Numbered from the stretch's first letter, positions 1 through 64,000 are shown. The stretch is 64,000 bases of DNA from Rhodospirillales bacterium (GCA_020638335.1 JACKIT010000007.1:45-64044), one strand, 5' to 3'. The notes: a model not told the origin generated them from the sequence alone. Made by a program: numbers and translations.

Positions 1-1
1 T

Positions 2-865
2 GCGCGTGCGACGCAAACTCAGGGGAAAGAGCTGTCTTATAACAATCTCAACGATACGGATGCAGCGTTTGAGCTTGTGGCTGAATTTGATGAGCCAGCG
101 GTAGCGATTATCAAACATGCGAACCCGTGCGGCGTGGCGATGGCGGATGATATGCTGGAGGCTTATAACCGCGCCTTTGCCTGCGACCCGGTAAGCGCCT
201 TCGGCGGTATTATCGCGCTGAACCGTACCTTAACAAAAGACACGGCGGAAGCTATCCTTCAAAAATTCTGTGAAGTGATTATTGCGCCCGATATTGCCGC
301 CGATGCGATTGAAGTGCTCAAAACCAAGAAGAATGTGCGGGTTCTGACTACCGGCGGAATGCCGAATCTGGCGCAAAAACGCCGGATGGTTACGCGCATT
401 GCGGGCGGCTTGCTGGTGCAGGATTCTGATAATGGGCAGACGCTGGAAGATGATTTGAAGGTGGTTACGGACCGTGAACCGACCAAAGAAGAGCTTAAAG
501 ACATGCTGTTTGCTTTCCGCGTGGCCAAACACGTCAAATCCAACGCGATTGTCTACGCAAAAAACGGCGCGACTGTCGGGATTGGCGCCGGACAGATGAG
601 CCGGGTGGACAGTGCGCGCATTGCGGCGTGGAAGTCTGCCGAAGCAGCTAAAGAGCTAGGGCTGGACGAGCCACTGGCCAAAGGCTCTGTCGTGGCTTCT
701 GATGCGTTCTTCCCGTTTGCCGATGGGTTGATCAGCGCGGCGGAGGCCGGCGTCACGGCTGTGATCCAGCCTGGCGGATCGATCCGCGATGATGAAGTCA
801 TTGAAGCGGCCAATGAACGCGGTCTGGCGATGGTGATGACCGGTATGCGGCATTTCCGGCATTAA
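2..865 (+). CDS. purH: Bifunctional AICAR transformylase / IMP cyclohydrolase PurH, C-terminal part (5' end lies outside the window)
   Basis: The frame is open from the window edge. The translation ([39 protein letters not shown] ... [29 protein letters not shown]) is the conserved PurH transformylase domain. Confidence 0.95.
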
Positions 866-881
866 TATCTCTTCTTATGAT

Positions 882-1035
882 GTCATCCCGGAGGCGATGC
901 GACTTGTCCGCCGAAGCCTTGGCGTAGGTGGAATCATCGCTTAAACGTCCGGGATCCATATGCGAACCGCTTTTAGCGGTTCTCTTTTTCTGGATTCCCG
1001 CTGTGCTAGCGCCTTCGGCGCGCCGCGGGAATGAC
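882..1035. repeat. Composite palindromic intergenic repeat (family 1, GTCATyCCG...CGGGAATGAC termini) enclosing the purH terminator
   Basis: The left end is gtcatcccggagg and the right end is cgcgggaatgac. There are internal atcccgga/tccgggat-type stems. The same termini occur at 29035, 51645, 53258 and 55631. Confidence 0.7.
964..990 (+). terminator. Rho-independent terminator downstream of purH
   Basis: Stem gaaccgc, loop tttta, stem gcggttc, followed by tctttttc. Confidence 0.7.
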
Positions 1036-1327
1036 ATCTCTATAAATCGCTTTTTCCATATTTTTTATAATTCTTAACGGCTTTGTTAAGACTTTTTTAA
1101 CTCCGCCTCTATACCATGGGGACTGAGATATAAGGGCGCAGTGTTTTATACGTGCGCCTCGTTGGATGAAAAACCCGGCTAAGAGGTTGAAAATCCAAGA
1201 GTATAAGAGGGTATGAAAAAGACAGATTTCCAAGGTTCAGAACGCGAAATCCCCCTTCATCCCTCTTAAAGAAAAGAATAACCCGCAGACGCCAGATGGA
1301 TGTTTGCAGAAACGAAAAAGGTTTTAG

Positions 1328-1837
1328 ATGGGATTTTGGTTACCATTCATGGCACTGGCAGGCGGCGGTTGGTATGGCGCCAATAAATTGAGCGATGGTG
1401 CGCTGAATGAAAAAGCTGGCGCGTTCATCAGCGACACGGCTTCAGAATTTGGAGAGAAGGCTGTTGATACTGCTCTTGAGAAAGCCGGAGCCGGTGAAAA
1501 TTCAGCCTTTGGCGACTTCTTTAAAGATCACTGGGGAAAAGTGCTGTTGACAGGCGGCGGATTGCTCGCCGCGATGAAACTTCCCAAGCCTTTACGCGGC
1601 CTTGCTATCGCTGCGGCGCTGGTTATCAGCCTGATTACGGTCGCACAACATTATTCATCCGAAAAACTCCAGAGCGATTTTGAGGTTGCCCAAAGTGGTG
1701 AAGGCGCTGCTCCCCAGCGGCATATCGTGATGAGAGATGGTTTTGATCCCAGCGATTCAAATATTGTCGGACAGACCCGTTTTGGGCCGCGCACGAATGA
1801 TCGTTCCGGTCCGGAACCTGAAGCGGAACCGGTGTAG
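1328..1837 (+). CDS. Hypothetical membrane protein (169 aa), upstream partner of the giant ORF
   Basis: ORF with hydrophobic segments (GFWLPFMALAGGGWYG; LRGLAIAAALVISLITV). It lies 57 nt upstream of the 1674-aa ORF on the same strand. No family was recognised. Confidence 0.6.
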   Translation: MGFWLPFMALAGGGWYGANKLSDGALNEKAGAFISDTASEFGEKAVDTALEKAGAGENSAFGDFFKDHWGKVLLTGGGLLAAMKLPKPLRGLAIAAALVISLITVAQHYSSEKLQSDFEVAQSGEGAAPQRHIVMRDGFDPSDSNIVGQTRFGPRTNDRSGPEPEAEPV

Positions 1838-1894
1838 ACGAAACAAGGATAACAAGTCCGAAAAGGGCACAAGAGTAAACTAGAGGGTAAATAG

Positions 1895-4800
1895 ATGGCC
1901 GATACGGCAGAAGAAAAGAGAAAGAAGGAAGCGGAGAGCATAACAGATATTCTGCTTATGCTCTATGGCGGCAGTTACGCTTACTATCGCCCGGCCTCTT
2001 TCACGCCGGCTGTCCTTACCTCTGATGATGAAAGCCCTGATGCAGAGGCGCTAGTCCCGGTTGCTGCGGCTAGTGGCGCGACCGGCGCGACGGTTGCTGC
2101 CGAGCCGACAGAACCGGAAACAACCGAAACGGTTATGGAGCTGCGCGGAAGCGATGGCCAGCTTATCGCGCTTAACCCGGCGGTTCTTAAAGGCCCGCTG
2201 GCCGCGCGGCAGCAGTTTGCGAGCAATGATCCGCGCATTACCGTTTCACCTGATCTCTACGACAAAGATAAAAACGCCTTTTGGAAAGCGAAGGGATACG
2301 ATGGCAGCATTTTCAAAGAAACCGGGTTCTTTGAATCGATCTTCGACAATGATCTGACGGACGATGTGCTGGCCGAGAATAACAGCTTTATCAAAGCGGC
2401 TAAAATCGTTTATGAAGCCGAAGAAGGTCATGCATGGACTGGTTCTGACAACAAAGCACTGACAGACTGGACCATGAATCACATGCGCGCAATTAAAAAC
2501 AACCTTGTTGTTGGCGCTCAAAATATGTGGCAGAATTCTAATGCTTCGCAGCACGTTCAAGATGCCTTTAAATTCGTTGGTGATGCCTATGACCAAAAAG
2601 ACTGGACGGCTTTAGGGCTGACGAAAGCGGTAGGCTGGACCATCGTAGACCCATCGAATCTGATCGGTGGCGGTCTTATCGCCAAAGCGGGTTTAAAGGC
2701 CGTTAAGGTAAGCGGGGCGACGGGCTTCCTTAAGAGGGCGGGTGAATTTACAGCTAAAACCGTTCTACCTGCTGCAGGTTTGGGCGCTGTGACCGCCCTT
2801 GCAGATAGCGCAATTGAACAAAACATAGGTTACCATGCCGGGGCACAAGAAAGACGTCTTGTCGTGTCAAGAACCGTACTGGACACGACGACAGGCGCTC
2901 TGACCGGGGCTGGATTTTCTGTTATAGGCGGTCTTGTCGTACCGGCAGCAAGCAAGATCATTGCACCGAAAATTTCAAAAAGACTGAGCAAAAAGCATAA
3001 GGAAGCCGCGGCGCCTGATGTTGAGGCCAAAGACAAAACCGAAGCCGAAACGCCGAAGGCGGATGAGCCGGTGGTGGAGGCGGAAAAGATTGAGGCTCCA
3101 AAACCGGAAGATGTGGTGGAAACCGACAAGATTGCGACTGAACCGCCAGAGGTTAAGTTTCCTGATACCAAGGCGGCGAATGAAGAACAATATAGTGAGT
3201 TTTATGATGCGCCGGGTTCTCGTCAGAAAAAGGCCCACAAGCCAACACCTGATGAATACGCAGATAGCCTTGAAAGAGCCATCAAAGGTGAAGCACAACC
3301 TGCGCCGGGGGCGGCCTCTAATACTGCCGACAACGGCAGCACTATTATCAATAATTACGGAACTATGAATTATAATAGTCCGGGTGGTCAGGGTGCGGCT
3401 ATTGATGGTGGTGCACCGACAGGGACGACGCGCACGGCGGACGCAGGGACGGACGCGCCAGCGCCAGAGGCGAAGACAAAGCCCGGCAAAGCAGGCGATG
3501 ATGGAAAAAGCGCAGAGACACCGGAAGCAAAAGAGACAGCGGGAACGGTAACAAAAAAACCGGAAGCGACGGATGATGCGGGCGCAAAGACGCCGGAGGC
3601 AGAAAAGCCGGAAGCCACAACCGCTGGTGTGGGTGAGCCCAAAAACGCTAAGAAAAGTGCTGATGATGAAAAAATCGTACATGTTGATTTCCCAGATGGA
3701 GCCCCTCCTCCCCCAGAATTCAAGAAAATAAAAGACTGGGGTAACCAGTTTCTGTTTAGACGGAAGTGGGTCTATGATCCCTACCAAGGATGGAAAGATT
3801 ATCGCGCTCTGCGTGTTGAGTCGGCGATGACGAATCCAAGGCCGATTATTAAACCTGTTGTCGATTATGCTGATGGTCGAATGGAAAAGTGGGGGCTAAC
3901 CAAAGGGCTTTATGACCTTAATCAGTCCATACAGAATATTGCTACCTCAGACATGAAAAGTCTGCAAACTAAAATGCTCGAAAAAATGGAAGCATTTTCG
4001 GATGCAAACAGAGAAAATTTGAAAAAATTTCAGGCCGAGATTAAGGCACTAAGAAAACATGTCGAACTTAATTACAAAACTTTAAAAGATGATAATGGCA
4101 AGTTTGTTAAAAATGACGGGCGTTATCATGGTTTGATTGAGACAATTGCAAAGGATATTGATGGAAATGGAATAGGGCATAAAAAGGCGCTACTGGCTTA
4201 TTTGGATGATCTTATAAAGACCTCTGGAGATCTACAAAAGCCAGATTTTGGTGATACCGGAAAGCGTGTAGTAAATCTGGAATATCAGTCAGGCATGCCG
4301 ATGAAGGATGTGCATGCACTAAAAACACACAGCCTTCATAAAATTTTTACAATGGTTGAAGATGCCCATGCCCGCTTGCATGTTCACGAAACAACCACCG
4401 GGGATCAGGGACCACAAATCCCCTTTATAGGCACCAGAATTTTATATCCAAAACGTCCACTTAAGGAAGTCAACGGCATTAAAATCGGCGTCACAAGGGA
4501 AGAACGCGAGTCCGTGATTAGAATGATTCAAGCAGGCCATTATGAAGCCGAACCAACGCTCAAAAAACGATCAGACCCTTCTAACCTTGAAGCCGTTATT
4601 ATGGATTTGGAAGTTGAATACAAAAAATATATAAGTAAGGATGGGAATGATGTAACCACATGGCCTGTGGAGGATACGAAGATTTTTGCCTCTGCCCTTG
4701 CTGGCGTTGTCAGGGACGGTTATGGACATGAAGCCCTGCATGTAGCACGCCGCATGATGATGCGTGTAGGCTCCGGCAGTAGGCGCGTCACGATTCCACC

Positions 4801-6919
4801 AAATATAACGGACAACCCTAGCTTTAAAGAATCGTTGGGCGATGTAATTCATACCGAATATTACAAGCGGTGGAAAAAAAGTTTTGATGCCGTTATTGAT
4901 CGTAAGCATATAACCGGCAAAGAAGAAGAAGGTTGGGGACCGACGAGTAGCGCAGGACGTGATTCAGAAGAACAAGCAATGGAAAGAAGCTACTTCTGGC
5001 ATTACATGTTCCGCTTCCCCGGAGACAAACCATGGTCAAAGCCTGCCGAAATCAGGTTTCAAGCTATTTTTCAAAACAGATTTACAAATCTCTACAACTA
5101 CGCTATGGGCGGCTACACCTCCCCTATAATGAAAGAAGGAAAGCCGACCCCTCGCCTTGAAGGACACCTTAATCTGTTATTATGGCGAGATAAGCCTAAA
5201 GAAGAAGATTACAATAAGTGGAGAGATAATCTTATTCTCCGCGCGCCCTCCTGGTTGAAAACGCCAACACGGTTTGCTTTTGGTGGGGTTACCTACACAC
5301 CTATAATGTATGCAACCGGAGGGTCATTCGCACTTGTCGGTTCAGAGAAAGCTTACCAGTGGGCCTTTGATGACGATGAAGATACGTGGATGGGGAATAC
5401 TGGCCGCTGGCTTGGGCAAAAAGCTCTATATACTGCGGATATCGTTAGAGATTGGACGGTTGGCTGGACAGAAGATGTTCCTTATTTGGGGGCGACTCTC
5501 AATGCCGTGCCGATTGAAGAAGCCAATGAGTATTTTTTCCGGGCGGGCAAGCCTGAGCGTAAGGTTTCTGCTTCTTCCGGTGCCAGCCCGGTAGCGGCAG
5601 ATCAACAAATGCCGCCGCCTATCACCCTGCCGGCGGGGCAGGCGCTCAGCAAAGAATTTATCACGGGTACTCTGGACCGCAACATTGCGAAGCGGAAAAC
5701 CGAAGTGGAGATTGCCGAAAGTGCGTTGAAGACTGCAAAGAGAGACCATGCCCGTTTGAAGAAAATCGCGGGTAAGGACGATTCTGACGCGAACACAACA
5801 GCCCGTGACGATGCGGAGACTGCCAAAAACAATGCTCAAACTGCCTTGGATCAACGTGAAGCCTCTCTGGATACTCTCCAGTTCAAACGCACCAAGGCGG
5901 TGATTGCGTTTAGAACCTCGGCTTTTAAGGATGACCCGACCCTTCAAAGCAAGATCACCGAAATTTTGTTGGACATGCAGGATGCCGGGCCGGGGATCAG
6001 CAAAAAGTTCGATTTGTTGGATGACGCCTTGTTTGCCGGGGCGCTGGATCTGGCCGGTAAAGAGGGCGAGTATACGAAAAAAGACCTTCAAGAGGCCATT
6101 ACCAAAGTCTTCCCGGCCGATGCGAAAAAGCGTGAGGCTGATAAGAAAAAACAGCCCTATAGCCAGACCAGCACGCGGCCAAGCGAAAGTTTCGGCAATA
6201 TGGCCGAGGACGGTGTTAACTGGGCTCTAGACTGGACCGGCGCAGATGCCAAGAGCGGCTGGCTGGGCCGGACGTTTAACAAAATGGGAGATTGGGGCCG
6301 GGCGTTTGGGGGCTTCTGGGGCGATCTTTCCACTACGTGGAAGGCCGGAATTATCGGCGTTGCGGGCTTTTTCGGCGTTGGCATGTTTTTGAAGAAGCAG
6401 CTCGGATGGTTTGGAAGTCTCCCATTTGTCGGACTTATTCTTGGGCTGATCGGCTTTGCACTCACCGGTAAAGCAGCGCATGCCTATATGAACCGCCCGA
6501 AAGAAGGCACCGTGCAAGGCACGAACGGTTTCGACCCCAATCCAACCGAAGACAGCCAGAAACATGGCGAGAAAAAAGCCAAGATGGGTAATGCCAAGAC
6601 TACCGGCAAGTATACCGTCATAGAGGGGCAGAAATCTACAGATACGCGCGAAATCGAAACCGGCATGTATTCCGTGCAGGCGAATACTTCGGGTAAAAAA
6701 GGCTTTGCGCCTCAAAAGGTTGTCTATCTCATGACCAATGACGGGATTGGCGACAATGCGTTGGAAGATCAAGCAAAGACGGCCAGCCACATTCCGTCCG
6801 GATTGAAAAATGTGATCTCCGCCAGGGACAGCGTGTTTGACGGCATCACACATGACAGCAGAGTCTTGCGCCGCACCAGCGCCAACGACTTTGAATATGA
6901 CGCGCCAGCCGTTGCTTAA
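1895..6919 (+). CDS. Giant hypothetical protein (1674 aa): N-terminal domain, Pro/Glu/Ala/Lys/Thr-rich linker, long helical middle part, C-terminal Trp/Gly-rich region with transmembrane helices
   Basis: Single uninterrupted 5 kb ORF preceded by GAGGG. The low-complexity linker (TPEAKETAG..KTPEAEKPEATTAG) spans about aa 360-620. Predicted TM helices are IIGVAGFFGVGMFL and LPFVGLILGLIGFAL. No catalytic motif was recognised. Confidence 0.8.
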   Translation: MADTAEEKRKKEAESITDILLMLYGGSYAYYRPASFTPAVLTSDDESPDAEALVPVAAASGATGATVAAEPTEPETTETVMELRGSDGQLIALNPAVLKGPLAARQQFASNDPRITVSPDLYDKDKNAFWKAKGYDGSIFKETGFFESIFDNDLTDDVLAENNSFIKAAKIVYEAEEGHAWTGSDNKALTDWTMNHMRAIKNNLVVGAQNMWQNSNASQHVQDAFKFVGDAYDQKDWTALGLTKAVGWTIVDPSNLIGGGLIAKAGLKAVKVSGATGFLKRAGEFTAKTVLPAAGLGAVTALADSAIEQNIGYHAGAQERRLVVSRTVLDTTTGALTGAGFSVIGGLVVPAASKIIAPKISKRLSKKHKEAAAPDVEAKDKTEAETPKADEPVVEAEKIEAPKPEDVVETDKIATEPPEVKFPDTKAANEEQYSEFYDAPGSRQKKAHKPTPDEYADSLERAIKGEAQPAPGAASNTADNGSTIINNYGTMNYNSPGGQGAAIDGGAPTGTTRTADAGTDAPAPEAKTKPGKAGDDGKSAETPEAKETAGTVTKKPEATDDAGAKTPEAEKPEATTAGVGEPKNAKKSADDEKIVHVDFPDGAPPPPEFKKIKDWGNQFLFRRKWVYDPYQGWKDYRALRVESAMTNPRPIIKPVVDYADGRMEKWGLTKGLYDLNQSIQNIATSDMKSLQTKMLEKMEAFSDANRENLKKFQAEIKALRKHVELNYKTLKDDNGKFVKNDGRYHGLIETIAKDIDGNGIGHKKALLAYLDDLIKTSGDLQKPDFGDTGKRVVNLEYQSGMPMKDVHALKTHSLHKIFTMVEDAHARLHVHETTTGDQGPQIPFIGTRILYPKRPLKEVNGIKIGVTREERESVIRMIQAGHYEAEPTLKKRSDPSNLEAVIMDLEVEYKKYISKDGNDVTTWPVEDTKIFASALAGVVRDGYGHEALHVARRMMMRVGSGSRRVTIPPNITDNPSFKESLGDVIHTEYYKRWKKSFDAVIDRKHITGKEEEGWGPTSSAGRDSEEQAMERSYFWHYMFRFPGDKPWSKPAEIRFQAIFQNRFTNLYNYAMGGYTSPIMKEGKPTPRLEGHLNLLLWRDKPKEEDYNKWRDNLILRAPSWLKTPTRFAFGGVTYTPIMYATGGSFALVGSEKAYQWAFDDDEDTWMGNTGRWLGQKALYTADIVRDWTVGWTEDVPYLGATLNAVPIEEANEYFFRAGKPERKVSASSGASPVAADQQMPPPITLPAGQALSKEFITGTLDRNIAKRKTEVEIAESALKTAKRDHARLKKIAGKDDSDANTTARDDAETAKNNAQTALDQREASLDTLQFKRTKAVIAFRTSAFKDDPTLQSKITEILLDMQDAGPGISKKFDLLDDALFAGALDLAGKEGEYTKKDLQEAITKVFPADAKKREADKKKQPYSQTSTRPSESFGNMAEDGVNWALDWTGADAKSGWLGRTFNKMGDWGRAFGGFWGDLSTTWKAGIIGVAGFFGVGMFLKKQLGWFGSLPFVGLILGLIGFALTGKAAHAYMNRPKEGTVQGTNGFDPNPTEDSQKHGEKKAKMGNAKTTGKYTVIEGQKSTDTREIETGMYSVQANTSGKKGFAPQKVVYLMTNDGIGDNALEDQAKTASHIPSGLKNVISARDSVFDGITHDSRVLRRTSANDFEYDAPAVA

Positions 6920-6969
6920 GCCCTTACAAGTCAAAGGCTTATCAAGCTCTTTATCCGCTCTTGTCTAGA

Positions 6970-6978
6970 TGCTATGAT
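6970..6978 (+). promoter_or_regulatory. Candidate extended -10 element (TGcTATGAT) for the first 122-aa paralogue
   Basis: tgctatgat lies 74 nt upstream of the ATG at 7052. A near-identical tgctatggt sits at the same distance from the second paralogue. Confidence 0.35.
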
Positions 6979-7051
6979 AGTGCGTTGGGGTGCGATTGCG
7001 CCCTGCTTTTGCATCCATCCTTTTGCCCTGCTTTCCGGGCATATTCAAATT

Positions 7052-7420
7052 ATGAACGACGAGTCAAAGCATAAAAAAGACAGTATCAAGAAAGCTTTCT
7101 CACCCGGGGAAGCCAAGGACAAGCCGTCTTTGTTCCTGCCTGACGAGATGGATATTTATTGCAATAAAATCACCAAGGAAACCTTTATTTTCCACGGTAA
7201 AAAGGTTGATTATGATGCCCTTGAGAGAATGGAATATAATCCAAAGGATCACAGCGTTGATGTTTTTCTGAAAGACGGCAGTGTTTTGGATCTGGGCGTG
7301 AAAATCCAGTGGCTTATCCGGCCTTATTTCACCAAAGCCGAGGAAGTGCAGATTGTTCAAACCAAAGACGGCGAGGCGATTGACGGGACGTTCATTCCCA
7401 TTACACATAAAGGTAAATAA
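7052..7420 (+). CDS. Hypothetical small protein, paralogue A (122 aa)
   Basis: The internal ATG at 7052 (MNDESKHKKD...) gives exactly 122 aa. It aligns by eye with 7575..7943 (FHGKKVDYD..EYNPK..VDVFLKDGSVLDLGVKI...DGTFIPI versus FHDKPFKVD..EYDLG..LDFVLDDGEIRDAGMQI...EGKYIPL). Confidence 0.65.
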   Translation: MNDESKHKKDSIKKAFSPGEAKDKPSLFLPDEMDIYCNKITKETFIFHGKKVDYDALERMEYNPKDHSVDVFLKDGSVLDLGVKIQWLIRPYFTKAEEVQIVQTKDGEAIDGTFIPITHKGK

Positions 7421-7495
7421 AAGGTTAATATTTACCTCAAGATTCACATGTAAATATCTGAAAAATATAGCTATTTTCTTTGCTTTTTTGAAAAA

Positions 7496-7504
7496 TGCTA
7501 TGGT
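7496..7504 (+). promoter_or_regulatory. Candidate extended -10 element (TGcTATGGT) for the second 122-aa paralogue
   Basis: tgctatggt lies 71 nt upstream of the ATG at 7575 and is paralogous to 6970..6978. TTGCTT sits at 7480..7485 as a possible -35. Confidence 0.35.
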
Positions 7505-7574
7505 ACAATATATTTGTTAAAGGCGGACGCAGGCAGATGTGGTCTTTCAATAAAAATATGAGTATACTGCCGTT

Positions 7575-7943
7575 ATGACAGAAGATACTCATAGTGAAAG
7601 TTCAAATCGCCCGGACGTTGGAACACTGGTCGATTTCGTATACGGGGTTGATGAAGACAACCCGCTGGATATTGAGGTCGCCGTAAATGAAGAGGGGCGC
7701 GTCGTAGTTTTTCATGATAAGCCCTTTAAGGTGGATTTATCTTGGTTTGAATATGATTTGGGAACAAGCAAACTGGATTTTGTACTTGATGACGGAGAAA
7801 TAAGAGATGCAGGCATGCAAATAGCCCCTCAAATCTCCAAACATATGCAAAATAGTCACCAAATCTTAACAGTTTTGATGGATGATAAAACGGGAGAACC
7901 GAAAGAGGGAAAATATATACCGCTTATCCTTCATCAAAAATAA
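7575..7943 (+). CDS. Hypothetical small protein, paralogue B (122 aa)
   Basis: Same length as 7052..7420 and alignable with it. Confidence 0.65.
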   Translation: MTEDTHSESSNRPDVGTLVDFVYGVDEDNPLDIEVAVNEEGRVVVFHDKPFKVDLSWFEYDLGTSKLDFVLDDGEIRDAGMQIAPQISKHMQNSHQILTVLMDDKTGEPKEGKYIPLILHQK

Positions 7944-8003
7944 AAGTTCTGTATAAGCAGGCATAATAATAAACGGCAAAATAGAAAATAGAGGAGTGTA
8001 AAA

Positions 8004-8180
8004 ATGAGTTTTGATAAAGGCATACTCTGTAACACATTCGCCCAAAGATGTTCATTTGGTGTCGATGGAAGCATAAGCCACGCAACACCGCGGACAGGTG
8101 CAGATGTTCATCTTGACAAACCTTTAGAACTAAGCGGGATGAATATGGACTTAACATGCGACCCAACAGCGCAACCTTAA
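8004..8180 (+). CDS. Possible small ORF (58 aa, 3 Cys), below the length cut-off of the ORF track
   Basis: My own translation is MSFDKGILCNTFAQRCSFGVDGSISHATPRTGADVHLDKPLELSGMNMDLTCDPTAQP. GAGGAG lies 7 nt upstream of the ATG. It sits in an otherwise unassigned 270-bp gap. Confidence 0.3.
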   Translation: MSFDKGILCNTFAQRCSFGVDGSISHATPRTGADVHLDKPLELSGMNMDLTCDPTAQP

Positions 8181-8217
8181 TGTCCAGAGACAACCATAAA
8201 AACTTTATAAGTATCGC

Positions 8218-8700
8218 TTAACCACACCAGATGCGGGTGATAACGCCCGCTTCGTCGGTTTCAAAGTTGACACGTGCGGGGCTGTAATCTTGCGTCATCA
8301 CCCAGCCGGGTGGCAAAACTCTATAAGGGCGCTTTGCGTCCTTTATGACTCCCAGCATATCTTCTTGCAGTTTCATCCCAACCCAGGGTTCAAAATTACA
8401 TGTATAACTCTTCATTTCCAGTGACGTCGCAGTCTTTATCGCTGCGCCAATAACAGGATCTCTCCCTGGCGCAACTGTCGTACCTCCCCGGCCACGGTTA
8501 CTGACCGGTACATCGGGAATCATTTCTTCCAGCGTATCAGGCAGACGCTGCTCGCCTTCCTTCTGCCCCAGCCCGACGATAAGCCCAAAAACCAGCGGTA
8601 CAGCCAGCAAGGCCAGCCAAAGCGTTGGACTGGATGGTCCCGGTGCGGCACGATCTTGCAGGATAATCTTTTTTTCAGGCTGTTTCTGTTCTTCATCCAT
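8218..8700 (-). CDS. Membrane-anchored I78-family peptidase inhibitor-like protein
   Basis: N-terminal TM helix (LWLALLAVPLVFGLIVGL). The C-terminal region CNFEPWVGMKL...YRVLPPGWVMTQDYSPARVNFETDEAGVITRIWCG matches the I78 pattern (C..GQ..vRvi.PG..vTmDy...RlN...D..g.I..v.CG) as I recall it. Confidence 0.7.
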   Translation of the reverse strand: MDEEQKQPEKKIILQDRAAPGPSSPTLWLALLAVPLVFGLIVGLGQKEGEQRLPDTLEEMIPDVPVSNRGRGGTTVAPGRDPVIGAAIKTATSLEMKSYTCNFEPWVGMKLQEDMLGVIKDAKRPYRVLPPGWVMTQDYSPARVNFETDEAGVITRIWCG

Positions 8701-8831
8701 TGTTTTACGTTAAGCGTTTTGCATTTTTCACTCAAGCACGCGTTATCTTTTGTTTATGTTTCCCTTGACGTAAGAGCGAAACTACTGTAGTTCCCATAAT
8801 TTAATTTCGCGGAGATTAAGGGTATATATTT

Positions 8832-9329
8832 ATGGCTACAAAACGCTTCGAACCAGGCGATCTAACGCATGAGATGCGCCTCAGCATAAATGGCCTGCCA
8901 CCGGCCAATCGCACAGTTACAAAAACACTGGTAAAAAATGTTGTTTTAAATGTGATGGATGCCTTCACGAACCTTGATGAGCAAAATCGATTCACTGGCA
9001 TTGTGGCATTTGTTCCAGCCTATAATACTGAAGAAGCGAAAAAATCGCTTCGAGAAGGAGATACCATCTCTGTTAGAACGTTCCTGCCGATTGAAAAACT
9101 ACGTTGTTTGTCTGAAACCGATAACAGAAGCCTAACATTAGAGGAAATAGAGGTTAGCATCTGGGGAGACGGCGTTGTCACATGTCGTGATACGACTCCA
9201 AAAGAATTTACGCTGGGCACAGATGAAAATAACAAACGCGCCATGGATGCGATACGCGCAATGTCTCAAGGCCATAATTGTACTGATAAAGACCTTAACG
9301 GTCCGGGATCAGATTCCACGCCTTCATAA
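8832..9329 (+). CDS. Hypothetical protein (165 aa)
   Basis: ORF only; no family recognised. Confidence 0.5.
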   Translation: MATKRFEPGDLTHEMRLSINGLPPANRTVTKTLVKNVVLNVMDAFTNLDEQNRFTGIVAFVPAYNTEEAKKSLREGDTISVRTFLPIEKLRCLSETDNRSLTLEEIEVSIWGDGVVTCRDTTPKEFTLGTDENNKRAMDAIRAMSQGHNCTDKDLNGPGSDSTPS

Positions 9330-9374
9330 ATCCACGCTTGCTTTTCGCTGTTCCCTCGCCTATTCATTTTGTCC

Positions 9375-11195
9375 ATGAGCACGCATGAGACCAAACCACT
9401 CGAACATATCCGCAATTTTGCGATTATCGCGCATATCGACCATGGAAAATCGACGCTGGCGGACCGGTTGATCCAGACCTGCGGCGGGCTGGAAGAGCGC
9501 GAAATGCAGGAACAGGTGCTGGATAACACCGATATTGAGCGTGAGCGCGGCATTACGATCAAAGCGCAGACCGTGCGGCTGGAATACACGGCCAAGGACG
9601 GGATCGCCTATCAGCTCAATTTGATGGACACGCCGGGACATGTGGATTTTTCTTATGAGGTTTCGCGATCGCTGGCCTCATGCGAAGGCTCGCTCCTTGT
9701 TGTTGATGCGTCCCAAGGCGTGGAAGCACAGACGCTGGCCAATGTGTATATGGCGCTGGATAACGATCATGAGATTGTGCCGGTGATTAACAAGATCGAT
9801 CTGCCCGCCGCTTGCCCCGACCGGGTAAAGACTGAAGTTGAGGATGTCATCGGACTGGATTGTTCAGAGGCCGTCTGCGTCAGTGCCAAGACAGGCAAAG
9901 GCATTGATGAATTGCTTGAGGCGATTGTCACCAAGCTCCCCCCTCCGCATGAGGGTGATGCGACAGCGCCGACCAAGGCTTTGCTGGTCGATAGCTGGTA
10001 TGACATTTATCTGGGCGTGGTGGTGCTGGTGCGCGTCATAGACGGGTATTTGCGCAAAGGCCAAAAGATCAAGTTCATGTCCAATGGACGGGTGCGCGAG
10101 ATCGACCGCGTCGGAATGTTCACCCCGAAAAAGGTCGAGCTGGATGTGCTTGGCCCCGGCGAGATGGGCTTTATCACAGCCTCAATCAAGGATATTTCCG
10201 AGACGAATGTCGGGGATACGATCACCGATGATAAAAAGCCGTGCGCAGAGCGTTTGCCTGGCTTTAAACCGTCGATTCCGATGGTGTTTTGTTCGTTTTA
10301 TCCAGCCGATGCGGGGGATTTTGAAAAGCTGCGTGAGAGTTTGGGCAAAATCCGCCTCAATGATGCGAGTTTGCATTATGAGCCGGAAAGCAGTCAGGCT
10401 TTGGGCCTTGGCTTTCGCTGCGGGTTTTTGGGACTGCTTCATATGGAGATTATTCAGGAGCGGCTGGAGCGGGAATTTGACCTCGATCTGATCCCGACCG
10501 CGCCTTCCGTGGTGTATAAGCTGAACCTGACCAATGGTGAGAAAATGGAGCTGTATAACCCGGTCGATATGCCCGAGGTGCAGCGGATTGAAACGATTGA
10601 AGAGCCGTGGATTAAGGCGACCATTCTGGTGCCGGATGAGTATCTCGGCGGGCTTTTACAACTGTGTCAGGAACGGCGCGGGGTGCAGATCGACTTGACC
10701 TATGCGGGAGGCCGGGCGATGCTGATCTACCGCCTGCCGCTTAATGAGGTGGTGTTTGATTTTTACGACCGGCTGAAGAGCATTTCCAAAGGCTATGCGA
10801 GTTTTGATTACGAACTGGACGGGTATGGGCCAAATGCGCTGGTGAAGCTGGAAATCCGGGTGAATGAAGAACCGGTGGATGCGCTGGCGATGATTTGCCA
10901 CCGCGATAATGCGGAGGCTAGAGGCCGCCAGATGTGCGAACGGCTGAAAGAGCTGATCCCGCGCCAGATGTTTAAAATCGCCATTCAGGCGGCGATTGGC
11001 GGCAAGATTATCGCGCGGGAGAATGTGTCGGCGTTGCGCAAGGACGTGACGGCGAAATGTTACGGCGGGGATATTACGCGCAAGAAGAAGCTGCTGGAAA
11101 AGCAGAAAAAAGGGAAGGCGAAGATGCGCCAATATGGTAATGTGGAGATCCCTCAGTCTGCTTTTATTGCAGCCCTTAAAATGGGAGATGAGTGA
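9375..11195 (+). CDS. lepA: Translation elongation factor 4 (LepA)
   Basis: [22 protein letters not shown]1 motif, [12 protein letters not shown], and the C-terminal LepA-specific domain ([23 protein letters not shown]). The start is taken at the ATG at 9375; the track begins at a TTG at 9369. Confidence 0.97.
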
Positions 11196-11602
11196 TGAGC
11201 GAACGCTGGAAACAACGATTTGAAAATTTTGAAAAGGCTTATAGCGTATTGGCTGATGCGCTTTATGCTGATTTCAGTGACCTGTCCGATCTGGAGAAGA
11301 TGGGATGCATTCAGGCGTTTGAGATTACGTTCGAGCTATCGTGGAAAGTGATGAAAGATTATCTGATTTACTCAGGGGTCAAGTTGATCGAGATTACCCC
11401 GCGTAAAGTAATTCAGGAAGCGATGGCAGCGGGGCTTATTCAGGACGGTGATATGTGGCTGAACATGCTCAAAAACCGCAATCTTACATCGCATACCTAT
11501 GATGAATCGCATATTTTGAGCGGTGTTGAGATGATTGAAACAGATTACTTGCCGCATATTTCGGCTCTCTATGAATATCTTAAAGGGCAGAATGATGGTT
11601 GA
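11195..11602 (+). CDS. HEPN-domain protein, HI0074-type nucleotidyltransferase substrate-binding subunit (putative toxin)
   Basis: IQAFEITFELSWKVMKDYL and the RN(LTS)H Rx4H HEPN motif (LKNRNLTSHTYDE). The ATG overlaps the lepA TGA by 1 nt (TGATG). Confidence 0.85.
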   Translation: MSERWKQRFENFEKAYSVLADALYADFSDLSDLEKMGCIQAFEITFELSWKVMKDYLIYSGVKLIEITPRKVIQEAMAAGLIQDGDMWLNMLKNRNLTSHTYDESHILSGVEMIETDYLPHISALYEYLKGQNDG

Positions 11603-11942
11603 GCCGAACCGTTATGAAGACCAGCCTTTCGGCCTGCCGCCGCTGACGATTGACAATATCCGCCGGTTTTTTATGGGCTGGCCGGAAATTGAGCGCGTGG
11701 AAATTTTCGGATCGCGCGCGATGGGAAATTATCGCTATAATTCCGATATTGATATATGCGTCTGGGGTAAAACCATAGATTCTGAGCTGTTTAGCCGTAT
11801 CCGCTCCGGGCTGCAAGACCTGCCGATTCCTTATAAAATTGATGTCGTGCAGTATGAAACCATCTCCCACCCGCCCTTCAAAGCGCATATCGACGAGCAT
11901 GGCATCGATTTTTTTAAGGCGCTCAAGATGGGGAATGAGTGA
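11592..11942 (+). CDS. Minimal nucleotidyltransferase (MNT), putative cognate antitoxin
   Basis: FGSRAMGNYRYNSDIDICV (GSxxxG...DxD polymerase-beta-type NT motif). The start ATGATG at 11592/11595 overlaps the HEPN stop. Confidence 0.85.
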   Translation: MMVEPNRYEDQPFGLPPLTIDNIRRFFMGWPEIERVEIFGSRAMGNYRYNSDIDICVWGKTIDSELFSRIRSGLQDLPIPYKIDVVQYETISHPPFKAHIDEHGIDFFKALKMGNE

Positions 11943-12043
11943 TTATTCGCCTTTATTGTATATTCTTACATATAGATTGTTATATGTAACGAAAATGCTA
12001 TAATCATTACATAACAGCGGTTGTATGTAAGGAAAAATGGTCA

Positions 12044-12614
12044 ATGAAGATAGAAGAATTTGTTTCAGGAACTCATAAGCAACAATACCAATATAAGAGC
12101 TTTTCGCCTTCCCACATCAATACGGAACGGGCGTATCGGAAGGCTCCTTATTACCCTTTATCTGGTATCAGAGAAGTTTTTAAATAAGCCATCTCTTTAC
12201 CTCTCAGATTATTTAGAAAAACATAAAGGAGCTTATTACGATGCTCTCACCGTCGTGCGGGCATCCAATAATCTTGTACATTGGATAAAATTTTTTCTGA
12301 CCGCCATCATAGAAACCGCTGAAAAAGGGAAATCCACATTTCAGGAAATTCTGAAGCTTAAGAATGAAACGGATAATACCGTTATTCAAATGGGACAATG
12401 CGCTGAAAATGCAAAAATCATTATTCAACACCTGTATAAAAGACCTGCCATTACGGTTAACAACGTCAAATCGATCTTAAACTTAAAATCTCATCAGGCC
12501 GCAAATAGTCTTGTAAAAGAGCTGGAGAGGCAAAACATACTGATTGAAATCACAAATCAAAGAAGAAATAAAGTTTACATTTTCGAACGCTATTTGGCTC
12601 TCTTCAGGAATTAG
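12044..12614 (+). pseudogene. Fic/DOC-family protein remnant with an internal deletion and frameshift
   Basis: The ATG at 12044 opens MKIEEFVSGTHKQQYQYKSFSPSHIN, a typical Fic N-terminus, and stops after 47 codons. A different frame continues from the tail of the Fic motif (..NGRIGRLLITLYL, from HPFxDGNGRxGRLL) into the C-terminal winged-helix part. The core, including the catalytic His, is missing. Confidence 0.75.
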
Positions 12615-12650
12615 GGCTAAACATTTCGGTGAAGACGAAGGAGGCTTACC

Positions 12651-13274
12651 ATGACCAATCTCGCGCATAAAATCCGTGACAAAATCCACGAGCTACAAAG
12701 TGAGGTTGAGGCCGACCTGGCGGAAAAGCGGCGGGAATTTCAATACCGGTTTGAGCGGCGCAAGGTGATTTTCGAACAAGAGGCGCTGGCCTTGCAGCGC
12801 GAAGCGAAGATGGGGCTGGTCCGGTATTTCCGTGAATCGCGGTTGCCGGTCATTCTGACCTCGCCGCTGATCTACGCCATGATCATTCCAATCGTGATTT
12901 GCGATGCGTTTGTGAGCGTGTATCAGGCGATCTGCTTTCCGATTTACGGCATCCCGAAGGTCAAGCGCCGTGACTATGTAGTGATGGACCGTAAATATCT
13001 GGCCTATCTCAACCTGATTGAGAAGATGAATTGTATTTATTGCGAGTATGCCAACGGGGTGATTGCCTATGTGCGCGAGATCGCCAGCCGGACTGAGCAA
13101 TATTGGTGCCCGATTAAGCATGCCAGAAAGCTCAAGGACCAGCCGGCGCGTTATTACGGTTATCTTGAGTATGGTGATAGCGCGGCTTTGCACGAGAAAT
13201 GGGAGGCTCAGCGCGACAAATGCCGCGCCTGTGAAATGCCGGGTGAGTGCGCCGGGAAGGTGGAGGGGGAGTGA
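12651..13274 (+). CDS. Hypothetical membrane protein with a Cys-rich C-terminal region (207 aa)
   Basis: N-terminal coiled-coil-like segment, TM helix (ILTSPLIYAMIIPIVICDAFV), CIYCEY...WCP...CRACE cysteine pattern. No named family recognised. Confidence 0.6.
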   Translation: MTNLAHKIRDKIHELQSEVEADLAEKRREFQYRFERRKVIFEQEALALQREAKMGLVRYFRESRLPVILTSPLIYAMIIPIVICDAFVSVYQAICFPIYGIPKVKRRDYVVMDRKYLAYLNLIEKMNCIYCEYANGVIAYVREIASRTEQYWCPIKHARKLKDQPARYYGYLEYGDSAALHEKWEAQRDKCRACEMPGECAGKVEGE

Positions 13275-14467
13275 TGGAGAAAATCACAAATAAAGAGGCT
13301 CAAAACAAAATAGACCAGCTCAAAAACACTAAAATCTGGCGTTATTTATCCTTTGATAAATTCATAGATCTCATAATAACTGGTGAATTACACTTTTCTC
13401 CCGCCAGTAGTTTCGAAGACACATGGGAAATGCACCCTCCTGCTTGCCTGAGAAACAGGGATAACTGGAGAAAGGCTATATTAAGTAAAAACTCGAGTTT
13501 AAATGGGTGTGATGTTGATATTGAGTTACTGATAGATGATGCGATCGGGCTTTTTTTAAATAGCTATAATAATAAAGATTTAGAATATTACTTTTCCTGT
13601 TGGTCTAAAACAGACCAAGACCACGCAGCACTTTGGAATATCTTCACAGACAAGAAAAACGCCGTAGCAATTTCAACAACCCCCTTGAAAATTTTTCAAG
13701 CCTTAAAATTTGGGAATGAAGAAAAGGAGCTCCAAAAAATATCCCAACATTTTCAGATGATCGAAACACACTATATAGACTTCGAAGAAGAAAATTTAAA
13801 CTTACTTGAATTTCCCAATAAAAGAATACAAATCTATTTTAGTGAGGAAAGCGATTACATACCTGGAAGCATTCGAGAAAGTAAATCTATGCCTTTACCT
13901 TATTCTTTCAAACGCAGCTCTTTTTGCTATGAAGAAGAAGTACGGTTAGTCTTTTTCTCCAGTCAAAACTCCGAACCATTCGCAAGAATAAAATTTGATC
14001 CCAATTATCTAATAGAAGACATTGTCATTGCCCCTTTGGCAAACGAATCTTTCGTAAACCATATTAAGGCAATCTGTGCAGGCAGAGAATTTGGATACAA
14101 CATTAGGCGTTCAAAACTAACACCCCCACAGCTCACTCCGGAAGAAATAGAATTATCAAACAACTATGTAACCTGCCTTAAAAACTATAGAAAGGTTCAA
14201 GCAGAAAGAAGAAACAAACAGTGCGGATACATTGTGTTTGACAGCAAAGAAGGCTTTGAAAAATGGCATCAAGAAGTGAAACGTTTTATGGGGCTCCCTC
14301 GTTTTGGAAGACGTGGCGATAGTGGCGATTATGGATACGCTGCTTGTGGCACTTATGAATGGTGTGAACCCGAGCCTTATAAAGATGGAAAATATTTAGG
14401 CTACGCGACTCCTTCGATCTGCTTCGAACATAAGTTAGAACCCCTAAAAATTGCCGAAAACAAGTGA
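13274..14467 (+). CDS. DUF2971-like protein (397 aa), AT-rich gene
   Basis: The N-terminus IWRYLSFDKFIDLIITGELHFSPASSFEDTWE matches the DUF2971 signature (YkY.s...l..il....l.fs....fNDP.E) as I recall it. The ATG shares 1 nt with the upstream TGA. The gene is visibly AT-rich compared with its flanks. Confidence 0.6.
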   Translation: MEKITNKEAQNKIDQLKNTKIWRYLSFDKFIDLIITGELHFSPASSFEDTWEMHPPACLRNRDNWRKAILSKNSSLNGCDVDIELLIDDAIGLFLNSYNNKDLEYYFSCWSKTDQDHAALWNIFTDKKNAVAISTTPLKIFQALKFGNEEKELQKISQHFQMIETHYIDFEEENLNLLEFPNKRIQIYFSEESDYIPGSIRESKSMPLPYSFKRSSFCYEEEVRLVFFSSQNSEPFARIKFDPNYLIEDIVIAPLANESFVNHIKAICAGREFGYNIRRSKLTPPQLTPEEIELSNNYVTCLKNYRKVQAERRNKQCGYIVFDSKEGFEKWHQEVKRFMGLPRFGRRGDSGDYGYAACGTYEWCEPEPYKDGKYLGYATPSICFEHKLEPLKIAENK

Positions 14468-14489
14468 ATTCTCTCAAAAACCTTCCAAA

Positions 14490-14522
14490 CGCCCACTATT
14501 GCCTCCCTGCGCTCGCAATGAC
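14490..14522. repeat. Truncated family-1 palindromic element (right terminus only)
   Basis: ...gcctccctgcgctcgcaatgac. The CTCGCAATGAC terminus matches 51703..51713 and 55698..55708. No left arm is present. Confidence 0.5.
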
Positions 14523-14533
14523 ATAGTGTGCGG

Positions 14534-14731
14534 ATGAAACGAGGATTGGTGATATTTGGCGGGGTGATGGCGTTGTTGATCGCTGCGGCGTTCATATATG
14601 ACGCGCTCACGGCCAAGCCGCAGCGGGAAATTCTGATTGATCGGGATTATGTGCCGAAGCAGGCACGCCCTCTTGCCGCCCCTGCCTCCGGCCCCACTGC
14701 GGATGACACGCTGACGCCGATGCCGGAATGA
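14534..14731 (+). CDS. Small membrane protein (65 aa)
   Basis: MKRGLVIFGGVMALLIAAAFIY forms a TM helix. ORF only. Confidence 0.4.
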   Translation: MKRGLVIFGGVMALLIAAAFIYDALTAKPQREILIDRDYVPKQARPLAAPASGPTADDTLTPMPE

Positions 14732-14800
14732 GCACGGCGCAGTTTGCCGTAATCAGAACTTGGTCATTTTACCTAGAAAATAAAACACCCCCCACCCCTA

Positions 14801-14846
14801 CCCTCCCCCTCAAGGGGGAGGGATGAAAAGACCTTCTCGCAATGAC
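14801..14846. repeat. Short hairpin (CCCTCCCCC-tcaa-GGGGGAGGG) plus another family-1 right terminus (ttctcgcaatgac)
   Basis: Read directly from the sequence. It lies between two convergent genes. Confidence 0.5.
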
Positions 14847-14855
14847 GATCGTTCC

Positions 14856-15236
14856 TTAAGCTGCCAGTTCCCGGCCGCCGCCGATCCAGTCTTTCGCCTG
14901 GTCTACCTCATCCAGCCTGTAAAAATTTACCTCACCGGGGAAGAAGGGCTTAAACAGCGCAGTCATATTGCGAATCCAGCCCTCGTCTGTGACAAAAGCG
15001 ATATGCGAAAGATCATTCCAATGTCTGATCCCATAGCTCATATCATCCCACATGGCGGAAAGTTCCATACCATCAAAATCCTTCGCGATCACGAGCATCA
15101 TTTTCAGCGGCTTATGCTTTTCCAGCATTTCATCGCAAAGCGGCAACATGCCCTCGACGTAATCTTCATGCGTCAGCTTGCCGCTGACTTCCACACCCAG
15201 TACATTTTCAGGAAGGCCTTCAATTTGCTTAAACAT
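14856..15236 (-). CDS. STAS / SpoIIAA-like domain protein
   Basis: MFKQIEGLPENVLGVEVSGKLTHEDY...IAFVTDEGWIRNMT...FYRLDEVDQAKDWI is typical of the SpoIIAA-like (DUF3478-type) family. The start is taken at the internal Met. Confidence 0.7.
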   Translation of the reverse strand: MFKQIEGLPENVLGVEVSGKLTHEDYVEGMLPLCDEMLEKHKPLKMMLVIAKDFDGMELSAMWDDMSYGIRHWNDLSHIAFVTDEGWIRNMTALFKPFFPGEVNFYRLDEVDQAKDWIGGGRELAA

Positions 15237-15420
15237 TGTGTTTACTCCTTTTTGCATGGATACTTTTGAGCTTACGCCTGTTTGCGAGCCAGTTATTTGA
15301 CCTTTGTCAAGCATGGCGAAATTGAAGACAAGGCCCCTTCCCTATACTCAGAAAATCGCATTGACAATTCATTTTTTACAAAAAGCGTGACGTTTATGGA
15401 CAGGATGGTAAGGTTTGCCT

Positions 15421-15648
15421 ATGAGCAAGAAAGAACAGCATATCCGCCTACCCTGCGCGCAATGTGATGCGTTAACGATGCATACGCGCCAGAAAAAGCC
15501 CAGTAAGGGGTTGGATATTTTTCTCAGCCTGATGAGTTTGGGGTTGTGGCGGCTGGTGACGATGGTTCGGCCAAAGCGGCGCACGGTTTGCGATGTGTGC
15601 GGCAATATCTATTCAAAACGTCAGGGGGAAAAGACCTTAGGACGGTAA
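15421..15648 (+). CDS. Small zinc-ribbon-like membrane protein
   Basis: The Cys pairs CAQC...CDVC flank a TM helix (IFLSLMSLGLWRLV). Confidence 0.45.
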   Translation: MSKKEQHIRLPCAQCDALTMHTRQKKPSKGLDIFLSLMSLGLWRLVTMVRPKRRTVCDVCGNIYSKRQGEKTLGR

Positions 15649-15780
15649 AGAATGGAGGGGGCGGCGGTATTTAGTTTTTCAAAAGAATTAACGGCTTTTA
15701 ATTTTGATCGAAGATAGTGTATTCTGGTGCTATTACGCTGACACGCTCTTTCAACATCCTTTCAACATAGGGACAAATCC

Positions 15781-16278
15781 ATGATTAAATATGTTTCCGG
15801 TGATATTCTTCTTAGCGATGCGCAAGCGATTGCCCACGGCGTTGCGCCGGACGATCATTTTAATCAAGGGCTGGCGCTGACGCTGCGTGAACGTTTTCCG
15901 GCGATGGCGAAGGATTTTCGTCATTATTGCCACCAAAATAATCCGGATGCCGGGGGCGCGTGGCTATGGGCCGGGCCGGATGGCGTGATTATCAATTTGA
16001 TGACGCAAGAGCCTGCTCCGGATCATAATGCACATCCGGGCAAGGCCAGCGTGACAAATATTTCTCATGCGCTGAAAGATCTTTGCGCGATTATCGATGC
16101 GGAAAGCCTGACCTCCGTTGCTCTGCCGCGCCTGGCGACCGGTGTTGGCGGGCAGAATTGGGAAGATGTCAAGCCGCTGATTGAAGAGCATCTGGGTGGT
16201 CTTAAGATTCCTGTGATCGTTTATGAGACTTATACCAAGGGTGAAAAAGCGCAGGAAAAGATTTCCAAAGCGGCGTAA
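15781..16278 (+). CDS. Macro-domain (ADP-ribose binding/processing) protein
   Basis: MIKYVSGDILLSDAQAIAHGV...ALPRLATGVGG resembles stand-alone macro domains. Confidence 0.6.
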   Translation: MIKYVSGDILLSDAQAIAHGVAPDDHFNQGLALTLRERFPAMAKDFRHYCHQNNPDAGGAWLWAGPDGVIINLMTQEPAPDHNAHPGKASVTNISHALKDLCAIIDAESLTSVALPRLATGVGGQNWEDVKPLIEEHLGGLKIPVIVYETYTKGEKAQEKISKAA

Positions 16279-16339
16279 TGCTTTCCGTGAAATGAAGGGG
16301 AGCGATGGCAATTTTGAAAATTCGTGATACATTCGTTTC

Positions 16340-16876
16340 ATGAGCACGAAAAAAGCCGTTAACGATACCGAAGAGCCGCACGAAATCGACGTGGAAGATG
16401 CGCCGGAGAGGGAGGCACAAGCGCCGCTGGATCATCCTGACTTGCCGACCAGTCCGCCGATCATCCTGCTGCTCATGGTCATGGCGGGGATTGTCGCTGA
16501 CTGGCTGATGCCGATTAATTTCGGACATGGCTGGGGGGCTTTGGGCCTAATTTTGCTGCTGGGTGCTTTGGGCTACGCGTTCTGGTGCATGCAGCTTTTC
16601 AAAACCGCCGGAACGAATGTGAACCCGGCGATGCCGAGTTCTAGCCTTGTAACCGAAGGGCCGTATAAATATTCGCGCAACCCGATTTATGTGTGCTTTT
16701 TAATTGCCTATGTGGGGCTCGCCATGCTGGCCGATGCACCGGTGATGATTTTGCTAAGCGTCGGTCTCTTCTTCCTGCTCGACAAATATATCATCCAGCC
16801 TGAGGAAGAGTATCTCGAGGCGACCTTCGGCGAAGAATATCTTGATTATAAAAACACCGTCCGGCGCTGGGTATAA
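16340..16876 (+). CDS. Isoprenylcysteine carboxyl methyltransferase (ICMT)-family membrane methyltransferase
   Basis: Multiple TM helices and the TEGPYKYSRNPIYV motif. Confidence 0.75.
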   Translation: MSTKKAVNDTEEPHEIDVEDAPEREAQAPLDHPDLPTSPPIILLLMVMAGIVADWLMPINFGHGWGALGLILLLGALGYAFWCMQLFKTAGTNVNPAMPSSSLVTEGPYKYSRNPIYVCFLIAYVGLAMLADAPVMILLSVGLFFLLDKYIIQPEEEYLEATFGEEYLDYKNTVRRWV

Positions 16877-16949
16877 ACCTATTTTTGAAAAAGATGCCCC
16901 GCTCTTTCTTCCTCTCCCAAAAGAGCTGAGCATAGATTTGAGGGAAAGT

Positions 16950-17414
16950 TTAGTGGTGTTTTTTATGATATTTTTTATGCGCGTTTTCATGGGCCCTTTT
17001 GTGCTTGGCGGGCATTTTATCGTGACGATCATTATCACTAAAATAAAAGAACGCGGAATAATGCGGATGGCCGTAATAGCGGGGATAATAGCTACTGTAA
17101 TAGCGCCGCGCTTTATAATAATGGCCATACGGCGCATAATAGCGATCGACAATCACAATACGGGTATCGCGATCATATAAATCATCATAGATGCGCTCGC
17201 GCACTTTTTCACGAGCGGGCTCAGGACCGCCGAGCTTTACAATTTCCCAAACGCCGCCGTCGCGCCTACACGCTTCGCCGTAGCCGACTTCTATTTTACC
17301 GCCAATGCGGATTGTTTTTGTATATTCACGGCAATAATCACGCGCTTGTGCATTTGCTGAAAACATAAACGGGATTGCAGCGAGCGCTGCAATTGTTAAG
17401 ATTTTATGTTTCAT
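16950..17414 (-). CDS. Secreted protein with a Cys-containing N-domain and a Tyr/His/Lys/Arg-rich tail
   Basis: Signal peptide MKHKILTIAALAAIPFMFSANAQA, then CREYT...GYGEAC, then a YY/HKK low-complexity C-terminus. Confidence 0.6.
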   Translation of the reverse strand: MKHKILTIAALAAIPFMFSANAQARDYCREYTKTIRIGGKIEVGYGEACRRDGGVWEIVKLGGPEPAREKVRERIYDDLYDRDTRIVIVDRYYAPYGHYYKARRYYSSYYPRYYGHPHYSAFFYFSDNDRHDKMPAKHKRAHENAHKKYHKKHH

Positions 17415-17560
17415 TGTCACTACTCCATTTATTTAAATCTGGCCTTTTCCCGTCATACGTATGCGGTTTTAAAAACCCTTCGAAAAAATAAAGGCCGGTT
17501 GCCTGGCCTCACGTAAAACGCTAGGTTGAAGCTTCATAATATTTTTGAGGAGATATTATT

Positions 17561-18289
17561 ATGCGCCTGATTTTATTTGCCGTAAGCGCTCTACTGCTTA
17601 TTTTACCCCAAAACGCAGTAGCACAGTGCGGCGCCAGCCCTGCCCCCGATATACCGGATGGACATTTGATGATGAATTTTTCGGCGACTGAGCGGCGCGA
17701 CGTTGAGCAAGATCTGCTGGTGACAACGCTGTCTTATAGCGCAACCAACCGTGATGTAAGCACCTTGCAAAACGAAGTTAACAGCACCATGAAAAAAGTA
17801 CTTGAGCGCGTCAAACGAGAAAAGAAAATTGAAGCGCAAACAGGCGCGTATCAGGTGTATGAAACCAGCGATCCGCGTACAAAAGAACGGCTTTGGCGCG
17901 GTTCTCAGAATATTACACTTAAATCCAGAAATGCTGATGACTTGCTGGCGCTTAGCGGAGATTTACAGGACATGAAGCTGGCAACGCATGGCCTTAGCTA
18001 TACGCTTGACCCTGAAACGGCTGCGAGCGTTAAAGACAGTTTGATGGAAGCAGCACTGATAAAACTTCAACAGCGCGCGGATCGCGCGGCGAAGGCGCTT
18101 GGAAAGTCCAGCGCTTCTTTGCGTGAGGTTACAGTTGTGAATGAGGATGCCTCCTACTCTAATCCACAAATGTATGAACGCAGTATGGTAGCGGAGGACG
18201 ATGCAATGGATATGGCTGCGCCAGTTGCCCAGGCCGGAGAGACGACGATCAGCCTGAGCGTAAATGCAACGGCGGTTTTAAAGCCTTAA
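17561..18289 (+). CDS. SIMPL-domain (DUF541) periplasmic protein
   Basis: Signal peptide, size, and C-terminal ...AGETTISLSVNATAVLKP are typical of SIMPL proteins. Confidence 0.7.
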   Translation: MRLILFAVSALLLILPQNAVAQCGASPAPDIPDGHLMMNFSATERRDVEQDLLVTTLSYSATNRDVSTLQNEVNSTMKKVLERVKREKKIEAQTGAYQVYETSDPRTKERLWRGSQNITLKSRNADDLLALSGDLQDMKLATHGLSYTLDPETAASVKDSLMEAALIKLQQRADRAAKALGKSSASLREVTVVNEDASYSNPQMYERSMVAEDDAMDMAAPVAQAGETTISLSVNATAVLKP

Positions 18290-18308
18290 TTAAGAGCAAT
18301 ACGAACCC

Positions 18309-18704
18309 ATGGCCTTGCTGTTTATTTACGGCACATTAATGCGGGGGTTTCACAATGCCGCGCGGCTTGATCTCGGACATTTTTTAGGCCCGGTGCGTAC
18401 GGCCAGAGAGGAGTGCAGCATGGTGGCATGTGTTGATCCTCCTTATCCATTTCCAGGCGTTATTGCCGGACACAGCCATATCGCCGGAGAGCTATATGAT
18501 GTGAGTACCCACCTGTTGCGTCTGCTTGATGATTTTGAGCTTGAAGGTCAGGAATACATGCGTGAAACCATAGCCCTAAACAACGGTGAACATGCGCAGT
18601 ATTACAGGCTTATTTATCCAAGCAGACTTACGGTTGTTGACCGGCATGCACAGATTGATTTTAACAAAGGCGAAAATTGCTATCGCTGGGTTAACGTAGA
18701 GTAA
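18309..18704 (+). CDS. Gamma-glutamylcyclotransferase (AIG2/GGACT-like) family protein
   Basis: N-terminal LFIYGTLMRG motif; size about 130 aa. Confidence 0.7.
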   Translation: MALLFIYGTLMRGFHNAARLDLGHFLGPVRTAREECSMVACVDPPYPFPGVIAGHSHIAGELYDVSTHLLRLLDDFELEGQEYMRETIALNNGEHAQYYRLIYPSRLTVVDRHAQIDFNKGENCYRWVNVE

Positions 18705-18711
18705 AAAAGTG

Positions 18712-19542
18712 ATGACAGCATTATGCGAAGCGGCGTTGGACGTGTTGAACACTCCGGATGCGGTTGAAAAATCCCAAAAAACCCGGCGCTATGCGGCGGC
18801 GTGGCGCAAAGGCGAGATTTACGAGATTGGGCAAGTTGACCTGCCTGACCGTCCGGCGCGCAGTGAAAGACCTCAACTTCTTGCCCCCAAAGATATGCCT
18901 AGACGCGCGAAAGCGGGAAGCCCTCGCTCCAAAATCGCGCTACTGCATGCGCTGGCGCATATTGAGCTTAACGCCATTGATCTGGCCTGGGATGTGATGG
19001 CGCGTAAATTTGCTCTGGGTGGTTTTACGCGCCCCAAAGGATTTTATGATGATTGGGTCAAGGTGGCCAATGATGAGGCAAAGCATCATTTGATGCTGGA
19101 AGAGCGTTTAAATGCTCTGGGCGCTTCTTATGGCGACTTGCCTGCACATGATGGCCTGTGGGAATCTTCGGAGAAAACGGCGCATGATTTTGCCGCACGC
19201 CTTGCGATTGTGCCGATGGTTCTGGAAGCGCGCGGACTGGATGTTACGCCGGGGATGATTGCTATCATGGAAAAGTATGGAGATGAAGAAACGGCGCGAT
19301 GTCTGCAAATTATTCATGATGACGAGGTTACACATGTGCGCGCAGGGACGCGCTGGTTTGAGGCATGGTGTGCGCATCATGGAAAAGACGTTGAGGAAAC
19401 GTGGCAGGATTTGGTTCGCACTTATTTCAACGGGCAGCTTAAACGCCCATTTAACCACCCTTCGCGTGAAGAGGCCGGAATGATCCGCGATTGGTACGAA
19501 CCTCTGGCCGAGGCGTTGGACAGCAGTGAAAGTGTGGCTTAG
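18712..19542 (+). CDS. DUF455 ferritin-like family protein
   Basis: LLHALAHIELNAIDLAWD...DEAKHH...DEVTHV gives the di-iron-type helix pattern of DUF455. Confidence 0.7.
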   Translation: MTALCEAALDVLNTPDAVEKSQKTRRYAAAWRKGEIYEIGQVDLPDRPARSERPQLLAPKDMPRRAKAGSPRSKIALLHALAHIELNAIDLAWDVMARKFALGGFTRPKGFYDDWVKVANDEAKHHLMLEERLNALGASYGDLPAHDGLWESSEKTAHDFAARLAIVPMVLEARGLDVTPGMIAIMEKYGDEETARCLQIIHDDEVTHVRAGTRWFEAWCAHHGKDVEETWQDLVRTYFNGQLKRPFNHPSREEAGMIRDWYEPLAEALDSSESVA

Positions 19543-19545
19543 ATC

Positions 19546-20643
19546 CTAATCATTACCGCCAGGTTTATGCTCTGTGGCTTGCGCCGGTTGCACCTGGCGT
19601 TCTTCGGGGACTAGTTTTTGTCCCTTGGCTTTCTTGGATTTGATTTCTTTTACTGTGGCTTCAAGAGCGAGGAAACGCTTGGCCGTTGAGGGGTGAGAGC
19701 CGCCCGCCATATGAATTGCGCCGGGATTTGATGCGGCCATCCGCCGCCAGAGGTTAGGGGCCTGGTCAATGTTATATCCTGCGCGAGCTGTATGATATAG
19801 CCCTACATAATCGGCTTCGGCTTCGAAGCCTTGCGAGTTTACACCCGCGCCAATTTGCATCCCTAAATCGGTGACATCTACGCCTGTGGCAACGGTGACC
19901 ACAGCGCCTAATATACCGCCAATGATGGCGTTACCGCTTTTGGCTGCGACATGGGCGCGTGTGTTATGAGCAAGCTCATGCCCAACTACAGTGGCCAGTT
20001 CGGTATCGTTTTCGACAAAACGCATCATACCTTTTGTGACGATAATATTTTTACCATCGGCGGCGGCATTTACCGCATCACTCATGGCAAGCGTTACTGG
20101 CGAATTACAGGCATGTACAGGGTTGAGAGTCACGTCTACAGATTTACCAGCGCGGTCAAGCGTCAGTTTCATAGGCGTGGCCACTTCATTTTTATTGAGC
20201 AAGGTTTCGAGCTTTTTGAGACCGGCTTTACCTTCCGGCAAGGTCTGCCCATCAACATGGGTGATCATATCGCCGACTTTCAGTACTTTGGAGGCTGGCG
20301 TTTTCTCTGCAATCATGGTCACAGTCGGGCGACTATCAACACCATAAAGCTTGGCCATGGTTTCGCGGTAATCCTTATGTACAGCGTCTTTTGTTATAAA
20401 GTGTGCGCCAACATAGGGCGCAACCATATCTTCACAAAGCGGCGCATTGGCAAGCAGGATCGGGGCGGCAATATTTTCGAGACGCTGAGCCATTTTCGTG
20501 TTTTCTTTTACGGCCAGTTCGCGCTGCAGAGCGACCTCTTCAGCGGCCATAGAATTTGATATATTGGGTGTTTGCGTGGTTGGAGCGCAAGCGCTTGGCA
20601 ATAAAGCTGCACTCAGAATGAATAAAAATGAAAACATGCGCAT
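19546..20643 (-). CDS. M48-family Zn metallopeptidase with an internal PDZ-like domain, secreted or lipoprotein
   Basis: Signal sequence with Cys (LPSACAP), HELAHNTRAH (HExxH), and a PDZ-like KVGDMITHVDGQ segment. Confidence 0.8.
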   Translation of the reverse strand: MRMFSFLFILSAALLPSACAPTTQTPNISNSMAAEEVALQRELAVKENTKMAQRLENIAAPILLANAPLCEDMVAPYVGAHFITKDAVHKDYRETMAKLYGVDSRPTVTMIAEKTPASKVLKVGDMITHVDGQTLPEGKAGLKKLETLLNKNEVATPMKLTLDRAGKSVDVTLNPVHACNSPVTLAMSDAVNAAADGKNIIVTKGMMRFVENDTELATVVGHELAHNTRAHVAAKSGNAIIGGILGAVVTVATGVDVTDLGMQIGAGVNSQGFEAEADYVGLYHTARAGYNIDQAPNLWRRMAASNPGAIHMAGGSHPSTAKRFLALEATVKEIKSKKAKGQKLVPEERQVQPAQATEHKPGGND

Positions 20644-20768
20644 TGGTTTTATGTCTCCTGATATAATATTTTTGAGCGATCAACATGCCCTAAAAGACAA
20701 AAGGAATTCAAGAACTCTTTGGCAAAGACTTCTTGTTCATGGCGGCCATAGCGTGTTTAATTCAGATT

Positions 20769-21878
20769 ATGAATGACACTCAAAAACATACAGACGCACC
20801 ATCGCCAGAACCTGATGCACAGGAGGTTTCGCGCAGCCGTGATGACGATTTTTCCGCGATGGTTGAACGGTTAATCCGCGATGCGGAAGATATGCGGCTA
20901 TCGTTTATGAAGCGCCACCGCACACGCGGGAATGTTACCATGACGTTAGGGCTTATCAGCCTGACAATTGGCGCGACCGGATTTGGCTGGTTTTTGTTTA
21001 TGGAAGCCGACATCCTGCGCGCTGTTGGCTCTATGCTGCTTGCTGTTATGATCCCGGCCTTACTGCAAATCTGGAACAACGGGATTCTGAAAGACTATGA
21101 GCGCAGCTATAAACGGGAGTTTTTGCCGCGCCTTGCCCAGGCTCTGGGCGGGTTTAAATTTCATCCTTCACGCGGGATCGGGCGTAAAATTATCGCCAAA
21201 ACCGGGTTGATCCCGGCTCATGATATTTATGAAGCTGAAGATTGTTTTTTGGGGCATTATAAGGGCGTTAAGGTGTTGTTTTCCGAAGCGCGCCTTAAAA
21301 CCAAGAAAAAATATATAGCGCCTGTTTTTGATGGCGTGTTTGTATTGCTCGAGATTCCTAATGCAGCAATCGAGGGGCATACAATTCTAACGGCTGATCG
21401 GGATGCCTATCGCATGTGGCGTTCATCACGCTGGGGAAAGCTTCAAGACGTTCCGATTTCAACCGGCAACGAAAGCTGGGATCGTTTTCAAATTCTTTCC
21501 GATAATCCGGAGCGCGCAAAGCTTTTGATCGGTGAACGGTTGCTCAAGGAACTTGCCGAAGCGGCTGATATTTTTGACAATGCAGATCTTAGCGCGGCGT
21601 TTTTCAAGGGGAAATTTGTATTCCTTATGATTCCATATAAGGGCGATATGTTTGAAGCCTCCAACATTCATATTCCGGTTGCGACGAAACAGCATGCAAT
21701 GCAATGCAAACGCGAGATCGAACAGATTTTAGAGATTATTGATGTGTTTGATCTGTATCAAAAAGCAGATACGCCGCCTGCCGAGGTTAAAAACGAGGTT
21801 GAAAAAGCGGAAAACTCGCAGCCTGATTCATCCCCCTCACAAGAACCTCCAACGGATTCAGGTTCGAAAACAGATTAA
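20769..21878 (+). CDS. DUF3137-like membrane protein
   Basis: Two TM helices, then YEAEDCFLGHYKGVKVLFSEARL...FDGVFVLLEIP, which resembles the DUF3137 core as I recall it. The start is uncertain (20733 or 20769). Confidence 0.5.
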   Translation: MNDTQKHTDAPSPEPDAQEVSRSRDDDFSAMVERLIRDAEDMRLSFMKRHRTRGNVTMTLGLISLTIGATGFGWFLFMEADILRAVGSMLLAVMIPALLQIWNNGILKDYERSYKREFLPRLAQALGGFKFHPSRGIGRKIIAKTGLIPAHDIYEAEDCFLGHYKGVKVLFSEARLKTKKKYIAPVFDGVFVLLEIPNAAIEGHTILTADRDAYRMWRSSRWGKLQDVPISTGNESWDRFQILSDNPERAKLLIGERLLKELAEAADIFDNADLSAAFFKGKFVFLMIPYKGDMFEASNIHIPVATKQHAMQCKREIEQILEIIDVFDLYQKADTPPAEVKNEVEKAENSQPDSSPSQEPPTDSGSKTD

Positions 21879-22198
21879 ATCTGCGCCCGCAGTATGATTT
21901 CGCCGTCGTTGATAAGCACTGATTTTTTTGCGCTTTTGGGCAGTGGTATCCCTGCTCCCCGGCAAAACATCATAAGCGCGGCGGCCAGAAAATCCCGGGC
22001 ATATTCGCGAATTTCTATACTTTGATCCGCCGGATTTTCGAGTGTCAAGACAATCTGTGATGTGTCAGAATCTTTTTCTTTTACGCTGGTCACTGCACCC
22101 GGTGGGGGCTTCGGCAACTGTTTTTGCACACTCAGGGCATATATAGCCTTGTAAACTTCATCCTGACTAAAAATAATTCTACGATCTTCACGGGGCAT
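21875..22198 (-). CDS. Hypothetical protein (107 aa)
   Basis: ORF only. Its stop overlaps the stop of the convergent upstream gene. Confidence 0.45.
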   Translation of the reverse strand: MPREDRRIIFSQDEVYKAIYALSVQKQLPKPPPGAVTSVKEKDSDTSQIVLTLENPADQSIEIREYARDFLAAALMMFCRGAGIPLPKSAKKSVLINDGEIILRAQI

Positions 22199-22341
22199 AA
22201 GGAAAAAATCAACCTCGGTGTCTTTTTAAATACACTCGTATAATAATAAGAAAGTAATAGGCAGGATAGAAGAATTTTATTAATATCTTCATGATATAGT
22301 TTATTAGTCCTTCAACGCTAATCACTTTTCAGCAGAAAGCA

Positions 22342-22989
22342 GTGGAAGTCGTGAGCGAAAAACCAAAATCAGATAAAAATAACGATGAAACGGCGCAAGG
22401 AGTTTTCAGCGCAGTTGACAGTGTTGCGCAACAACTCTCAACCATTGAACAGTTTATCGCCCGGCGCTTTGATGAGATTTCGATGGAAATTAATGCGACA
22501 TCTCAGCAAGTCGATATGGCTGAAGAAGGTATTATCAAACGGTTTGCCGAGATTTTGGAAATCCTCAAGGCTGTTTCCTATGCCGGAGATGGCTCAACAG
22601 CGGCCAATGCCGGGGTGGAACTGGACGCGGTTGTAGAAATGACTGAACAAGCAGCTAACCGGATTTTGGATGCGGCGGATCATTTAACCAGCCGGATTGA
22701 AGAGGAAAAAAACTCTTCTACAGATGAAGGGCGCAAGCAAGCCTTTGAAGAGATGGGAAAAGACGTCGAAGAAATTTATATGGCATGTTCGTTTCAGGAT
22801 ATTACCGGCCAGCGGATTCGTAAAACACTAGAGAATTTGCGCATTATCGAAGATCGTCTCGGCAGCGCACTTGACAAAATGGGCATTCAAATAGATGTAA
22901 ACCCAGAAGATCATGTTGCGATTAAAAACAAACTTTCTACGCAAAGTGATATTGATAATTTCTTCCAAACAAAAAAGGGCAAGAATTAG
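22342..22989 (+). CDS. CheZ-like chemotaxis phosphatase
   Basis: The CSFQDITGQRIRKTLENL motif corresponds to the catalytic FQDLTGQ helix of CheZ. GTG start. Confidence 0.65.
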   Translation: MEVVSEKPKSDKNNDETAQGVFSAVDSVAQQLSTIEQFIARRFDEISMEINATSQQVDMAEEGIIKRFAEILEILKAVSYAGDGSTAANAGVELDAVVEMTEQAANRILDAADHLTSRIEEEKNSSTDEGRKQAFEEMGKDVEEIYMACSFQDITGQRIRKTLENLRIIEDRLGSALDKMGIQIDVNPEDHVAIKNKLSTQSDIDNFFQTKKGKN

Positions 22990-23040
22990 CTTAAGGGTAG
23001 AGCCCTGTGCTTTTTTATACCTGCTTCTTTATACCTGCTC

Positions 23041-23068
23041 CCGCCGCGCCTGTTTTGCGGCGGTTTTT
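23041..23068 (+). terminator. Rho-independent terminator after the CheZ-like gene
   Basis: Stem ccgccgc, loop gcctgtttt, stem gcggcgg, followed by ttttt. Confidence 0.7.
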
Positions 23069-23205
23069 ATATGCCGAAAGTAAATATATAAAATTTTATA
23101 TAAATACAGTTTAAGTAATATCTGTAACTATTACTTAAAGTTTTATCCATAATTCAGCAAATATTTACTTCGTCTTCGTATCCTCTAAGAAAAAAGAGGG
23201 TCACG

Positions 23206-23742
23206 ATGGTGAATATAACTGCCTTAAAAGCAGAATTTACACAAAAAACAATAGAGGGACGGATCAAGGGACTTGCATGCAAGCTTTATAAACTGGCAGC
23301 AAATCCACAAGCTCCGCACCAGCGTGGCCCACTTTTTATTTCCCTGGATAACGCATTTAAACCTGCCGCTGAGTATGATGGCATGCTTGGCAGCATGATG
23401 CTGGATAGTTTTTTGGGCACGGCATTTGCCGATGCCGGCAACGATAATACCTCCTCTGGAATGTTTGAAATTGGCGGTACACAGGAAATGGATTTTTCAG
23501 GTGAAGCGGCCAGTGAATATTTAAAAGATCATGAAAAACAAGCCCGCGGTCAGGGCAGCTTTGCACGCACAGAGCATAAGAGTCTGTGCAATCAATTTTC
23601 AACGATGCAAGAATGCGATAGCTTTGCGGCTAATCACGCGGTCCGCCTGCAGATTGAAGAGACGCTGGCGGCGCTCAGCCGAACATTGGGCGTAGCAAAA
23701 CGCAACACGCACACCGTGCATATATTAGAGTTTTGCACTTAA
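23206..23742 (+). CDS. Hypothetical protein (178 aa)
   Basis: ORF only. Confidence 0.5.
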   Translation: MVNITALKAEFTQKTIEGRIKGLACKLYKLAANPQAPHQRGPLFISLDNAFKPAAEYDGMLGSMMLDSFLGTAFADAGNDNTSSGMFEIGGTQEMDFSGEAASEYLKDHEKQARGQGSFARTEHKSLCNQFSTMQECDSFAANHAVRLQIEETLAALSRTLGVAKRNTHTVHILEFCT

Positions 23743-23833
23743 AACGCCTTTGAATTGAAAAGCTTGGCCCCTTCTTCTCATTAAGATATGATGTGTTTGG
23801 ATTTGTAGATTCAGCCCCACGCAATGAGTTCTT

Positions 23834-24802
23834 ATGCAAAATTTTACTTCGTCATTATTGCGCGAAAAATTCATTATTCACGACCCTAAGGCCGGGAACA
23901 AGAAAGAGAGTGCGATTATCGCACTGAGCAATCGTTTTGTTGTTGAGCTTGAAACCCCCAAAGACGGTTTGGATGAGCTCTTTATCGTCCGGGGGCACAA
24001 CATGCATTCCGTGGTACGTATGGCGGCGCGCATTATTCGTGAGTTTGAACAATTAGGGCCAATTTCCCGGCGTCAAACGCCTTTTGATTGGGAAAAAGCG
24101 TGGGGTTCTATCGTCAATGACTATGAATATGCTTATAATCCACAGCGCTGGATTGCGATTTACCATGGTGGAAAATGCGTTTTTTCCGCCGGAGAGTATC
24201 ACCCATTTCTGGACATGATTGAAAAATGCGACCATGGCAATAATCAAGATTACGATTACGCTATTCCGATGGCTGAAAAGATGTTTGAGGCTGCGGGGAA
24301 ACGTTTGAATATTACTCATGATGCCAATGTGGCTTTATCTGTGCATTTTGAGAGGGGTGAAGGGCGATGCGGCGTGATTTTGCGTGGTTCAAACCAGACA
24401 ACAACCTTTAGCTTTGTTGTAAAATCAAAATCAGGCGGTACGGCCATTAACATTCCACAGTGCCTGGGCGGCGCGGCGGCGTTTCTGGAAGGCGTCCAAA
24501 TGGCGTTTTTGATGGGAATGAATACAGAAAAACTCCGTATCGGTCTGATTGAACGGTTTTCCAAGGAAGAGAAGCAAACCCGCGAGGGCAAGCAACGGCT
24601 GGGCCGGTTGGCCAATGAAATCGCCAACATGGAGGCAGCGCACGAAGTGCGGTATCGCCCTGAAAAGCCAGAGTTTTATTTGCTCATGGCTCAGGCTGAA
24701 GAGCTGGGGCAACGGATTTTGGAGCCACCTGAGAAAGCACCCGAAGGTCATGAGCTTGACGCTCCTGCTGACGGGAACACTCCAGACGGTGAAGCAGTTT
24801 AA
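23834..24802 (+). CDS. Hypothetical protein (322 aa)
   Basis: ORF only. Confidence 0.55.
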   Translation: MQNFTSSLLREKFIIHDPKAGNKKESAIIALSNRFVVELETPKDGLDELFIVRGHNMHSVVRMAARIIREFEQLGPISRRQTPFDWEKAWGSIVNDYEYAYNPQRWIAIYHGGKCVFSAGEYHPFLDMIEKCDHGNNQDYDYAIPMAEKMFEAAGKRLNITHDANVALSVHFERGEGRCGVILRGSNQTTTFSFVVKSKSGGTAINIPQCLGGAAAFLEGVQMAFLMGMNTEKLRIGLIERFSKEEKQTREGKQRLGRLANEIANMEAAHEVRYRPEKPEFYLLMAQAEELGQRILEPPEKAPEGHELDAPADGNTPDGEAV

Positions 24803-24918
24803 AACATCCTTATTCCATTGTATTTTTAGATATATTAGAAAAACTTATTGTCTTTTGTTTTTGATTATGTAATTGTTGCAGCTTCGTTCATTTAGGATGC
24901 TGCCGCCTTTATATTGTC

Positions 24919-26331
24919 ATGAGTCAAACTGCGTATTCTGAGTCCATAGACCTTGCTTTTTCCCAAGAGGCTGAGCCTTGGGCGCAAGATGGACTTCAAA
25001 TTGTTGATAGTCTAACAGACGCTTTTTCGGAGCAATTTGACGCGGCGGCGGCATTTTTGGCCAGTGCCGAGAAAGCTGCCTCTAACGATGTTAATGAGGA
25101 TACGCCTTCTGGTTATGATAAAGCTGAAGAAGATGCTCTATTAGCGCGCGCAAAGGATGGGGATGAAGCCGCCTATAGTACGCTTTTCCTTAAATATGAG
25201 CCGAGCGTGCGGCGGCTTCTTATGCGGTTTCAAACGCCTGAGGATACAAATGACATTTTGCAAGATGTCCATATAAGGGGCTGGAGGGGGCTCAAAAATT
25301 TTAGAGAGGACAGCCGTTTTCATACATGGATATACACGATAGCCCGTAATACGAGCATAAAATTTTCAAACCTCAATAAAAAACACAAGGGCTGTAGCTA
25401 TGAAGATCTTTTTGACAGTGATCTGTATGACCTGTCTCTTGAAGCTGGCAATAATCCTTTAGGCTTTTTAGAAGACGAGGAAACCCTGCAGGCTTTCATT
25501 GCGGCTCTTGAGATACTGCCTGACGATATGAAAAAAACTTTCCGCTTAAGAATTATTGAGATGAAATCCTGTGAAGAAACAGCCGCCGCTCTCGGTATTT
25601 TAGAAGGAACCGTTAAATCAAGAATTTTCAAAGCTAAGAAACATATAGAGAAGGAATGCGCGGCGCGCGGGATAGATTTACAGCTTACCAAAACAGTGAA
25701 AAAGCCGAAGAAGAAAGCTCCTATCGCCAAGACTGTTTCTGCAGATAGCAAATGCGGCCCACGATATCCCAAACTCAGCCATGATATTATTGTTGGCCAT
25801 ATTTGGTCACACCTTGAAAAATTTGGTACGTTTCCCCACAAAAATTCCGGCGAAGTTTTTGATAAAACCGGTGAGAACTGGCATGCCATTGACGGGGCGG
25901 GAAAGAAGGGGCGCCGGAGTATAAGCGATGGTATAACACTCAAACAGCGCATATGCGCTGCCATACAAGAAGAAGCAATATGCCACGTGAGATTAAAAGG
26001 CGAAATTCCTAAAAAAGACAGCGGAGCCTTGCCAAATCATCCCGATTTTGATTGGGAAATGGTTGATAATTTTCTTAAAAGTGCCAAGGGCCGTTATAAA
26101 CTTTCACTCGAAGACGTGCTGACTGATGTGGATTTTAGTGAGGCTTTGGAAATATATGAGCGGCATATCAAGCAAGAGGCAGCGCAAATGCCAACGCCGG
26201 ATGCGCAACAGCGGGGCGTGAGCACACTCTATCCATGGAAACCCAAAATATATGATGGGCTCATGCGTGAATACCAAGAACAGGCTGCTGTGGCCGCTCT
26301 TGCGCTTCCTCTCCCCGATATAGAGCCTTAA
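24919..26331 (+). CDS. ECF-type sigma-70 family factor with an acidic N-terminal extension and a ~210-aa C-terminal extension
   Basis: Region 2 is LLARAKDGDEAAYSTLF...DILQDVHIRGW..L..F..DSRFHTWIYTIARN. Region 4 is MKKTFRLRIIEMKSCEETAAALGILEGTVKSRIFKAKKHI. About 210 further residues belong to no recognised family. Confidence 0.8.
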   Translation: MSQTAYSESIDLAFSQEAEPWAQDGLQIVDSLTDAFSEQFDAAAAFLASAEKAASNDVNEDTPSGYDKAEEDALLARAKDGDEAAYSTLFLKYEPSVRRLLMRFQTPEDTNDILQDVHIRGWRGLKNFREDSRFHTWIYTIARNTSIKFSNLNKKHKGCSYEDLFDSDLYDLSLEAGNNPLGFLEDEETLQAFIAALEILPDDMKKTFRLRIIEMKSCEETAAALGILEGTVKSRIFKAKKHIEKECAARGIDLQLTKTVKKPKKKAPIAKTVSADSKCGPRYPKLSHDIIVGHIWSHLEKFGTFPHKNSGEVFDKTGENWHAIDGAGKKGRRSISDGITLKQRICAAIQEEAICHVRLKGEIPKKDSGALPNHPDFDWEMVDNFLKSAKGRYKLSLEDVLTDVDFSEALEIYERHIKQEAAQMPTPDAQQRGVSTLYPWKPKIYDGLMREYQEQAAVAALALPLPDIEP

Positions 26332-26354
26332 AGCCCTGCCAAGCGGTCTTTAGA

Positions 26355-29006
26355 TTACGCCGCGAGGCTGCGCAAGACATAGTGCAAAATTCCGCCATTT
26401 TCGAAATATTCGACCTCGTCGAGCGTATCGAGGCGGCAGAGCAGTGTCACTTCTTTGCTTGAACCATCGGCGTAATGCACGGTCATGGCGACATCCTGGG
26501 CGGGTTTGAGGCCGCCGGATATGCCGGTGATGTCAAAGGTTTCGCTACCGTCCAGTTTCAAGGTCTCTCGGTTTACTCCGCCCTTGAATTGCAGCGGCAG
26601 GACGCCCATACCGATAAGATTGGAGCGGTGAATACGCTCGAAGCTCTCGGTGACAACAGCTTTAACGCCCAAAAGCCGTGTGCCTTTGGCCGCCCAGTCT
26701 CGCGATGAGCCTGTGCCATATTCCTTGCCGCCAATCACGACGAGCTGCGCGCCTTCTTTGCGGTATTTTATGGCCGCGTCATAGATGCTCATTTCCTCGC
26801 CGGAGGGCATGTGCCTGGTATAGCCACCTTCGGTGCCGGGGACCATTTCGTTTTTGATACGGATATTGGCAAAGGTGCCGCGTGTCATCACGCGGTCGTT
26901 ACCACGGCGAGAACCATAGGAGTTGAAGTCTTTGGGCTGAACACCATGTTCGACCAGATAGGCACCGGCAGGGTGGTTGGGCTTGAACGACCCAGCGGGA
27001 GAGATGTGGTCCGTGGTCACGCTGTCACCGAGAATGGCGAGAGGACGCGCGCCTTTAATGTCCCTTACATCTCCAGCCTGGTTGCTCATGCCTTCGAAGA
27101 ATGGCGGGTTTTGAATATAGGTTGAGCTATCCTTCCAGCTATAGGTTTCGCTGGCCGCCGCTGTGCCGATGGCCTGCCATTCTTTTGTGCCTTTAAAGAC
27201 ATCGCCATAGCGATCAAGGAACATTTCTCGCGTAATGCAAGTGCGCATCAGCTCTTCAACTTCCTGATTGCTTGGCCAGATGTCTTTCATAAACACATCG
27301 TTACCATCTTTATCCTGGCCCAGCGGCTCTTTGTACAAATCAACCTTCATGGACCCTGCAATGGCATAGGCCACGACCAATGGCGGGGAGGCCAGATAGT
27401 TGGATTTTACATGCGGTGAAATGCGCCCCTCAAAGTTGCGGTTACCTGACAGGACGGAGGTAACGTTCAGATCCCCTGCTTCTACGGCTGCGCCAATGGG
27501 GCCGGGCAAGGGGCCGGAATTGCCGATACAGGTGGTACAGCCATAGCCGACCGTATCGAAGCCGAGGGCATCGAGGTCTTCGGTCAAGCCCGCCTTATCA
27601 AGATAGCTGGTCACAACCTGTGAGCCGGGCGCAAGGGATGTTTTTACCCACGGTTTGGCGGTAAGGCCCTTTTCGCGGGCTTTGCGCGCGACGAGGCCGG
27701 CGGCCATCATTACGGCCGGGTTGGACGTGTTTGTGCAAGAGGTAATCGCGGCAATCACAACATCTCCATTATCAAGCGTATAGTCCGCGCCTTTGACAGG
27801 AACAGATTTTTCTTCCGGGCAAGCTTTAGCGAATGCTTTTACAGAGTCAGTCAGAGCTATGCGGTCCTGCGGGCGCCGCGGGCCGGAGATGGAGGGAACC
27901 ACATCGGCCAGATCCAGATGCAGCGTGGTGGTGAATTCGGGATCGGGCGTGTTTGCGTCACGCCACATGCCTTGTTCTTTTGCGTAGCTTTCCACGATTT
28001 TCACACGATGTTCGTCGCGGCCCGTGAAGCGCAGGTAATTGAGCGTTTCTTCATCAATCGGGAAGAAGCCGCAAGTTGCGCCATATTCAGGGGCCATGTT
28101 GGCGATGGTGGCCTGATCGGCCAGTGTGAGGTGATCAAGGCCTTCACCGTAGAATTCAACGAATTTACCAACAACGCCCAGTTCGCGGAGCATTTCAACA
28201 ACGCGCAAAACCAGATCGGTGGCGGTGTTGCCTTCTTTCATTTTGCCGGTCAGTTTAAAGCCAACGACTTCGGGTATAAGCATGGAAATCGGCTGACCAA
28301 GCATGGCAGCTTCGGCTTCGATACCGCCGACACCCCAACCGAGAACGGCAAGGCCGTTGACCATGGTCGTGTGGGAGTCTGTGCCGACCAATGTGTCGGG
28401 ATAAATTACGCCGCTGTCTTCCCAAACAGTCTGGGCGAGATATTCAAGATTGACCTGGTGGCAGATGCCGGTTCCAGGCGGAACCACGCGGAAGTTTTTA
28501 AATGCCCCCTGCCCCCATTTCAGGAATTCATAGCGCTCGCCGTTGCGCTCAAACTCGTATTCAACATTATGCTGGAATGCGGCAGGCGTACCAAATTCAT
28601 CCACCATCACAGAGTGGTCGATCACGAGATCGACGGGCACCAGCGGGTTGATTTTTTGAGGATCGCCACCCAGCGACTTCATCGCCTCGCGCATCGCGGC
28701 CAGATCGACCACCGCAGGAACGCCGGTGAAATCCTGCATCAATACGCGCGCAGGACGATATGCAATTTCATGGCTCGATTTTTTGGCCTTGAGCCAATCG
28801 GCCAGCGCCTGCACGTCTTCGGTCGTGACCGTGCGACCATCTTCGAAACGCAGGAGGTTTTCGAGCAAAACCTTGAGCGTATAAGGCAAGCGCGATATAT
28901 CGCCAATCTTGTCTGCAGCAGCCTTAAGGCTGAAATAATCGTAGCTTTTTCCATCAACTTCGAGTGTTTTGCGTGTTTGCAGAGAATCGTGGCCGGTGCG
29001 TGTCAT
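26355..29006 (-). CDS. acnA: Aconitate hydratase A
   Basis: Full-length AcnA/IRP-type sequence ([26 protein letters not shown] cluster ligands). The start is taken at MTRTGHDSL, because the track's 11-codon N-terminal extension lies in a repeat element. Confidence 0.97.
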
Positions 29007-29034
29007 TTGTTTATCCCTTGAAATTATAAAGACC

Positions 29035-29106
29035 GTCATTCCGAGCGAATGCGAGGAATCTCAGGTTACTGCGTGAGATCCCTATGCCTGCGGCATTCGG
29101 GATGAC
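29035..29106. repeat. Family-1 palindromic element (72 bp)
   Basis: gtcattccgagcgaatgcgaggaatctc...gagatccctatgcctgcggcattcgggatgac, with inverted termini GTCATTCCGAG / TTCGGGATGAC. Confidence 0.75.
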
Positions 29107-29313
29107 AATAAGGAGCATATCATGAGTTGAAATGGTTTAAAATCCGTAAAAATACGTGAGAATTCAATATGTTATGAAAATCCTTAAAATGAGCATAGTC
29201 TGTCCTTTTTTTTGCCACATTTGGAAGAGATACTTTAAAGTATAGACAGACCAGATCGGAATTAGAAGAATTCAGACCTCTACCGTCTAAAATAGCTCAC
29301 TACCGTAATTTTA

Positions 29314-29350
29314 CCGCCGGGCCTTACCACCCCGGCGGTTTTACGTTTTT
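29314..29350. terminator. Hairpin terminator between the 291-aa gene and the acnA promoter region
   Basis: Stem ccgccggg, loop ccttaccac, stem cccggcgg, followed by ttttacgttttt on the plus strand. It lies just 3' of the minus-strand gene ending at 29356. The T-run is better on the plus strand. Confidence 0.5.
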
Positions 29351-29355
29351 GGGGA

Positions 29356-30231
29356 TTAAAGCTCCAGCTTTGCAATTCGGCTTTGCAGGCTTTTCTCAGA
29401 CTTTTGCGTTCTTTTGTGATGTCTCACAGCATCCTTGAAGAAGCCGGACACTTTTCGGGAAAGTATTTTCTGATCATCTACCGCTTTTAGCGCGGCCTGA
29501 AAACTTGCAATTAATTCGTCCGAAACCGGGGTTTCTTCACGATCATCAATGTCAAAACTGCTATATGATGATGCTTTTGAAGGATACGGGCGGCAACCAT
29601 CAAGCGCCTTCAGAAGCGCTGGAGCATCAAGAAGGCTTTTGACAAGATTCCTTGTAAAGTTTTGAACACTTTCGGGAGTAATGTTTTTAAACTCTCCCGC
29701 CTTTGCGTTTTTGTGAAGCCGCGCCATGGCGCTGAGCGCATCCGCATTATGCTGGCCAAGGCCCGCTTCAAAATCGACCTGACCGCTCAGGAAGATGGCT
29801 TCGGGCGTGTTTTCCTCATCCATGGTTTCAAGAGCGGCAATAGCTTTTTCCGGGTAATATTGAGCGATGGTGGTCGCCAATTGCCGTACAGCGCCTTTTC
29901 CGCCGACTTCCCGCAAAGCCGCGATATAATCATCCTCGTGATGCTCACCCTCGTGCGCTTTAAGAGGCATTCCCAAAACTTTCTGCGTTCTCAGATAGTT
30001 CTCTTCAATATTAAACATATTAACTATACAATGTGGCGCGCCCGCAAACTCTTTGAGTGCTGCAAGCCAAGCTTTACGTATACCAGCATCTTCCAGATAT
30101 TTGACACTCGCTTTTAACAGTTGCATCATTCCGAATCTTTGGTGGCCGACCTTATTTTCATCGGGTAATTCTTCCCGAGAATCTTCAGATTTACCCTCAT
30201 TCGGCTTTTTATCTGCTGTTTCGTCTGACAT
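29356..30231 (-). CDS. Hypothetical protein (291 aa)
   Basis: ORF with the start taken at MSDETADKKP. No family recognised. Confidence 0.55.
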   Translation of the reverse strand: MSDETADKKPNEGKSEDSREELPDENKVGHQRFGMMQLLKASVKYLEDAGIRKAWLAALKEFAGAPHCIVNMFNIEENYLRTQKVLGMPLKAHEGEHHEDDYIAALREVGGKGAVRQLATTIAQYYPEKAIAALETMDEENTPEAIFLSGQVDFEAGLGQHNADALSAMARLHKNAKAGEFKNITPESVQNFTRNLVKSLLDAPALLKALDGCRPYPSKASSYSSFDIDDREETPVSDELIASFQAALKAVDDQKILSRKVSGFFKDAVRHHKRTQKSEKSLQSRIAKLEL

Positions 30232-30349
30232 GTTTTTACGTCTGCCTGCTCGTTGCTGTAAGTGCACAGTTTATTACAATAAATACTCTAAATATGTCAA
30301 TAATTATCGCGAAGCGGATTGACGCGGGAGCGCCGTCGCGGATACAACT

Positions 30350-31504
30350 ATGTTTATGAGCAAAGATAAACGCAGACGCACAAAAGCAGTGAGAGCAGGG
30401 ATCGGAACCGATCCCGCCTATGGGTCGGTGATGCCGCCGCTATATCTTTCCTCAACCTTTCAGATTGACGGGCTGGACAAGCGCGGTTCGTACGAATATT
30501 CGCGCACGCGTAACCCGACGCGCGATGAACTGGCGGGCGCTTTGGCAGATCTTGAAGGCGGGATCGGCGCGGCGGTGACAGCTTCGGGGATGGCGGCACT
30601 GACGTTGCTCGTGCATTTGCTGGGGCCGGATGATTTGCTGCTCGCGCCGTATGATATGTATGGGCGGTCTTACTGGCTTTTGCGCGCTCTGGCGGAGAAA
30701 AAACATTTCCGGCTGGAATTTATCGATTGTTATGACGGCGGCGCTCTGGATGCGGCTTTTGCTCAGGGGCCGAAAATGGTGTTGATCGAAAGCCCGTCAA
30801 ACCCGGTGATGCGCATCGCCGATATTGCGACAATCGCCAAGCGGGCCAAAGAATGCGGCGCGTTGACGATTGTGGATAATACGTTCCTGTCGCCCATCCT
30901 GCAAAACCCGTTCAAGCTGGGCGCGGATATTGTTTTTCATTCGACCACCAAGTTTATTAACGGGCATAGCGATGTCGTCGGTGGAGCGGTGATTGTCAAA
31001 GATGATGAACAATTGCTGGCCGATTTGCATTTGTGGAACAACTCGCTGGGGACGATTGGCGCGCCATTTGATGCCTATATGACGCTGCGCGGCTTGCGCA
31101 CGCTGGAGGTGCGGGTGCATCGCGGGGAAGAAAATGCGCAGACGATTGCCGAGTTTCTGGATGCGCATGACATGGTGGGACGCGTTTATTATCCCGGTCT
31201 ACCCGACGATGAAGGCCATGCGATCGCCAAGAAACAACAAGAGGGCTTCGGAGCGATGCTCAGCTTTGAGCTTCAAGGGGATATCGATGCATTTTTGGCC
31301 AATCTGACGATGTTTTCGCTGGCGCAATCTCTGGGCGGCACGGAAAGCCTGATCAATCACCCGGCCAGCATGACGCATGTTGCGATGGGCGCGGAAGCGC
31401 GCGCCAAGGCAGGCGTGAGCGACAATCTGCTGCGTCTGTCCGTGGGGATTGAGCATATTGATGATTTATTGAGTGATTTGGAAGCGGCGCTCAATGCGGC
31501 CTAG
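30350..31504 (+). CDS. Cys/Met-metabolism PLP-dependent enzyme (cystathionine gamma-synthase / O-succinylhomoserine lyase type)
   Basis: Family-typical sequence, including HSTTKFINGHSDVVGG (PLP lysine) and SLGGTESLINHPASMTH. Confidence 0.9.
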   Translation: MFMSKDKRRRTKAVRAGIGTDPAYGSVMPPLYLSSTFQIDGLDKRGSYEYSRTRNPTRDELAGALADLEGGIGAAVTASGMAALTLLVHLLGPDDLLLAPYDMYGRSYWLLRALAEKKHFRLEFIDCYDGGALDAAFAQGPKMVLIESPSNPVMRIADIATIAKRAKECGALTIVDNTFLSPILQNPFKLGADIVFHSTTKFINGHSDVVGGAVIVKDDEQLLADLHLWNNSLGTIGAPFDAYMTLRGLRTLEVRVHRGEENAQTIAEFLDAHDMVGRVYYPGLPDDEGHAIAKKQQEGFGAMLSFELQGDIDAFLANLTMFSLAQSLGGTESLINHPASMTHVAMGAEARAKAGVSDNLLRLSVGIEHIDDLLSDLEAALNAA

Positions 31505-31506
31505 TT

Positions 31507-32211
31507 TTATTGTCCGCGACTGGCGGCTAAAGGTGATTTGTAATCCGGGCAGCGGCTTTGCACAAACTGATATTCGGCCAAATTATCTATAGCCTGCTGC
31601 GCTTCGGCGCGTTCAATCTCCATTTTCTTGTATTCGAACTGAACAAGCTGAGAAACGGTGCTTTTCATTCTGTTCATGATGGCTTGCGCATTTTCCGATG
31701 CGATAGGCCCTGCGATAAAGCCGCGCTGCTGAAGCCCGTCAAAAACTTTTTTGCCGATCGTTTGCGCATATTTATTGACGATTTTTCGGTCGGCGTTGAC
31801 ATGTTTCATCTCATGTTCAAGCACGGCGCTGTACATGCAGGAATCTTCTGAAACTTCCTTCGCAATTACAATTTTAGGCGTAATATCAAGCATTATGGTG
31901 ACTTTTTTGTAGTAGATGCAATAGGCGTTTGCCATTGATGTAAGCCTGTAATCAAGCTCTACAGATGAGCGCATATTGATTTGCCCCTCCATAAAACCGT
32001 TCGTATGCGTAACGTTGTTGTAGCCATAAGGGTTAATCGTATCGATGCTTTGGCCCTGTAAATCCGCCGAAGTGCGAGACGTATCAATGACCAATTCAGC
32101 GGTTTTTGGCACAACCGAGATGTCCGCCGGCGTGGTCATTTGGCAGATTTGCGGGCTGGATGCCGCGAGAATTAAAGCTGTGCCTGCAGTTACAGGGTCA
32201 AAAGGGATCAT
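31507..32211 (-). CDS. Hypothetical protein with an HExxH motif (possible Zn metalloprotease)
   Basis: The motif is AVLEHEMKHVNAD. The hydrophobic N-terminus suggests export. No confident family assignment. Confidence 0.5.
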   Translation of the reverse strand: MIPFDPVTAGTALILAASSPQICQMTTPADISVVPKTAELVIDTSRTSADLQGQSIDTINPYGYNNVTHTNGFMEGQINMRSSVELDYRLTSMANAYCIYYKKVTIMLDITPKIVIAKEVSEDSCMYSAVLEHEMKHVNADRKIVNKYAQTIGKKVFDGLQQRGFIAGPIASENAQAIMNRMKSTVSQLVQFEYKKMEIERAEAQQAIDNLAEYQFVQSRCPDYKSPLAASRGQ

Positions 32212-32295
32212 GCTGTCTGCTTGCTCTTGTTAAACTCTTTCGAATAGTATATCAGAAAAAAGGTTAATATTTGAAGAAATTCAGGAGGTTGCGCC

Positions 32296-32574
32296 ATGGG
32301 CATGCTCGCATATCTGGTCTCTCTGGCCTTTGACATTTATATTGGCATCATTGTTATTCAGGTCGTGGTAAGCTGGCTGATCGTTTTTGACGTTATCAAC
32401 GTCGAAAATGCGAAAGCACAAAACCTTGTTGCGCTTTTGAAACGGGCAACAGACCCGGTTTACAAGCCCTTGCAGAAATATATTCCGCCGATTGGCGGTA
32501 TTGATGTGACTCCGATTGTGGTCATTTTGGGGCTGTCACTGTTACAAAATATCATTATAGGGATTTTGATCTAA
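32296..32574 (+). CDS. yggT: YggT-family membrane protein
   Basis: 92 aa, two TM regions, ...[23 protein letters not shown], typical of YggT. Confidence 0.85.
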
Positions 32575-32600
32575 TGTTGGCAAAGAAAGAGGCACACGCC

Positions 32601-33449
32601 ATGGGCGAGACACAGAATATTGACGGCAAAGCGGTGGCCAAGGCCCTGCGTGAGGATCTGGCGGCCGAGGTTGCGGGGCTGGATGTGCGGCCCGGTTTGG
32701 CCGTGATTTTGGTCGGTGATGATCCGGCCTCTCAGGTTTATGTGCGCAATAAAATTAAAGCCTGCGCCGCGTGCGGGATTAAAAGCTTTGAATCGCGTCT
32801 GCCTGCGCAGGCTACGGAAGCGGAAATCATGGCCGAGATTGAGGCGTTTAACGACAATAAGGACGTGCACGGGATTTTGCTGCAATTGCCGCTGCCCTAT
32901 CCGCTGAATGCCGATACGTTGATTCAGCATATCAAGCCGGAGAAAGATGTCGATGGGCTGACATTCATTAATCAGGGTAAGTTGATTGCTGGAGATAAAA
33001 GCGGGCTGGTGCCTTGCACGCCGCAAGGGGCGATGATGCTCATCAAAAGCGTGGAGCAAGATTTGAGCGGTAAGCATGCGGTGGTGATCGGGCGCTCCCT
33101 GCTGTTTGGCAAGCCGATGGCGCAGTTGCTTTTGGCGGAAAACTGCACGGTGACGAGCGCGCATTCACGAACGCGAGATTTGCCGGAAGTTTGCAAGCAG
33201 GCCGATATTCTGGTGGCTGCGGTGGGCCGTGCGGAGATGGTTCAGGGAGCCTGGATCAAACCGGGCGCAATTGTGATTGATGTCGGCATTAATCGTCAGG
33301 AAGGTGGAACGCTGTGCGGCGATGTTGATTATGATCAGGCCCGCGGTGTAGCAGGAGCAATTACGCCTGTGCCGGGCGGCGTCGGGCCGATGACGATTGC
33401 GTGTTTGCTGAAAAACACCGTCGAAGCCGCGAAGAAGGCTAAAAATTGA
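32601..33449 (+). CDS. folD: Bifunctional methylenetetrahydrofolate dehydrogenase / methenyl-THF cyclohydrolase
   Basis: IDGKAVA...[20 protein letters not shown]...GILLQLPLP...CTPQG...[16 protein letters not shown]...[11 protein letters not shown]. Confidence 0.97.
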
Positions 33450-33552
33450 GGGTGCGCGGCCTTTTCCGATGATTTATCCGAAATATTTTTCTTGCACTTT
33501 ATACTTTGTGTCACGTATAAGTTTTACCTTATGTAAATATTTGTAGTGTGCC

Positions 33553-34413
33553 ATGGCCAGTAAAGCTTTTATTCGATCCATAAAATCAATGAGTAAAAAA
33601 GCTCTTAGTGAGAAACCGCTTTCCCAGCGCTTTTCTGATATTGCGACGCTTGTTAGAGGTGTAAAGTGCCATATTCCAGAGCTTTCAGAAGATTCCGGCT
33701 TTGCCGTTGATCCATGGGACAAACATAGAAATATACGCCCCCATATAGAAGCGATGCTGCACATATCGAATACTATTCGCCATTCTCAGACGTATATGGA
33801 TTTTTTAGAAAATAGCCGTGACCTTACTTTACGCTCCATTCAAGATGACCGTGACCTTCTCGAAAACATAGAGCATTATCCGGTTTCTTGTGAAAATGAT
33901 CGAAAAGCGGTTATTCAAGCTGTGAATTTATATCAGGCTGCTGCGTCCTGCGAAGCAAGCGGTTTTTTTGATTTTGAAGATACAAATATCGTGTTTTTTG
34001 AAGAAGCGAAGCGCCACTATAAACAATCCAATGCGATTCGCCTCTTAAATGGCTCCTCTGTTTGTAATCTGAAAACCGGATCGAGAAAAATTAAGATTAA
34101 TACGCATGAAGATGCCGGCTTTCATAACCCTTTAAAGGCTTTGAGCCTCGTTTTTCACGAAGGCGTCCATGACCAGGCCTTTCAACTGGCTTTTGCCTGT
34201 CACACAAAGAAAGGCAATTTGGGGAGTTTGGCCGAAGATGCCAAGCTTTATGCAACGTTTAAGGAACAGGCCGCGACCATTCCTTCCGGTATACGCTTGG
34301 CTTATCTTGGACAATTTCACGAAATTGCAGCTCATGACCAGCAGGATAAATTTACGCGCGATCTTAATACTCTTTTAAAATCAGCGGATAACGGCTTTAC
34401 TTTGTCACAGTAG
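33553..34413 (+). CDS. Hypothetical protein with an HExxH motif (286 aa), AT-rich
   Basis: LVFHEGVHDQAF. No other recognisable domain. Confidence 0.5.
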   Translation: MASKAFIRSIKSMSKKALSEKPLSQRFSDIATLVRGVKCHIPELSEDSGFAVDPWDKHRNIRPHIEAMLHISNTIRHSQTYMDFLENSRDLTLRSIQDDRDLLENIEHYPVSCENDRKAVIQAVNLYQAAASCEASGFFDFEDTNIVFFEEAKRHYKQSNAIRLLNGSSVCNLKTGSRKIKINTHEDAGFHNPLKALSLVFHEGVHDQAFQLAFACHTKKGNLGSLAEDAKLYATFKEQAATIPSGIRLAYLGQFHEIAAHDQQDKFTRDLNTLLKSADNGFTLSQ

Positions 34414-34415
34414 TA

Positions 34416-35207
34416 TCAATAAACCATTCTAAGGAACGGGGTGTAGCCTTGAATTTGCTCAAGGGCATCGTTGCGCGCCTTAAGGTGGATGGCATATTGC
34501 TGTAGCTGCATGAAATTTTTGAATGTCATGTCCGGATCTTTGAACTCATATGAATCCACACCAATATCATCAAGATATTCGAGAAGTTTGCGGTTATTGC
34601 CCAGCCAGCTATTCGCTTCGACAAAGAAGGCCTGCGCCACACCGCGATGATATTTAAAAGAGCTACGAACGGAAGGGGAAGCATTCGTCTTTTCGATTTC
34701 AGTCTCAATGACACTGGCTTCTTTATCAATCTCTTTATGCCAATATCTGAGGATGATTTCCGCTGTTTTAATATTTTTGAGCTGTCCTTGAATGTTTTGA
34801 GACGAATTGAGTACGGCCTGTCCGCCGATATGGGCCATATAGCGCCGAATTTCATAGCCATAGAGGTCATATTCGGGAGGAATATCCACATAGATGCCGT
34901 GAATAAGGCGCTCAATACGCTCGCGCAACGTGCTTGGCGGTTCCTGCTTGATGAAGCGGACCTTATCAAAAACCGGTTCAAGGGGTTGTTTATAAGGGAA
35001 TTTGAGCTGCTGGGGCATTCCCGGAACCCGCGGAGCCCTCATGGCTTCTTCGAGCGTTTGCGGCGTTGCCTTCTGGAATGACCTGTAAGCCGGTGCGTTC
35101 TGGGCAAAGCCCTGTGACAAGGGCGTTATTACACCTAATATCAATAAACCCGCCGCTATATATGCATAGAGTAAACGTTTCATAACTCCATTCTCAACTT
35201 TTCCCAA
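34416..35207 (-). CDS. Hypothetical secreted protein (about 255-263 aa), AT-rich
   Basis: Signal-like MKRLLYAYIAAGLLILGVITPLSQGFA. ORF only. Confidence 0.55.
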   Translation of the reverse strand: MGKVENGVMKRLLYAYIAAGLLILGVITPLSQGFAQNAPAYRSFQKATPQTLEEAMRAPRVPGMPQQLKFPYKQPLEPVFDKVRFIKQEPPSTLRERIERLIHGIYVDIPPEYDLYGYEIRRYMAHIGGQAVLNSSQNIQGQLKNIKTAEIILRYWHKEIDKEASVIETEIEKTNASPSVRSSFKYHRGVAQAFFVEANSWLGNNRKLLEYLDDIGVDSYEFKDPDMTFKNFMQLQQYAIHLKARNDALEQIQGYTPFLRMVY

Positions 35208-35209
35208 CG

Positions 35210-35254
35210 CATTGAAAATAAAAGAAAAGTGAAACCCCGTTTTTTAAACGGGGT
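35210..35254 (-). terminator. Rho-independent terminator downstream of icd
   Basis: A perfect 9-bp stem accccgttt / aaacggggt. On the minus strand it is followed by tcacttttcttttatttt. Confidence 0.7.
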
Positions 35255-35400
35255 CCATTCGAGTGAATTTCGGCATCCCATAGACCCCGCATCAAATGCG
35301 GGGTTTCGGTAATTGCAAAGATCTTCCCGTTCTCTTGATTTAAGAATTGCGTTCTCACATATTCATTATACAGGTTTTTGACGAAGGCGGCCAACAGCGC

Positions 35401-36843
35401 TTATTCCCCTTGGGCAACCGTGAAGCCGGGTTTGCCGTCGTAATTATGCAGCATGACCGATTTTGTGAAGTTGAGATCGGCCTTGTTCATACGATCCATC
35501 AGAGCGATGACCTGTGATGTTTTCACGGTTTCGCCGTTGTCGGACATAAAGCGCAAACGCCAGTTATCAGCGCAGAATGTTTCGGGTTGCCCGTTCGGCC
35601 AGACCTTGGTGCCGCGATTGGAAATCATCTGGAGTTTGAGATTGTCATTCACACAAGCATTGATGGCGGCGGCGAGATCATCGGCGCTGCCATCCCAGTT
35701 GATGCCGATATCGACGCCAACGCGTTCTTTCGAAACTTCGACGGATGGTTTAAGCGGCGGCAATTTGAGTCCGCCGGCAACATCGGGATAGGATTTGACG
35801 GGCAGGACTTCAGGCTCCTGTCCCAGACGCTCAATGACGGCCTTGGTGAAACCTTCGGTGCCAACCTGTTCCTTTGAGATGCCTTTGCGGTAAATCTCGC
35901 CGGTATGAACACCATTTTCGATTGTGCGCAGCCAAGCGTTGTGTATTTTCGCTGCAACGCTGCCCTGGCCGATATGGGTGAGCATCATGATGGAGCCGAG
36001 AATAAGCCCGGACGGGTTGGCGATGCCCTGGCCGGCAATATCCGGGGCGGAGCCGTGAACGGCTTCGAACATACCAAAATCGAGGCCGATATTGGATGAG
36101 CCGCCCAAACCGACAGAGCCGGTCACTTCCGCCGCAACGTCGGAAATGATATCGCCGTAAAGGTTGGTGGTAACGATCACATCGAACAGATCCGGACGAT
36201 TGGCAACTTTGGCCGTGCCGATGTCGATGATCATGTGTTCGTTTTCAATATCCGGATATTCGGCGGCGATTTCATCAAAGACCTGATGAAACAGACCGTC
36301 CGAGATCTTCATGATATTGTCTTTGGACATGCAGGTGACTTTTTTGCGGTTGTTTGCGCGCGCATATTCAAAAGCATAGCGCATAATGCGCTCGGTTCCG
36401 GGGCGGGAAATCACCTTGAGCGAAGCCATAACATCGCGCGACTGGCGGTATTCGATGCCACCGTAAAGATCTTCTTCGTTTTCCCGGATAATCACCAGAT
36501 CCATTTTCGGGTGGTTGGTGCGGACAAACGGATGGTAGGATACGCACGGGCGAACATTGGCGAACAGGCCGAGCGATTTGCGGACCGTCACATTGAGGGA
36601 TTTGAACCCGCCCCCTTGCGGCGTGGTGATGGGAGCCTTGAGAAAAACACGCGTGCGGCGCAAGGAGTCCCACGCGCTGTCTTCGATCCCGTTTTTAATG
36701 CCGCGTTTATAGACCGCTTCACCAATTTCAATTTCTTCAATATCGAGCTGCGCGCCTGCGGCCTCAAGGATTTGCAGAGTCGCGTCCATAATCTCCGGGC
36801 CGATGCCGTCGCCGCGCGCCACTGTAATTGGTGTTTTGGTCAT
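35401..36843 (-). CDS. icd: Isocitrate dehydrogenase (isopropylmalate/isocitrate dehydrogenase family, ~480-aa form)
   Basis: ITVARGDGIGPEI..., NLYGDIISD, GSAPDIAGQGIANP, plus a C-terminal extension. Confidence 0.93.
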   Translation of the reverse strand: MTKTPITVARGDGIGPEIMDATLQILEAAGAQLDIEEIEIGEAVYKRGIKNGIEDSAWDSLRRTRVFLKAPITTPQGGGFKSLNVTVRKSLGLFANVRPCVSYHPFVRTNHPKMDLVIIRENEEDLYGGIEYRQSRDVMASLKVISRPGTERIMRYAFEYARANNRKKVTCMSKDNIMKISDGLFHQVFDEIAAEYPDIENEHMIIDIGTAKVANRPDLFDVIVTTNLYGDIISDVAAEVTGSVGLGGSSNIGLDFGMFEAVHGSAPDIAGQGIANPSGLILGSIMMLTHIGQGSVAAKIHNAWLRTIENGVHTGEIYRKGISKEQVGTEGFTKAVIERLGQEPEVLPVKSYPDVAGGLKLPPLKPSVEVSKERVGVDIGINWDGSADDLAAAINACVNDNLKLQMISNRGTKVWPNGQPETFCADNWRLRFMSDNGETVKTSQVIALMDRMNKADLNFTKSVMLHNYDGKPGFTVAQGE

Positions 36844-37076
36844 GATGATAATGCTCCCCTAAAAAATGAACTTGCGAAAGAATCGTAGCAGCTTACAAGC
36901 ATAAGTCTAGGCGTTTTTATTATCTAGCATACCGGCGTGAGGTTCAGATTTGGCACCACAGCATCAAAAAATATTTTTTCTATAATTTTCTATTGCATTG
37001 CCACAAAAAGAGGAGCATGGTCCGGCTAAATTTTTGTAGCTTTTCTCGAAAAACATTTAAAAGAAGGGAAAAAAAC

Positions 37077-37589
37077 ATGCCATGTAATGATGCCATGATT
37101 ACTGATGTGATAACGGCACGCCCCGGTCAAACAGTGGCCGAGGTCCTTGAACTGTTTAGCAAACACAATATCCGCAGCCTGCCTATCGTTGATGAAAAAA
37201 ACAGCGTAGTTGGACTGTTTAGCTTTTCACACTTGCTGTACAGCCTGCTGCCGGTTCCGGCGACAATGGGCGACCATATGGTGCGCCTCAAGCATATGGA
37301 TATCAGCCTTGACCACCTGCTGGGCGCTTCGCCCTGGGTTGCCAAGCGGCTCAACATTATTTTGCCGAAGACCATGGAAGAAGTGATGCTGAAGCACCCT
37401 GTCTGCGTACGGGCCGACTCTCCGCTGCGTGAAGGGATTCGCCTGATGGTCAAATATGACAGCCCCCTGCCTGTTGTCGATCATGACAATACACGCAAGC
37501 TGGTCGGTCTGATTTCTTCACAGTCGGTCCTCAAGGCGCTGATGAAAATCGCCAGCCATCTGGAGCAAGGTAAAGAGGTTCACGAATAA
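37077..37589 (+). CDS. CBS-domain pair protein
   Basis: Two CBS-like repeats (VITARPGQTV.EVLELFSKHNIRSLPIVD; VCVRADSPLREGIRLMVKYDSPLPVVD). Confidence 0.75.
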   Translation: MPCNDAMITDVITARPGQTVAEVLELFSKHNIRSLPIVDEKNSVVGLFSFSHLLYSLLPVPATMGDHMVRLKHMDISLDHLLGASPWVAKRLNIILPKTMEEVMLKHPVCVRADSPLREGIRLMVKYDSPLPVVDHDNTRKLVGLISSQSVLKALMKIASHLEQGKEVHE

Positions 37590-37656
37590 GGCGATCGATT
37601 TTTGTCTTTTTGTTTTTTAAAAAAATTTAATCAATGAAATAAGAAAGTATTTTGAA

Positions 37657-39075
37657 ATGGAAGAAGCATTGGTTTTTGATACACCGATGATGGTTTCAGC
37701 CGTTATTCTGGTTGTTACATTTGCTGGAATTTTTACCGAAGGGATGCACCATATTCACCGTACCAAGATTGCCATGCTGGGCGCGGCGTCCATGGTGCTT
37801 TTCGGCCAGTTTTTCGGGTTTTACAATCCGGAAATGGCCATCGAGGCCATCGATTGGAACGTGGTGTTCCTGCTCGGCGCGATGATGACCATCGTGGCAA
37901 TCATGATCCCGACCGGAGGATTTCAGGCGATCGCCTACTGGATCGCGGCGTTCAGTAAGGGGCGGTTGTTTTTGCTTCTGGTTCTGATGGGAACAGCAGT
38001 GACGGTGATTTCGCTGCTGCTGGATAATGTGACCACGGTGGTGATTTTCGGCCCGCTGATCGTGCTGATCTGTCAGGCACTGAAGGTCAATCCTATTCCC
38101 TATCTGCTGGCGGCGGCGCTTTTGTCCGATACGGGCGGCGTGGCAACCCTCGTGGGGGACCCGCCTAACCTGATGATCGGTTCAGCTGCGGATATCGACT
38201 TCAACACCTTCTTTATCCGGATGGGCGGAATCGTATTCGCCGCGTGGATTGTGACTCTGCTTGGCCTAAAGTTTCTTTTCCGCAAAAATCTTTCGGTAAC
38301 GCCCGACAAACCGGTTTTCGATTCCGCCGATATGATTACGGACAAGAAAACATGGATTGCCTCGCTGGCCGTTCTGGGCATCATGGTCGTGCTGTTTATT
38401 GCCCACGGCGCGCTGCACTGGGAAGCCTGGGTTGTGGCCTGTCTCGGTCTGACGGTGTTGCTGGCCCTGACATATAAGGTCAACCCGGACAAATACCTGA
38501 CTGAAGTCGAGCTTTCACTGCTGATGTTCTTCGTTTCCCTGTTCGTCGTGATCGGCGGGGTGGAAGGCTCGCACTTCCTGGAGTGGATCGGCCAGTTCAT
38601 CACGCCGCTGGTTCAGCATGACATGCTGACGGCCTGCCTGATCCTGATGTGGATGGCCGCCATCCTTTCGGCGATGATCGACAACATCCCGTTCACTGCG
38701 GCGATGATCCCGATCATCATCGGCATGGACGCGCAAGGCATTCCAGTAACACCGCTTTGGTGGGCTTTGGCGATCGGCGTGGGCATGGGCGGCAACGGTA
38801 CGCATCTGGGCTCTACGGCCAACGTGTTCATCGTGACCCTGACCGAACGTCTGGCGCAACAGGAAAATAAGCCCTCGCTTCGTATCACACCGGGCCTCTG
38901 GTTCCGTAAAGGCACGCCTGTGATGCTCCTGACGCTTGTTGTGTGTTCGATTGCGATGTGGGCCTTTTTCCCCTTCTTCGCGCATCCTCTGCCAACAGCG
39001 GAGATGCATGCAGAGAAGATGCATCAAGCAGCGCTGCATCACGCTGAAGAAGGGGCGGGAGCGCACCATATGTAG
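37657..39075 (+). CDS. ArsB/NhaD-superfamily (SLC13-like) permease
   Basis: About 12 TM segments, with LDNVTTVVIF and IDNIPFTAAMIPI motifs typical of this superfamily. Confidence 0.8.
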   Translation: MEEALVFDTPMMVSAVILVVTFAGIFTEGMHHIHRTKIAMLGAASMVLFGQFFGFYNPEMAIEAIDWNVVFLLGAMMTIVAIMIPTGGFQAIAYWIAAFSKGRLFLLLVLMGTAVTVISLLLDNVTTVVIFGPLIVLICQALKVNPIPYLLAAALLSDTGGVATLVGDPPNLMIGSAADIDFNTFFIRMGGIVFAAWIVTLLGLKFLFRKNLSVTPDKPVFDSADMITDKKTWIASLAVLGIMVVLFIAHGALHWEAWVVACLGLTVLLALTYKVNPDKYLTEVELSLLMFFVSLFVVIGGVEGSHFLEWIGQFITPLVQHDMLTACLILMWMAAILSAMIDNIPFTAAMIPIIIGMDAQGIPVTPLWWALAIGVGMGGNGTHLGSTANVFIVTLTERLAQQENKPSLRITPGLWFRKGTPVMLLTLVVCSIAMWAFFPFFAHPLPTAEMHAEKMHQAALHHAEEGAGAHHM

Positions 39076-39108
39076 CTCAGGCTACCTGTGAGAATATATT
39101 ACAAAGCA

Positions 39109-39138
39109 AAGGCCCGGCATTTGTTCGGGCCTTTTTTT
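39109..39138 (+). terminator. Rho-independent terminator
   Basis: aaaggcccg, loop gcatttgtt, cgggcc, followed by ttttttt. Confidence 0.75.
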
Positions 39139-39214
39139 ATGATATAAGGGCTCATCATACGGTTGTACGCGGCGTCTGCTGAGCAGCTTTAAAAAACACA
39201 AGGACCCTTAGAAA

Positions 39215-40690
39215 ATGCTAAAGCGGATCATGCCTTTTTTTCTTTTCTTTCTACCGATTATGATTCTAGCCCTTACGCTTGCTCCCCCTCTTTGGGCCAG
39301 TCAGGATAGTTCTTCACCTTCGTCTTTATCAGCCGTGACACATCCGGCAGCGCTCCTTTGTCTGGTTGTTTTCATTTTGTCTTATATTGCGGTATTGATG
39401 GAAGAATATACCCATATGCGAAAATCCAAACCCGTGATGCTTGGGGCGGGATTGATCTGGGTGATTATCGGGGTGATCGCCCCCTCTTATGGTGTCGATC
39501 ACGATACCCTTCATAGCGCGATTTTTCACGGGCTGGAGGAATATGCTAGCCTGCTGCTCTTCCTTCTGGCCGCGATGACCTATATCAGCGCACTGGAAGA
39601 GCGCAATGTTTTTGCAGTGCTAAAATGCAAGCTGGTGCAGGCCGGTTTTAATTACCGACAACTTTTTTGGGCCACAGGCATTATGGCGTTTTTTCTATCC
39701 CCCGTTGCAGATAACCTAACCACAGCGCTGGTTTTAGGGGCTGTGGTTATGGCTGTAGGGAATGGTAATCCGCGTTTTGTAGCATTAGCCTGTATCAATA
39801 TTGTTTGCGCAGCCAATGCCGGCGGGGCCTTTAGTCCGTTTGGAGACATCACGACACTGATGGTCTGGCAGTCCGGGCATCTAGGTTTTTTTGAATTCTT
39901 TGATCTGTTTTTGCCCTCCTTTGTGTGTTTTGTGGTTCCCGCATTTATCATGGCATTTTTTGTTACCAAAGATTTCCCTGAGGCTTTAACGGAAGACGTA
40001 CACCTTAAGCACGGTGCACGAGCAATCATAGGGCTGGGAATATTCACGATCTTCATGGCTGTTGGTTTTGAACAAACGCTTGGTCTGCCGCCCTTTGTGG
40101 GCATGATGTTCGGCCTGTCCTTCCTGATGATCGCCGCCTATGTTATTCGGCATATATGGGTTAAAGACGAAGATGACAAGGATTTTGATATTCTGGAGAA
40201 TGTGGCGGCCGCTGAATGGGACACGCTCCTCTTTTTCTTCGGCGTTATTTTTTCCGTCGGGGGGCTGACCTTTCTTGGATATATGGAACTGGCCTCGACG
40301 ACAATGTATGACGGTTTTGGCGCAAGTATAACAAATGTGACACTGGGCATTTCTTCCGCCGTTATTGATAATATTCCGGTGATGTTTGCCGTGCTGAGCA
40401 TGAACCCGGATATGGACCATTTCCAATGGCTGCTGATTACCCTGACCACTGGCGTAGGCGGCAGCCTGCTTTCTATCGGTTCAGCCGCCGGTGTGGCGCT
40501 GATGGGTGTGGCGCGCGGGCATTACACCTTTATGAGCCATTTGCGCTGGGCGCCTGTTATTCTTCTGGGATACGCGGGCGCGATCGGCGTGCATTTCCTT
40601 ATCAATGCTCACCTGATGGGAGTCTCAATCCATGATGAGCCGCTTGAAACAAGTGTGAGTATAGAAATGCCGACAACGCCAGCGCATTAG
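39215..40690 (+). CDS. nhaD: Na+/H+ antiporter NhaD-type
   Basis: A polytopic membrane protein with the paired ADNLTTALV and IDNIPVMFAVL motifs seen in NhaD antiporters. Confidence 0.8.
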   Translation: MLKRIMPFFLFFLPIMILALTLAPPLWASQDSSSPSSLSAVTHPAALLCLVVFILSYIAVLMEEYTHMRKSKPVMLGAGLIWVIIGVIAPSYGVDHDTLHSAIFHGLEEYASLLLFLLAAMTYISALEERNVFAVLKCKLVQAGFNYRQLFWATGIMAFFLSPVADNLTTALVLGAVVMAVGNGNPRFVALACINIVCAANAGGAFSPFGDITTLMVWQSGHLGFFEFFDLFLPSFVCFVVPAFIMAFFVTKDFPEALTEDVHLKHGARAIIGLGIFTIFMAVGFEQTLGLPPFVGMMFGLSFLMIAAYVIRHIWVKDEDDKDFDILENVAAAEWDTLLFFFGVIFSVGGLTFLGYMELASTTMYDGFGASITNVTLGISSAVIDNIPVMFAVLSMNPDMDHFQWLLITLTTGVGGSLLSIGSAAGVALMGVARGHYTFMSHLRWAPVILLGYAGAIGVHFLINAHLMGVSIHDEPLETSVSIEMPTTPAH

Positions 40691-41208
40691 TGCTGGCTAT
40701 TCCAGAATATGGTTTCCGGCGGGATGAGTTTTTTATCCTCACTGCGTTTGTAGACGTAAATACCCAACACGGAAAGACCGACGGCCCAGATAGCGCTGAG
40801 TGACGACATAGATGACATTATGTATCCGGCACGTTGCGTATCGAATATTATAACATAGGCTATCCCCAGCATTTGCGCGGCCCAGGTGATAGCCATCAGG
40901 TAGCCAAAGGTTGGGCGCATACGGCGAACATATTTGTCAGAGGAAGCGATTTCGGCCCGAAGCGATTCATTAATTTGTTTAGAAGCTTCGCGGTATTCCT
41001 CTGATTTCATTAAAGAAATCGCTTCTATATGCCGATTTGATTCCGCTATGGCTTCTGGCGAAATATCTCCTGCTTTCAAGGCTTTATCAACATCCTCTAA
41101 AGCTTTTGCTGCACCTTTTGTAACGGGCGTGTCGATCTGCTTTAAAGCCTGTGATACAAAGGTGATGAGCAGCGGCAGGCCGATACGGGCGAGTATAGTT
41201 TCTAGCAT
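40687..41208 (-). CDS. Phage holin, 3-TM type (resembles the Pfam GTA_holin_3TM / DUF3154 architecture)
   Basis: A soluble N-terminal helical part, then ASSDKYVRRMRPTFGYLMAITWAAQ followed by TM helices. This is similar to the AASS..FV...RPF.GW motif of 3-TM holins as I recall it. It is adjacent to the endolysin. Confidence 0.6.
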   Translation of the reverse strand: MLETILARIGLPLLITFVSQALKQIDTPVTKGAAKALEDVDKALKAGDISPEAIAESNRHIEAISLMKSEEYREASKQINESLRAEIASSDKYVRRMRPTFGYLMAITWAAQMLGIAYVIIFDTQRAGYIMSSMSSLSAIWAVGLSVLGIYVYKRSEDKKLIPPETIFWNSQH

Positions 41209-41232
41209 AACTTCTTCCTTAATATTTTTTAA

Positions 41233-41336
41233 AACTACAGTGCGTACAGGGGAATACACAGGGGCGTCTTTTTATCGTCAAACGCTCCTGTGCTTCTTCT
41301 GTGTTCTTCTGTGTTCTTCTGTGTTCTTCTGTGGTT
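41233..41336. repeat. Family-2 hairpin element, including a 10-bp tandem repeat (TCTGTGTTCT x ~4.5 at 41289..41334)
   Basis: aactacagtgcgtacaggggaatacacagggg ... tcctgtgcttcttctgtgttcttctgtgttcttctgtgttcttctgtgg. The arms are inverted CACAG/CTGTG-rich sequences. Confidence 0.7.
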
Positions 41337-41343
41337 TTTATTT

Positions 41344-41835
41344 TTAAGTTTTGATTAATTTGTAAAATATATGCCGCCCGATTACGGCCGAGGGTTCCTG
41401 TCCCCGCGCCCAGTAGGGCGAGGCATAATCGGTGTGGTAATGCGTTGCGCCACCGGTATGATCCGGCAGTGCGCCAATAACTGCGCGGCGGGCAATGCGC
41501 AGGGCAGTCGCAAAATACAGGTTTTTATTATCGACGGCCTGTAATTTCTGAAAATTCGGGTCGGAGCGATTCCAGCATGAGAATTGATACGGTTTTTGAC
41601 AGACCTGAATGATATTGCTGCCCCACCAATATTTGCCGCCGTGGCCTTGCGCGACTTTCACACGGTTGAGCACGACACTGGCGACGGCTTCCATGCCAAT
41701 ATGTCCTTCGCTGCGGGCTTCACCCCAGAGGGTGCGGGCCAGAACATCAATTTCAAGGGCTTGGTAAAATTCTTCGGCGTCGGCACGCGGACGCACGTCC
41801 AAACCGCCAATCGCGGTTAAGGTTGGTTTTTTCAT
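41344..41835 (-). CDS. Cell-wall hydrolase, SleB/CwlJ (Hydrolase_2) type; putative endolysin
   Basis: LARTLWGEARSEGHIGMEAVASVVLNRV...PYQFSCWN...ATHYH matches the Hydrolase_2 family pattern. Confidence 0.8.
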   Translation of the reverse strand: MKKPTLTAIGGLDVRPRADAEEFYQALEIDVLARTLWGEARSEGHIGMEAVASVVLNRVKVAQGHGGKYWWGSNIIQVCQKPYQFSCWNRSDPNFQKLQAVDNKNLYFATALRIARRAVIGALPDHTGGATHYHTDYASPYWARGQEPSAVIGRHIFYKLIKT

Positions 41836-41860
41836 GAGTTTCTTCCTTTGCAAAAATAAA

Positions 41861-41940
41861 AACACAGTGAGCACAGAAGAAGCACAGGCGCTTTTCGTAC
41901 GAAAAAATGCTCCTGTGTTTTCACTGTGAGTCTCTGTGAT
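41861..41940. repeat. Family-2 hairpin element
   Basis: The arm aacacagtgagcacagaagaagcacagg and the arm cctgtgttttcactgtgagtctctgtg are inverted around a ~22-nt centre. Confidence 0.65.
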
Positions 41941-41950
41941 TTAAAATGAA

Positions 41951-42271
41951 TTATTCAGATTTAGCCTTCAGCGCTTCGGCTTTGAGAGCGGTGGCATCGA
42001 GCTTGGATTCGATGCGTAGCAAATGCTCGACCAGCCGGGATTCCAGCGCATGCATGGATCTTTGCGATGCATATGTCTTTGCGACTTCAAGCTTGAACGC
42101 GCCGAGCGCATCGCGGAGCTGATCCGAACGATGTTCCAGCGTATGTTCCAGGTTATTGACGGCCCTTTCAGCCTCGCGGCGCGTCCGCCAAGAGAAAGCC
42201 AAAAGGCCGGCCATGGCCGGCAAATCAACAACCGTGATCCACCAGACCAGATCTTGTGAGAATAAGCTCAT
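41951..42271 (-). CDS. Membrane-anchored coiled-coil protein (i-spanin-like or lysis accessory)
   Basis: N-terminal TM helix (VWWITVVDLPAMAGLLAF) followed by a ~70-aa heptad-like helix. It lies between TerL and the endolysin. Confidence 0.45.
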   Translation of the reverse strand: MSLFSQDLVWWITVVDLPAMAGLLAFSWRTRREAERAVNNLEHTLEHRSDQLRDALGAFKLEVAKTYASQRSMHALESRLVEHLLRIESKLDATALKAEALKAKSE

Positions 42272-42283
42272 GTAACATGTCCT

Positions 42284-43801
42284 TTATATTTTGAAATCCG
42301 TATCAGCCTTATGAAGCCGGGCGGATTTCATCCAGTTATGCGCGCCGCGGCCATAGAGGCGTGGAAGGCGGTCCGGGGCCTGGGCGAGCGCGCCGGCGAC
42401 GGCGTCGAGGCCATCGTCATATCCTTTATTGCTTCCGGGACGCCATTCACGCATTTCGGTCATAAAAAGCGTTTTCAGCACTGATATATGCACATAGAGC
42501 CGGCGAGCGGCGAGCACGGCATCGAAAGCTTCAAGAATGCGTAGATCCTTGGCACGGGACTGGCTGATTTCCTTAAGTGCGCACGGGGATTTAGCCCGGC
42601 TAAGTTCATTGCGCAGGATATTGGGCAGAAACCGTCCGATGCCGTTGATCTCGACCGTCATGGCGGGCAGGTAATGGTTTTTAGCAATCTGCGAAACGAT
42701 GCGGCATTGTTGAGTTGCTTCGTCCTGTTCATTACCAGCGTCGGTGCGAATATATTCGATGTGATGAAGGTAGAAATTCCCCTCCGCATCGCTGAATAAA
42801 ATGGCCACAACGCTGTGGTCGCCGGTAGCGCTGCCGAAAGACGGGTCCCAAAAGGCGCTGGCAGAAACCAGTTTGATCTGACCAAGAAACAAAGTTTGCA
42901 GTTCTTTGCAATACTCCAGATCATCATCATAATGGCGCAACAAGTCAGGATTGAGACGACCTTCGGCGATATTTACGGGCTGGAGCATCATTTGAGATGC
43001 AAATTTATTCGGCCCGGCGGCGCGCTTCATGCGAGCGATGTCGGCCTCGCTATAGCGCTCAATCCAGGCACTTTGGCCCTTTTCATCCAAAACCGGGATT
43101 TTGAGGCGTTCAAATCCGTTTAGGAATTCCCTCTCCTCTCCCAGTTCACTCCGCGGTTTATCGGCGTAAATCGTGTGGTAATTATGCGGCGTACCAACAT
43201 AGATCTGCGTTCCACCGGGGACGAGAACATATTCCATCTCGCCCAGCCGTTCGCGCAGCTCGCGGCGCTTTTCGGCGGTGTCGCAGGTGTTGGGGACCTC
43301 GACATCGTCGCAGATGACAATATCGGCGCGGGAGCCGGTGATGTTAGCCGTAATGCCTTTGGCCATCATGGAAGGATCGCGCGATTCGAAAGTGCGTTTG
43401 ATGGTAAAACGATCAGAAGCCCATTGGTCCGCATTTTCGGGTTTCATATTTGCGGTCAGCGGGTGGCGCTCGATAATGCGTTTAACGTTGCGCACCATCT
43501 TTTTCGCCAGCGTGAAATCCGCTGCCAGCACAAGGATACGCAAATCCGCCTTGCGATATAAAAGCCAGGCCGAAAACAGGCCCGCGATCGTGCTTTTGCC
43601 TGCGCTGCGAAAAGCCATCAAGAGAAGCCGCGTGTTTTTGCGACTCCAGTTCCATTCCAGCCAACGCGCTATTTTCAGGTGGATTTGCGGCGTGCGCAGG
43701 CCCATGCGCTGGTTCCACAACACCACAAAGAGCGGGAAGTCGGCTGTGCTGATGTCGAATTTCGTGCTTTGCAGGCTGGGTGGTTTTGCGATTTCGTTCA
43801 T
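42284..43801 (-). CDS. Terminase large subunit
   Basis: Walker A-like FRSAGKST, Walker B ADIVICDDVE, a C-terminal nuclease-like part, and a size of 505 aa. The upstream small gene is coupled to it by an ATGA overlap. Confidence 0.85.
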   Translation of the reverse strand: MNEIAKPPSLQSTKFDISTADFPLFVVLWNQRMGLRTPQIHLKIARWLEWNWSRKNTRLLLMAFRSAGKSTIAGLFSAWLLYRKADLRILVLAADFTLAKKMVRNVKRIIERHPLTANMKPENADQWASDRFTIKRTFESRDPSMMAKGITANITGSRADIVICDDVEVPNTCDTAEKRRELRERLGEMEYVLVPGGTQIYVGTPHNYHTIYADKPRSELGEEREFLNGFERLKIPVLDEKGQSAWIERYSEADIARMKRAAGPNKFASQMMLQPVNIAEGRLNPDLLRHYDDDLEYCKELQTLFLGQIKLVSASAFWDPSFGSATGDHSVVAILFSDAEGNFYLHHIEYIRTDAGNEQDEATQQCRIVSQIAKNHYLPAMTVEINGIGRFLPNILRNELSRAKSPCALKEISQSRAKDLRILEAFDAVLAARRLYVHISVLKTLFMTEMREWRPGSNKGYDDGLDAVAGALAQAPDRLPRLYGRGAHNWMKSARLHKADTDFKI

Positions 43802-44124
43802 TCATTGTCCTCCTCCAGTTCATCACGGGCGCTGCGGATCTGGGATTGCAGGTTTTCCTGCTGTTCGCGCCTGGCCTCGATTTTTTCCTGCTCATCACTG
43901 TCATCGGTGGCGTTGGCCAGTTTGAGCAAGCTTTCGAGATGGGAGGCGGCGGATTTTCCGGCATCGTGGAATTTTTTGAATTCGGCAGGCTCTTTTGACT
44001 TGTCCTCTAGATCGCCGGGTAAATCACTGCTGAGATAACGTTCGTAGGAATACACCACCGCCGCCGTGGCGCTGTTGAGAAAGTGTGCCACGCGCTCTTT
44101 GATAATTTTTGTATAGTTTTTCAT
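43798..44124 (-). CDS. Putative terminase small subunit (108 aa, acidic C-terminus)
   Basis: Assigned by position (overlaps the TerL start by 4 nt) and by its strong AAGGAGA Shine-Dalgarno sequence. No sequence-level recognition. Confidence 0.4.
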   Translation of the reverse strand: MKNYTKIIKERVAHFLNSATAAVVYSYERYLSSDLPGDLEDKSKEPAEFKKFHDAGKSAASHLESLLKLANATDDSDEQEKIEARREQQENLQSQIRSARDELEEDNE

Positions 44125-44208
44125 GTATTCTCCTTGGCAAATAAAAAAGCCGCCAAGATGCTAGCGACTTCGAATAATTTTTATAAATTTTAAAAAGTTA
44201 ATAATTTA

Positions 44209-44703
44209 CTATGTCTGATACCTGACTTCCGTATCGAAACATTTAACTAACAGCTGTTTAGCCATTTTACGGTCATGCGTTTTGAGTCCTTCAGACTCAC
44301 TGCCAACCATTACAACATCGCAATGTGCCCAATTATCGTTCCGTGGCGTGTGATGAACATCGAAATGCATTCCCTTGTGCCGTTCCAGTTCCCTGATACG
44401 GCCAACATTCGCGCTTCTGTAACCATAATAATGATCCGGCTTGAAGTCCTTTTTCCCCGACCGGCGTTCATTCCTTGCTTTGCATAGTTTTCGCCCCTGC
44501 GCATGACAAGCCGCAACCGCATCGCCTTTAAATAAACGCATACAATTGACGGACTCTTCCCGCAAACCCGTTTCTTTGTTTTTGTTGAACTGCAAGTTAT
44601 TCAGAAGATCAAGCTGCGGAATACCAAGAACCGAAGAAAAATCCTTAGGGGATAAAATTGTCCGGCTAATGATATCCTTATCGCGGATTTTTTGTTTTTC
44701 CAT
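44209..44703 (-). CDS. Cargo gene 3: hypothetical protein (164 aa), His/Cys-rich C-terminal half
   Basis: ORF. HYYGYRSANVGRIRELERHKGMHFDVHHTPRNDNWAHCDVV. Overlaps the upstream gene by 26 nt. AT-rich. Confidence 0.55.
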   Translation of the reverse strand: MEKQKIRDKDIISRTILSPKDFSSVLGIPQLDLLNNLQFNKNKETGLREESVNCMRLFKGDAVAACHAQGRKLCKARNERRSGKKDFKPDHYYGYRSANVGRIRELERHKGMHFDVHHTPRNDNWAHCDVVMVGSESEGLKTHDRKMAKQLLVKCFDTEVRYQT

Positions 44704-45172
44704 GTTTTTTCACAGGATAAGAAGGGAGATGCCGCCGGATGTCCTCAGGGAAAAAACCGCCTGCCAAAAATTTTAATTCCGCCAAGTCTTCGATAGTGTC
44801 ATCCGTACCCAGTTTGCTTAAATAAATATATAGACCGTCGATCGTCATGTGCAGTTCATCGCTGGCTTTCAAAATCCATGTCAATGAAAGCGTCTCTTCC
44901 ATATCCGGCGAAATTTTGTCCGGATATGCCAGACCGAACGGCAGTTGTTTGATAAAATGCTCCGCCGTTTGCAAACTGGCATGACCAGGTGCAGACGCAC
45001 CAAACCCGTCCCAACCGTCTTCCAGACCTCTCATATACTCGATTGCTTTCAACAACTCTCCACGCTCTTTCGGCGTGACAGCCCCTTCCTCAAGCGTTGT
45101 TTGAGGTGGCTTAGGCGGCATAGGCGTATCTGTAACTGCGAAGCCGTTTTGCTCCCTATTTAGCGCGTACAT
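44678..45172 (-). CDS. Cargo gene 2: hypothetical protein (164 aa from the second Met) with an LEDGWDGFGA motif
   Basis: ORF. GGGGA lies 5-6 nt upstream of the ATG at 45172. Overlaps the upstream gene by 17 nt. Confidence 0.55.
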   Translation of the reverse strand: MYALNREQNGFAVTDTPMPPKPPQTTLEEGAVTPKERGELLKAIEYMRGLEDGWDGFGASAPGHASLQTAEHFIKQLPFGLAYPDKISPDMEETLSLTWILKASDELHMTIDGLYIYLSKLGTDDTIEDLAELKFLAGGFFPEDIRRHLPSYPVKKHGKTKNPR

Positions 45173-45974
45173 CTTTTCCCCACTTTTCATGCATTTCCGG
45201 CGTGGTTAAATCGTCGAATCCGCAAACAATATGCTCATGAGCTTTATTATACCATGATAACATGGTTTTCATATTCTTGTCGAAAGGCGATGCATACTGC
45301 CCTCTGACAACAATATCCAGACGCGAGGCATGTGTTCCATCTTTCAGATTTTGCACAGAATAAGCATTTGTAAACATCCTGCCGTTCAGGTCCGGCAGTT
45401 CGAACTCCCAGCTTCCGCTGTATTTGGACGGCTCCGGCAAAAAGACTCGCTCTTTCCGCCAGACCGCATCTTTCAGGAAAGCGCCTATATTCGGCGCACC
45501 GCCAAAATCATCAAAAGGAACGATGTTTACATATATCAATTCCAGCGTATCGTAAGATAGCGGTTTCTTATGAAGTTTTACAAATTTTTCCAATGCCTTA
45601 AGCGTCTGTTCAAATTTTTCAATAACAGACTTATAACGAGGATAAGGCTTATCATTAACCCTCCTCCAGTTAAACGCCAGCCTGTCCTGCTGAAACTGGA
45701 TCAATTCGGTTTGATCTTCACTTAAAAACCAAACCCGTGGGATTTCACACGAGGGATCGACAAAAGAAATAACCCTTTCTTTTTCACTCCCCGGCATCGG
45801 CGCTATAACTTCCTGATTTTGAACATTTGGAAATTCATCCCGCCCAAATGCCGCCCATAAATCTCCCAAATAGGGTGCCGGAAAACCGTGCAGATCAGAA
45901 AACTGTACAGCAACCGCCACTTCAGAAACCGGAGGGCTTTTATAATCGGGCAAAGATGGTTTTATTTTTGTCAT
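45156..45974 (-). CDS. Cargo gene 1: TIGR04255-family protein
   Basis: The N-terminus YKSPPVSEVAVAVQF and a size of ~270 aa fit the TIGR04255 signature as I recall it. Confidence 0.6.
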   Translation of the reverse strand: MTKIKPSLPDYKSPPVSEVAVAVQFSDLHGFPAPYLGDLWAAFGRDEFPNVQNQEVIAPMPGSEKERVISFVDPSCEIPRVWFLSEDQTELIQFQQDRLAFNWRRVNDKPYPRYKSVIEKFEQTLKALEKFVKLHKKPLSYDTLELIYVNIVPFDDFGGAPNIGAFLKDAVWRKERVFLPEPSKYSGSWEFELPDLNGRMFTNAYSVQNLKDGTHASRLDIVVRGQYASPFDKNMKTMLSWYNKAHEHIVCGFDDLTTPEMHEKWGKDVRAK

Positions 45975-46042
45975 GGCATAATGGGCAGTTTCAAGGTGAT
46001 TGTAACACAATGCTGATGTAATTCTATACCATCAATTCGCGG

Positions 46043-48064
46043 TTAAAACTTGCTAACAATAAACCACTGGCCACCATCGGAGACGACGGTGATGGCGTCG
46101 TATTGGGCCGAGAGCGGTTGGGCGTAACCGTCCGGCCCGCTCCCGCCCTGTTCGCTCACGGTAATCACATTCGCCGAAACGTCGGTTTTCTTGATGGTCA
46201 CAGTGCGGCCTACGGCCTGCGAAGAGTTGGCGGGCGGCAAGCGGGCGGTGAGTGCACCACCATAGCTAGACAGCAAATACGTGTCCACGGCCATATCGAT
46301 GTCGTAGGTGCCGGTGCCGTCGTGGTAGCGGGTGTTGCCGGGGCTACGGTTGGAGGCGATCACAAACCATTCCGCGCCGTTGGACAGGGCCATCATGTAA
46401 TCATTTTCCGCGCCGAGAAAATAATCGCGCGCATCGGGGCCGTTGCCGCTATCTTCTTTGATCGTGATGACGTTGGCGGAGCTGTCGATTTTTTTGACGA
46501 CCATCATCGCGCCAGTGGCGTCGGCGGCATTGGGCAGATTGACGGTGAGCGCGCCGCCGAAACTGGAAACCAGATGCACGGAATGTGAAGTATCGAGCGT
46601 AACGCTTCCCGAACTATCGATATATTCGGTATCGAAGCGCTGGAGCGTTGCGTTCATGTCGATACAGGTGGTTTTTTGCAGACGGTTCTTATTCGGATAC
46701 CCTGCGTTATAGGCGGTATATTCGCCGCCGGAGAGGTCCCAGATCGCTGCGCCGTCACTGGCCGAGAGCAGATTAAAGATCGAGGTTTCAATAGAACCAG
46801 ATTCCAGTTTGATATTGGGAACGCTGTTATAGCTTTCGGCATATGGATTAATGAGCAGGGTTTTGTCGCAGCCCGACCCGATGATGAAACAGCCTTGCGC
46901 ACTGCCGTGGACATTGGCTTCGCAATCGACAAAGGCGTTGTTATAGCGCGCTTCTTCGATGTAGAAACCTGCGCCCGTGCAGGCCGTGCCGAGAGAATAG
47001 GCGCGGCAGGCGTGGAACTTGTTGGCGTTGGGCGTATCCCCTGCCCCGCTGCGGTAGAGGTGAAAGCCGTGGATCGCGAATTGCTCAACCAGAACGCGGT
47101 CAAAATTGTTCCAGTAACACGGGAAGCTCGGATTTGTGTAACCGTCGAGCTGGACGCCAATATTGGGAGCGATGATGGTGATGTCACTCACAGACGTTTG
47201 CACGACGGGTCGCGTAGCCCCGTAGAGCTTGATGCCAACATCGCCGCCTTCGATACGGAAGTTATGCAAGGTGCAGTAATCTTCAGTGATCTCAATGGCG
47301 TTGAACGTACCAGCGTTGCATTTGAGAACGGATTTCTGACCTATGCCGATCAGGGCTTTGCGCGCGGTGAGCGTGATTGTTCCCGTGATCAGATATTCAC
47401 CGGGCGGGATGAACACCGTGTCATGAGCGGCTATTGCATTTTGGATAGCGACCGTGTCATTGGTGAGGCCGTCACCAACAGCGCCAAAATCCTTCACCGA
47501 GATCGCATCGGCGAGCTTGTCATTCACGGTGCGCGTGGCAGCGCCGGTGCCGGTGGGGGTAAAATCCGGCGAGGCGGAAGCGCCGGAGAGATCGAGCGCG
47601 ACGGGGTTGCCGCTTCCGTCAAAGCCTAGGCCTTTATTTGCGCGCGTGGCGCGCGATGGCAGCTCTACATTGCCGGGGGTTTCGTGGTCACCATATTTGA
47701 GCATCAGATCGTTTTCGCGGTTCACCTGCTGGAGCGCGGCGATCACGTAATCCAGCTCGTTATTGATGGATTGGGCGGAAAAATCCCCGCCTTCGAGGAA
47801 ATCCGTGACGCGCTCGATGGGAAGTTCGCGCGCAAGGGTGATCACGGCATCCGTAGCGGGCGCGGCGTCGAAGGTGACACTCCCGCCGACAGTCTCCCCC
47901 GCCCCGCTTATTGTAAAGCCGCTGGCTTGCTTGGCACCGTCGATATAGACGGCGAGATCTTCGCTGGCGAAAATCGGAAAGTTATAGGTGAATTCGGTTT
48001 GGGTTCCGTTGGCGACGTAACGCACGATGGGCACGACGTCCGGCATTTTGATATGCTCGGTCAT
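46043..48064 (-). CDS. Tail fibre / tailspike: T7-type N-terminal adaptor, pectate-lyase-like beta-helix, and a duplicated C-terminal domain
   Basis: The N-terminus VRYVANGTQTEFTYNFPIF..EDLAVYIDG...ITLARELPIERVTDFLEGGDFSAQSINNELDY resembles the T7 gp17 N-domain. VKDFGAVGDGLTNDTVAIQNAI is the Pectate_lyase_3-type start of a beta-helix. Confidence 0.85.
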   Translation of the reverse strand: MTEHIKMPDVVPIVRYVANGTQTEFTYNFPIFASEDLAVYIDGAKQASGFTISGAGETVGGSVTFDAAPATDAVITLARELPIERVTDFLEGGDFSAQSINNELDYVIAALQQVNRENDLMLKYGDHETPGNVELPSRATRANKGLGFDGSGNPVALDLSGASASPDFTPTGTGAATRTVNDKLADAISVKDFGAVGDGLTNDTVAIQNAIAAHDTVFIPPGEYLITGTITLTARKALIGIGQKSVLKCNAGTFNAIEITEDYCTLHNFRIEGGDVGIKLYGATRPVVQTSVSDITIIAPNIGVQLDGYTNPSFPCYWNNFDRVLVEQFAIHGFHLYRSGAGDTPNANKFHACRAYSLGTACTGAGFYIEEARYNNAFVDCEANVHGSAQGCFIIGSGCDKTLLINPYAESYNSVPNIKLESGSIETSIFNLLSASDGAAIWDLSGGEYTAYNAGYPNKNRLQKTTCIDMNATLQRFDTEYIDSSGSVTLDTSHSVHLVSSFGGALTVNLPNAADATGAMMVVKKIDSSANVITIKEDSGNGPDARDYFLGAENDYMMALSNGAEWFVIASNRSPGNTRYHDGTGTYDIDMAVDTYLLSSYGGALTARLPPANSSQAVGRTVTIKKTDVSANVITVSEQGGSGPDGYAQPLSAQYDAITVVSDGGQWFIVSKF

Positions 48065-48280
48065 AATAATGTCCTTTTTAAAAGATTGATTTTAAGAGTT
48101 TTTAAAAAAACGTCCTGGCCGATGAAGGCATAGCAGCCATTCGACGTGGCGAGGGTTTTGCTGTTTTTCCTTCAGCGCGCCCAAGGGCGACTTTTTCCAC
48201 GATAGCCTGGGGGTTGATTCTCAGGCCGTTTTTTTACGCGGCATCACGCCAGAGCTTTGGCAAACCCCTAACATATGAGA

Positions 48281-48700
48281 TTATAGATCAGACGGAATTA
48301 CGATAAGTTCCAATTCGGCGATCTTTTGATTATTTGCGCCAGGATCAGGAAAAAACAAGCTCAATTTTTGTTCAAGCTTTTGATCAAATCGTATCCTGAA
48401 GTGCGTCATAACCGTTTCAGATAAAGACAAACGGCGGCCTTTCAACATAAAATCCGCTTCGAAATCATCCTGTACAAAACGAAAAGCCGCGTTGATATAT
48501 TCTCTTATATCCGGCTTACTCTCTACAAAATAAGGGAGTGTTAAAAAACAGGTCTTCTGTTCGATGTTGCAAATTGTGCTTTGCGGTTCTCCTTTGGGAT
48601 TAACTGGATTAATTTTTATTTCATATTTTTCACAAAGCGCCGCATGGCTCCAAAACAGACACAAGATAAAAACAGACAGATTTAAAAAAGAATACTTCAT
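48281..48700 (-). CDS. Hypothetical secreted protein (139 aa), AT-rich accessory gene
   Basis: Signal-like MKYSFLNLSVFILCLFWSHAALC. ORF only. Confidence 0.5.
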   Translation of the reverse strand: MKYSFLNLSVFILCLFWSHAALCEKYEIKINPVNPKGEPQSTICNIEQKTCFLTLPYFVESKPDIREYINAAFRFVQDDFEADFMLKGRRLSLSETVMTHFRIRFDQKLEQKLSLFFPDPGANNQKIAELELIVIPSDL

Positions 48701-48816
48701 CTTTAAATATTTTTTTCTATCGGCGGAAATTGCCATGGAGCATAATCGTTATGTCCATGTGAAATATGAGGGATATGTATATCCGGGTCAATATTCGGAT
48801 TTCCCCTTTCTTTTTA

Positions 48817-49335
48817 TTAAAACAGCCGATCGAAGAGCGTCAGTTCGTTATTCAGTTTTTGACGTTGCTGGAGCTGGGTGGCTTGCAGAAGGTTGAGGCT
48901 GCGGTTTTGGCTTTCGCCCAGATCAAGCGCGCGGGTACGCAGAGAGTCCAGCTCGGTGCGGCGGTTGATCTCATCTTCAGTTTCGTCGAACAGGCCGAGC
49001 AGGACGGCTTGCGCGCTGCCGCCGCTGGCGCTGATCCCCTGCCCGCCGAAGCTGGCGCGCTGGCGAGCAACTGCACGGCGCAGAGCGGCGCGGCGATCTT
49101 CCTCATCTTGAGCGGTCTGCGTGGCGATTTTCTCACGTTCCAGCGCGTTGCTTTGCGCCAGCCTTGCCTGTTCAAGGCGCTGGCGTTCCTGCAATTGGCG
49201 CAGGGCGAGGTCTTGCTCCTGTCGGCTATTGCTGTTGCCGCTGAGCGTCTGAACAGCGCCGACGACCTGGCCGAGTGTGTTAAGCGTGCCGACAGCCGCG
49301 CTGAGGCCGCTGGCGATGGGGGTGATGGCTCCCAT
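48817..49335 (-). CDS. Gln/Arg/Leu-rich coiled-coil virion-type protein (172 aa), occupying the position of T7 gp13/gp14
   Basis: N-terminal Gly/Ala-rich hydrophobic segment, then a long coiled coil (LRQLQERQRLEQARLAQ...). Assigned by position only. Confidence 0.5.
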   Translation of the reverse strand: MGAITPIASGLSAAVGTLNTLGQVVGAVQTLSGNSNSRQEQDLALRQLQERQRLEQARLAQSNALEREKIATQTAQDEEDRRAALRRAVARQRASFGGQGISASGGSAQAVLLGLFDETEDEINRRTELDSLRTRALDLGESQNRSLNLLQATQLQQRQKLNNELTLFDRLF

Positions 49336-49460
49336 GGGAACCTCCTTTCTGATTGTTGTGAATAAAGTGTATATTTTGAATAAAAATTACGGTTTTACGG
49401 TTGTTTTTTTATTTAAATGTCTTTACTGGGTTAAAAATATATAAAAAACATTATTTTTTG

Positions 49461-49490
49461 TTGACATATGGAATATTATTATGGTAAATA
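49461..49490 (+). promoter_or_regulatory. Candidate sigma-70 promoter for the plus-strand 65-aa ORF
   Basis: TTGACA (49461-49466), an 18-nt spacer, then TAAATA (49485-49490), within an AT-rich gap. Confidence 0.4.
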
Positions 49491-49526
49491 TGTTCGCATC
49501 ATTCAACAAAAGAAAGAGAGTGAGTT

Positions 49527-49724
49527 ATGTCTAAAGAACTTTATGCAGCTGTTGAAGGTTTAGAGCCTGGCCAGACCTTTTCCCAGGTAGCCACGAACGC
49601 ACCAAAAACCTCATGGGACTATCATTCTGGCAGTTCTTTTTCGCCAACAGACAATCCTTTGAGATCTGTTTCTCAGGATGATGACGGACGTCTTGTCATT
49701 GCACATCCTGGCCTCCGCCATTAA
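49527..49724 (+). CDS. Small hypothetical protein (65 aa) antisense to the cluster's direction
   Basis: ORF with upstream agagag and a candidate promoter. Confidence 0.4.
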   Translation: MSKELYAAVEGLEPGQTFSQVATNAPKTSWDYHSGSSFSPTDNPLRSVSQDDDGRLVIAHPGLRH

Positions 49725-51619
49725 TCATTAACTTTTAATTGCGTTGTTACGGACAGCAGGGTGAAGCCTAGCGGCACATCCTGCTCGATCCGCCACAGGG
49801 CCTTCGTCGCGTCGGTTTGCCAGCCGAGGCTGCGAACCTTAATGTCGCCGCTGACTTTTGGCGGCGGTGCATCGAGAATCGGGTCCTCACCGAGCTGACG
49901 CAGGGCGATGTCCGACAGGCCGCGACCAATATCGAGCCGCAAGCTTTGCGTATCCTGTACACGGAAAATTCCTTCAATCAGGCGCACACGCCGCCCTCCC
50001 CCGGCATTGCCTAATTCACTCGGCGGCAGAGGCTGCACGATATGGGTATAGGGCAGGCCGATCTCGACAGCAGTGGCGGCTTCGGCCAAAGTGATCTGCC
50101 CGCCGGTAACGGTCTGGTTATCGACAACCTCACCATCGGCGACGATTGCGACGCTTTTGCCTTCGAGATGATCGAGACCTGACCACACGGTTGCAGGTGT
50201 GCCGACTTCGCCGGTCAGGGCAGAGTCGAGATTGAGCGCATCGTCGAATTGCTCGACGAAATAATCGCCGGCACGCTGGACGAGCATATAAACCTCATCG
50301 CCGACAACGGCGACAGATTTCACCGCGCCATCGGTATTATGCAGCGTCCAGGCGGCAACGCTTTCGGCGCGAAAAACAGTGAGCGCGGCGAATTGACCGT
50401 CAGCGCGCACCAGGAATAACAAGCGGCGGCGGGAATCGTAATCCATATCGACTGGGTCGGTGATCACATGTTTTGAGAGCAGCGCGAGATCGGAGGATTT
50501 ATAGGCCTGCTCCAAATCAGTATAGAGGAATTCCTGCACTTCCTGTTTATTGCGAGCGATGAACAGCGTCGCGCCGTCAACATTGGTCGGCGGGATATAG
50601 CGCTCAATTAGCGAACCAATACGCGTCTGGCGGCGGATCTGGACGCTGGCGGGGGTGAGCGGATCGCCGGTGACCTGCCATTCGGCGCCGGAGGTGAAAA
50701 CTTGCAAATGCCGCCCGGAAAAGATACCGCGAATGGCGTTGACCTGATCGGACAGGATGGCGAACTCAATAGATTCATCATCGAGGCCTTCGCCAAGATC
50801 GAAATTGAACAGATCGCCGCTTTTGGAAAACCACAGGCGGTTGGGTAAATCGCGGCTGCCGCCAATGACAAGGCGGTCCTGATGGAAGGCGACTGTGGCG
50901 GGATAACCGCGCACAGGGGAAAAGGCCTGCTCGAACCAGTCGATTGTGGGATCGGTATTTGGCAGGTCTTCTATGGTTGTGACTGTCACGACCGTGGGGG
51001 AGTCGTAATCTGTGATTTCGACTTCACTGCCTGCGACGCGCAGGCGGGTGCCTTCGTGGCCTGCGTCAAAGACGCTGGCTGATGCGGTCAGCGTAATGCT
51101 GCCCGTTGTGCCGGAGGGGGTAAGCGTCACTTCGCTATCGGCGAATTTGAAATAGGGTTGGTACAGGATTCCCCCATCGGTGAAGAAACTCCAGTCTTCC
51201 AGCATCCATGTGCCTGCGCCCGAGCGGGTGAGTTTTTTCGGCGGGACTTCCGGATGGGTGAGCAGCAGCGTATCGGCGCTTTGCGTCCAGGCGAGCTGCG
51301 CGATTTGGGAAGCCGTCCATGGCGCGGTGATGGTGGTTTCTTTGGCACCATTTGTGTAGACATCAATCTGGCCGTCGGTAATAACCAGCAGCGAGGTTTG
51401 CTGGGTGTTAAACTCAAAGGCAATCAGCTTGCCGTCACCGGCGGCGGTATCAATATAGGCCAGCCCGGCGCGGCGGGTAATGCCGCCGGTGGGCTGGATA
51501 AAGACATTGCGCAGGGCCAGCGCGCCGTTGTCATAGGCGCGCAAATCCCCACGACCTAACAGTTCTCGGCTGATCTCGCCAGCGGTGAAGTTGGTTTTGA
51601 TTTCACGTATGCGTGTCAT
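49721..51619 (-). CDS. Tail tubular protein B (T7 gp12-like), 632 aa
   Basis: The N-terminus TNFTAGEISRELLGRGDLRAYDNGALALRNVFIQPTGGITRRAG parallels T7 gp12 KNLKGGISQQPDILRYPDQGSRQVNGWSSETEGLQKRP (from memory). AAGGA precedes the ATG at 51619. The track's N-terminal extension lies in a repeat. Confidence 0.75.
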   Translation of the reverse strand: MTRIREIKTNFTAGEISRELLGRGDLRAYDNGALALRNVFIQPTGGITRRAGLAYIDTAAGDGKLIAFEFNTQQTSLLVITDGQIDVYTNGAKETTITAPWTASQIAQLAWTQSADTLLLTHPEVPPKKLTRSGAGTWMLEDWSFFTDGGILYQPYFKFADSEVTLTPSGTTGSITLTASASVFDAGHEGTRLRVAGSEVEITDYDSPTVVTVTTIEDLPNTDPTIDWFEQAFSPVRGYPATVAFHQDRLVIGGSRDLPNRLWFSKSGDLFNFDLGEGLDDESIEFAILSDQVNAIRGIFSGRHLQVFTSGAEWQVTGDPLTPASVQIRRQTRIGSLIERYIPPTNVDGATLFIARNKQEVQEFLYTDLEQAYKSSDLALLSKHVITDPVDMDYDSRRRLLFLVRADGQFAALTVFRAESVAAWTLHNTDGAVKSVAVVGDEVYMLVQRAGDYFVEQFDDALNLDSALTGEVGTPATVWSGLDHLEGKSVAIVADGEVVDNQTVTGGQITLAEAATAVEIGLPYTHIVQPLPPSELGNAGGGRRVRLIEGIFRVQDTQSLRLDIGRGLSDIALRQLGEDPILDAPPPKVSGDIKVRSLGWQTDATKALWRIEQDVPLGFTLLSVTTQLKVND

Positions 51620-51644
51620 TGATTTTTCCTTTGATTGAGTAAAC

Positions 51645-51713
51645 GTCATTGCGAGCGCCAGCGAAGCAATCCATGGATTGCCGCGTCGAAGCTGCGCTTC
51701 TCCTCGCAATGAC
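51645..51713. repeat. Family-1 palindromic element (69 bp)
   Basis: gtcattgcgagcgccagcgaagcaatccatggattgccgcgtcgaagctgcgcttctcctcgcaatgac. Confidence 0.8.
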
Positions 51714-51790
51714 GGTGAAATTCAGGCAACAAAAAACCCGCCGCTCTGATTCTGAGGGGCGGGTTTGGGGAATTTAACTTCTAAAAATTT

Positions 51791-52165
51791 TCAATACTGA
51801 AAAGGCCCAGGTAGACATGGAGAATGTTCTGTAGCTTCCTGACCATCTTTTGCGGGTTTAACTCCCCTGCATTCCGATTTTAACATTCTCTCAAGAAGTT
51901 CTATGCCAACTTTAGGAGGCCAATTATCGGATGCTTTCAACTCACCAATTCTTTTTACGACTTGTCGTTCAATCTCTGATTGTGCATCATGCACTCTTTG
52001 GCATGCCTCATTTTCCGCAGCCGATCCTCCTGTGCAAGGGGTAAATTGTCTGGATAGATGGTTTCCTTTGGCGCTGCCATCGTTAGCCTGATCTTGAGCC
52101 AAAGCTGCGCTTGTACCAAGTGTCAACGTGGCTGTTAAAATTGCATTTCTCAAAAAATGCGCCAT
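51791..52165 (-). CDS. Hypothetical secreted Cys-containing protein (124 aa)
   Basis: GGAGAG Shine-Dalgarno sequence and signal peptide MAHFLRNAILTATLTLGTSAALA. Confidence 0.55.
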   Translation of the reverse strand: MAHFLRNAILTATLTLGTSAALAQDQANDGSAKGNHLSRQFTPCTGGSAAENEACQRVHDAQSEIERQVVKRIGELKASDNWPPKVGIELLERMLKSECRGVKPAKDGQEATEHSPCLPGPFQY

Positions 52166-52231
52166 TACGCTCTCCGTGCTGTTTATTACGATGAGGCACG
52201 CTAGCACATATGAAGCACGAAGTCAATAATT

Positions 52232-52361
52232 ATGTTAAATTATTATCCCCGTAATCAACAAGCGTGAAGCTTTCGATTTTGTTGGGGGTGTCTTGCTGCA
52301 CATCGATTTGGCGGGCGCGTTGGAATTCCTGATCGGCGATGCGGAAATGTGCTTCGGCGCG
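52232..52361 (-). pseudogene. Remnant of a second tail tubular A gene 3' end (diverged duplicate of 52677..52784)
   Basis: An ungapped hand alignment of 52254..52361 against 52677..52784 (offset 423) gives 9 mismatches in 108 nt. The frame is retained to its own TAA (...LVDYGDNNLT*). The upstream side is cut off by a family-1 repeat fragment at 52362. Confidence 0.75.
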
Positions 52362-52461
52362 ACAATCCATCTCTGGATTGCTTCGGCAATAAAAATCTCT
52401 GTCCTAAGGGAGCAATGCTTGACTTTTTGCCCCTTAATCCTTTATCTGTGAAGTCCGTTGA

Positions 52462-52537
52462 AGGGGTATAGCTCAGTTGGTAGAGCGACGGTCTCCAAAA
52501 CCGTAGGTCGCGGGTTCAAGTCCTGCTGCCCCTGCCA
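52462..52537 (+). tRNA. trnW: tRNA-Trp (anticodon CCA)
   Basis: Folded by hand: acceptor AGGGGTA/TGCCCCT, D arm GCTC-AGTTGGTA-GAGC, anticodon arm ACGGT-CTCCAAA-ACCGT, variable loop AGGTC, T arm GCGGG-TTCAAGT-CCTGC, discriminator G, encoded CCA. Total 76 nt. Confidence 0.95.
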
Positions 52538-52664
52538 TTTCAGCCCGGCGAAAAAGATTCTCTTAAGGCTATAGATGCCCCCGGATTTACCCGAGGGTAT
52601 CTATTCGCAATCCAAACATAATCGAATAGCAAGACAGCAAATCCATCGATGTTATGTCCAATAT

Positions 52665-53234
52665 TCAATCCCGCACATCAACAAGGGTAAAGCTTTCGAT
52701 TTTGTTGGGGGTGTCTTGCTGGGCGTCGATCTGGCGGGCGCGCTGGAATTCCTGATCGGCGATGCGGAAATGCGCCTCGGCGCGGGATGTGCTTTCCGTC
52801 ACGGGAATTGTAAATTCCGCCGATAGCCTTGCGATGAGCGCCTGATCAAAAAACGGTGGAAATTCGCTTTCATCAGGGAGAAAAACATAGGTGAGCACAA
52901 CGGCGCTGGCGTTGGTGTGCAGCACGCCGTTGGCGATGCGGTAGTTAAGGCCGCGCCCTTTTGTGCCTGTTCCGGCGCTGATGGCGCGCAGATAATCGTT
53001 GGGCAGGCCGAAGGCGAAACTGTAATCGGCGATGGGGGCTGTGCTTAGCTGGGTCAATGCGACCTGGCCGGTGGCGAAGGTCCACGGATAAGCCGAGAGC
53101 AGGCCATCGCGCACAGGGGCATAGAGCGCGCCGGCAATTTCGGATTCGGCTGTGCCGTCGTCAAAGGAAGTGATTGGCGCGGCGCCAATTCTTATAAGTG
53201 CGCGCGAAGCCAGCGCGACATCATTGAGAGCCAT
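52665..53234 (-). CDS. Tail tubular protein A (T7 gp11-like), 189 aa
   Basis: LNDVALASRALIRIGAAPITSFDDGTAESEIAGALYAPVRDGLLSAYPWTFA parallels T7 gp11 [46 protein letters not shown] (from memory). The size also matches. Confidence 0.75.
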   Translation of the reverse strand: MALNDVALASRALIRIGAAPITSFDDGTAESEIAGALYAPVRDGLLSAYPWTFATGQVALTQLSTAPIADYSFAFGLPNDYLRAISAGTGTKGRGLNYRIANGVLHTNASAVVLTYVFLPDESEFPPFFDQALIARLSAEFTIPVTESTSRAEAHFRIADQEFQRARQIDAQQDTPNKIESFTLVDVRD

Positions 53235-53257
53235 GTTTTTCTCCTTATTTTTGGTCT

Positions 53258-53323
53258 GTCATTTCGAGCACAGCGAGAAATCTCACCAGGTTATATGAGA
53301 TCCCTCGCTATGCTCGGGATGAC
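53258..53323. repeat. Family-1 palindromic element (66 bp)
   Basis: gtcatttcgagcacagcgagaaatctcaccaggttatatgagatccctcgctatgctcgggatgac. Confidence 0.8.
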
Positions 53324-53569
53324 AGTGAAGTGGTTTGCAAAGGTGGGGCAGCCCCGCCTTGCCGTGAAGAGGAAAGGCAAGAGCGTGGACTGCACCCTTG
53401 CGAAGCAAGTCCAGAGTATTTGTTCGCGTCTAAAAGAAACGAACAAAATATCCGGTTTTGCTTCACGATCGATACTTCCTGAAACTCACTAAAGCCGGGC
53501 TTGGCGAGCGTCTTTGTGCAAGCCGGAAACGGCTAGCGCTCAAAGCCTTAAGCAGTGATTCCCTTATCC

Positions 53570-53635
53570 GGCATCCCGGATCTGGTCCGGGATCTCTCCT
53601 TTTTTGGATGAGATCCCCGCTTTCGCGGGGATGCT
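53570..53635. repeat. 66-bp double-hairpin module, copy 1
   Basis: ggcatcccgga-tctgg-tccgggat ... gatccccgc-tttc-gcggggatgct. It has the same length and the same ends as 53949..54014. Confidence 0.7.
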
Positions 53636-53683
53636 TTTTGGGGAAAGGGCATTTTCAGAGAGAAAACGATCCGCAGCTATGGT

Positions 53684-53923
53684 TTACACATAGGCTGCGA
53701 TCGTGACACTGCCGCCGGAATTGGCCGTAACGACGTAAAATTTCGTTACCGGGGTTCCATCAGTATCGACATTCGCGATGATCAAATCATTCACACGCAG
53801 CATGTCGGAAGCCTTGTCAAAGTAAGATGCTACCGTGACATCGGCGTCAATGGTGACATAGTGCCAAAGTGTGAAGTTGTTGGCGTACGCAAGCACGCTC
53901 AAATCAGATGCTGTAAAAGCCAT
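53684..53923 (-). CDS. Small conserved-looking phage protein (79 aa) downstream of the capsid gene
   Basis: MAFTASDLSVLAYANNFTLWHYVT.... Assigned by position. The start is taken at the internal Met, outside the repeat. Confidence 0.5.
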   Translation of the reverse strand: MAFTASDLSVLAYANNFTLWHYVTIDADVTVASYFDKASDMLRVNDLIIANVDTDGTPVTKFYVVTANSGGSVTIAAYV

Positions 53924-53948
53924 TGTTTTGTTCCTTTCAAAAGTAGCT

Positions 53949-54014
53949 GGCATCCCGGACTCGATCCGGGATTTTATAGTTTTTGAAAAAGATCCCCGCT
54001 TTCGCGGGGATGCT
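53949..54014. repeat. 66-bp double-hairpin module, copy 2
   Basis: ggcatcccgga-ctcga-tccgggat ... gatccccgc-tttc-gcggggatgct. Confidence 0.7.
53980..54012 (-). terminator. Candidate intrinsic terminator or attenuator immediately after the major capsid gene
   Basis: On the minus strand: ATCCCCGC-GAAA-GCGGGGAT (GNRA loop) followed by CTTTTTC. It lies 14 nt after the capsid stop codon. Confidence 0.5.
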
Positions 54015-54025
54015 ACATTCAGGGA

Positions 54026-54859
54026 TTAGTCGGGTGTTTCATCACAATCGATGGTGATGATGCCGTTTTCGTCAATCAAACCTGCGCCCTGACTCATCAT
54101 GTTATTGACGAAGTGGGCGGCGCGGTCGCCATGCCACGAGACATCGGTTTCAACATCGCTGGCGGCAGCGTGACCGACGGAAGTTTTATGATACCAGAAG
54201 CAAGAGCGGATATCGTTGGCATCGACCGGCAAACCGGAATGCGGAATAAAGATTGTTCCGAGGAACATCTTGGCTTGTGTGATGGATGCAAATGGCAGCG
54301 CATCAGCACCGATGTAATCTGCGTTGACAAATTCATCGATGGCAAGCAATTCGCTCCATTGTTTCCAGCCGACGACACAGAAACGCTGGCCATCATCAGG
54401 TACATCTTTTTCACCGAAGGTTTCAAAAGCTTCGAGAATTTTATCCTTGGTCATGCCGACATTGCCATCAACGATGGTGCTGGCCGATGCGCTGGCCAAA
54501 GAATCGATGATCAGTTCATCGGTCTTACGACCCAGTGCGTTAGCACCGGCGCTGGCGATCACCTGACGTTCATCGATATTGACTTTGAGTTCATCAAGAC
54601 GGTCGATCCAGTCGCCTGCATAATAGTCCTGCAATGTGACTTCGACGTTGGAGTGATCCAAATTCATCACCGGCACCATGCCGTGGGTGGATTTGGTGGA
54701 GGCGGTGCCTTTGCCAATCTTTTGAAAGACTGCTGAGGAACCGTTGACATTGGAAATTGTGCGCACCGTGTTCCGTAATTTGGAACCCTGACGCTGGTAG
54801 GCTTCATGCACTTCGCGTTCGAATTGCTTGATGAAAGCCTGATCTATTGTTGTAGACAT
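54026..54859 (-). CDS. Major capsid protein (T7 gp10-like), 277 aa
   Basis: FEREVHEAYQRQGSKLRNTVRTISNVNGSSAVFQKIG parallels T7 gp10 FGGEVLTAFARTSVTTSRHMVRSISSGKSAQFPVLG (from memory). It also lies after the scaffold gene. Confidence 0.8.
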   Translation of the reverse strand: MSTTIDQAFIKQFEREVHEAYQRQGSKLRNTVRTISNVNGSSAVFQKIGKGTASTKSTHGMVPVMNLDHSNVEVTLQDYYAGDWIDRLDELKVNIDERQVIASAGANALGRKTDELIIDSLASASASTIVDGNVGMTKDKILEAFETFGEKDVPDDGQRFCVVGWKQWSELLAIDEFVNADYIGADALPFASITQAKMFLGTIFIPHSGLPVDANDIRSCFWYHKTSVGHAAASDVETDVSWHGDRAAHFVNNMMSQGAGLIDENGIITIDCDETPD

Positions 54860-55062
54860 AGGCGATAACCTTTTCTTTTAAAGTTGCTAAAGGAGTTTGA
54901 GGCCCGGCCCTCAAAACAGGTTGTCGCTCAGCGCGGTGAACGGCCATTATCACGGGACCCACAAGGCATATTTATGCTATTACAGCATCTTATGTTGTCC
55001 TGGGGGTGAATTCTTATAAAGACGCCGCAGGATAGACTCCTGGCGTTGATGAAGTATATAAT

Positions 55063-55076
55063 AGGAATTTATTCTT
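55063..55076. promoter_or_regulatory. 14-bp palindromic motif AGGAATTTATTCTT (candidate operator)
   Basis: It shares the exact 10-mer GAATTTATTC with 59590..59603. Both lie in intergenic regions of the cluster. Confidence 0.3.
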
Positions 55077-55103
55077 AAATGTCAAGAAAAAATTAACCCG
55101 CAT

Positions 55104-55133
55104 TTGACTTTTTTCTAATACAAGCCCTATAAT
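55104..55133 (+). promoter_or_regulatory. Sigma-70-type promoter for the PilZ gene
   Basis: TTGACT (55104-55109), an 18-nt spacer, then TATAAT (55128-55133), 94 nt upstream of the ATG. Confidence 0.55.
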
Positions 55134-55226
55134 TGCCATAATTATGTGGATACTAGGCACTGTATAGAATTGTAATTTTTACTAAAAACACTTAGACTGT
55201 GCGTTGAAAGAATGGGGATATAAAAA

Positions 55227-55619
55227 ATGTTTGGTCAATTATTTTCATCGCTTAAAGCTGGCAATAGTAACGAAGAGCAAAGTGTACGTAGACGTCATGC
55301 GCGCCGTGATTGTGATCGTTGCGTTACGGTTATCAACGGGCAAACTTATCCGGTTGAAAACTGGTCTTTAGGCGGCGTTCTTATCAGTTCTGACGAACGC
55401 CAGTTTGGCCTTGAGGATGAAGTGGGCGTAACGATGCGGTTTCGTTTACGGGACAATATTATTGATGTGCCTCATTCCGCCGAAGTTGTGCGCAAGACCA
55501 AAAACAAAGTGGCATTCCGATTCAAGCCGTTGACGCAGCAAATTCGCAGCAATTTTCAAAATGTCATTGACGATTACGTTGCTTCCCAGTTTGCAGCCTC
55601 GCAAAGTCAGTTTCGTTAG
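55227..55619 (+). CDS. PilZ-domain protein (c-di-GMP receptor type), opposite strand inside the structural module
   Basis: RRRHARR (RxxxR), then NWSLGG (D/N-x-S-x-x-G) about 20 residues later. Size 130 aa. Confidence 0.75.
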   Translation: MFGQLFSSLKAGNSNEEQSVRRRHARRDCDRCVTVINGQTYPVENWSLGGVLISSDERQFGLEDEVGVTMRFRLRDNIIDVPHSAEVVRKTKNKVAFRFKPLTQQIRSNFQNVIDDYVASQFAASQSQFR

Positions 55620-55630
55620 AATGAAGTAAT

Positions 55631-55708
55631 GTCATTGCGAGGAAGGTCGCAAGACCTGACGCGACAATCCAGTTATGGGTGGATTGCTTCGCATTCGCTC
55701 GCAATGAC
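55631..55708. repeat. Family-1 palindromic element (78 bp)
   Basis: gtcattgcgaggaaggtcgcaagacctgacgcgacaatccagttatgggtggattgcttcgcattcgctcgcaatgac. Confidence 0.8.
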
Positions 55709-55722
55709 ACACTTGCTGTAAT

Positions 55723-56373
55723 TTATTCACCGTACATGTTCTTAAAGCCTTCTGTGACCCTGGCAACATATGCAGGGTCTTTATCGCGCCAGTATTTCGG
55801 GTCGCGCATCATGGATTGAAGATCCTGCTCGCCCAGCGCAGAAGGATTTTCGCTTTGCTTTTTGAGGCCCGGCTCTTCGGACTTCATCATTTTATAGAGC
55901 GCAAGCACACCTTCGTATGAACTGGAAAGATTCTCCAGCACATCGGCAGGAATATTTCTCTGGCCGAATGCCAGCAATTGTCGCGAGACTTCTTTCCATG
56001 CTTCAGGCCCGCCGAAATGATTCACGAGTTTTTCCACTTCGCGATCAGCACTAAAATCCGTGGCGACGGTTTTGATCATCGGCATCATTTTCTCTGCGGC
56101 CAGATCGTAGACCTCCTGCACCTGCTCCTGGGTCATACCTTTGGCGTGGAGACGCCGGTTCACTTCGCCGTCGGGTTCAAACAGGCCATGATCGCAATTC
56201 ACGCAATATTCTTCCGGTGATTTTGGCGCAGCCGGACCGGCGGACATTTTCTTTTCCAGTTCGGCGTAGGAATTAACCAGCGCATCCAGTCGGATCGCGC
56301 CGGTTTCGGGATTCTTGAATTTCTCCGGAATAATCGCCGGGTCAATATCTTCGATGAGTAGGTTTGTAGTCAT
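55723..56373 (-). CDS. Putative scaffolding protein (216 aa)
   Basis: Assigned by its position between the portal and capsid genes, its acidic helical composition and its size. No motif-level evidence. Confidence 0.55.
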   Translation of the reverse strand: MTTNLLIEDIDPAIIPEKFKNPETGAIRLDALVNSYAELEKKMSAGPAAPKSPEEYCVNCDHGLFEPDGEVNRRLHAKGMTQEQVQEVYDLAAEKMMPMIKTVATDFSADREVEKLVNHFGGPEAWKEVSRQLLAFGQRNIPADVLENLSSSYEGVLALYKMMKSEEPGLKKQSENPSALGEQDLQSMMRDPKYWRDKDPAYVARVTEGFKNMYGE

Positions 56374-56403
56374 GGTTTTGGTCTCCTATGTTTAAACTAC
56401 AGA

Positions 56404-56487
56404 GTGCGCAGAGACCGCAAAGAAAACACAAAGAATTTAATTATATATTCTCTGTGCGCTCTGCGGTCTCTGTAGTTGATTTTTCAT
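56404..56487. repeat. Family-2 hairpin element with perfect 10-bp termini AACTACAGAG / CTCTGTAGTT
   Basis: aaactacagagtgcgcagagaccgcaaagaaaacacaaagaa-tttaattatata-ttctctgtgcgctctgcggtctctgtagtt. Confidence 0.75.
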
Positions 56488-56780
56488 TGTGGCTTACGGC
56501 CACGATCGATGAGGCGCAAAATCGTGGCGACCATAGCGCGCTGGCCTTCAAGGTAGCGCAGTTGGTCGTCGCCTACGCCGGGGCCGAGCGCGCGCTGAAA
56601 GGTCACAACTTGCAAATGCGCCAGCACCTTTTGCCCGTCATCAGACGAAAAGAGGCGCGCGAAGGCTTTTTCGATTTCGCGCAGTTCGGTCTTGCCCGGT
56701 TCGGTCGGGGCATAAACCAGCCCCCGTTCAGCGGCGGTCATGGGCAGTGGGTCGGCTTTTTTGAAAATGTCAAATATCAT
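56484..56780 (-). CDS. Small phage protein (98 aa) translationally coupled to the portal gene
   Basis: ATGA overlap with the portal stop codon. It may be Bbp19-like (memory only, weak). Confidence 0.5.
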   Translation of the reverse strand: MIFDIFKKADPLPMTAAERGLVYAPTEPGKTELREIEKAFARLFSSDDGQKVLAHLQVVTFQRALGPGVGDDQLRYLEGQRAMVATILRLIDRGRKPQ

Positions 56781-58351
56781 GGTTGATCTCCTTGTTCGTG
56801 AGATGTTTTGTCAATGGCAGGCACGGCTTTAAGCACCTGTGATAAATCGAGCTCAGGGATGTCCTTGCGGATCAAATCATTCGGCACGCCGAGCGCATCG
56901 CCGAGAAAGCGCGCGGCTTGCGGCAGGTTGATCGCCGCGCTGGCTTCGGGGCCCATGGCCAATACAGAGCTGATCCAGCTCAGCGTATTTTGGACATTCT
57001 TTTGTCCTTGAGAGCGGGCCAGAGGCGAACGGTAATCCACTGCAACCAAACGACCATCAAGGGCGATATCGGGGATTTCACCGCGGCGCTTAAGGATCGC
57101 AAAGGCGCGTTTTATCAGCGGCGTGAGCAGTTCGGATTGCAGACGACCATAGGTCGCGCCGAGCAGTAACGACATTTCGGCGCTGCGCTCTAACACCTCG
57201 GTGGCAGTCATGCGCGGTGAGGCCACGGGGGCAAGTTTGTCGGCGAGCAGGGCATGACGGATGCGGGCTTGCAAACTATCGAGAACAAGCTGTGAGACAT
57301 CAAAGCGCCCCGGCATATCAAGGGGCTGCAATCCTTTAGAGCCAATTGCCTTGGGGATGATACTGCCGGGAGTGAGTTCGATATTGGCGGGGTTGAGCAC
57401 ACCATCATCGTCGGCTTGCCAAATGCCGGTGACGGCGATGGAGGCATTTTTGAGAATGAGTTCAACGACCTTATTGGCAGTTTTAATGTCGGGCAACGCT
57501 TTCATAATCGGTGAGCGGCCATAAATCTCGCCAGGGCTTTTCAGCCAGCGGAAAGAAATCATCGGCGATTGCTCAAACTTTCCAGCGCTGAGCAAGACAG
57601 GTTGATCGCCTTGTTCAATCAGGCAGGCATGGTAGCTGTAAATCAGCCCGTCAGGCAACACAGCTTCGAGAATTTTAAAACGCTCCTGCGGATCGCGAGC
57701 GGCGCGGCGGATAATTTCGGTGGGGAATTCAGAGGCCGGATAACGAGATTTAATTTGCTCCAGCGTGAGTTTCATCAACCGGAATGCACCGTCGAGATGG
57801 CCGTTATCGCCCTCTTCCAACACCACATGGGTGAGCGGCGTGGAGGAAAATTTAAAGGCTGAAAAACTGCCGGGCTGTGATTCCTCAAACACTAGCGAAG
57901 CGGTGCCGCCAACGATGAGGTCGAGATAGCATTGATGAATTTCGACGGCGAAGTTTGAGCGATCAAAATGATCCTGAATGGTCTTGGCTGCTTTTTCGAG
58001 TACAGGAGCAAGGCGTTCGGCCTCTTCATCACTCAATTCCGGTCCGGGCTTCAGCCCAAACCATTGCGACCAGGTCGGTGTCAAGTTACCAAGCATGGAA
58101 GAGGCCAGTTGATCGGCGGCATCCATGGCGGTGGCATCATAAATCTGATCGGTTTTGCTCTGCCCGGCCATTGGCTGGCTGGTAAAGCCGCCGCGCTGGG
58201 GAAGCGCGTAATTATAACACTCCTCCCACAGGCTTTCCCAGTTTGCGCGTTTCTTTTGCGCGGCATCAAAGCGATTTAATATAAGCGCCAACCGGGCCTG
58301 AATTTCTTCGGCTTCTAAAGGTTGGTCTTTTGTTGTTACAGTGTTTTGCAT
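56777..58351 (-). CDS. Portal (head-to-tail connector) protein, podovirus type, 524 aa
   Basis: Its size is close to T7 gp8, it is the first large gene of the structural block, and the N-terminus ..RANWESLWEECYNYALPQRG.. resembles other podoviral connectors. Confidence 0.75.
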   Translation of the reverse strand: MQNTVTTKDQPLEAEEIQARLALILNRFDAAQKKRANWESLWEECYNYALPQRGGFTSQPMAGQSKTDQIYDATAMDAADQLASSMLGNLTPTWSQWFGLKPGPELSDEEAERLAPVLEKAAKTIQDHFDRSNFAVEIHQCYLDLIVGGTASLVFEESQPGSFSAFKFSSTPLTHVVLEEGDNGHLDGAFRLMKLTLEQIKSRYPASEFPTEIIRRAARDPQERFKILEAVLPDGLIYSYHACLIEQGDQPVLLSAGKFEQSPMISFRWLKSPGEIYGRSPIMKALPDIKTANKVVELILKNASIAVTGIWQADDDGVLNPANIELTPGSIIPKAIGSKGLQPLDMPGRFDVSQLVLDSLQARIRHALLADKLAPVASPRMTATEVLERSAEMSLLLGATYGRLQSELLTPLIKRAFAILKRRGEIPDIALDGRLVAVDYRSPLARSQGQKNVQNTLSWISSVLAMGPEASAAINLPQAARFLGDALGVPNDLIRKDIPELDLSQVLKAVPAIDKTSHEQGDQP

Positions 58352-58367
58352 TGGTTAAGCCTCTTTC

Positions 58368-58634
58368 CTATTCGCCGAGCAAAGTTTTGCGCGGACTGCG
58401 ATCTTCGAGCGTGCTGAGCAGACCACGAAAGCCGGTAAGAACGGTGCCGAAACGGCTGCGTTCACGGCCCAAGAGATTTTGGGCGCGCACTTCCGATGCC
58501 GTTTCTACTGCGACAAGGTTTTCCGCACCGGTATTTTCGACGCTGCTTGTCGTGGTTGCGCTCATGGTTTGCGGAACATAGACAACTTGCGGCGTCGGCG
58601 TTGGCACACTTGGCCTTGAACTTAAACTTCCCAT
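58368..58634 (-). CDS. Small phage protein (88 aa from the internal Met), Ser/Thr/Pro-rich with a C-terminal ..TLLGE
   Basis: ORF. The start is taken at MGSLSSRPSVP. Confidence 0.4.
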   Translation of the reverse strand: MGSLSSRPSVPTPTPQVVYVPQTMSATTTSSVENTGAENLVAVETASEVRAQNLLGRERSRFGTVLTGFRGLLSTLEDRSPRKTLLGE

Positions 58635-59053
58635 GCTAAATCTCCTTTCGGGGTAAATGTCTGAATGGTTTGAATACGGTTTAAATAACGGTAAAGCTGC
58701 CAAGGCGTCAGGATCAGGCGCTGGTGAATCCCCAGCACACGTTTGACTGCCTCGACGCAGCTATAAACAGCGAAGGGCGCCGGGTGCGGCATGCGCTTAA
58801 TCGGTGCGGGCACAACCTTATGGCCACGATCTTTCATCCAGAGCGGCAGATCGAATTCCAGCGGCACGCGGTGGACAGTGATGTCGGTGTAATTCGACAG
58901 CGGATCAATGGTTATCCAGTTGTGGCCGTCATTCAGCAAAACTGCGCAATGACGAAAACCCGGTTTGAGTATTTTCAGCCATGCCAGATCGGCATGGCCG
59001 CTAAACATGACCCAGGCTTTGGTTGTGGTTTGTAATTCAGCATGCGAACTCAT
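58622..59053 (-). CDS. Hypothetical phage protein (143 aa) with a His/Cys pattern (possibly a papain-like or NlpC/P60-like fold)
   Basis: GFRHCAVLLNDGHNWITIDP ... YSCVEAVKRVLG. This is speculative. Confidence 0.4.
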   Translation of the reverse strand: MSSHAELQTTTKAWVMFSGHADLAWLKILKPGFRHCAVLLNDGHNWITIDPLSNYTDITVHRVPLEFDLPLWMKDRGHKVVPAPIKRMPHPAPFAVYSCVEAVKRVLGIHQRLILTPWQLYRYLNRIQTIQTFTPKGDLAWEV

Positions 59054-59502
59054 TGTACGGCGCCTTCTAAATTCAAATGATAATTCTCATAGAGCATGGC
59101 ATCTTGTGCCCAATTCCGGCTGGCGCTTGGCTCAGGCTTGATGATGCCTTTCTTTTCGAGAACTACGCCTATTCTCTCTAAAGCCTCATGCCAGAGCTGG
59201 AATGCGCGGGCTTCTTTGGCGCGGCGATCATCCGGCGCCAAATGCCGACGACCGTAATGGCGCAGCACCAGCAAATGATCACGCACTAAGCGCCGCTGGC
59301 GATACAGCCGGTCGAGCACTTTTAAAATATCGATCGGTTCACAGGGACGTGGGTACAGGCTTTGCCCGGCGACAAAACGTGCGCCGTCGGTGCGAGCTTC
59401 CTGCGCGGCGATAAACCAGAACCAGGCTTCTTCCGCATTGTGAAACGGTACAGTGTGCGAAGCGTTGCAGCCTTCTGTTTTTGTTTTATTTTCTGAATTC
59501 AT
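59050..59502 (-). CDS. First gene of the cluster: hypothetical, possible DNA-binding or regulatory protein (150 aa)
   Basis: The start is taken at MNSENKT, which has AAGGGGGG 8 nt upstream. It is Arg-rich and helical (LDRLYRQRRLVRDHLLVLRHYGRR). No family recognised. Confidence 0.5.
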   Translation of the reverse strand: MNSENKTKTEGCNASHTVPFHNAEEAWFWFIAAQEARTDGARFVAGQSLYPRPCEPIDILKVLDRLYRQRRLVRDHLLVLRHYGRRHLAPDDRRAKEARAFQLWHEALERIGVVLEKKGIIKPEPSASRNWAQDAMLYENYHLNLEGAVQ

Positions 59503-59589
59503 CTGTATTCCCCCCTTAATTTTAGATACATTTGTTCCCTTTATGTTCTCGTTTGTGCTATAAATTTTGTTATGAGTCAAGAATAAAAT

Positions 59590-59603
59590 AAGAATTTATT
59601 CCT
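59590..59603. promoter_or_regulatory. 14-bp palindromic motif AAGAATTTATTCCT in the divergent control region (candidate operator)
   Basis: It lies between the divergently oriented 150-aa gene and the HTH gene. It is related to 55063..55076. Confidence 0.35.
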
Positions 59604-59639
59604 ATTTATTTTTGTGCGCGCAAATGGGACTATTGTCCT

Positions 59640-59897
59640 ATGTTGACTCACGAGAAAATCTGGCTGGCGATCGACAGGCTGGCCAATGTGTTTGGTTACT
59701 CCCCATCGGGACTGGCCAAGCAGGCCGGGCTGGACCCCACGTCTTTCAATAAAAGCAAGCGCCATAGCCCGGATGGAAAACCGCGCTGGCCTTCGACGGA
59801 AAGTATCTCTAAGATCCTGTCTGTAACGGGCGCGACGATGAGTGAATTTATCGCACTGATTGATGATGATGACGAACACTATAAGGCCATATCGGCC
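59640..59897 (+). CDS. Cro/CI (XRE)-type HTH domain resembling the N-terminus of phage-repressor/S24-peptidase regulators; no stop codon before pyrE
   Basis: MLTHEKIWLAIDRLANVFGYSPSGLAKQAGLDPTSFNKSKR..GKPRWPSTESISKILSVTGATMSEFIALI is the N-terminal HTH of alphaproteobacterial CI/LexA-like repressors (memory). The S24 domain is absent. The ORF runs in frame into pyrE. Confidence 0.6.
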
Positions 59898-60572
59898 ATG
59901 GACAAGGACGAAATAGCCAAGAAAACCGCACAGATTTTGCTTGATACAAAATCGGTTTTATTTAATGCGCGCGAGCCTTTCACTCTCAAATCAGGCCGTG
60001 CCAGCCCGGTATATATTGATTGCCGCCGCCTGATTTCTTTTCCAAAAGAGCGCAGCTTTCTGATGGATGCGGGGGCGCAGATGCTGGCCAATGACATCGG
60101 CGCAGAGAATATCGATGTGGTCGCAGGCGGAGAAACAGCCGGGATTCCTTATGGCGCATTTGTGGCCGAGCGGCTGGGAAAGCCGATGATTTATGTGCGC
60201 AAGGAGCCTAAGGGCTATGGACGCATGGCGCAGATTGAAGGGCACTTGCCGGAGAAAGGCGAGACAAATGTTATTCTGGTTGAAGATTTGCAGACTGACG
60301 GCGGGTCCAAGAAAATTTTTGTGGATGCTCTGCGCGAAGCGGGCGCACAGGTTAAGCATGCCTTTGTCGTCTTCCATTACGGCATCTTTGCCGCCAGCGA
60401 ACAAAATATGAAAGATATGGGCATTACGCTGCATGCCCTGGCGACATGGTGGGATGTGCTGGCGCTGGCCAAAGAGCAGAATTACTTTGATAAAGAAACG
60501 CTTACGTCCGTGGAAGCGTTCTTGAACGATCCGGAGCGCTGGGAGCCGGCTGGTCAAGAGGGCGTGGCATGA
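59898..60572 (+). CDS. pyrE: Orotate phosphoribosyltransferase
   Basis: EIAKKTAQILLDTKSVLFNAREPFTLKSGRASPVYIDCR...VVAGGETAGIPYGAFVAERLGKPMIYVRKEPKGYG...VILVEDLQTDGGS. Confidence 0.93.
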   Translation: MDKDEIAKKTAQILLDTKSVLFNAREPFTLKSGRASPVYIDCRRLISFPKERSFLMDAGAQMLANDIGAENIDVVAGGETAGIPYGAFVAERLGKPMIYVRKEPKGYGRMAQIEGHLPEKGETNVILVEDLQTDGGSKKIFVDALREAGAQVKHAFVVFHYGIFAASEQNMKDMGITLHALATWWDVLALAKEQNYFDKETLTSVEAFLNDPERWEPAGQEGVA

Positions 60573-61327
60573 AGCTGGGATTTTTTGCCGGGAAAAAGCC
60601 GCGCGCGCAAAAAGCATTAGAAGAGTTGAAAAGCGCTTATGGCGCCGTGACGCCTGAAGAAGCCGATACGATTATTGTATTGGGGGGCGATGGTGCAATG
60701 CTGCGCGCCTTGCATGCTTTTGCGGATTACCAAGCGCCACTGTTCGGGATGAATCTGGGCACGCTCGGGTTTTTGCTCAATGAACACCGTAAGGATGGGT
60801 TAGAAGAACGGCTGGAGAAAGCCAAGCGCTTTACCATTCATCCTTTGATGATGGAGGCGACCGACAAAGACGGCAAAACGCATAAAGAGCTGGCTTTTAA
60901 CGAAGTTTCGCTTTTGCGTGAAACGCATAACTCAGCCAAGATTAAAGTGCATGTGAATGATGATGTACGGATTAAAGAGCTGGTCTGCGATGGGGTGATG
61001 GTTTCTACGGCAGTAGGCAGCACGGCTTATAACTCCTCTGCCGGAGGGCCGATTTTACCGTTGCAATCTAACATTGTTGCGATGACGCCGATTTCGGCGT
61101 TTCGGCCACGGCGTTGGCCGGGGGCCTTGCTGCATAACAAGAGCAAAATTACGTTTGAAATCCTGCAATCTGTTGAACGTCCTGTCAGTGCGACAGCCGA
61201 TTCAAAAGAGGTGCGCGATGTGAAAAGTGTGAGCATCGTGGAATCAAAAAAGATTTCCAAAACTTTATTGTTTGACCCTGAAAACCCGCTGCAAGAGCGG
61301 ATTTTTAAGGAGCAGTTTTTTAGTTAA
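60569..61327 (+). CDS. nadK: NAD kinase
   Basis: [14 protein letters not shown] (GGDG), NLGTLGFL, and [17 protein letters not shown]. Confidence 0.93.
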
Positions 61328-62175
61328 GCCTTGCGCGGTTTACCCGGTTTGACGTCGCGCATACGGCGTTTTTCGGCCAGTTCGTTTTCTATCAGTTCGA
61401 GTTTTTCGGCAAGCTGTTCATTGATGCTGCCGCCTTTAACAATTCCACCTTCTGGGATAAGGCCAAGCCTTTGTGCAATATATTGATAGCCCTCGATCAG
61501 GTCGCCGAGATCGAAGCGAAAGCGGTCTTTGTCCAGCTTTTCACCCGTCTTGGCATCCCAGAGGCGGCAATTGTCTGGCGAAAGCTCATCGGCCAGCACA
61601 ATATACAGCTCACCATGCTCACCATAGATGCGGCCAAATTCGAGTTTAAAATCGACCAGCCGCAGACCGATGCCGGAGAACAGGCCGTTGAGGTAATCAT
61701 TCACCCGCCAGGCCATGGCGACGATTTCTTCCAATTCGTACGGATCGGCCCAGCCAAAGGTCATGATGTGGTCTTCGCTGACCATCGGATCATTTAGTTC
61801 GTCTTTCTTATAGTAATATTCGACCAGCGGACGTTGCAGGATTGTCCCCTCTTCCACGCCGAGACGCTTACATAACGAACCGGCGGCAATATTGCGCACG
61901 ACAACTTCGAGCGGGATAATTTCCACTTCGCGCACCAGTTGCTCGCGCATATTGATGGAGCGAATAAAGTGCGTCGGGATACCGATACCTTCGAGCTTGG
62001 TCATCAGATGTGCGGAAATGCGATTGTTCAACACGCCTTTGCCCGCGATCACGTCATGTTTCGCGCCGTTTCCTGCAGTCGCATCGTCTTTAAAATATTG
62101 TATAACCGTGCCCGGCTCCGGCCCCTTATAAAGCGTTTTGGCCTTGCCATCATAAATCATTTTTCTGCGCGGCAT
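61324..62175 (-). CDS. purC: Phosphoribosylaminoimidazole-succinocarboxamide synthase
   Basis: [17 protein letters not shown]...[14 protein letters not shown]...[14 protein letters not shown]. The start is taken at MPRRK. Confidence 0.93.
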
Positions 62176-62255
62176 AAAAACCTCTTTTTTCATTAAGCAC
62201 TCAATCAATAGGACATAAAGCGGCAAAAAGCAATGATTACGTAGTGATTCTAAAC

Positions 62256-62654
62256 CTAACCCGGCTCTACAACTTGTTGTTGAGCCTCCACTTCTCTAAG
62301 CCGCCGGTGACCCGCATAAGAAAAGCCAAGAGCGCCAAAAGAAAACAGAACAGACAGCCCCGTCAAACTAACACTCGCGAGACGCTCATTCCACACCTTA
62401 TTCTCAGCCTTATTCTGTGCACATTGTTGTATAGCCACCCCGTTCAATTCAAGTCTTTCCAGGGCTACTATCTGCTTTTTCCCTTCTCCTGCTTCGGTAA
62501 ACTTAGCAACCAAATTATCTAGCTGCTTTTTTTGCGCGCGCCGCTTTTCTTGGTCGATGCAAACGCGTATATCCTCATCGGACGGCGTTGCATTCACCTC
62601 ATCAAATAATTTGAACACGCTTTCAACAGGGTTGGACAACCGCAGCAGCCACAA
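62256..62654 (-). CDS. Hypothetical protein with a C-terminal TM helix; it has only a TTG start and may be frameshifted relative to an upstream ATG at 62733
   Basis: The ORF has no internal Met. A 36-codon ORF ([36 protein letters not shown]) overlaps its 5' end in another frame. Confidence 0.35.
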
Positions 62655-62958
62655 TACAAGGAGCAGCCCACAACAACCCGCTTCCCCTTAAAGAGCGCGC
62701 CTCGTTCGCGGACATATTTTTGATCGTTTTCATTTTATATATCTTGTTATATATACTCATTGCACTGAATTCCCGTTATTTTTTATACATGATTCCTCCA
62801 CACCGTGGGACTAAACATCTACCGACTATACCTCCGAAAATTTATTGTTAAATGCATAACGAACTATCCTACATAACAATGGATTTTAGGCGATTCCAAT
62901 GCTACAAACCATGTTAGAATATTATTTTTAGTGGTAAACGCACATTCAAGAGGTAGAA

Positions 62959-63285
62959 ATGTCATCATTTGACGAACGCAAAGACGCATTTGAAAATAAA
63001 TTTGCTCATGAAGAAAAACTGGATTTTGCTGTAGAAGCCCGTTGTTCGAAGCTTTTTGGCCTTTGGGTGGCCGAGCAATTTGGCCTTGAGGGCGCGGATG
63101 CGAATACGTATGCGATGGAAGTCGTTGAATCCAATCTCGAAGAACCCGGTTTTGATGATATTTTACGTAAGGTGAGGCGTGATCTTGAAGGAAAAAATAT
63201 CGAAATTTCCGATCATATGCTGGGCACACAGCTTGATATTGCGCTTGAAAAAGCGCGGAAGCAGATTAAGGAGGAAGGCGCATAA
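62959..63285 (+). CDS. DUF1476 protein (alphaproteobacterial F1Fo-ATPase inhibitor zeta subunit family)
   Basis: MSSFDERKDAFENKFAHEEKLDFAVEARCSKLFGLWVAE is the typical DUF1476 N-terminus. Confidence 0.8.
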   Translation: MSSFDERKDAFENKFAHEEKLDFAVEARCSKLFGLWVAEQFGLEGADANTYAMEVVESNLEEPGFDDILRKVRRDLEGKNIEISDHMLGTQLDIALEKARKQIKEEGA

Positions 63286-63670
63286 AAAGCGCCATCATCC
63301 CATTTTGGGCATTCAAACATCAAAAAAGCCTCGAAATTTTTCGAGGCTTTTATTTTTTCCCACGTAAACCCATTCTCGCCGCACATAACTGCAACAAGAT
63401 CGAGCAGCCTCCCCATTCAACACGCCCGGCATTTTGCCTTGTTAATTACATGTTTCGTCTGCCTTTATACTCTTTCCAATTTATAGAAGCAATAAAAAAT
63501 GTATTTTAATAGAATGGCTTAGTTTAATTCTATAATTTAAATACTCTTCTGCATTTTTTATTCAAAAAGGGGTCCTTTTCGTACAAAAACGTTTTGCATT
63601 TGACTTGTCATTACGCTTGAAGCACCTTACATCTTTTGACGATACAAGCCCTTACGTGAGAGCAAATGCC

Positions 63671-63910
63671 ATGGCTATGGACGGTGAAACGATCAAGACG
63701 ATGATTACGGATAATATCCCAGGCGCAGAGGTGCATATTGAAGATTTGCGCGGTGATGGCGATCATTATGCGGCTCATATCACAGCACCGTGTTTTGTGG
63801 GGAAAAGCCGGGTACAGCAGCACCAGATGGTTTACAGCGCCCTGCAAGGGAAGATGGGCGGCGATCTCCATGCGCTGTCGATTAAAACGTCCGCGCCAAC
63901 CGAAGATTAA
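63671..63910 (+). CDS. bolA: BolA-family protein
   Basis: ...VHIEDLRGDGDHYAAHITAPCFVGKSRVQQHQMVYSAL......LHALSIKT. The start is taken at an internal Met, giving ~79 aa. Confidence 0.85.
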   Translation: MAMDGETIKTMITDNIPGAEVHIEDLRGDGDHYAAHITAPCFVGKSRVQQHQMVYSALQGKMGGDLHALSIKTSAPTED

Positions 63911-63936
63911 CACTTAGCAAGGAAAGAATTTTAACG

Positions 63937-64000
63937 ATGCAAAATGTTTTATTTGAACGTATTCAAAAGGAACTGGATAATCATGATGTAGTCTTATTCA
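63937..64000 (+). CDS. grxD: Monothiol glutaredoxin (Grx4 family), 5' fragment running off the window
   Basis: MQNVLFERIQKELDNHDVVLF. This N-terminus and its position after bolA are typical. Confidence 0.7.
   Translation, partial: MQNVLFERIQKELDNHDVVLF

Follow-up and report, generated by a model that had tools for sequence, protein, structure and literature searches.

What is a set of T7-type virion genes doing among the housekeeping genes of a Rhodospirillales bacterium? In the window, the stretch of 64,000 nucleotides analysed here, profile searches identify T7-type head, tail, DNA-packaging and lysis genes between positions 40687 and 59639 (about 19 kb). A sequence-only reading had proposed a domesticated, podovirus-derived particle locus resembling a gene transfer agent (GTA), with a slowly decaying prophage as null hypothesis. 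It had called for profile searches, for a comparison of synteny and dN/dS in related genomes, and it would have given up domestication if the cluster proved to be part of a complete phage. Every one of its tests that could be computed favours domestication over decay.

Gene content of the locus

All the large ORFs that had been named were found again, on the minus strand and with profile support, and matches in Pfam, PHROG and PDB bear out the T7-like assignments:

58368-58634, minus strand: u111, small protein rich in Ser, Thr and Pro, encoded 5' of the portal gene, conserved in Micavibrionales
56777-58351, minus strand: portal (head-to-tail connector, T7 gp8 type); PF12236 2.7e-146, phrog_332
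56484-56780, minus strand: Bbp19-like small phage protein; PF25181 6e-16
55723-56373, minus strand: scaffold (T7 capsid assembly protein type); PF05396 1e-13
54026-54859, minus strand: major capsid protein; PF19821 7e-82, phrog_3437, PDB 9eg4 1e-28
53992-54011, minus strand: strong terminator-like hairpin directly 3' of the capsid gene
53684-53953, minus strand: u89, small protein encoded 3' of the capsid gene, conserved, M11 being the likely start; phrog_18004 3e-12
52665-53234, minus strand: tubular protein A (tail adaptor); phrog_394 8.5e-42
49721-51619, minus strand: tubular protein B / tail nozzle, 632 aa; phrog_376 5e-147, PDB 8ck1 'Tail Nozzle' 4e-73
48817-49335, minus strand: probable gp14-like internal virion protein; T7-like position, PF24072 5e-4, under the curated cut-off
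46043-48064, minus strand: tailspike; PF12708, phrog_1640, PDB 28lx/8ck1 and 9efk
43798-44124, minus strand: putative small terminase, by position only; phrog_31793 (function unknown)
42284-43801, minus strand: large terminase, T7 type; phrog_38 9e-86, best PDB match 4bij (T7 gp19) 5e-24
41951-42271, minus strand: i-spanin-like protein; phrog_29007 1.5e-25, with an N-terminal TM segment and coiled coil read from the sequence
41344-41874, minus strand: SleB-type cell-wall hydrolase (endolysin); PF07486 8e-20
40687-41259, minus strand: holin with three TM segments; PF11351 GTA_holin_3TM 1.6e-9, phrog_3427

Some corrections are needed. Tubular protein B starts at M31, which reduces it from 662 to 632 aa. 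The gene taken for the small terminase exists; its identity as a terminase rests on its position alone, it is weakly conserved, and Azospirillum has no gene at that place. The first gene list was also incomplete, as it lacked the gp14-like gene, a plus-strand PilZ gene, a plus-strand tRNA-Trp, five low-GC cargo ORFs and the regulator. The gp14-like gene follows the nozzle gene as in T7, and 5 of 20 orthologues match PF24072 (best 3e-5). The tailspike, which joins an N-terminal adaptor of the podophage (T7 gp17) type to a pectate-lyase-like beta-helix, is conserved over its full length in 60 genomes. Among the smaller genes, u89 is kept in all lineages, while u111 has a Pro/Ala-rich counterpart at the matching position in Azospirillum. 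The hairpin sequence behind the capsid gene recurs at 53612-53633 (plus-strand reading) in a different orientation.

Profile searches of the ORFs of at least 85 aa in the block gave no match to a polymerase, primase, helicase, RNA polymerase, integrase or excisionase, so that the claimed absence of replication, RNA polymerase and integration genes is upheld. So is the claim that both flanks consist of housekeeping genes; no att-type flanking repeats were found at the window cluster. Genes of gp15/gp16 size are absent from it, and no locus examined has the ejection proteins gp15/gp16; the particles may therefore not deliver DNA at all. The locus encodes a complete set for a short-tailed, DNA-filled particle and its lytic release, with the reservation that the small terminase is assigned by position only and that particles have not been observed. 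It codes for nothing that would serve replication, integration or its own transcription.

Conservation at one chromosomal site

A scan of the genome collection gave 514 tblastn-confirmed stretches. The best 80 of these 514 all come from Micavibrionales-type genomes, where tubular protein B is 65-86% identical to that of the window. Some 80 Micavibrionales genomes, each representing one species and among them that of the cultured Micavibrio aeruginosavorus, carry a collinear cluster at the same place, with icd and a Na+-H+ antiporter gene on one side and the repressor, pyrE, nadK and purC on the other. In M. aeruginosavorus ARL-13, the icd / antiporter and pyrE / nadK / purC flanks are as in the window. 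All 11 marker genes are present in 31 of the 46 Micavibrionales loci of at least 21 kb. The synteny comparison thus yields conservation of the vertical type at a shared locus across about 80 genomes, and no complete phage with replication or integration genes surrounds the cluster in the loci examined, drawn from some 160 contigs.

Related clusters exist in Azospirillum (Azospirillaceae), Skermanella, Geminicoccaceae and other alphaproteobacterial contigs, and split and permuted versions sit among host genes. In the MAG SJ137 the cluster is split, its two halves intact and separated by about 70 kb of a single contig. Not all lineages have kept the cluster whole: in A. baldaniorum Sp245 other phage DNA interrupts the capsid gene, half the cluster is absent at the locus in L165, and L171 and L172 have no fibre gene there.

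Selection was estimated against the closest genome. The concatenated core (4423 codons) has a dN/dS of 0.11 at a dS of 1.05, as against 0.07 at a dS of 1.12 for the flanks; single genes range from 0.035 to 0.24, with the capsid gene at 0.054. This is purifying selection, not the value near 1 that would have refuted domestication. Terminase, portal and scaffold are conserved as strongly as the tail genes. Beyond the closest genome dS is saturated, with amino-acid identities of 65-92%, and despite this saturation the ORFs remain intact in about 80 species (only 2 mid-gene stops in the loci compared). Protein distances in the core amount to 0.93 of those in the flanking housekeeping genes; the correlation, computed without a genome-wide species tree, is moderate (r = 0.61). 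Codon usage of the cluster is host-like, its RSCU correlation with host genes reaching 0.90 for a host-versus-host baseline of 0.94; the cargo ORFs have 0.38. Throughout the Micavibrionales, locus and flanks have been passed on together by vertical descent, with purifying selection acting on them.

Control genes and insertions

The upstream end of the operon and its control elements comprise:

59640-59867, plus strand: Cro/C1-type HTH of the divergent repressor (alignment; weak SinR-type PDB match; PF13443)
59503-59639: AT-rich divergent control region, bounded by the repressor and u176, read from the sequence
59050-59502, minus strand: u176, encoded first in the operon; helical and conserved, function unknown; ATG at 59502 is the likely start, the ORF reaches 59580
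58622-59053, minus strand: u143, conserved protein (alignments; invariant R-H-C, D50 and C99)

The flank that had been read as pyrE does contain PyrE, but the overlooked beginning of its ORF (59640-60572) is the cluster's own repressor HTH: the first 76 codons or so are fused in frame to the PyrE part (about 59898-60572), with no stop codon between. In alignment, this HTH is 58-84% identical across Micavibrionales, Azospirillum and Skermanella, with pN 0.15 versus pS 0.74 in 11 genomes. The matching HTH is joined to an S24/LexA domain that is canonical in Azospirillum (L106:115-747) but degenerate in M. aeruginosavorus (L076:2537-3181). The control region contains GAATAAA-N7-TTTATTC; an operator conserved among the loci could not be demonstrated.

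Two conserved genes follow. u176, found in all lineages but L172, has 986 homologues, none of them with a Pfam domain; its AlphaFold model (pLDDT 82) shows five helices, without a significant match in PDB or BFVD. A kinship with GafA/DUF6456 was considered and rejected (hhalign probability 0.13). u143 (1126 homologues) is possibly a cysteine hydrolase; no fold matches its model (pLDDT 81) significantly, and the matches to Cys hydrolases are weak and scattered.

Other elements are lodged between the structural genes:

55227-55619, plus strand: PilZ-domain (c-di-GMP receptor) gene between scaffold and capsid; PF07238 6e-9
52245-52537: lineage-specific insert between the genes for tubular A and tubular B
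52245-52361: second copy (117 nt) of the 3' end of the tubular A gene
52462-52537, plus strand: tRNA-Trp(CCA), a real tRNA
51791-52207, minus strand: cargo ORF u138, secreted-looking, low GC3
48281-48736, minus strand: cargo ORF u151, GC 0.36
44209-46010, minus strand: three cargo ORFs of 284, 170 and 164 aa, unknown function
51645, 51702, 53258, 55631 and 55697: five GTCATTGCGAGC-type palindromes in cluster gaps (range 51645-55708)
14511, 14835 and 29035: three GTCATTGCGAGC-type palindromes at host loci

The PilZ gene is present in 45 of 46 full-length Micavibrionales loci, and a GGDEF-EAL protein occupies its slot in Azospirillum. Published RNA-seq of M. aeruginosavorus ARL-13 has the repressor and PilZ genes expressed and the structural genes silent, the late genes reading 0 in two growth phases. 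This fits tight repression and is no proof of activity.

Insertions, among them the five low-GC cargo ORFs, are found only in intergenic slots. u138 is absent from the sister genome L173. The three ORFs at 44209-46010, of low GC and with codon usage unlike that of the host, have no Pfam, PHROG or PADLOC match and occur, among the loci examined, only in the window and L026. A tRNA was seen in 1 of 55 other Micavibrionales loci scanned, at a different slot. REP-like palindromes of the GTCATTGCGAGC type number 8 in the window for 0.47 expected. That the cluster gaps share them with host loci holds for the gaps and for the acnA 5' end; the host locus near 14.5 kb has not been verified as purH, since the ORF next to it lacks a Pfam match.

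Which explanation?

A domesticated, chromosomally fixed T7-like (podovirus-type) particle locus, candidate GTA of a new structural type, is the explanation that we consider probable. Besides gene content, conservation, selection and host-like codon usage, it is favoured by the host repeats within the cluster, by the split in SJ137, by the conserved tailspike, by the regulator and signalling genes with their expression in ARL-13, and by the occurrence of related clusters in further families. The particle might instead have been domesticated as a weapon, as in PBSX: released by lysis and perhaps holding host DNA, it would be selected for binding and harming competitors or prey, not for gene transfer. 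A tailspike of conserved depolymerase type, the lack of gp15/gp16 in any locus examined, an ancestral repressor of the SOS type as in PBSX-like elements and the presence of obligate predators among the hosts all speak for this. We think it unlikely but worth keeping in mind: terminase, portal and scaffold are conserved on a par with the tail genes, therefore DNA-filled heads matter; a short tail of the T7 type lacks any device for contraction or membrane depolarisation; and non-predatory Azospirillum also keeps the element.

Another view is that of a minimal temperate phage or helper-dependent element, still mobile, which would integrate repeatedly near pyrE with borrowed replication and integration functions. 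It would account for the S24 domain that the phage-type cI repressor carries in some lineages and for the many copies listed as viral contigs in IMG/VR, and a capsid of normal T7-like size could hold the entire cluster. It is nonetheless very improbable: integrase, excisionase and att-type flanking repeats are all lacking, cluster dS equals flank dS, synteny on both sides extends from the window to M. aeruginosavorus, some versions are split or permuted with host genes around them, and the codon usage resembles that of the host. Least credible of all is the null hypothesis of a cryptic remnant in slow decay, without host function. Replication, integration and ejection genes are indeed gone, late genes are silent, cargo genes, a tRNA and REPs have been inserted, and some lineages are damaged; yet the selection data already contradict decay (dN/dS 0.11 over 4423 codons at a dS of about 1), ORFs are intact in about 80 species after synonymous saturation, insertions are confined to intergenic slots, and both halves stayed intact when the cluster was split in SJ137. 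Recent horizontal spread could feign such conservation, but it would require near-identical copies in distant hosts, and none was seen.

The GTA candidate itself meets objections. If the head holds about 35-40 kb, as in related phages (capsid size is unknown), it could contain the whole 14-19 kb cluster, unlike in classical GTAs. Furthermore, the late genes are silent in the only transcriptome, gp15/gp16 are missing, the small terminase is uncertain, there is loss or damage in some lineages, and the co-divergence correlation is only moderate.

Comparison with known systems

Like RcGTA of Rhodobacter capsulatus, the element consists of chromosomally fixed, phage-derived head, tail, packaging and lysis genes without replication or integration genes, inherited vertically under purifying selection across orders, and its genes may be dispersed over several loci. 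Lysis genes belong to shared families (PF11351 holin, cell-wall hydrolase). RcGTA is linked to c-di-GMP signalling; here a similar link rests on the embedded PilZ or GGDEF-EAL genes. The structural genes, by contrast, are unrelated, being siphovirus-like of the HK97 type in RcGTA and T7-like and short-tailed here; control is by CtrA/GafA there and by a divergent cI/LexA-type repressor here; and random packaging of short DNA has not been shown for the present element. In Micavibrio and Rhodospirillales, Shakya et al. (PMC5721377) found no more than small clusters of RcGTA homologues.

With T7, Pelagibacter phage HTVC010P and Yersinia phages YeP4-6 the element shares the order portal-scaffold-capsid-tubular A-tubular B-internal protein-fibre-terminase-lysis, and with T7/HTVC010P-type podoviruses homologous portal, scaffold, nozzle, fibre adaptor and T7-type terminase. 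It differs from them in lacking RNA polymerase, DNA polymerase, primase and internal proteins of gp15/gp16 size, and in its fixed chromosomal position between host flanks. In the nozzle, the closest cultured phages reach no more than 35% identity, versus 56-90% inside the element family. PBSX of Bacillus subtilis is likewise a fixed, repressor-controlled (SOS-linked) particle locus with lysis genes, whose particles cannot propagate; however, it is a contractile-tailed Firmicutes particle with unrelated genes that kills rather than transfers, while the function of the present element is unknown.

The HTH-PyrE fusion recalls PurR of B. subtilis, an HTH fused to a PRPP-sensing domain of the phosphoribosyltransferase fold. 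Both join a DNA-binding HTH to a type I phosphoribosyltransferase fold; the HTH here is of the phage cI/Cro type, and its partner looks like a full-length PyrE, beside nadK and purC. Control of its DNA binding by a ligand is pure conjecture.

A possible mode of action

If the locus is a domesticated GTA, the divergent cI/LexA-type repressor would keep the operon off in most cells. In Azospirillum, where the S24 self-cleavage domain is intact, induction would therefore probably be linked to RecA/SOS. In the clade of the window, PyrE would replace S24, allowing the repressor to dimerise and perhaps tying it to the nucleotide pool, and the embedded PilZ protein (GGDEF-EAL in Azospirillum) might add a c-di-GMP input. 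Derepression would switch on the early genes u176 and u143, then the structural genes. Because the element can neither excise nor replicate, the terminase would pack chromosomal DNA in situ into heads, after which the cell would lyse. Particles would attach to related cells through the conserved tailspike. Since gp15/gp16 are missing, delivery would most likely stop past the outer membrane, cytoplasmic entry being left to the recipient; in RcGTA, too, entry of DNA into the cytoplasm depends on the recipient.

The making of particles, their host DNA content and its delivery, that is, the GTA-like function proper, remain unproven: neither particles nor packaged DNA nor transfer have been observed. 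No description of such a locus was found in the literature searched, so that a short-tailed GTA candidate of this kind is apparently undescribed so far. It has lost its replication and integration genes, yet it is kept intact at one chromosomal spot throughout an order of predators, as well as in Azospirillum and other relatives, and is therefore a strong candidate for a short-tailed GTA.

A T7-order particle module without genes for autonomy

About 19 kb of the window (40687-59639), taken up almost entirely by minus-strand genes, lie between two genes of the opposite strand:

39215-40690, plus strand: CitMHS/NhaD-type transporter gene, flank of the cluster
59640-60572, plus strand: pyrE ORF with a helix-turn-helix (HTH) N-terminus, flank of the cluster

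Both housekeeping flanks named in the sequence-only reading are real, but that reading overlooked that the start of the pyrE ORF is the HTH of the cluster's own regulator. Its T7-like assignments are borne out by profile searches and by matches to solved structures.

Profile and structure matches of the cluster's products
Portal: PF12236 (2.7e-146)
Bbp19-like protein: PF25181
Scaffold, T7-type: PF05396
Capsid: PF19821 (7e-82); match to PDB 9eg4
89-aa protein (u89): phrog_18004
Tubular A: phrog_394
Tubular B (nozzle): phrog_376 (5e-147); podophage 'Tail Nozzle', PDB 8ck1 (4e-73)
gp14-like protein: PF24072 (5e-4, weak)
Tailspike: PF12708 and N-terminal adaptor PHROGs; N-terminus matches podophage tailspike structures
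Large terminase, T7-type: phrog_38 (9e-86); best PDB matches T7 gp19 (4bij, 5e-24) and 8dgc
i-Spanin-like protein: phrog_29007
SleB hydrolase: PF07486
Holin with three transmembrane segments: PF11351

The structural genes stand in T7 order: portal, T7-type scaffold, HK97-fold capsid and tubular A, then nozzle and fibre, the latter carrying an N-terminal adaptor of the gp17 type. Its nozzle shares only 30-35% identity with those of the closest cultured phages, HTVC010P-type pelagiphages and the Yersinia phages YeP4-6. The gene transfer agent (GTA) of Rhodobacter capsulatus, RcGTA, builds head and tail from other families (HK97-type portal, protease, capsid, tape measure), whereas those of the cluster are T7-like; holin and hydrolase families are the only ones in common.

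All ORFs of at least 85 aa in the block and its flanks were scanned against Pfam, PHROG and PADLOC. Neither the block nor any other part of the window encodes anything like a polymerase, primase, RNA polymerase, integrase or excisionase, which confirms that the cluster is devoid of replication, RNA polymerase and integration genes. Traits of Autographivirales (a single-subunit RNA polymerase, DNA replication genes) are missing from the window and from every related locus examined. Domestication would have been refuted by the same cluster within a complete phage; the related loci examined carry neither replication nor integration genes. No flanking direct repeat of the att type was found around the window cluster. 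The internal core or ejection set gp14-gp15-gp16 is not present as a set either: only the weak gp14-like protein is present, and, as far as the loci themselves are concerned, no gene of gp15 or gp16 size follows it or lies between nozzle and fibre at any locus examined. The remaining 40 kb of the window are housekeeping DNA (lepA, acnA, icd, metC, a sigma factor and others), in which an ORF of 1674 aa (1895-6919) has no Pfam match.

A fixed chromosomal site under purifying selection

Among the matches listed for the nozzle, more than 120 relatives are 74-90% identical to it, nearly all of 626-632 aa and many on contigs of 0.2-2.4 Mb. Scanning one genome per species gave 514 stretches encoding a nozzle relative; the best 80 of these 514 all belong to Micavibrio or Micavibrionales-type genomes (65-86% nozzle identity to the window), the complete chromosome of M. 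aeruginosavorus HCB189 included. Micavibrio is still placed under Bdellovibrionota at NCBI, so that a single lineage is titled 'Pseudobdellovibrionaceae', 'Bdellovibrionales', 'Rhodospirillales' or 'Alphaproteobacteria bacterium' (records behind related loci L022, L025, L044 and L078).

Mapping all window proteins onto the best Micavibrionales loci established a common order: repressor, the unknown genes u176, u143 and u111, portal, Bbp19, scaffold, PilZ, capsid, u89, tubular A, tubular B, gp14-like gene, tailspike, (small terminase), large terminase, spanin, SleB and holin. Among the 46 loci that are 21 kb or longer, 31 have all eleven marker genes and 45 have PilZ; measured from u176 to holin, the cluster extends over 14.1-21.4 kb (median 16.0 kb). 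Differences between loci are limited to a few intergenic slots with unrelated cargo. The right flank is pyrE, nadK and purC in most loci, and the transporter flank recurs in several. In M. aeruginosavorus ARL-13, genes GMV_1830-1848 sit between icd / NhaA and S24 repressor / pyrE / nadK / purC, as in the window. Absence from close relatives would have indicated recent insertion; the cluster is at the same position in all relatives examined. One metagenome-assembled genome (MAG), OFTM66, has two diverged whole-cluster copies on two contigs (L004, L006); both have a pyrE flank of their own, and the binning together of two strains is the most likely cause.

Synonymous sites are saturated among species representatives (pS about 0.75), while the proteins are still 65-92% identical. 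Few usable pairs thus remain over the 80 loci, and dN/dS was derived from the closest genome, L173, with a nozzle 90% identical to that of the window.

Substitution rates, window versus L173
18 core genes, concatenated: 4423 codons, dN 0.115, dS 1.05, dN/dS 0.11
Flanks (nhaD1/2, HTH-pyrE, nadK, purC): 1639 codons, dN 0.079, dS 1.12, dN/dS 0.07

The equal dS of cluster and flanks is as co-inheritance predicts; single genes range from 0.035 to 0.24 in dN/dS. Across 19 genomes, and without a genome-wide species tree, core protein distance is 0.93 times the flanking housekeeping distance (r = 0.61). The flanks are shared order-wide, and vertical inheritance at the nhaD-pyrE locus with purifying selection is what the sequence-only reading had named as support for domestication. 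Inactivating mutations, which would have spoken against it, come down to two mid-gene stops (tubular B in locus L033, portal in L037) among 54-80 orthologues per large gene, the ORFs being otherwise intact. Core codon usage is host-like, with an RSCU correlation of 0.90 (host versus host, 0.94), and host REP-like palindromes sit in the gaps of the cluster. The tailspike, normally the fastest-changing gene of a phage, is here conserved along its full length.

Inserts, splits and erosion

Five unknown cargo ORFs lie as recent inserts in intergenic slots of the window cluster (44209-46010, 48281-48736 and 51791-52207). Their GC content is low (0.36-0.47) and their codon usage foreign (r = 0.38), and they are missing from the closest genome; the three-gene set at 44209-46010 was met elsewhere only in locus L026. 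As candidate defence genes they were dismissed, having no PADLOC, Pfam or PHROG match. The slot between tubular A and tubular B (52245-52537) contains a genuine tRNA-Trp(CCA) on the plus strand, beside a 117-nt duplicate of the 3' end of tubular A. Among 55 other Micavibrionales loci scanned, only L031 has a tRNA-Trp in the cluster, in a different slot. Given this rarity and the lack of an integrase, we reject the tRNA as an attachment site and read it as a lineage-specific insert. A 71-nt double-hairpin element, in copies 79% identical at 53565-53635 and 53944-54014, occurs on both sides of the small gene that follows capsid. Directly behind the stop codon of capsid, its second hairpin folds into a strong terminator-like structure, reminiscent of the terminator that T7 has after gene 10.

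In MAG SJ137 (L167 and L168; contig JADLAT010000017.1) the cluster lies in two intact halves some 70 kb apart, both embedded in host genes. One comprises pyrE, u176, u143, u111, portal and scaffold, the other PilZ and capsid through holin; the split falls at the PilZ point, and loci L165 and L051 group with such cases. At that distance a split cluster cannot travel in one head. No phage could survive being divided in this way, while a host-owned gene set can, of which the dispersed genes of RcGTA are an example. Loss is also seen. At L165 the capsid-to-holin half is absent from the locus, and icd directly follows PilZ. In A. baldaniorum Sp245 (L162, CP022253.1:750820-772715) and in L103, L117 and L118, the capsid gene is truncated, and other phage genes, coding for a GH108 lysozyme and a protein with an SLT domain, come before it. 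In these strains the element seems to have been invaded by a second prophage.

Relatives beyond the order

IMG/VR holds the cluster many times, as 'viral' contigs of 17-18 kb cut from isolate genomes. Exact look-ups traced these copies to 3-Mb chromosomes of Azospirillum (brasilense, baldaniorum Sp245, argentinense, rugosum, canadense and others) and Skermanella. They share gene order, repressor, u176 and u143 with the window, at 56-62% nozzle identity. An exhaustive search extends the nozzles into a continuum of about 630-645 aa at 32-58% identity; those nozzles whose contexts were sampled likewise sit in compact clusters surrounded by host genes, and these clusters have no genes for replication or integration. 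Locus L170 has an S24 repressor, the full gene set and the right flank of Azospirillum Sp245 (DUF952, pyrD, EAL). In L171, from an abundant marine alphaproteobacterium, gene order is permuted and the locus has no fibre gene, and in L172 (Geminicoccaceae) neither fibre nor lysis genes are found at the locus.

A phage-type switch with possible host connections

The Cro/C1-type HTH that makes up the first ~76 codons of the window's 'pyrE' ORF is, in every lineage examined, the N-terminus of a divergently transcribed repressor adjoining the cluster. The Azospirillum repressor joins this HTH to a self-cleavage domain of canonical S24/LexA type (GDSMDP...K). That of M. aeruginosavorus (GMV_1849, annotated 'peptidase S24') has a degenerate S24-like part. 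The window clade has the HTH fused in frame to full-length PyrE, with no intervening stop in 11 genomes (the window, 59640-60572, and those of L001, L002, L007, L008, L011, L024, L032, L165, L167 and L173). In these, the HTH part has a pN of 0.15 against a saturated pS of 0.74, and hence is translated and constrained. By analogy with PurR of B. subtilis, a precedent for such coupling, the switch may through this fusion respond to levels of PRPP or orotate. A crude palindrome scan for a conserved operator between repressor and u176 found nothing common to 18 loci.

A PilZ gene (55227-55619) stands between scaffold and capsid in the window, on the strand opposite to the cluster. The same slot in Azospirillum (L106:4904-7288) carries a HAMP-PAS-GGDEF-EAL gene and a PRC-barrel gene. 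Two lineages have thus placed c-di-GMP components at the same operon point, in what look like independent links. The repressor is of phage type, yet the cluster harbours PilZ or GGDEF-EAL genes and the window clade has its repressor-PyrE fusion, features that may reflect host control but have no functional data behind them.

Expression, which the sequence-only reading wished to see tested, can be followed in part in the RNA-seq data that supplement the genome paper of M. aeruginosavorus ARL-13. In the attack phase as in the attachment phase, the expression indices of capsid, tail, terminase and lysis genes lie between 0 and 0.1; the early half of the cluster reaches 0.2-1.2 in the attachment phase. 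Corresponding values are 1.5/2.2 for the repressor, 1.3/9.1 for PilZ and 1/10.6 for an RlpA-like cargo gene. Repressor and PilZ are expressed but the late particle and lysis genes are silent, the pattern of a repressed element in which host-type genes are read independently.

The conserved unknown genes u176 and u143 lie beside the repressor, before portal. The first is found in all lineages except L172, the second in all; each has about 1000 homologues, none with a Pfam domain. Their AlphaFold models are good (pLDDT 82 and 81), yet gave no significant fold match in PDB or BFVD, and PDB sequence profiles yielded nothing usable. With its invariant His-Cys and Cys residues, u143 may be a cysteine hydrolase. 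For u176, BFVD gave a weak fold match in Roseobacter phage RDJL Phi 1, to a protein with DUF6456; a profile comparison with DUF6456 (hhalign probability 0.13) led to rejection of a GafA-like activator. The GafA/CtrA control that marks RcGTA-like elements is not seen here.

Domesticated particle, prophage or something else

The best reading of the cluster is that of a domesticated T7-like particle locus. It has two of the traits asked of a GTA: phage-derived particle genes in the chromosome without genes for autonomy, inherited vertically under purifying selection. A decaying prophage, the null hypothesis of the sequence-only reading, could call upon the phage DNA that interrupts the capsid gene in Sp245 and some other strains, and upon the missing second half of L165; set beside that inheritance, it is not tenable. 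A phage that is still mobile is unlikely, in the face of missing integrase and att repeats, a cluster dS equal to that of the flanks, host-like codon usage, and copies split or permuted among host genes. An intact temperate prophage would be variably present, which the cluster, at the same site in all relatives examined, is not.

It is harder to choose what a domesticated particle would do. In the scheme inferred from the gene set, release from the repressor would be followed by packaging, lysis and delivery. Having lost gp15 and gp16, the particle would deliver DNA into the periplasm, leaving uptake to the recipient. In RcGTA, delivery is indeed periplasmic and the recipient takes up the DNA. 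The same loss fits equally well a particle that delivers no DNA, similar to the defective prophage PBSX of Bacillus subtilis, and this role stays a live rival. What we propose is accordingly a candidate, a podovirus-type domesticated particle locus or GTA with a distinctive control region, whose particles and DNA packaging are inferred. A broader proposal, which we advance tentatively and would not yet call probable, is that of an ancient T7-like podovirus-type GTA family, whose hosts belong to several alphaproteobacterial families, the predators of the Micavibrionales and the plant-associated Azospirillum among them. It would have dispensed with gp15/gp16 in favour of uptake by the recipient, and rewired its cI-type switch to the host via the HTH-PyrE fusion and the c-di-GMP components of the operon.

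Significance

To our knowledge, well-studied GTAs are all long-tailed or otherwise not T7-like, and the literature searched contained no T7-like or podoviral GTA. Nor did we find this element described in the GTA or prophage literature searched for Micavibrio and Azospirillum; within these limits it is undescribed. The M. aeruginosavorus genome was presented as free of phage and mobile elements (PMC3189940), and a survey of alphaproteobacterial GTAs reports only small clusters of RcGTA homologues in Micavibrio and Rhodospirillales (PMC5721377). Genome papers on Azospirillum mention prophages specific to a strain as well as RcGTA-like regions, but not this cluster. In some Azospirillum strains, GTA-like particles were observed that contain random DNA of about 10 kb (Boyer et al., 2008, cited in PMC3899980); the locus behind them has been assigned only by similarity to RcGTA.

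The element is not peculiar to one MAG, as it is found in about 80 species-level Micavibrionales genomes (best 80 of 514), on the main chromosome of Azospirillum and in further alphaproteobacterial families. Cultured Micavibrionales are obligate epibiotic predators, and Azospirillum is cultivable and widely used in plant-growth research. Since M. aeruginosavorus and A. brasilense can be grown, the hypothesis is directly testable. That a cluster stays intact after splitting is of interest on its own, and the HTH-PyrE fusion and the c-di-GMP genes in the same slot of two lineages would be examples of a phage switch rewired to host signals. If true, a short-tailed GTA derived from a T7-like phage would represent an independent domestication, and would widen the range of phages that cells can tame.
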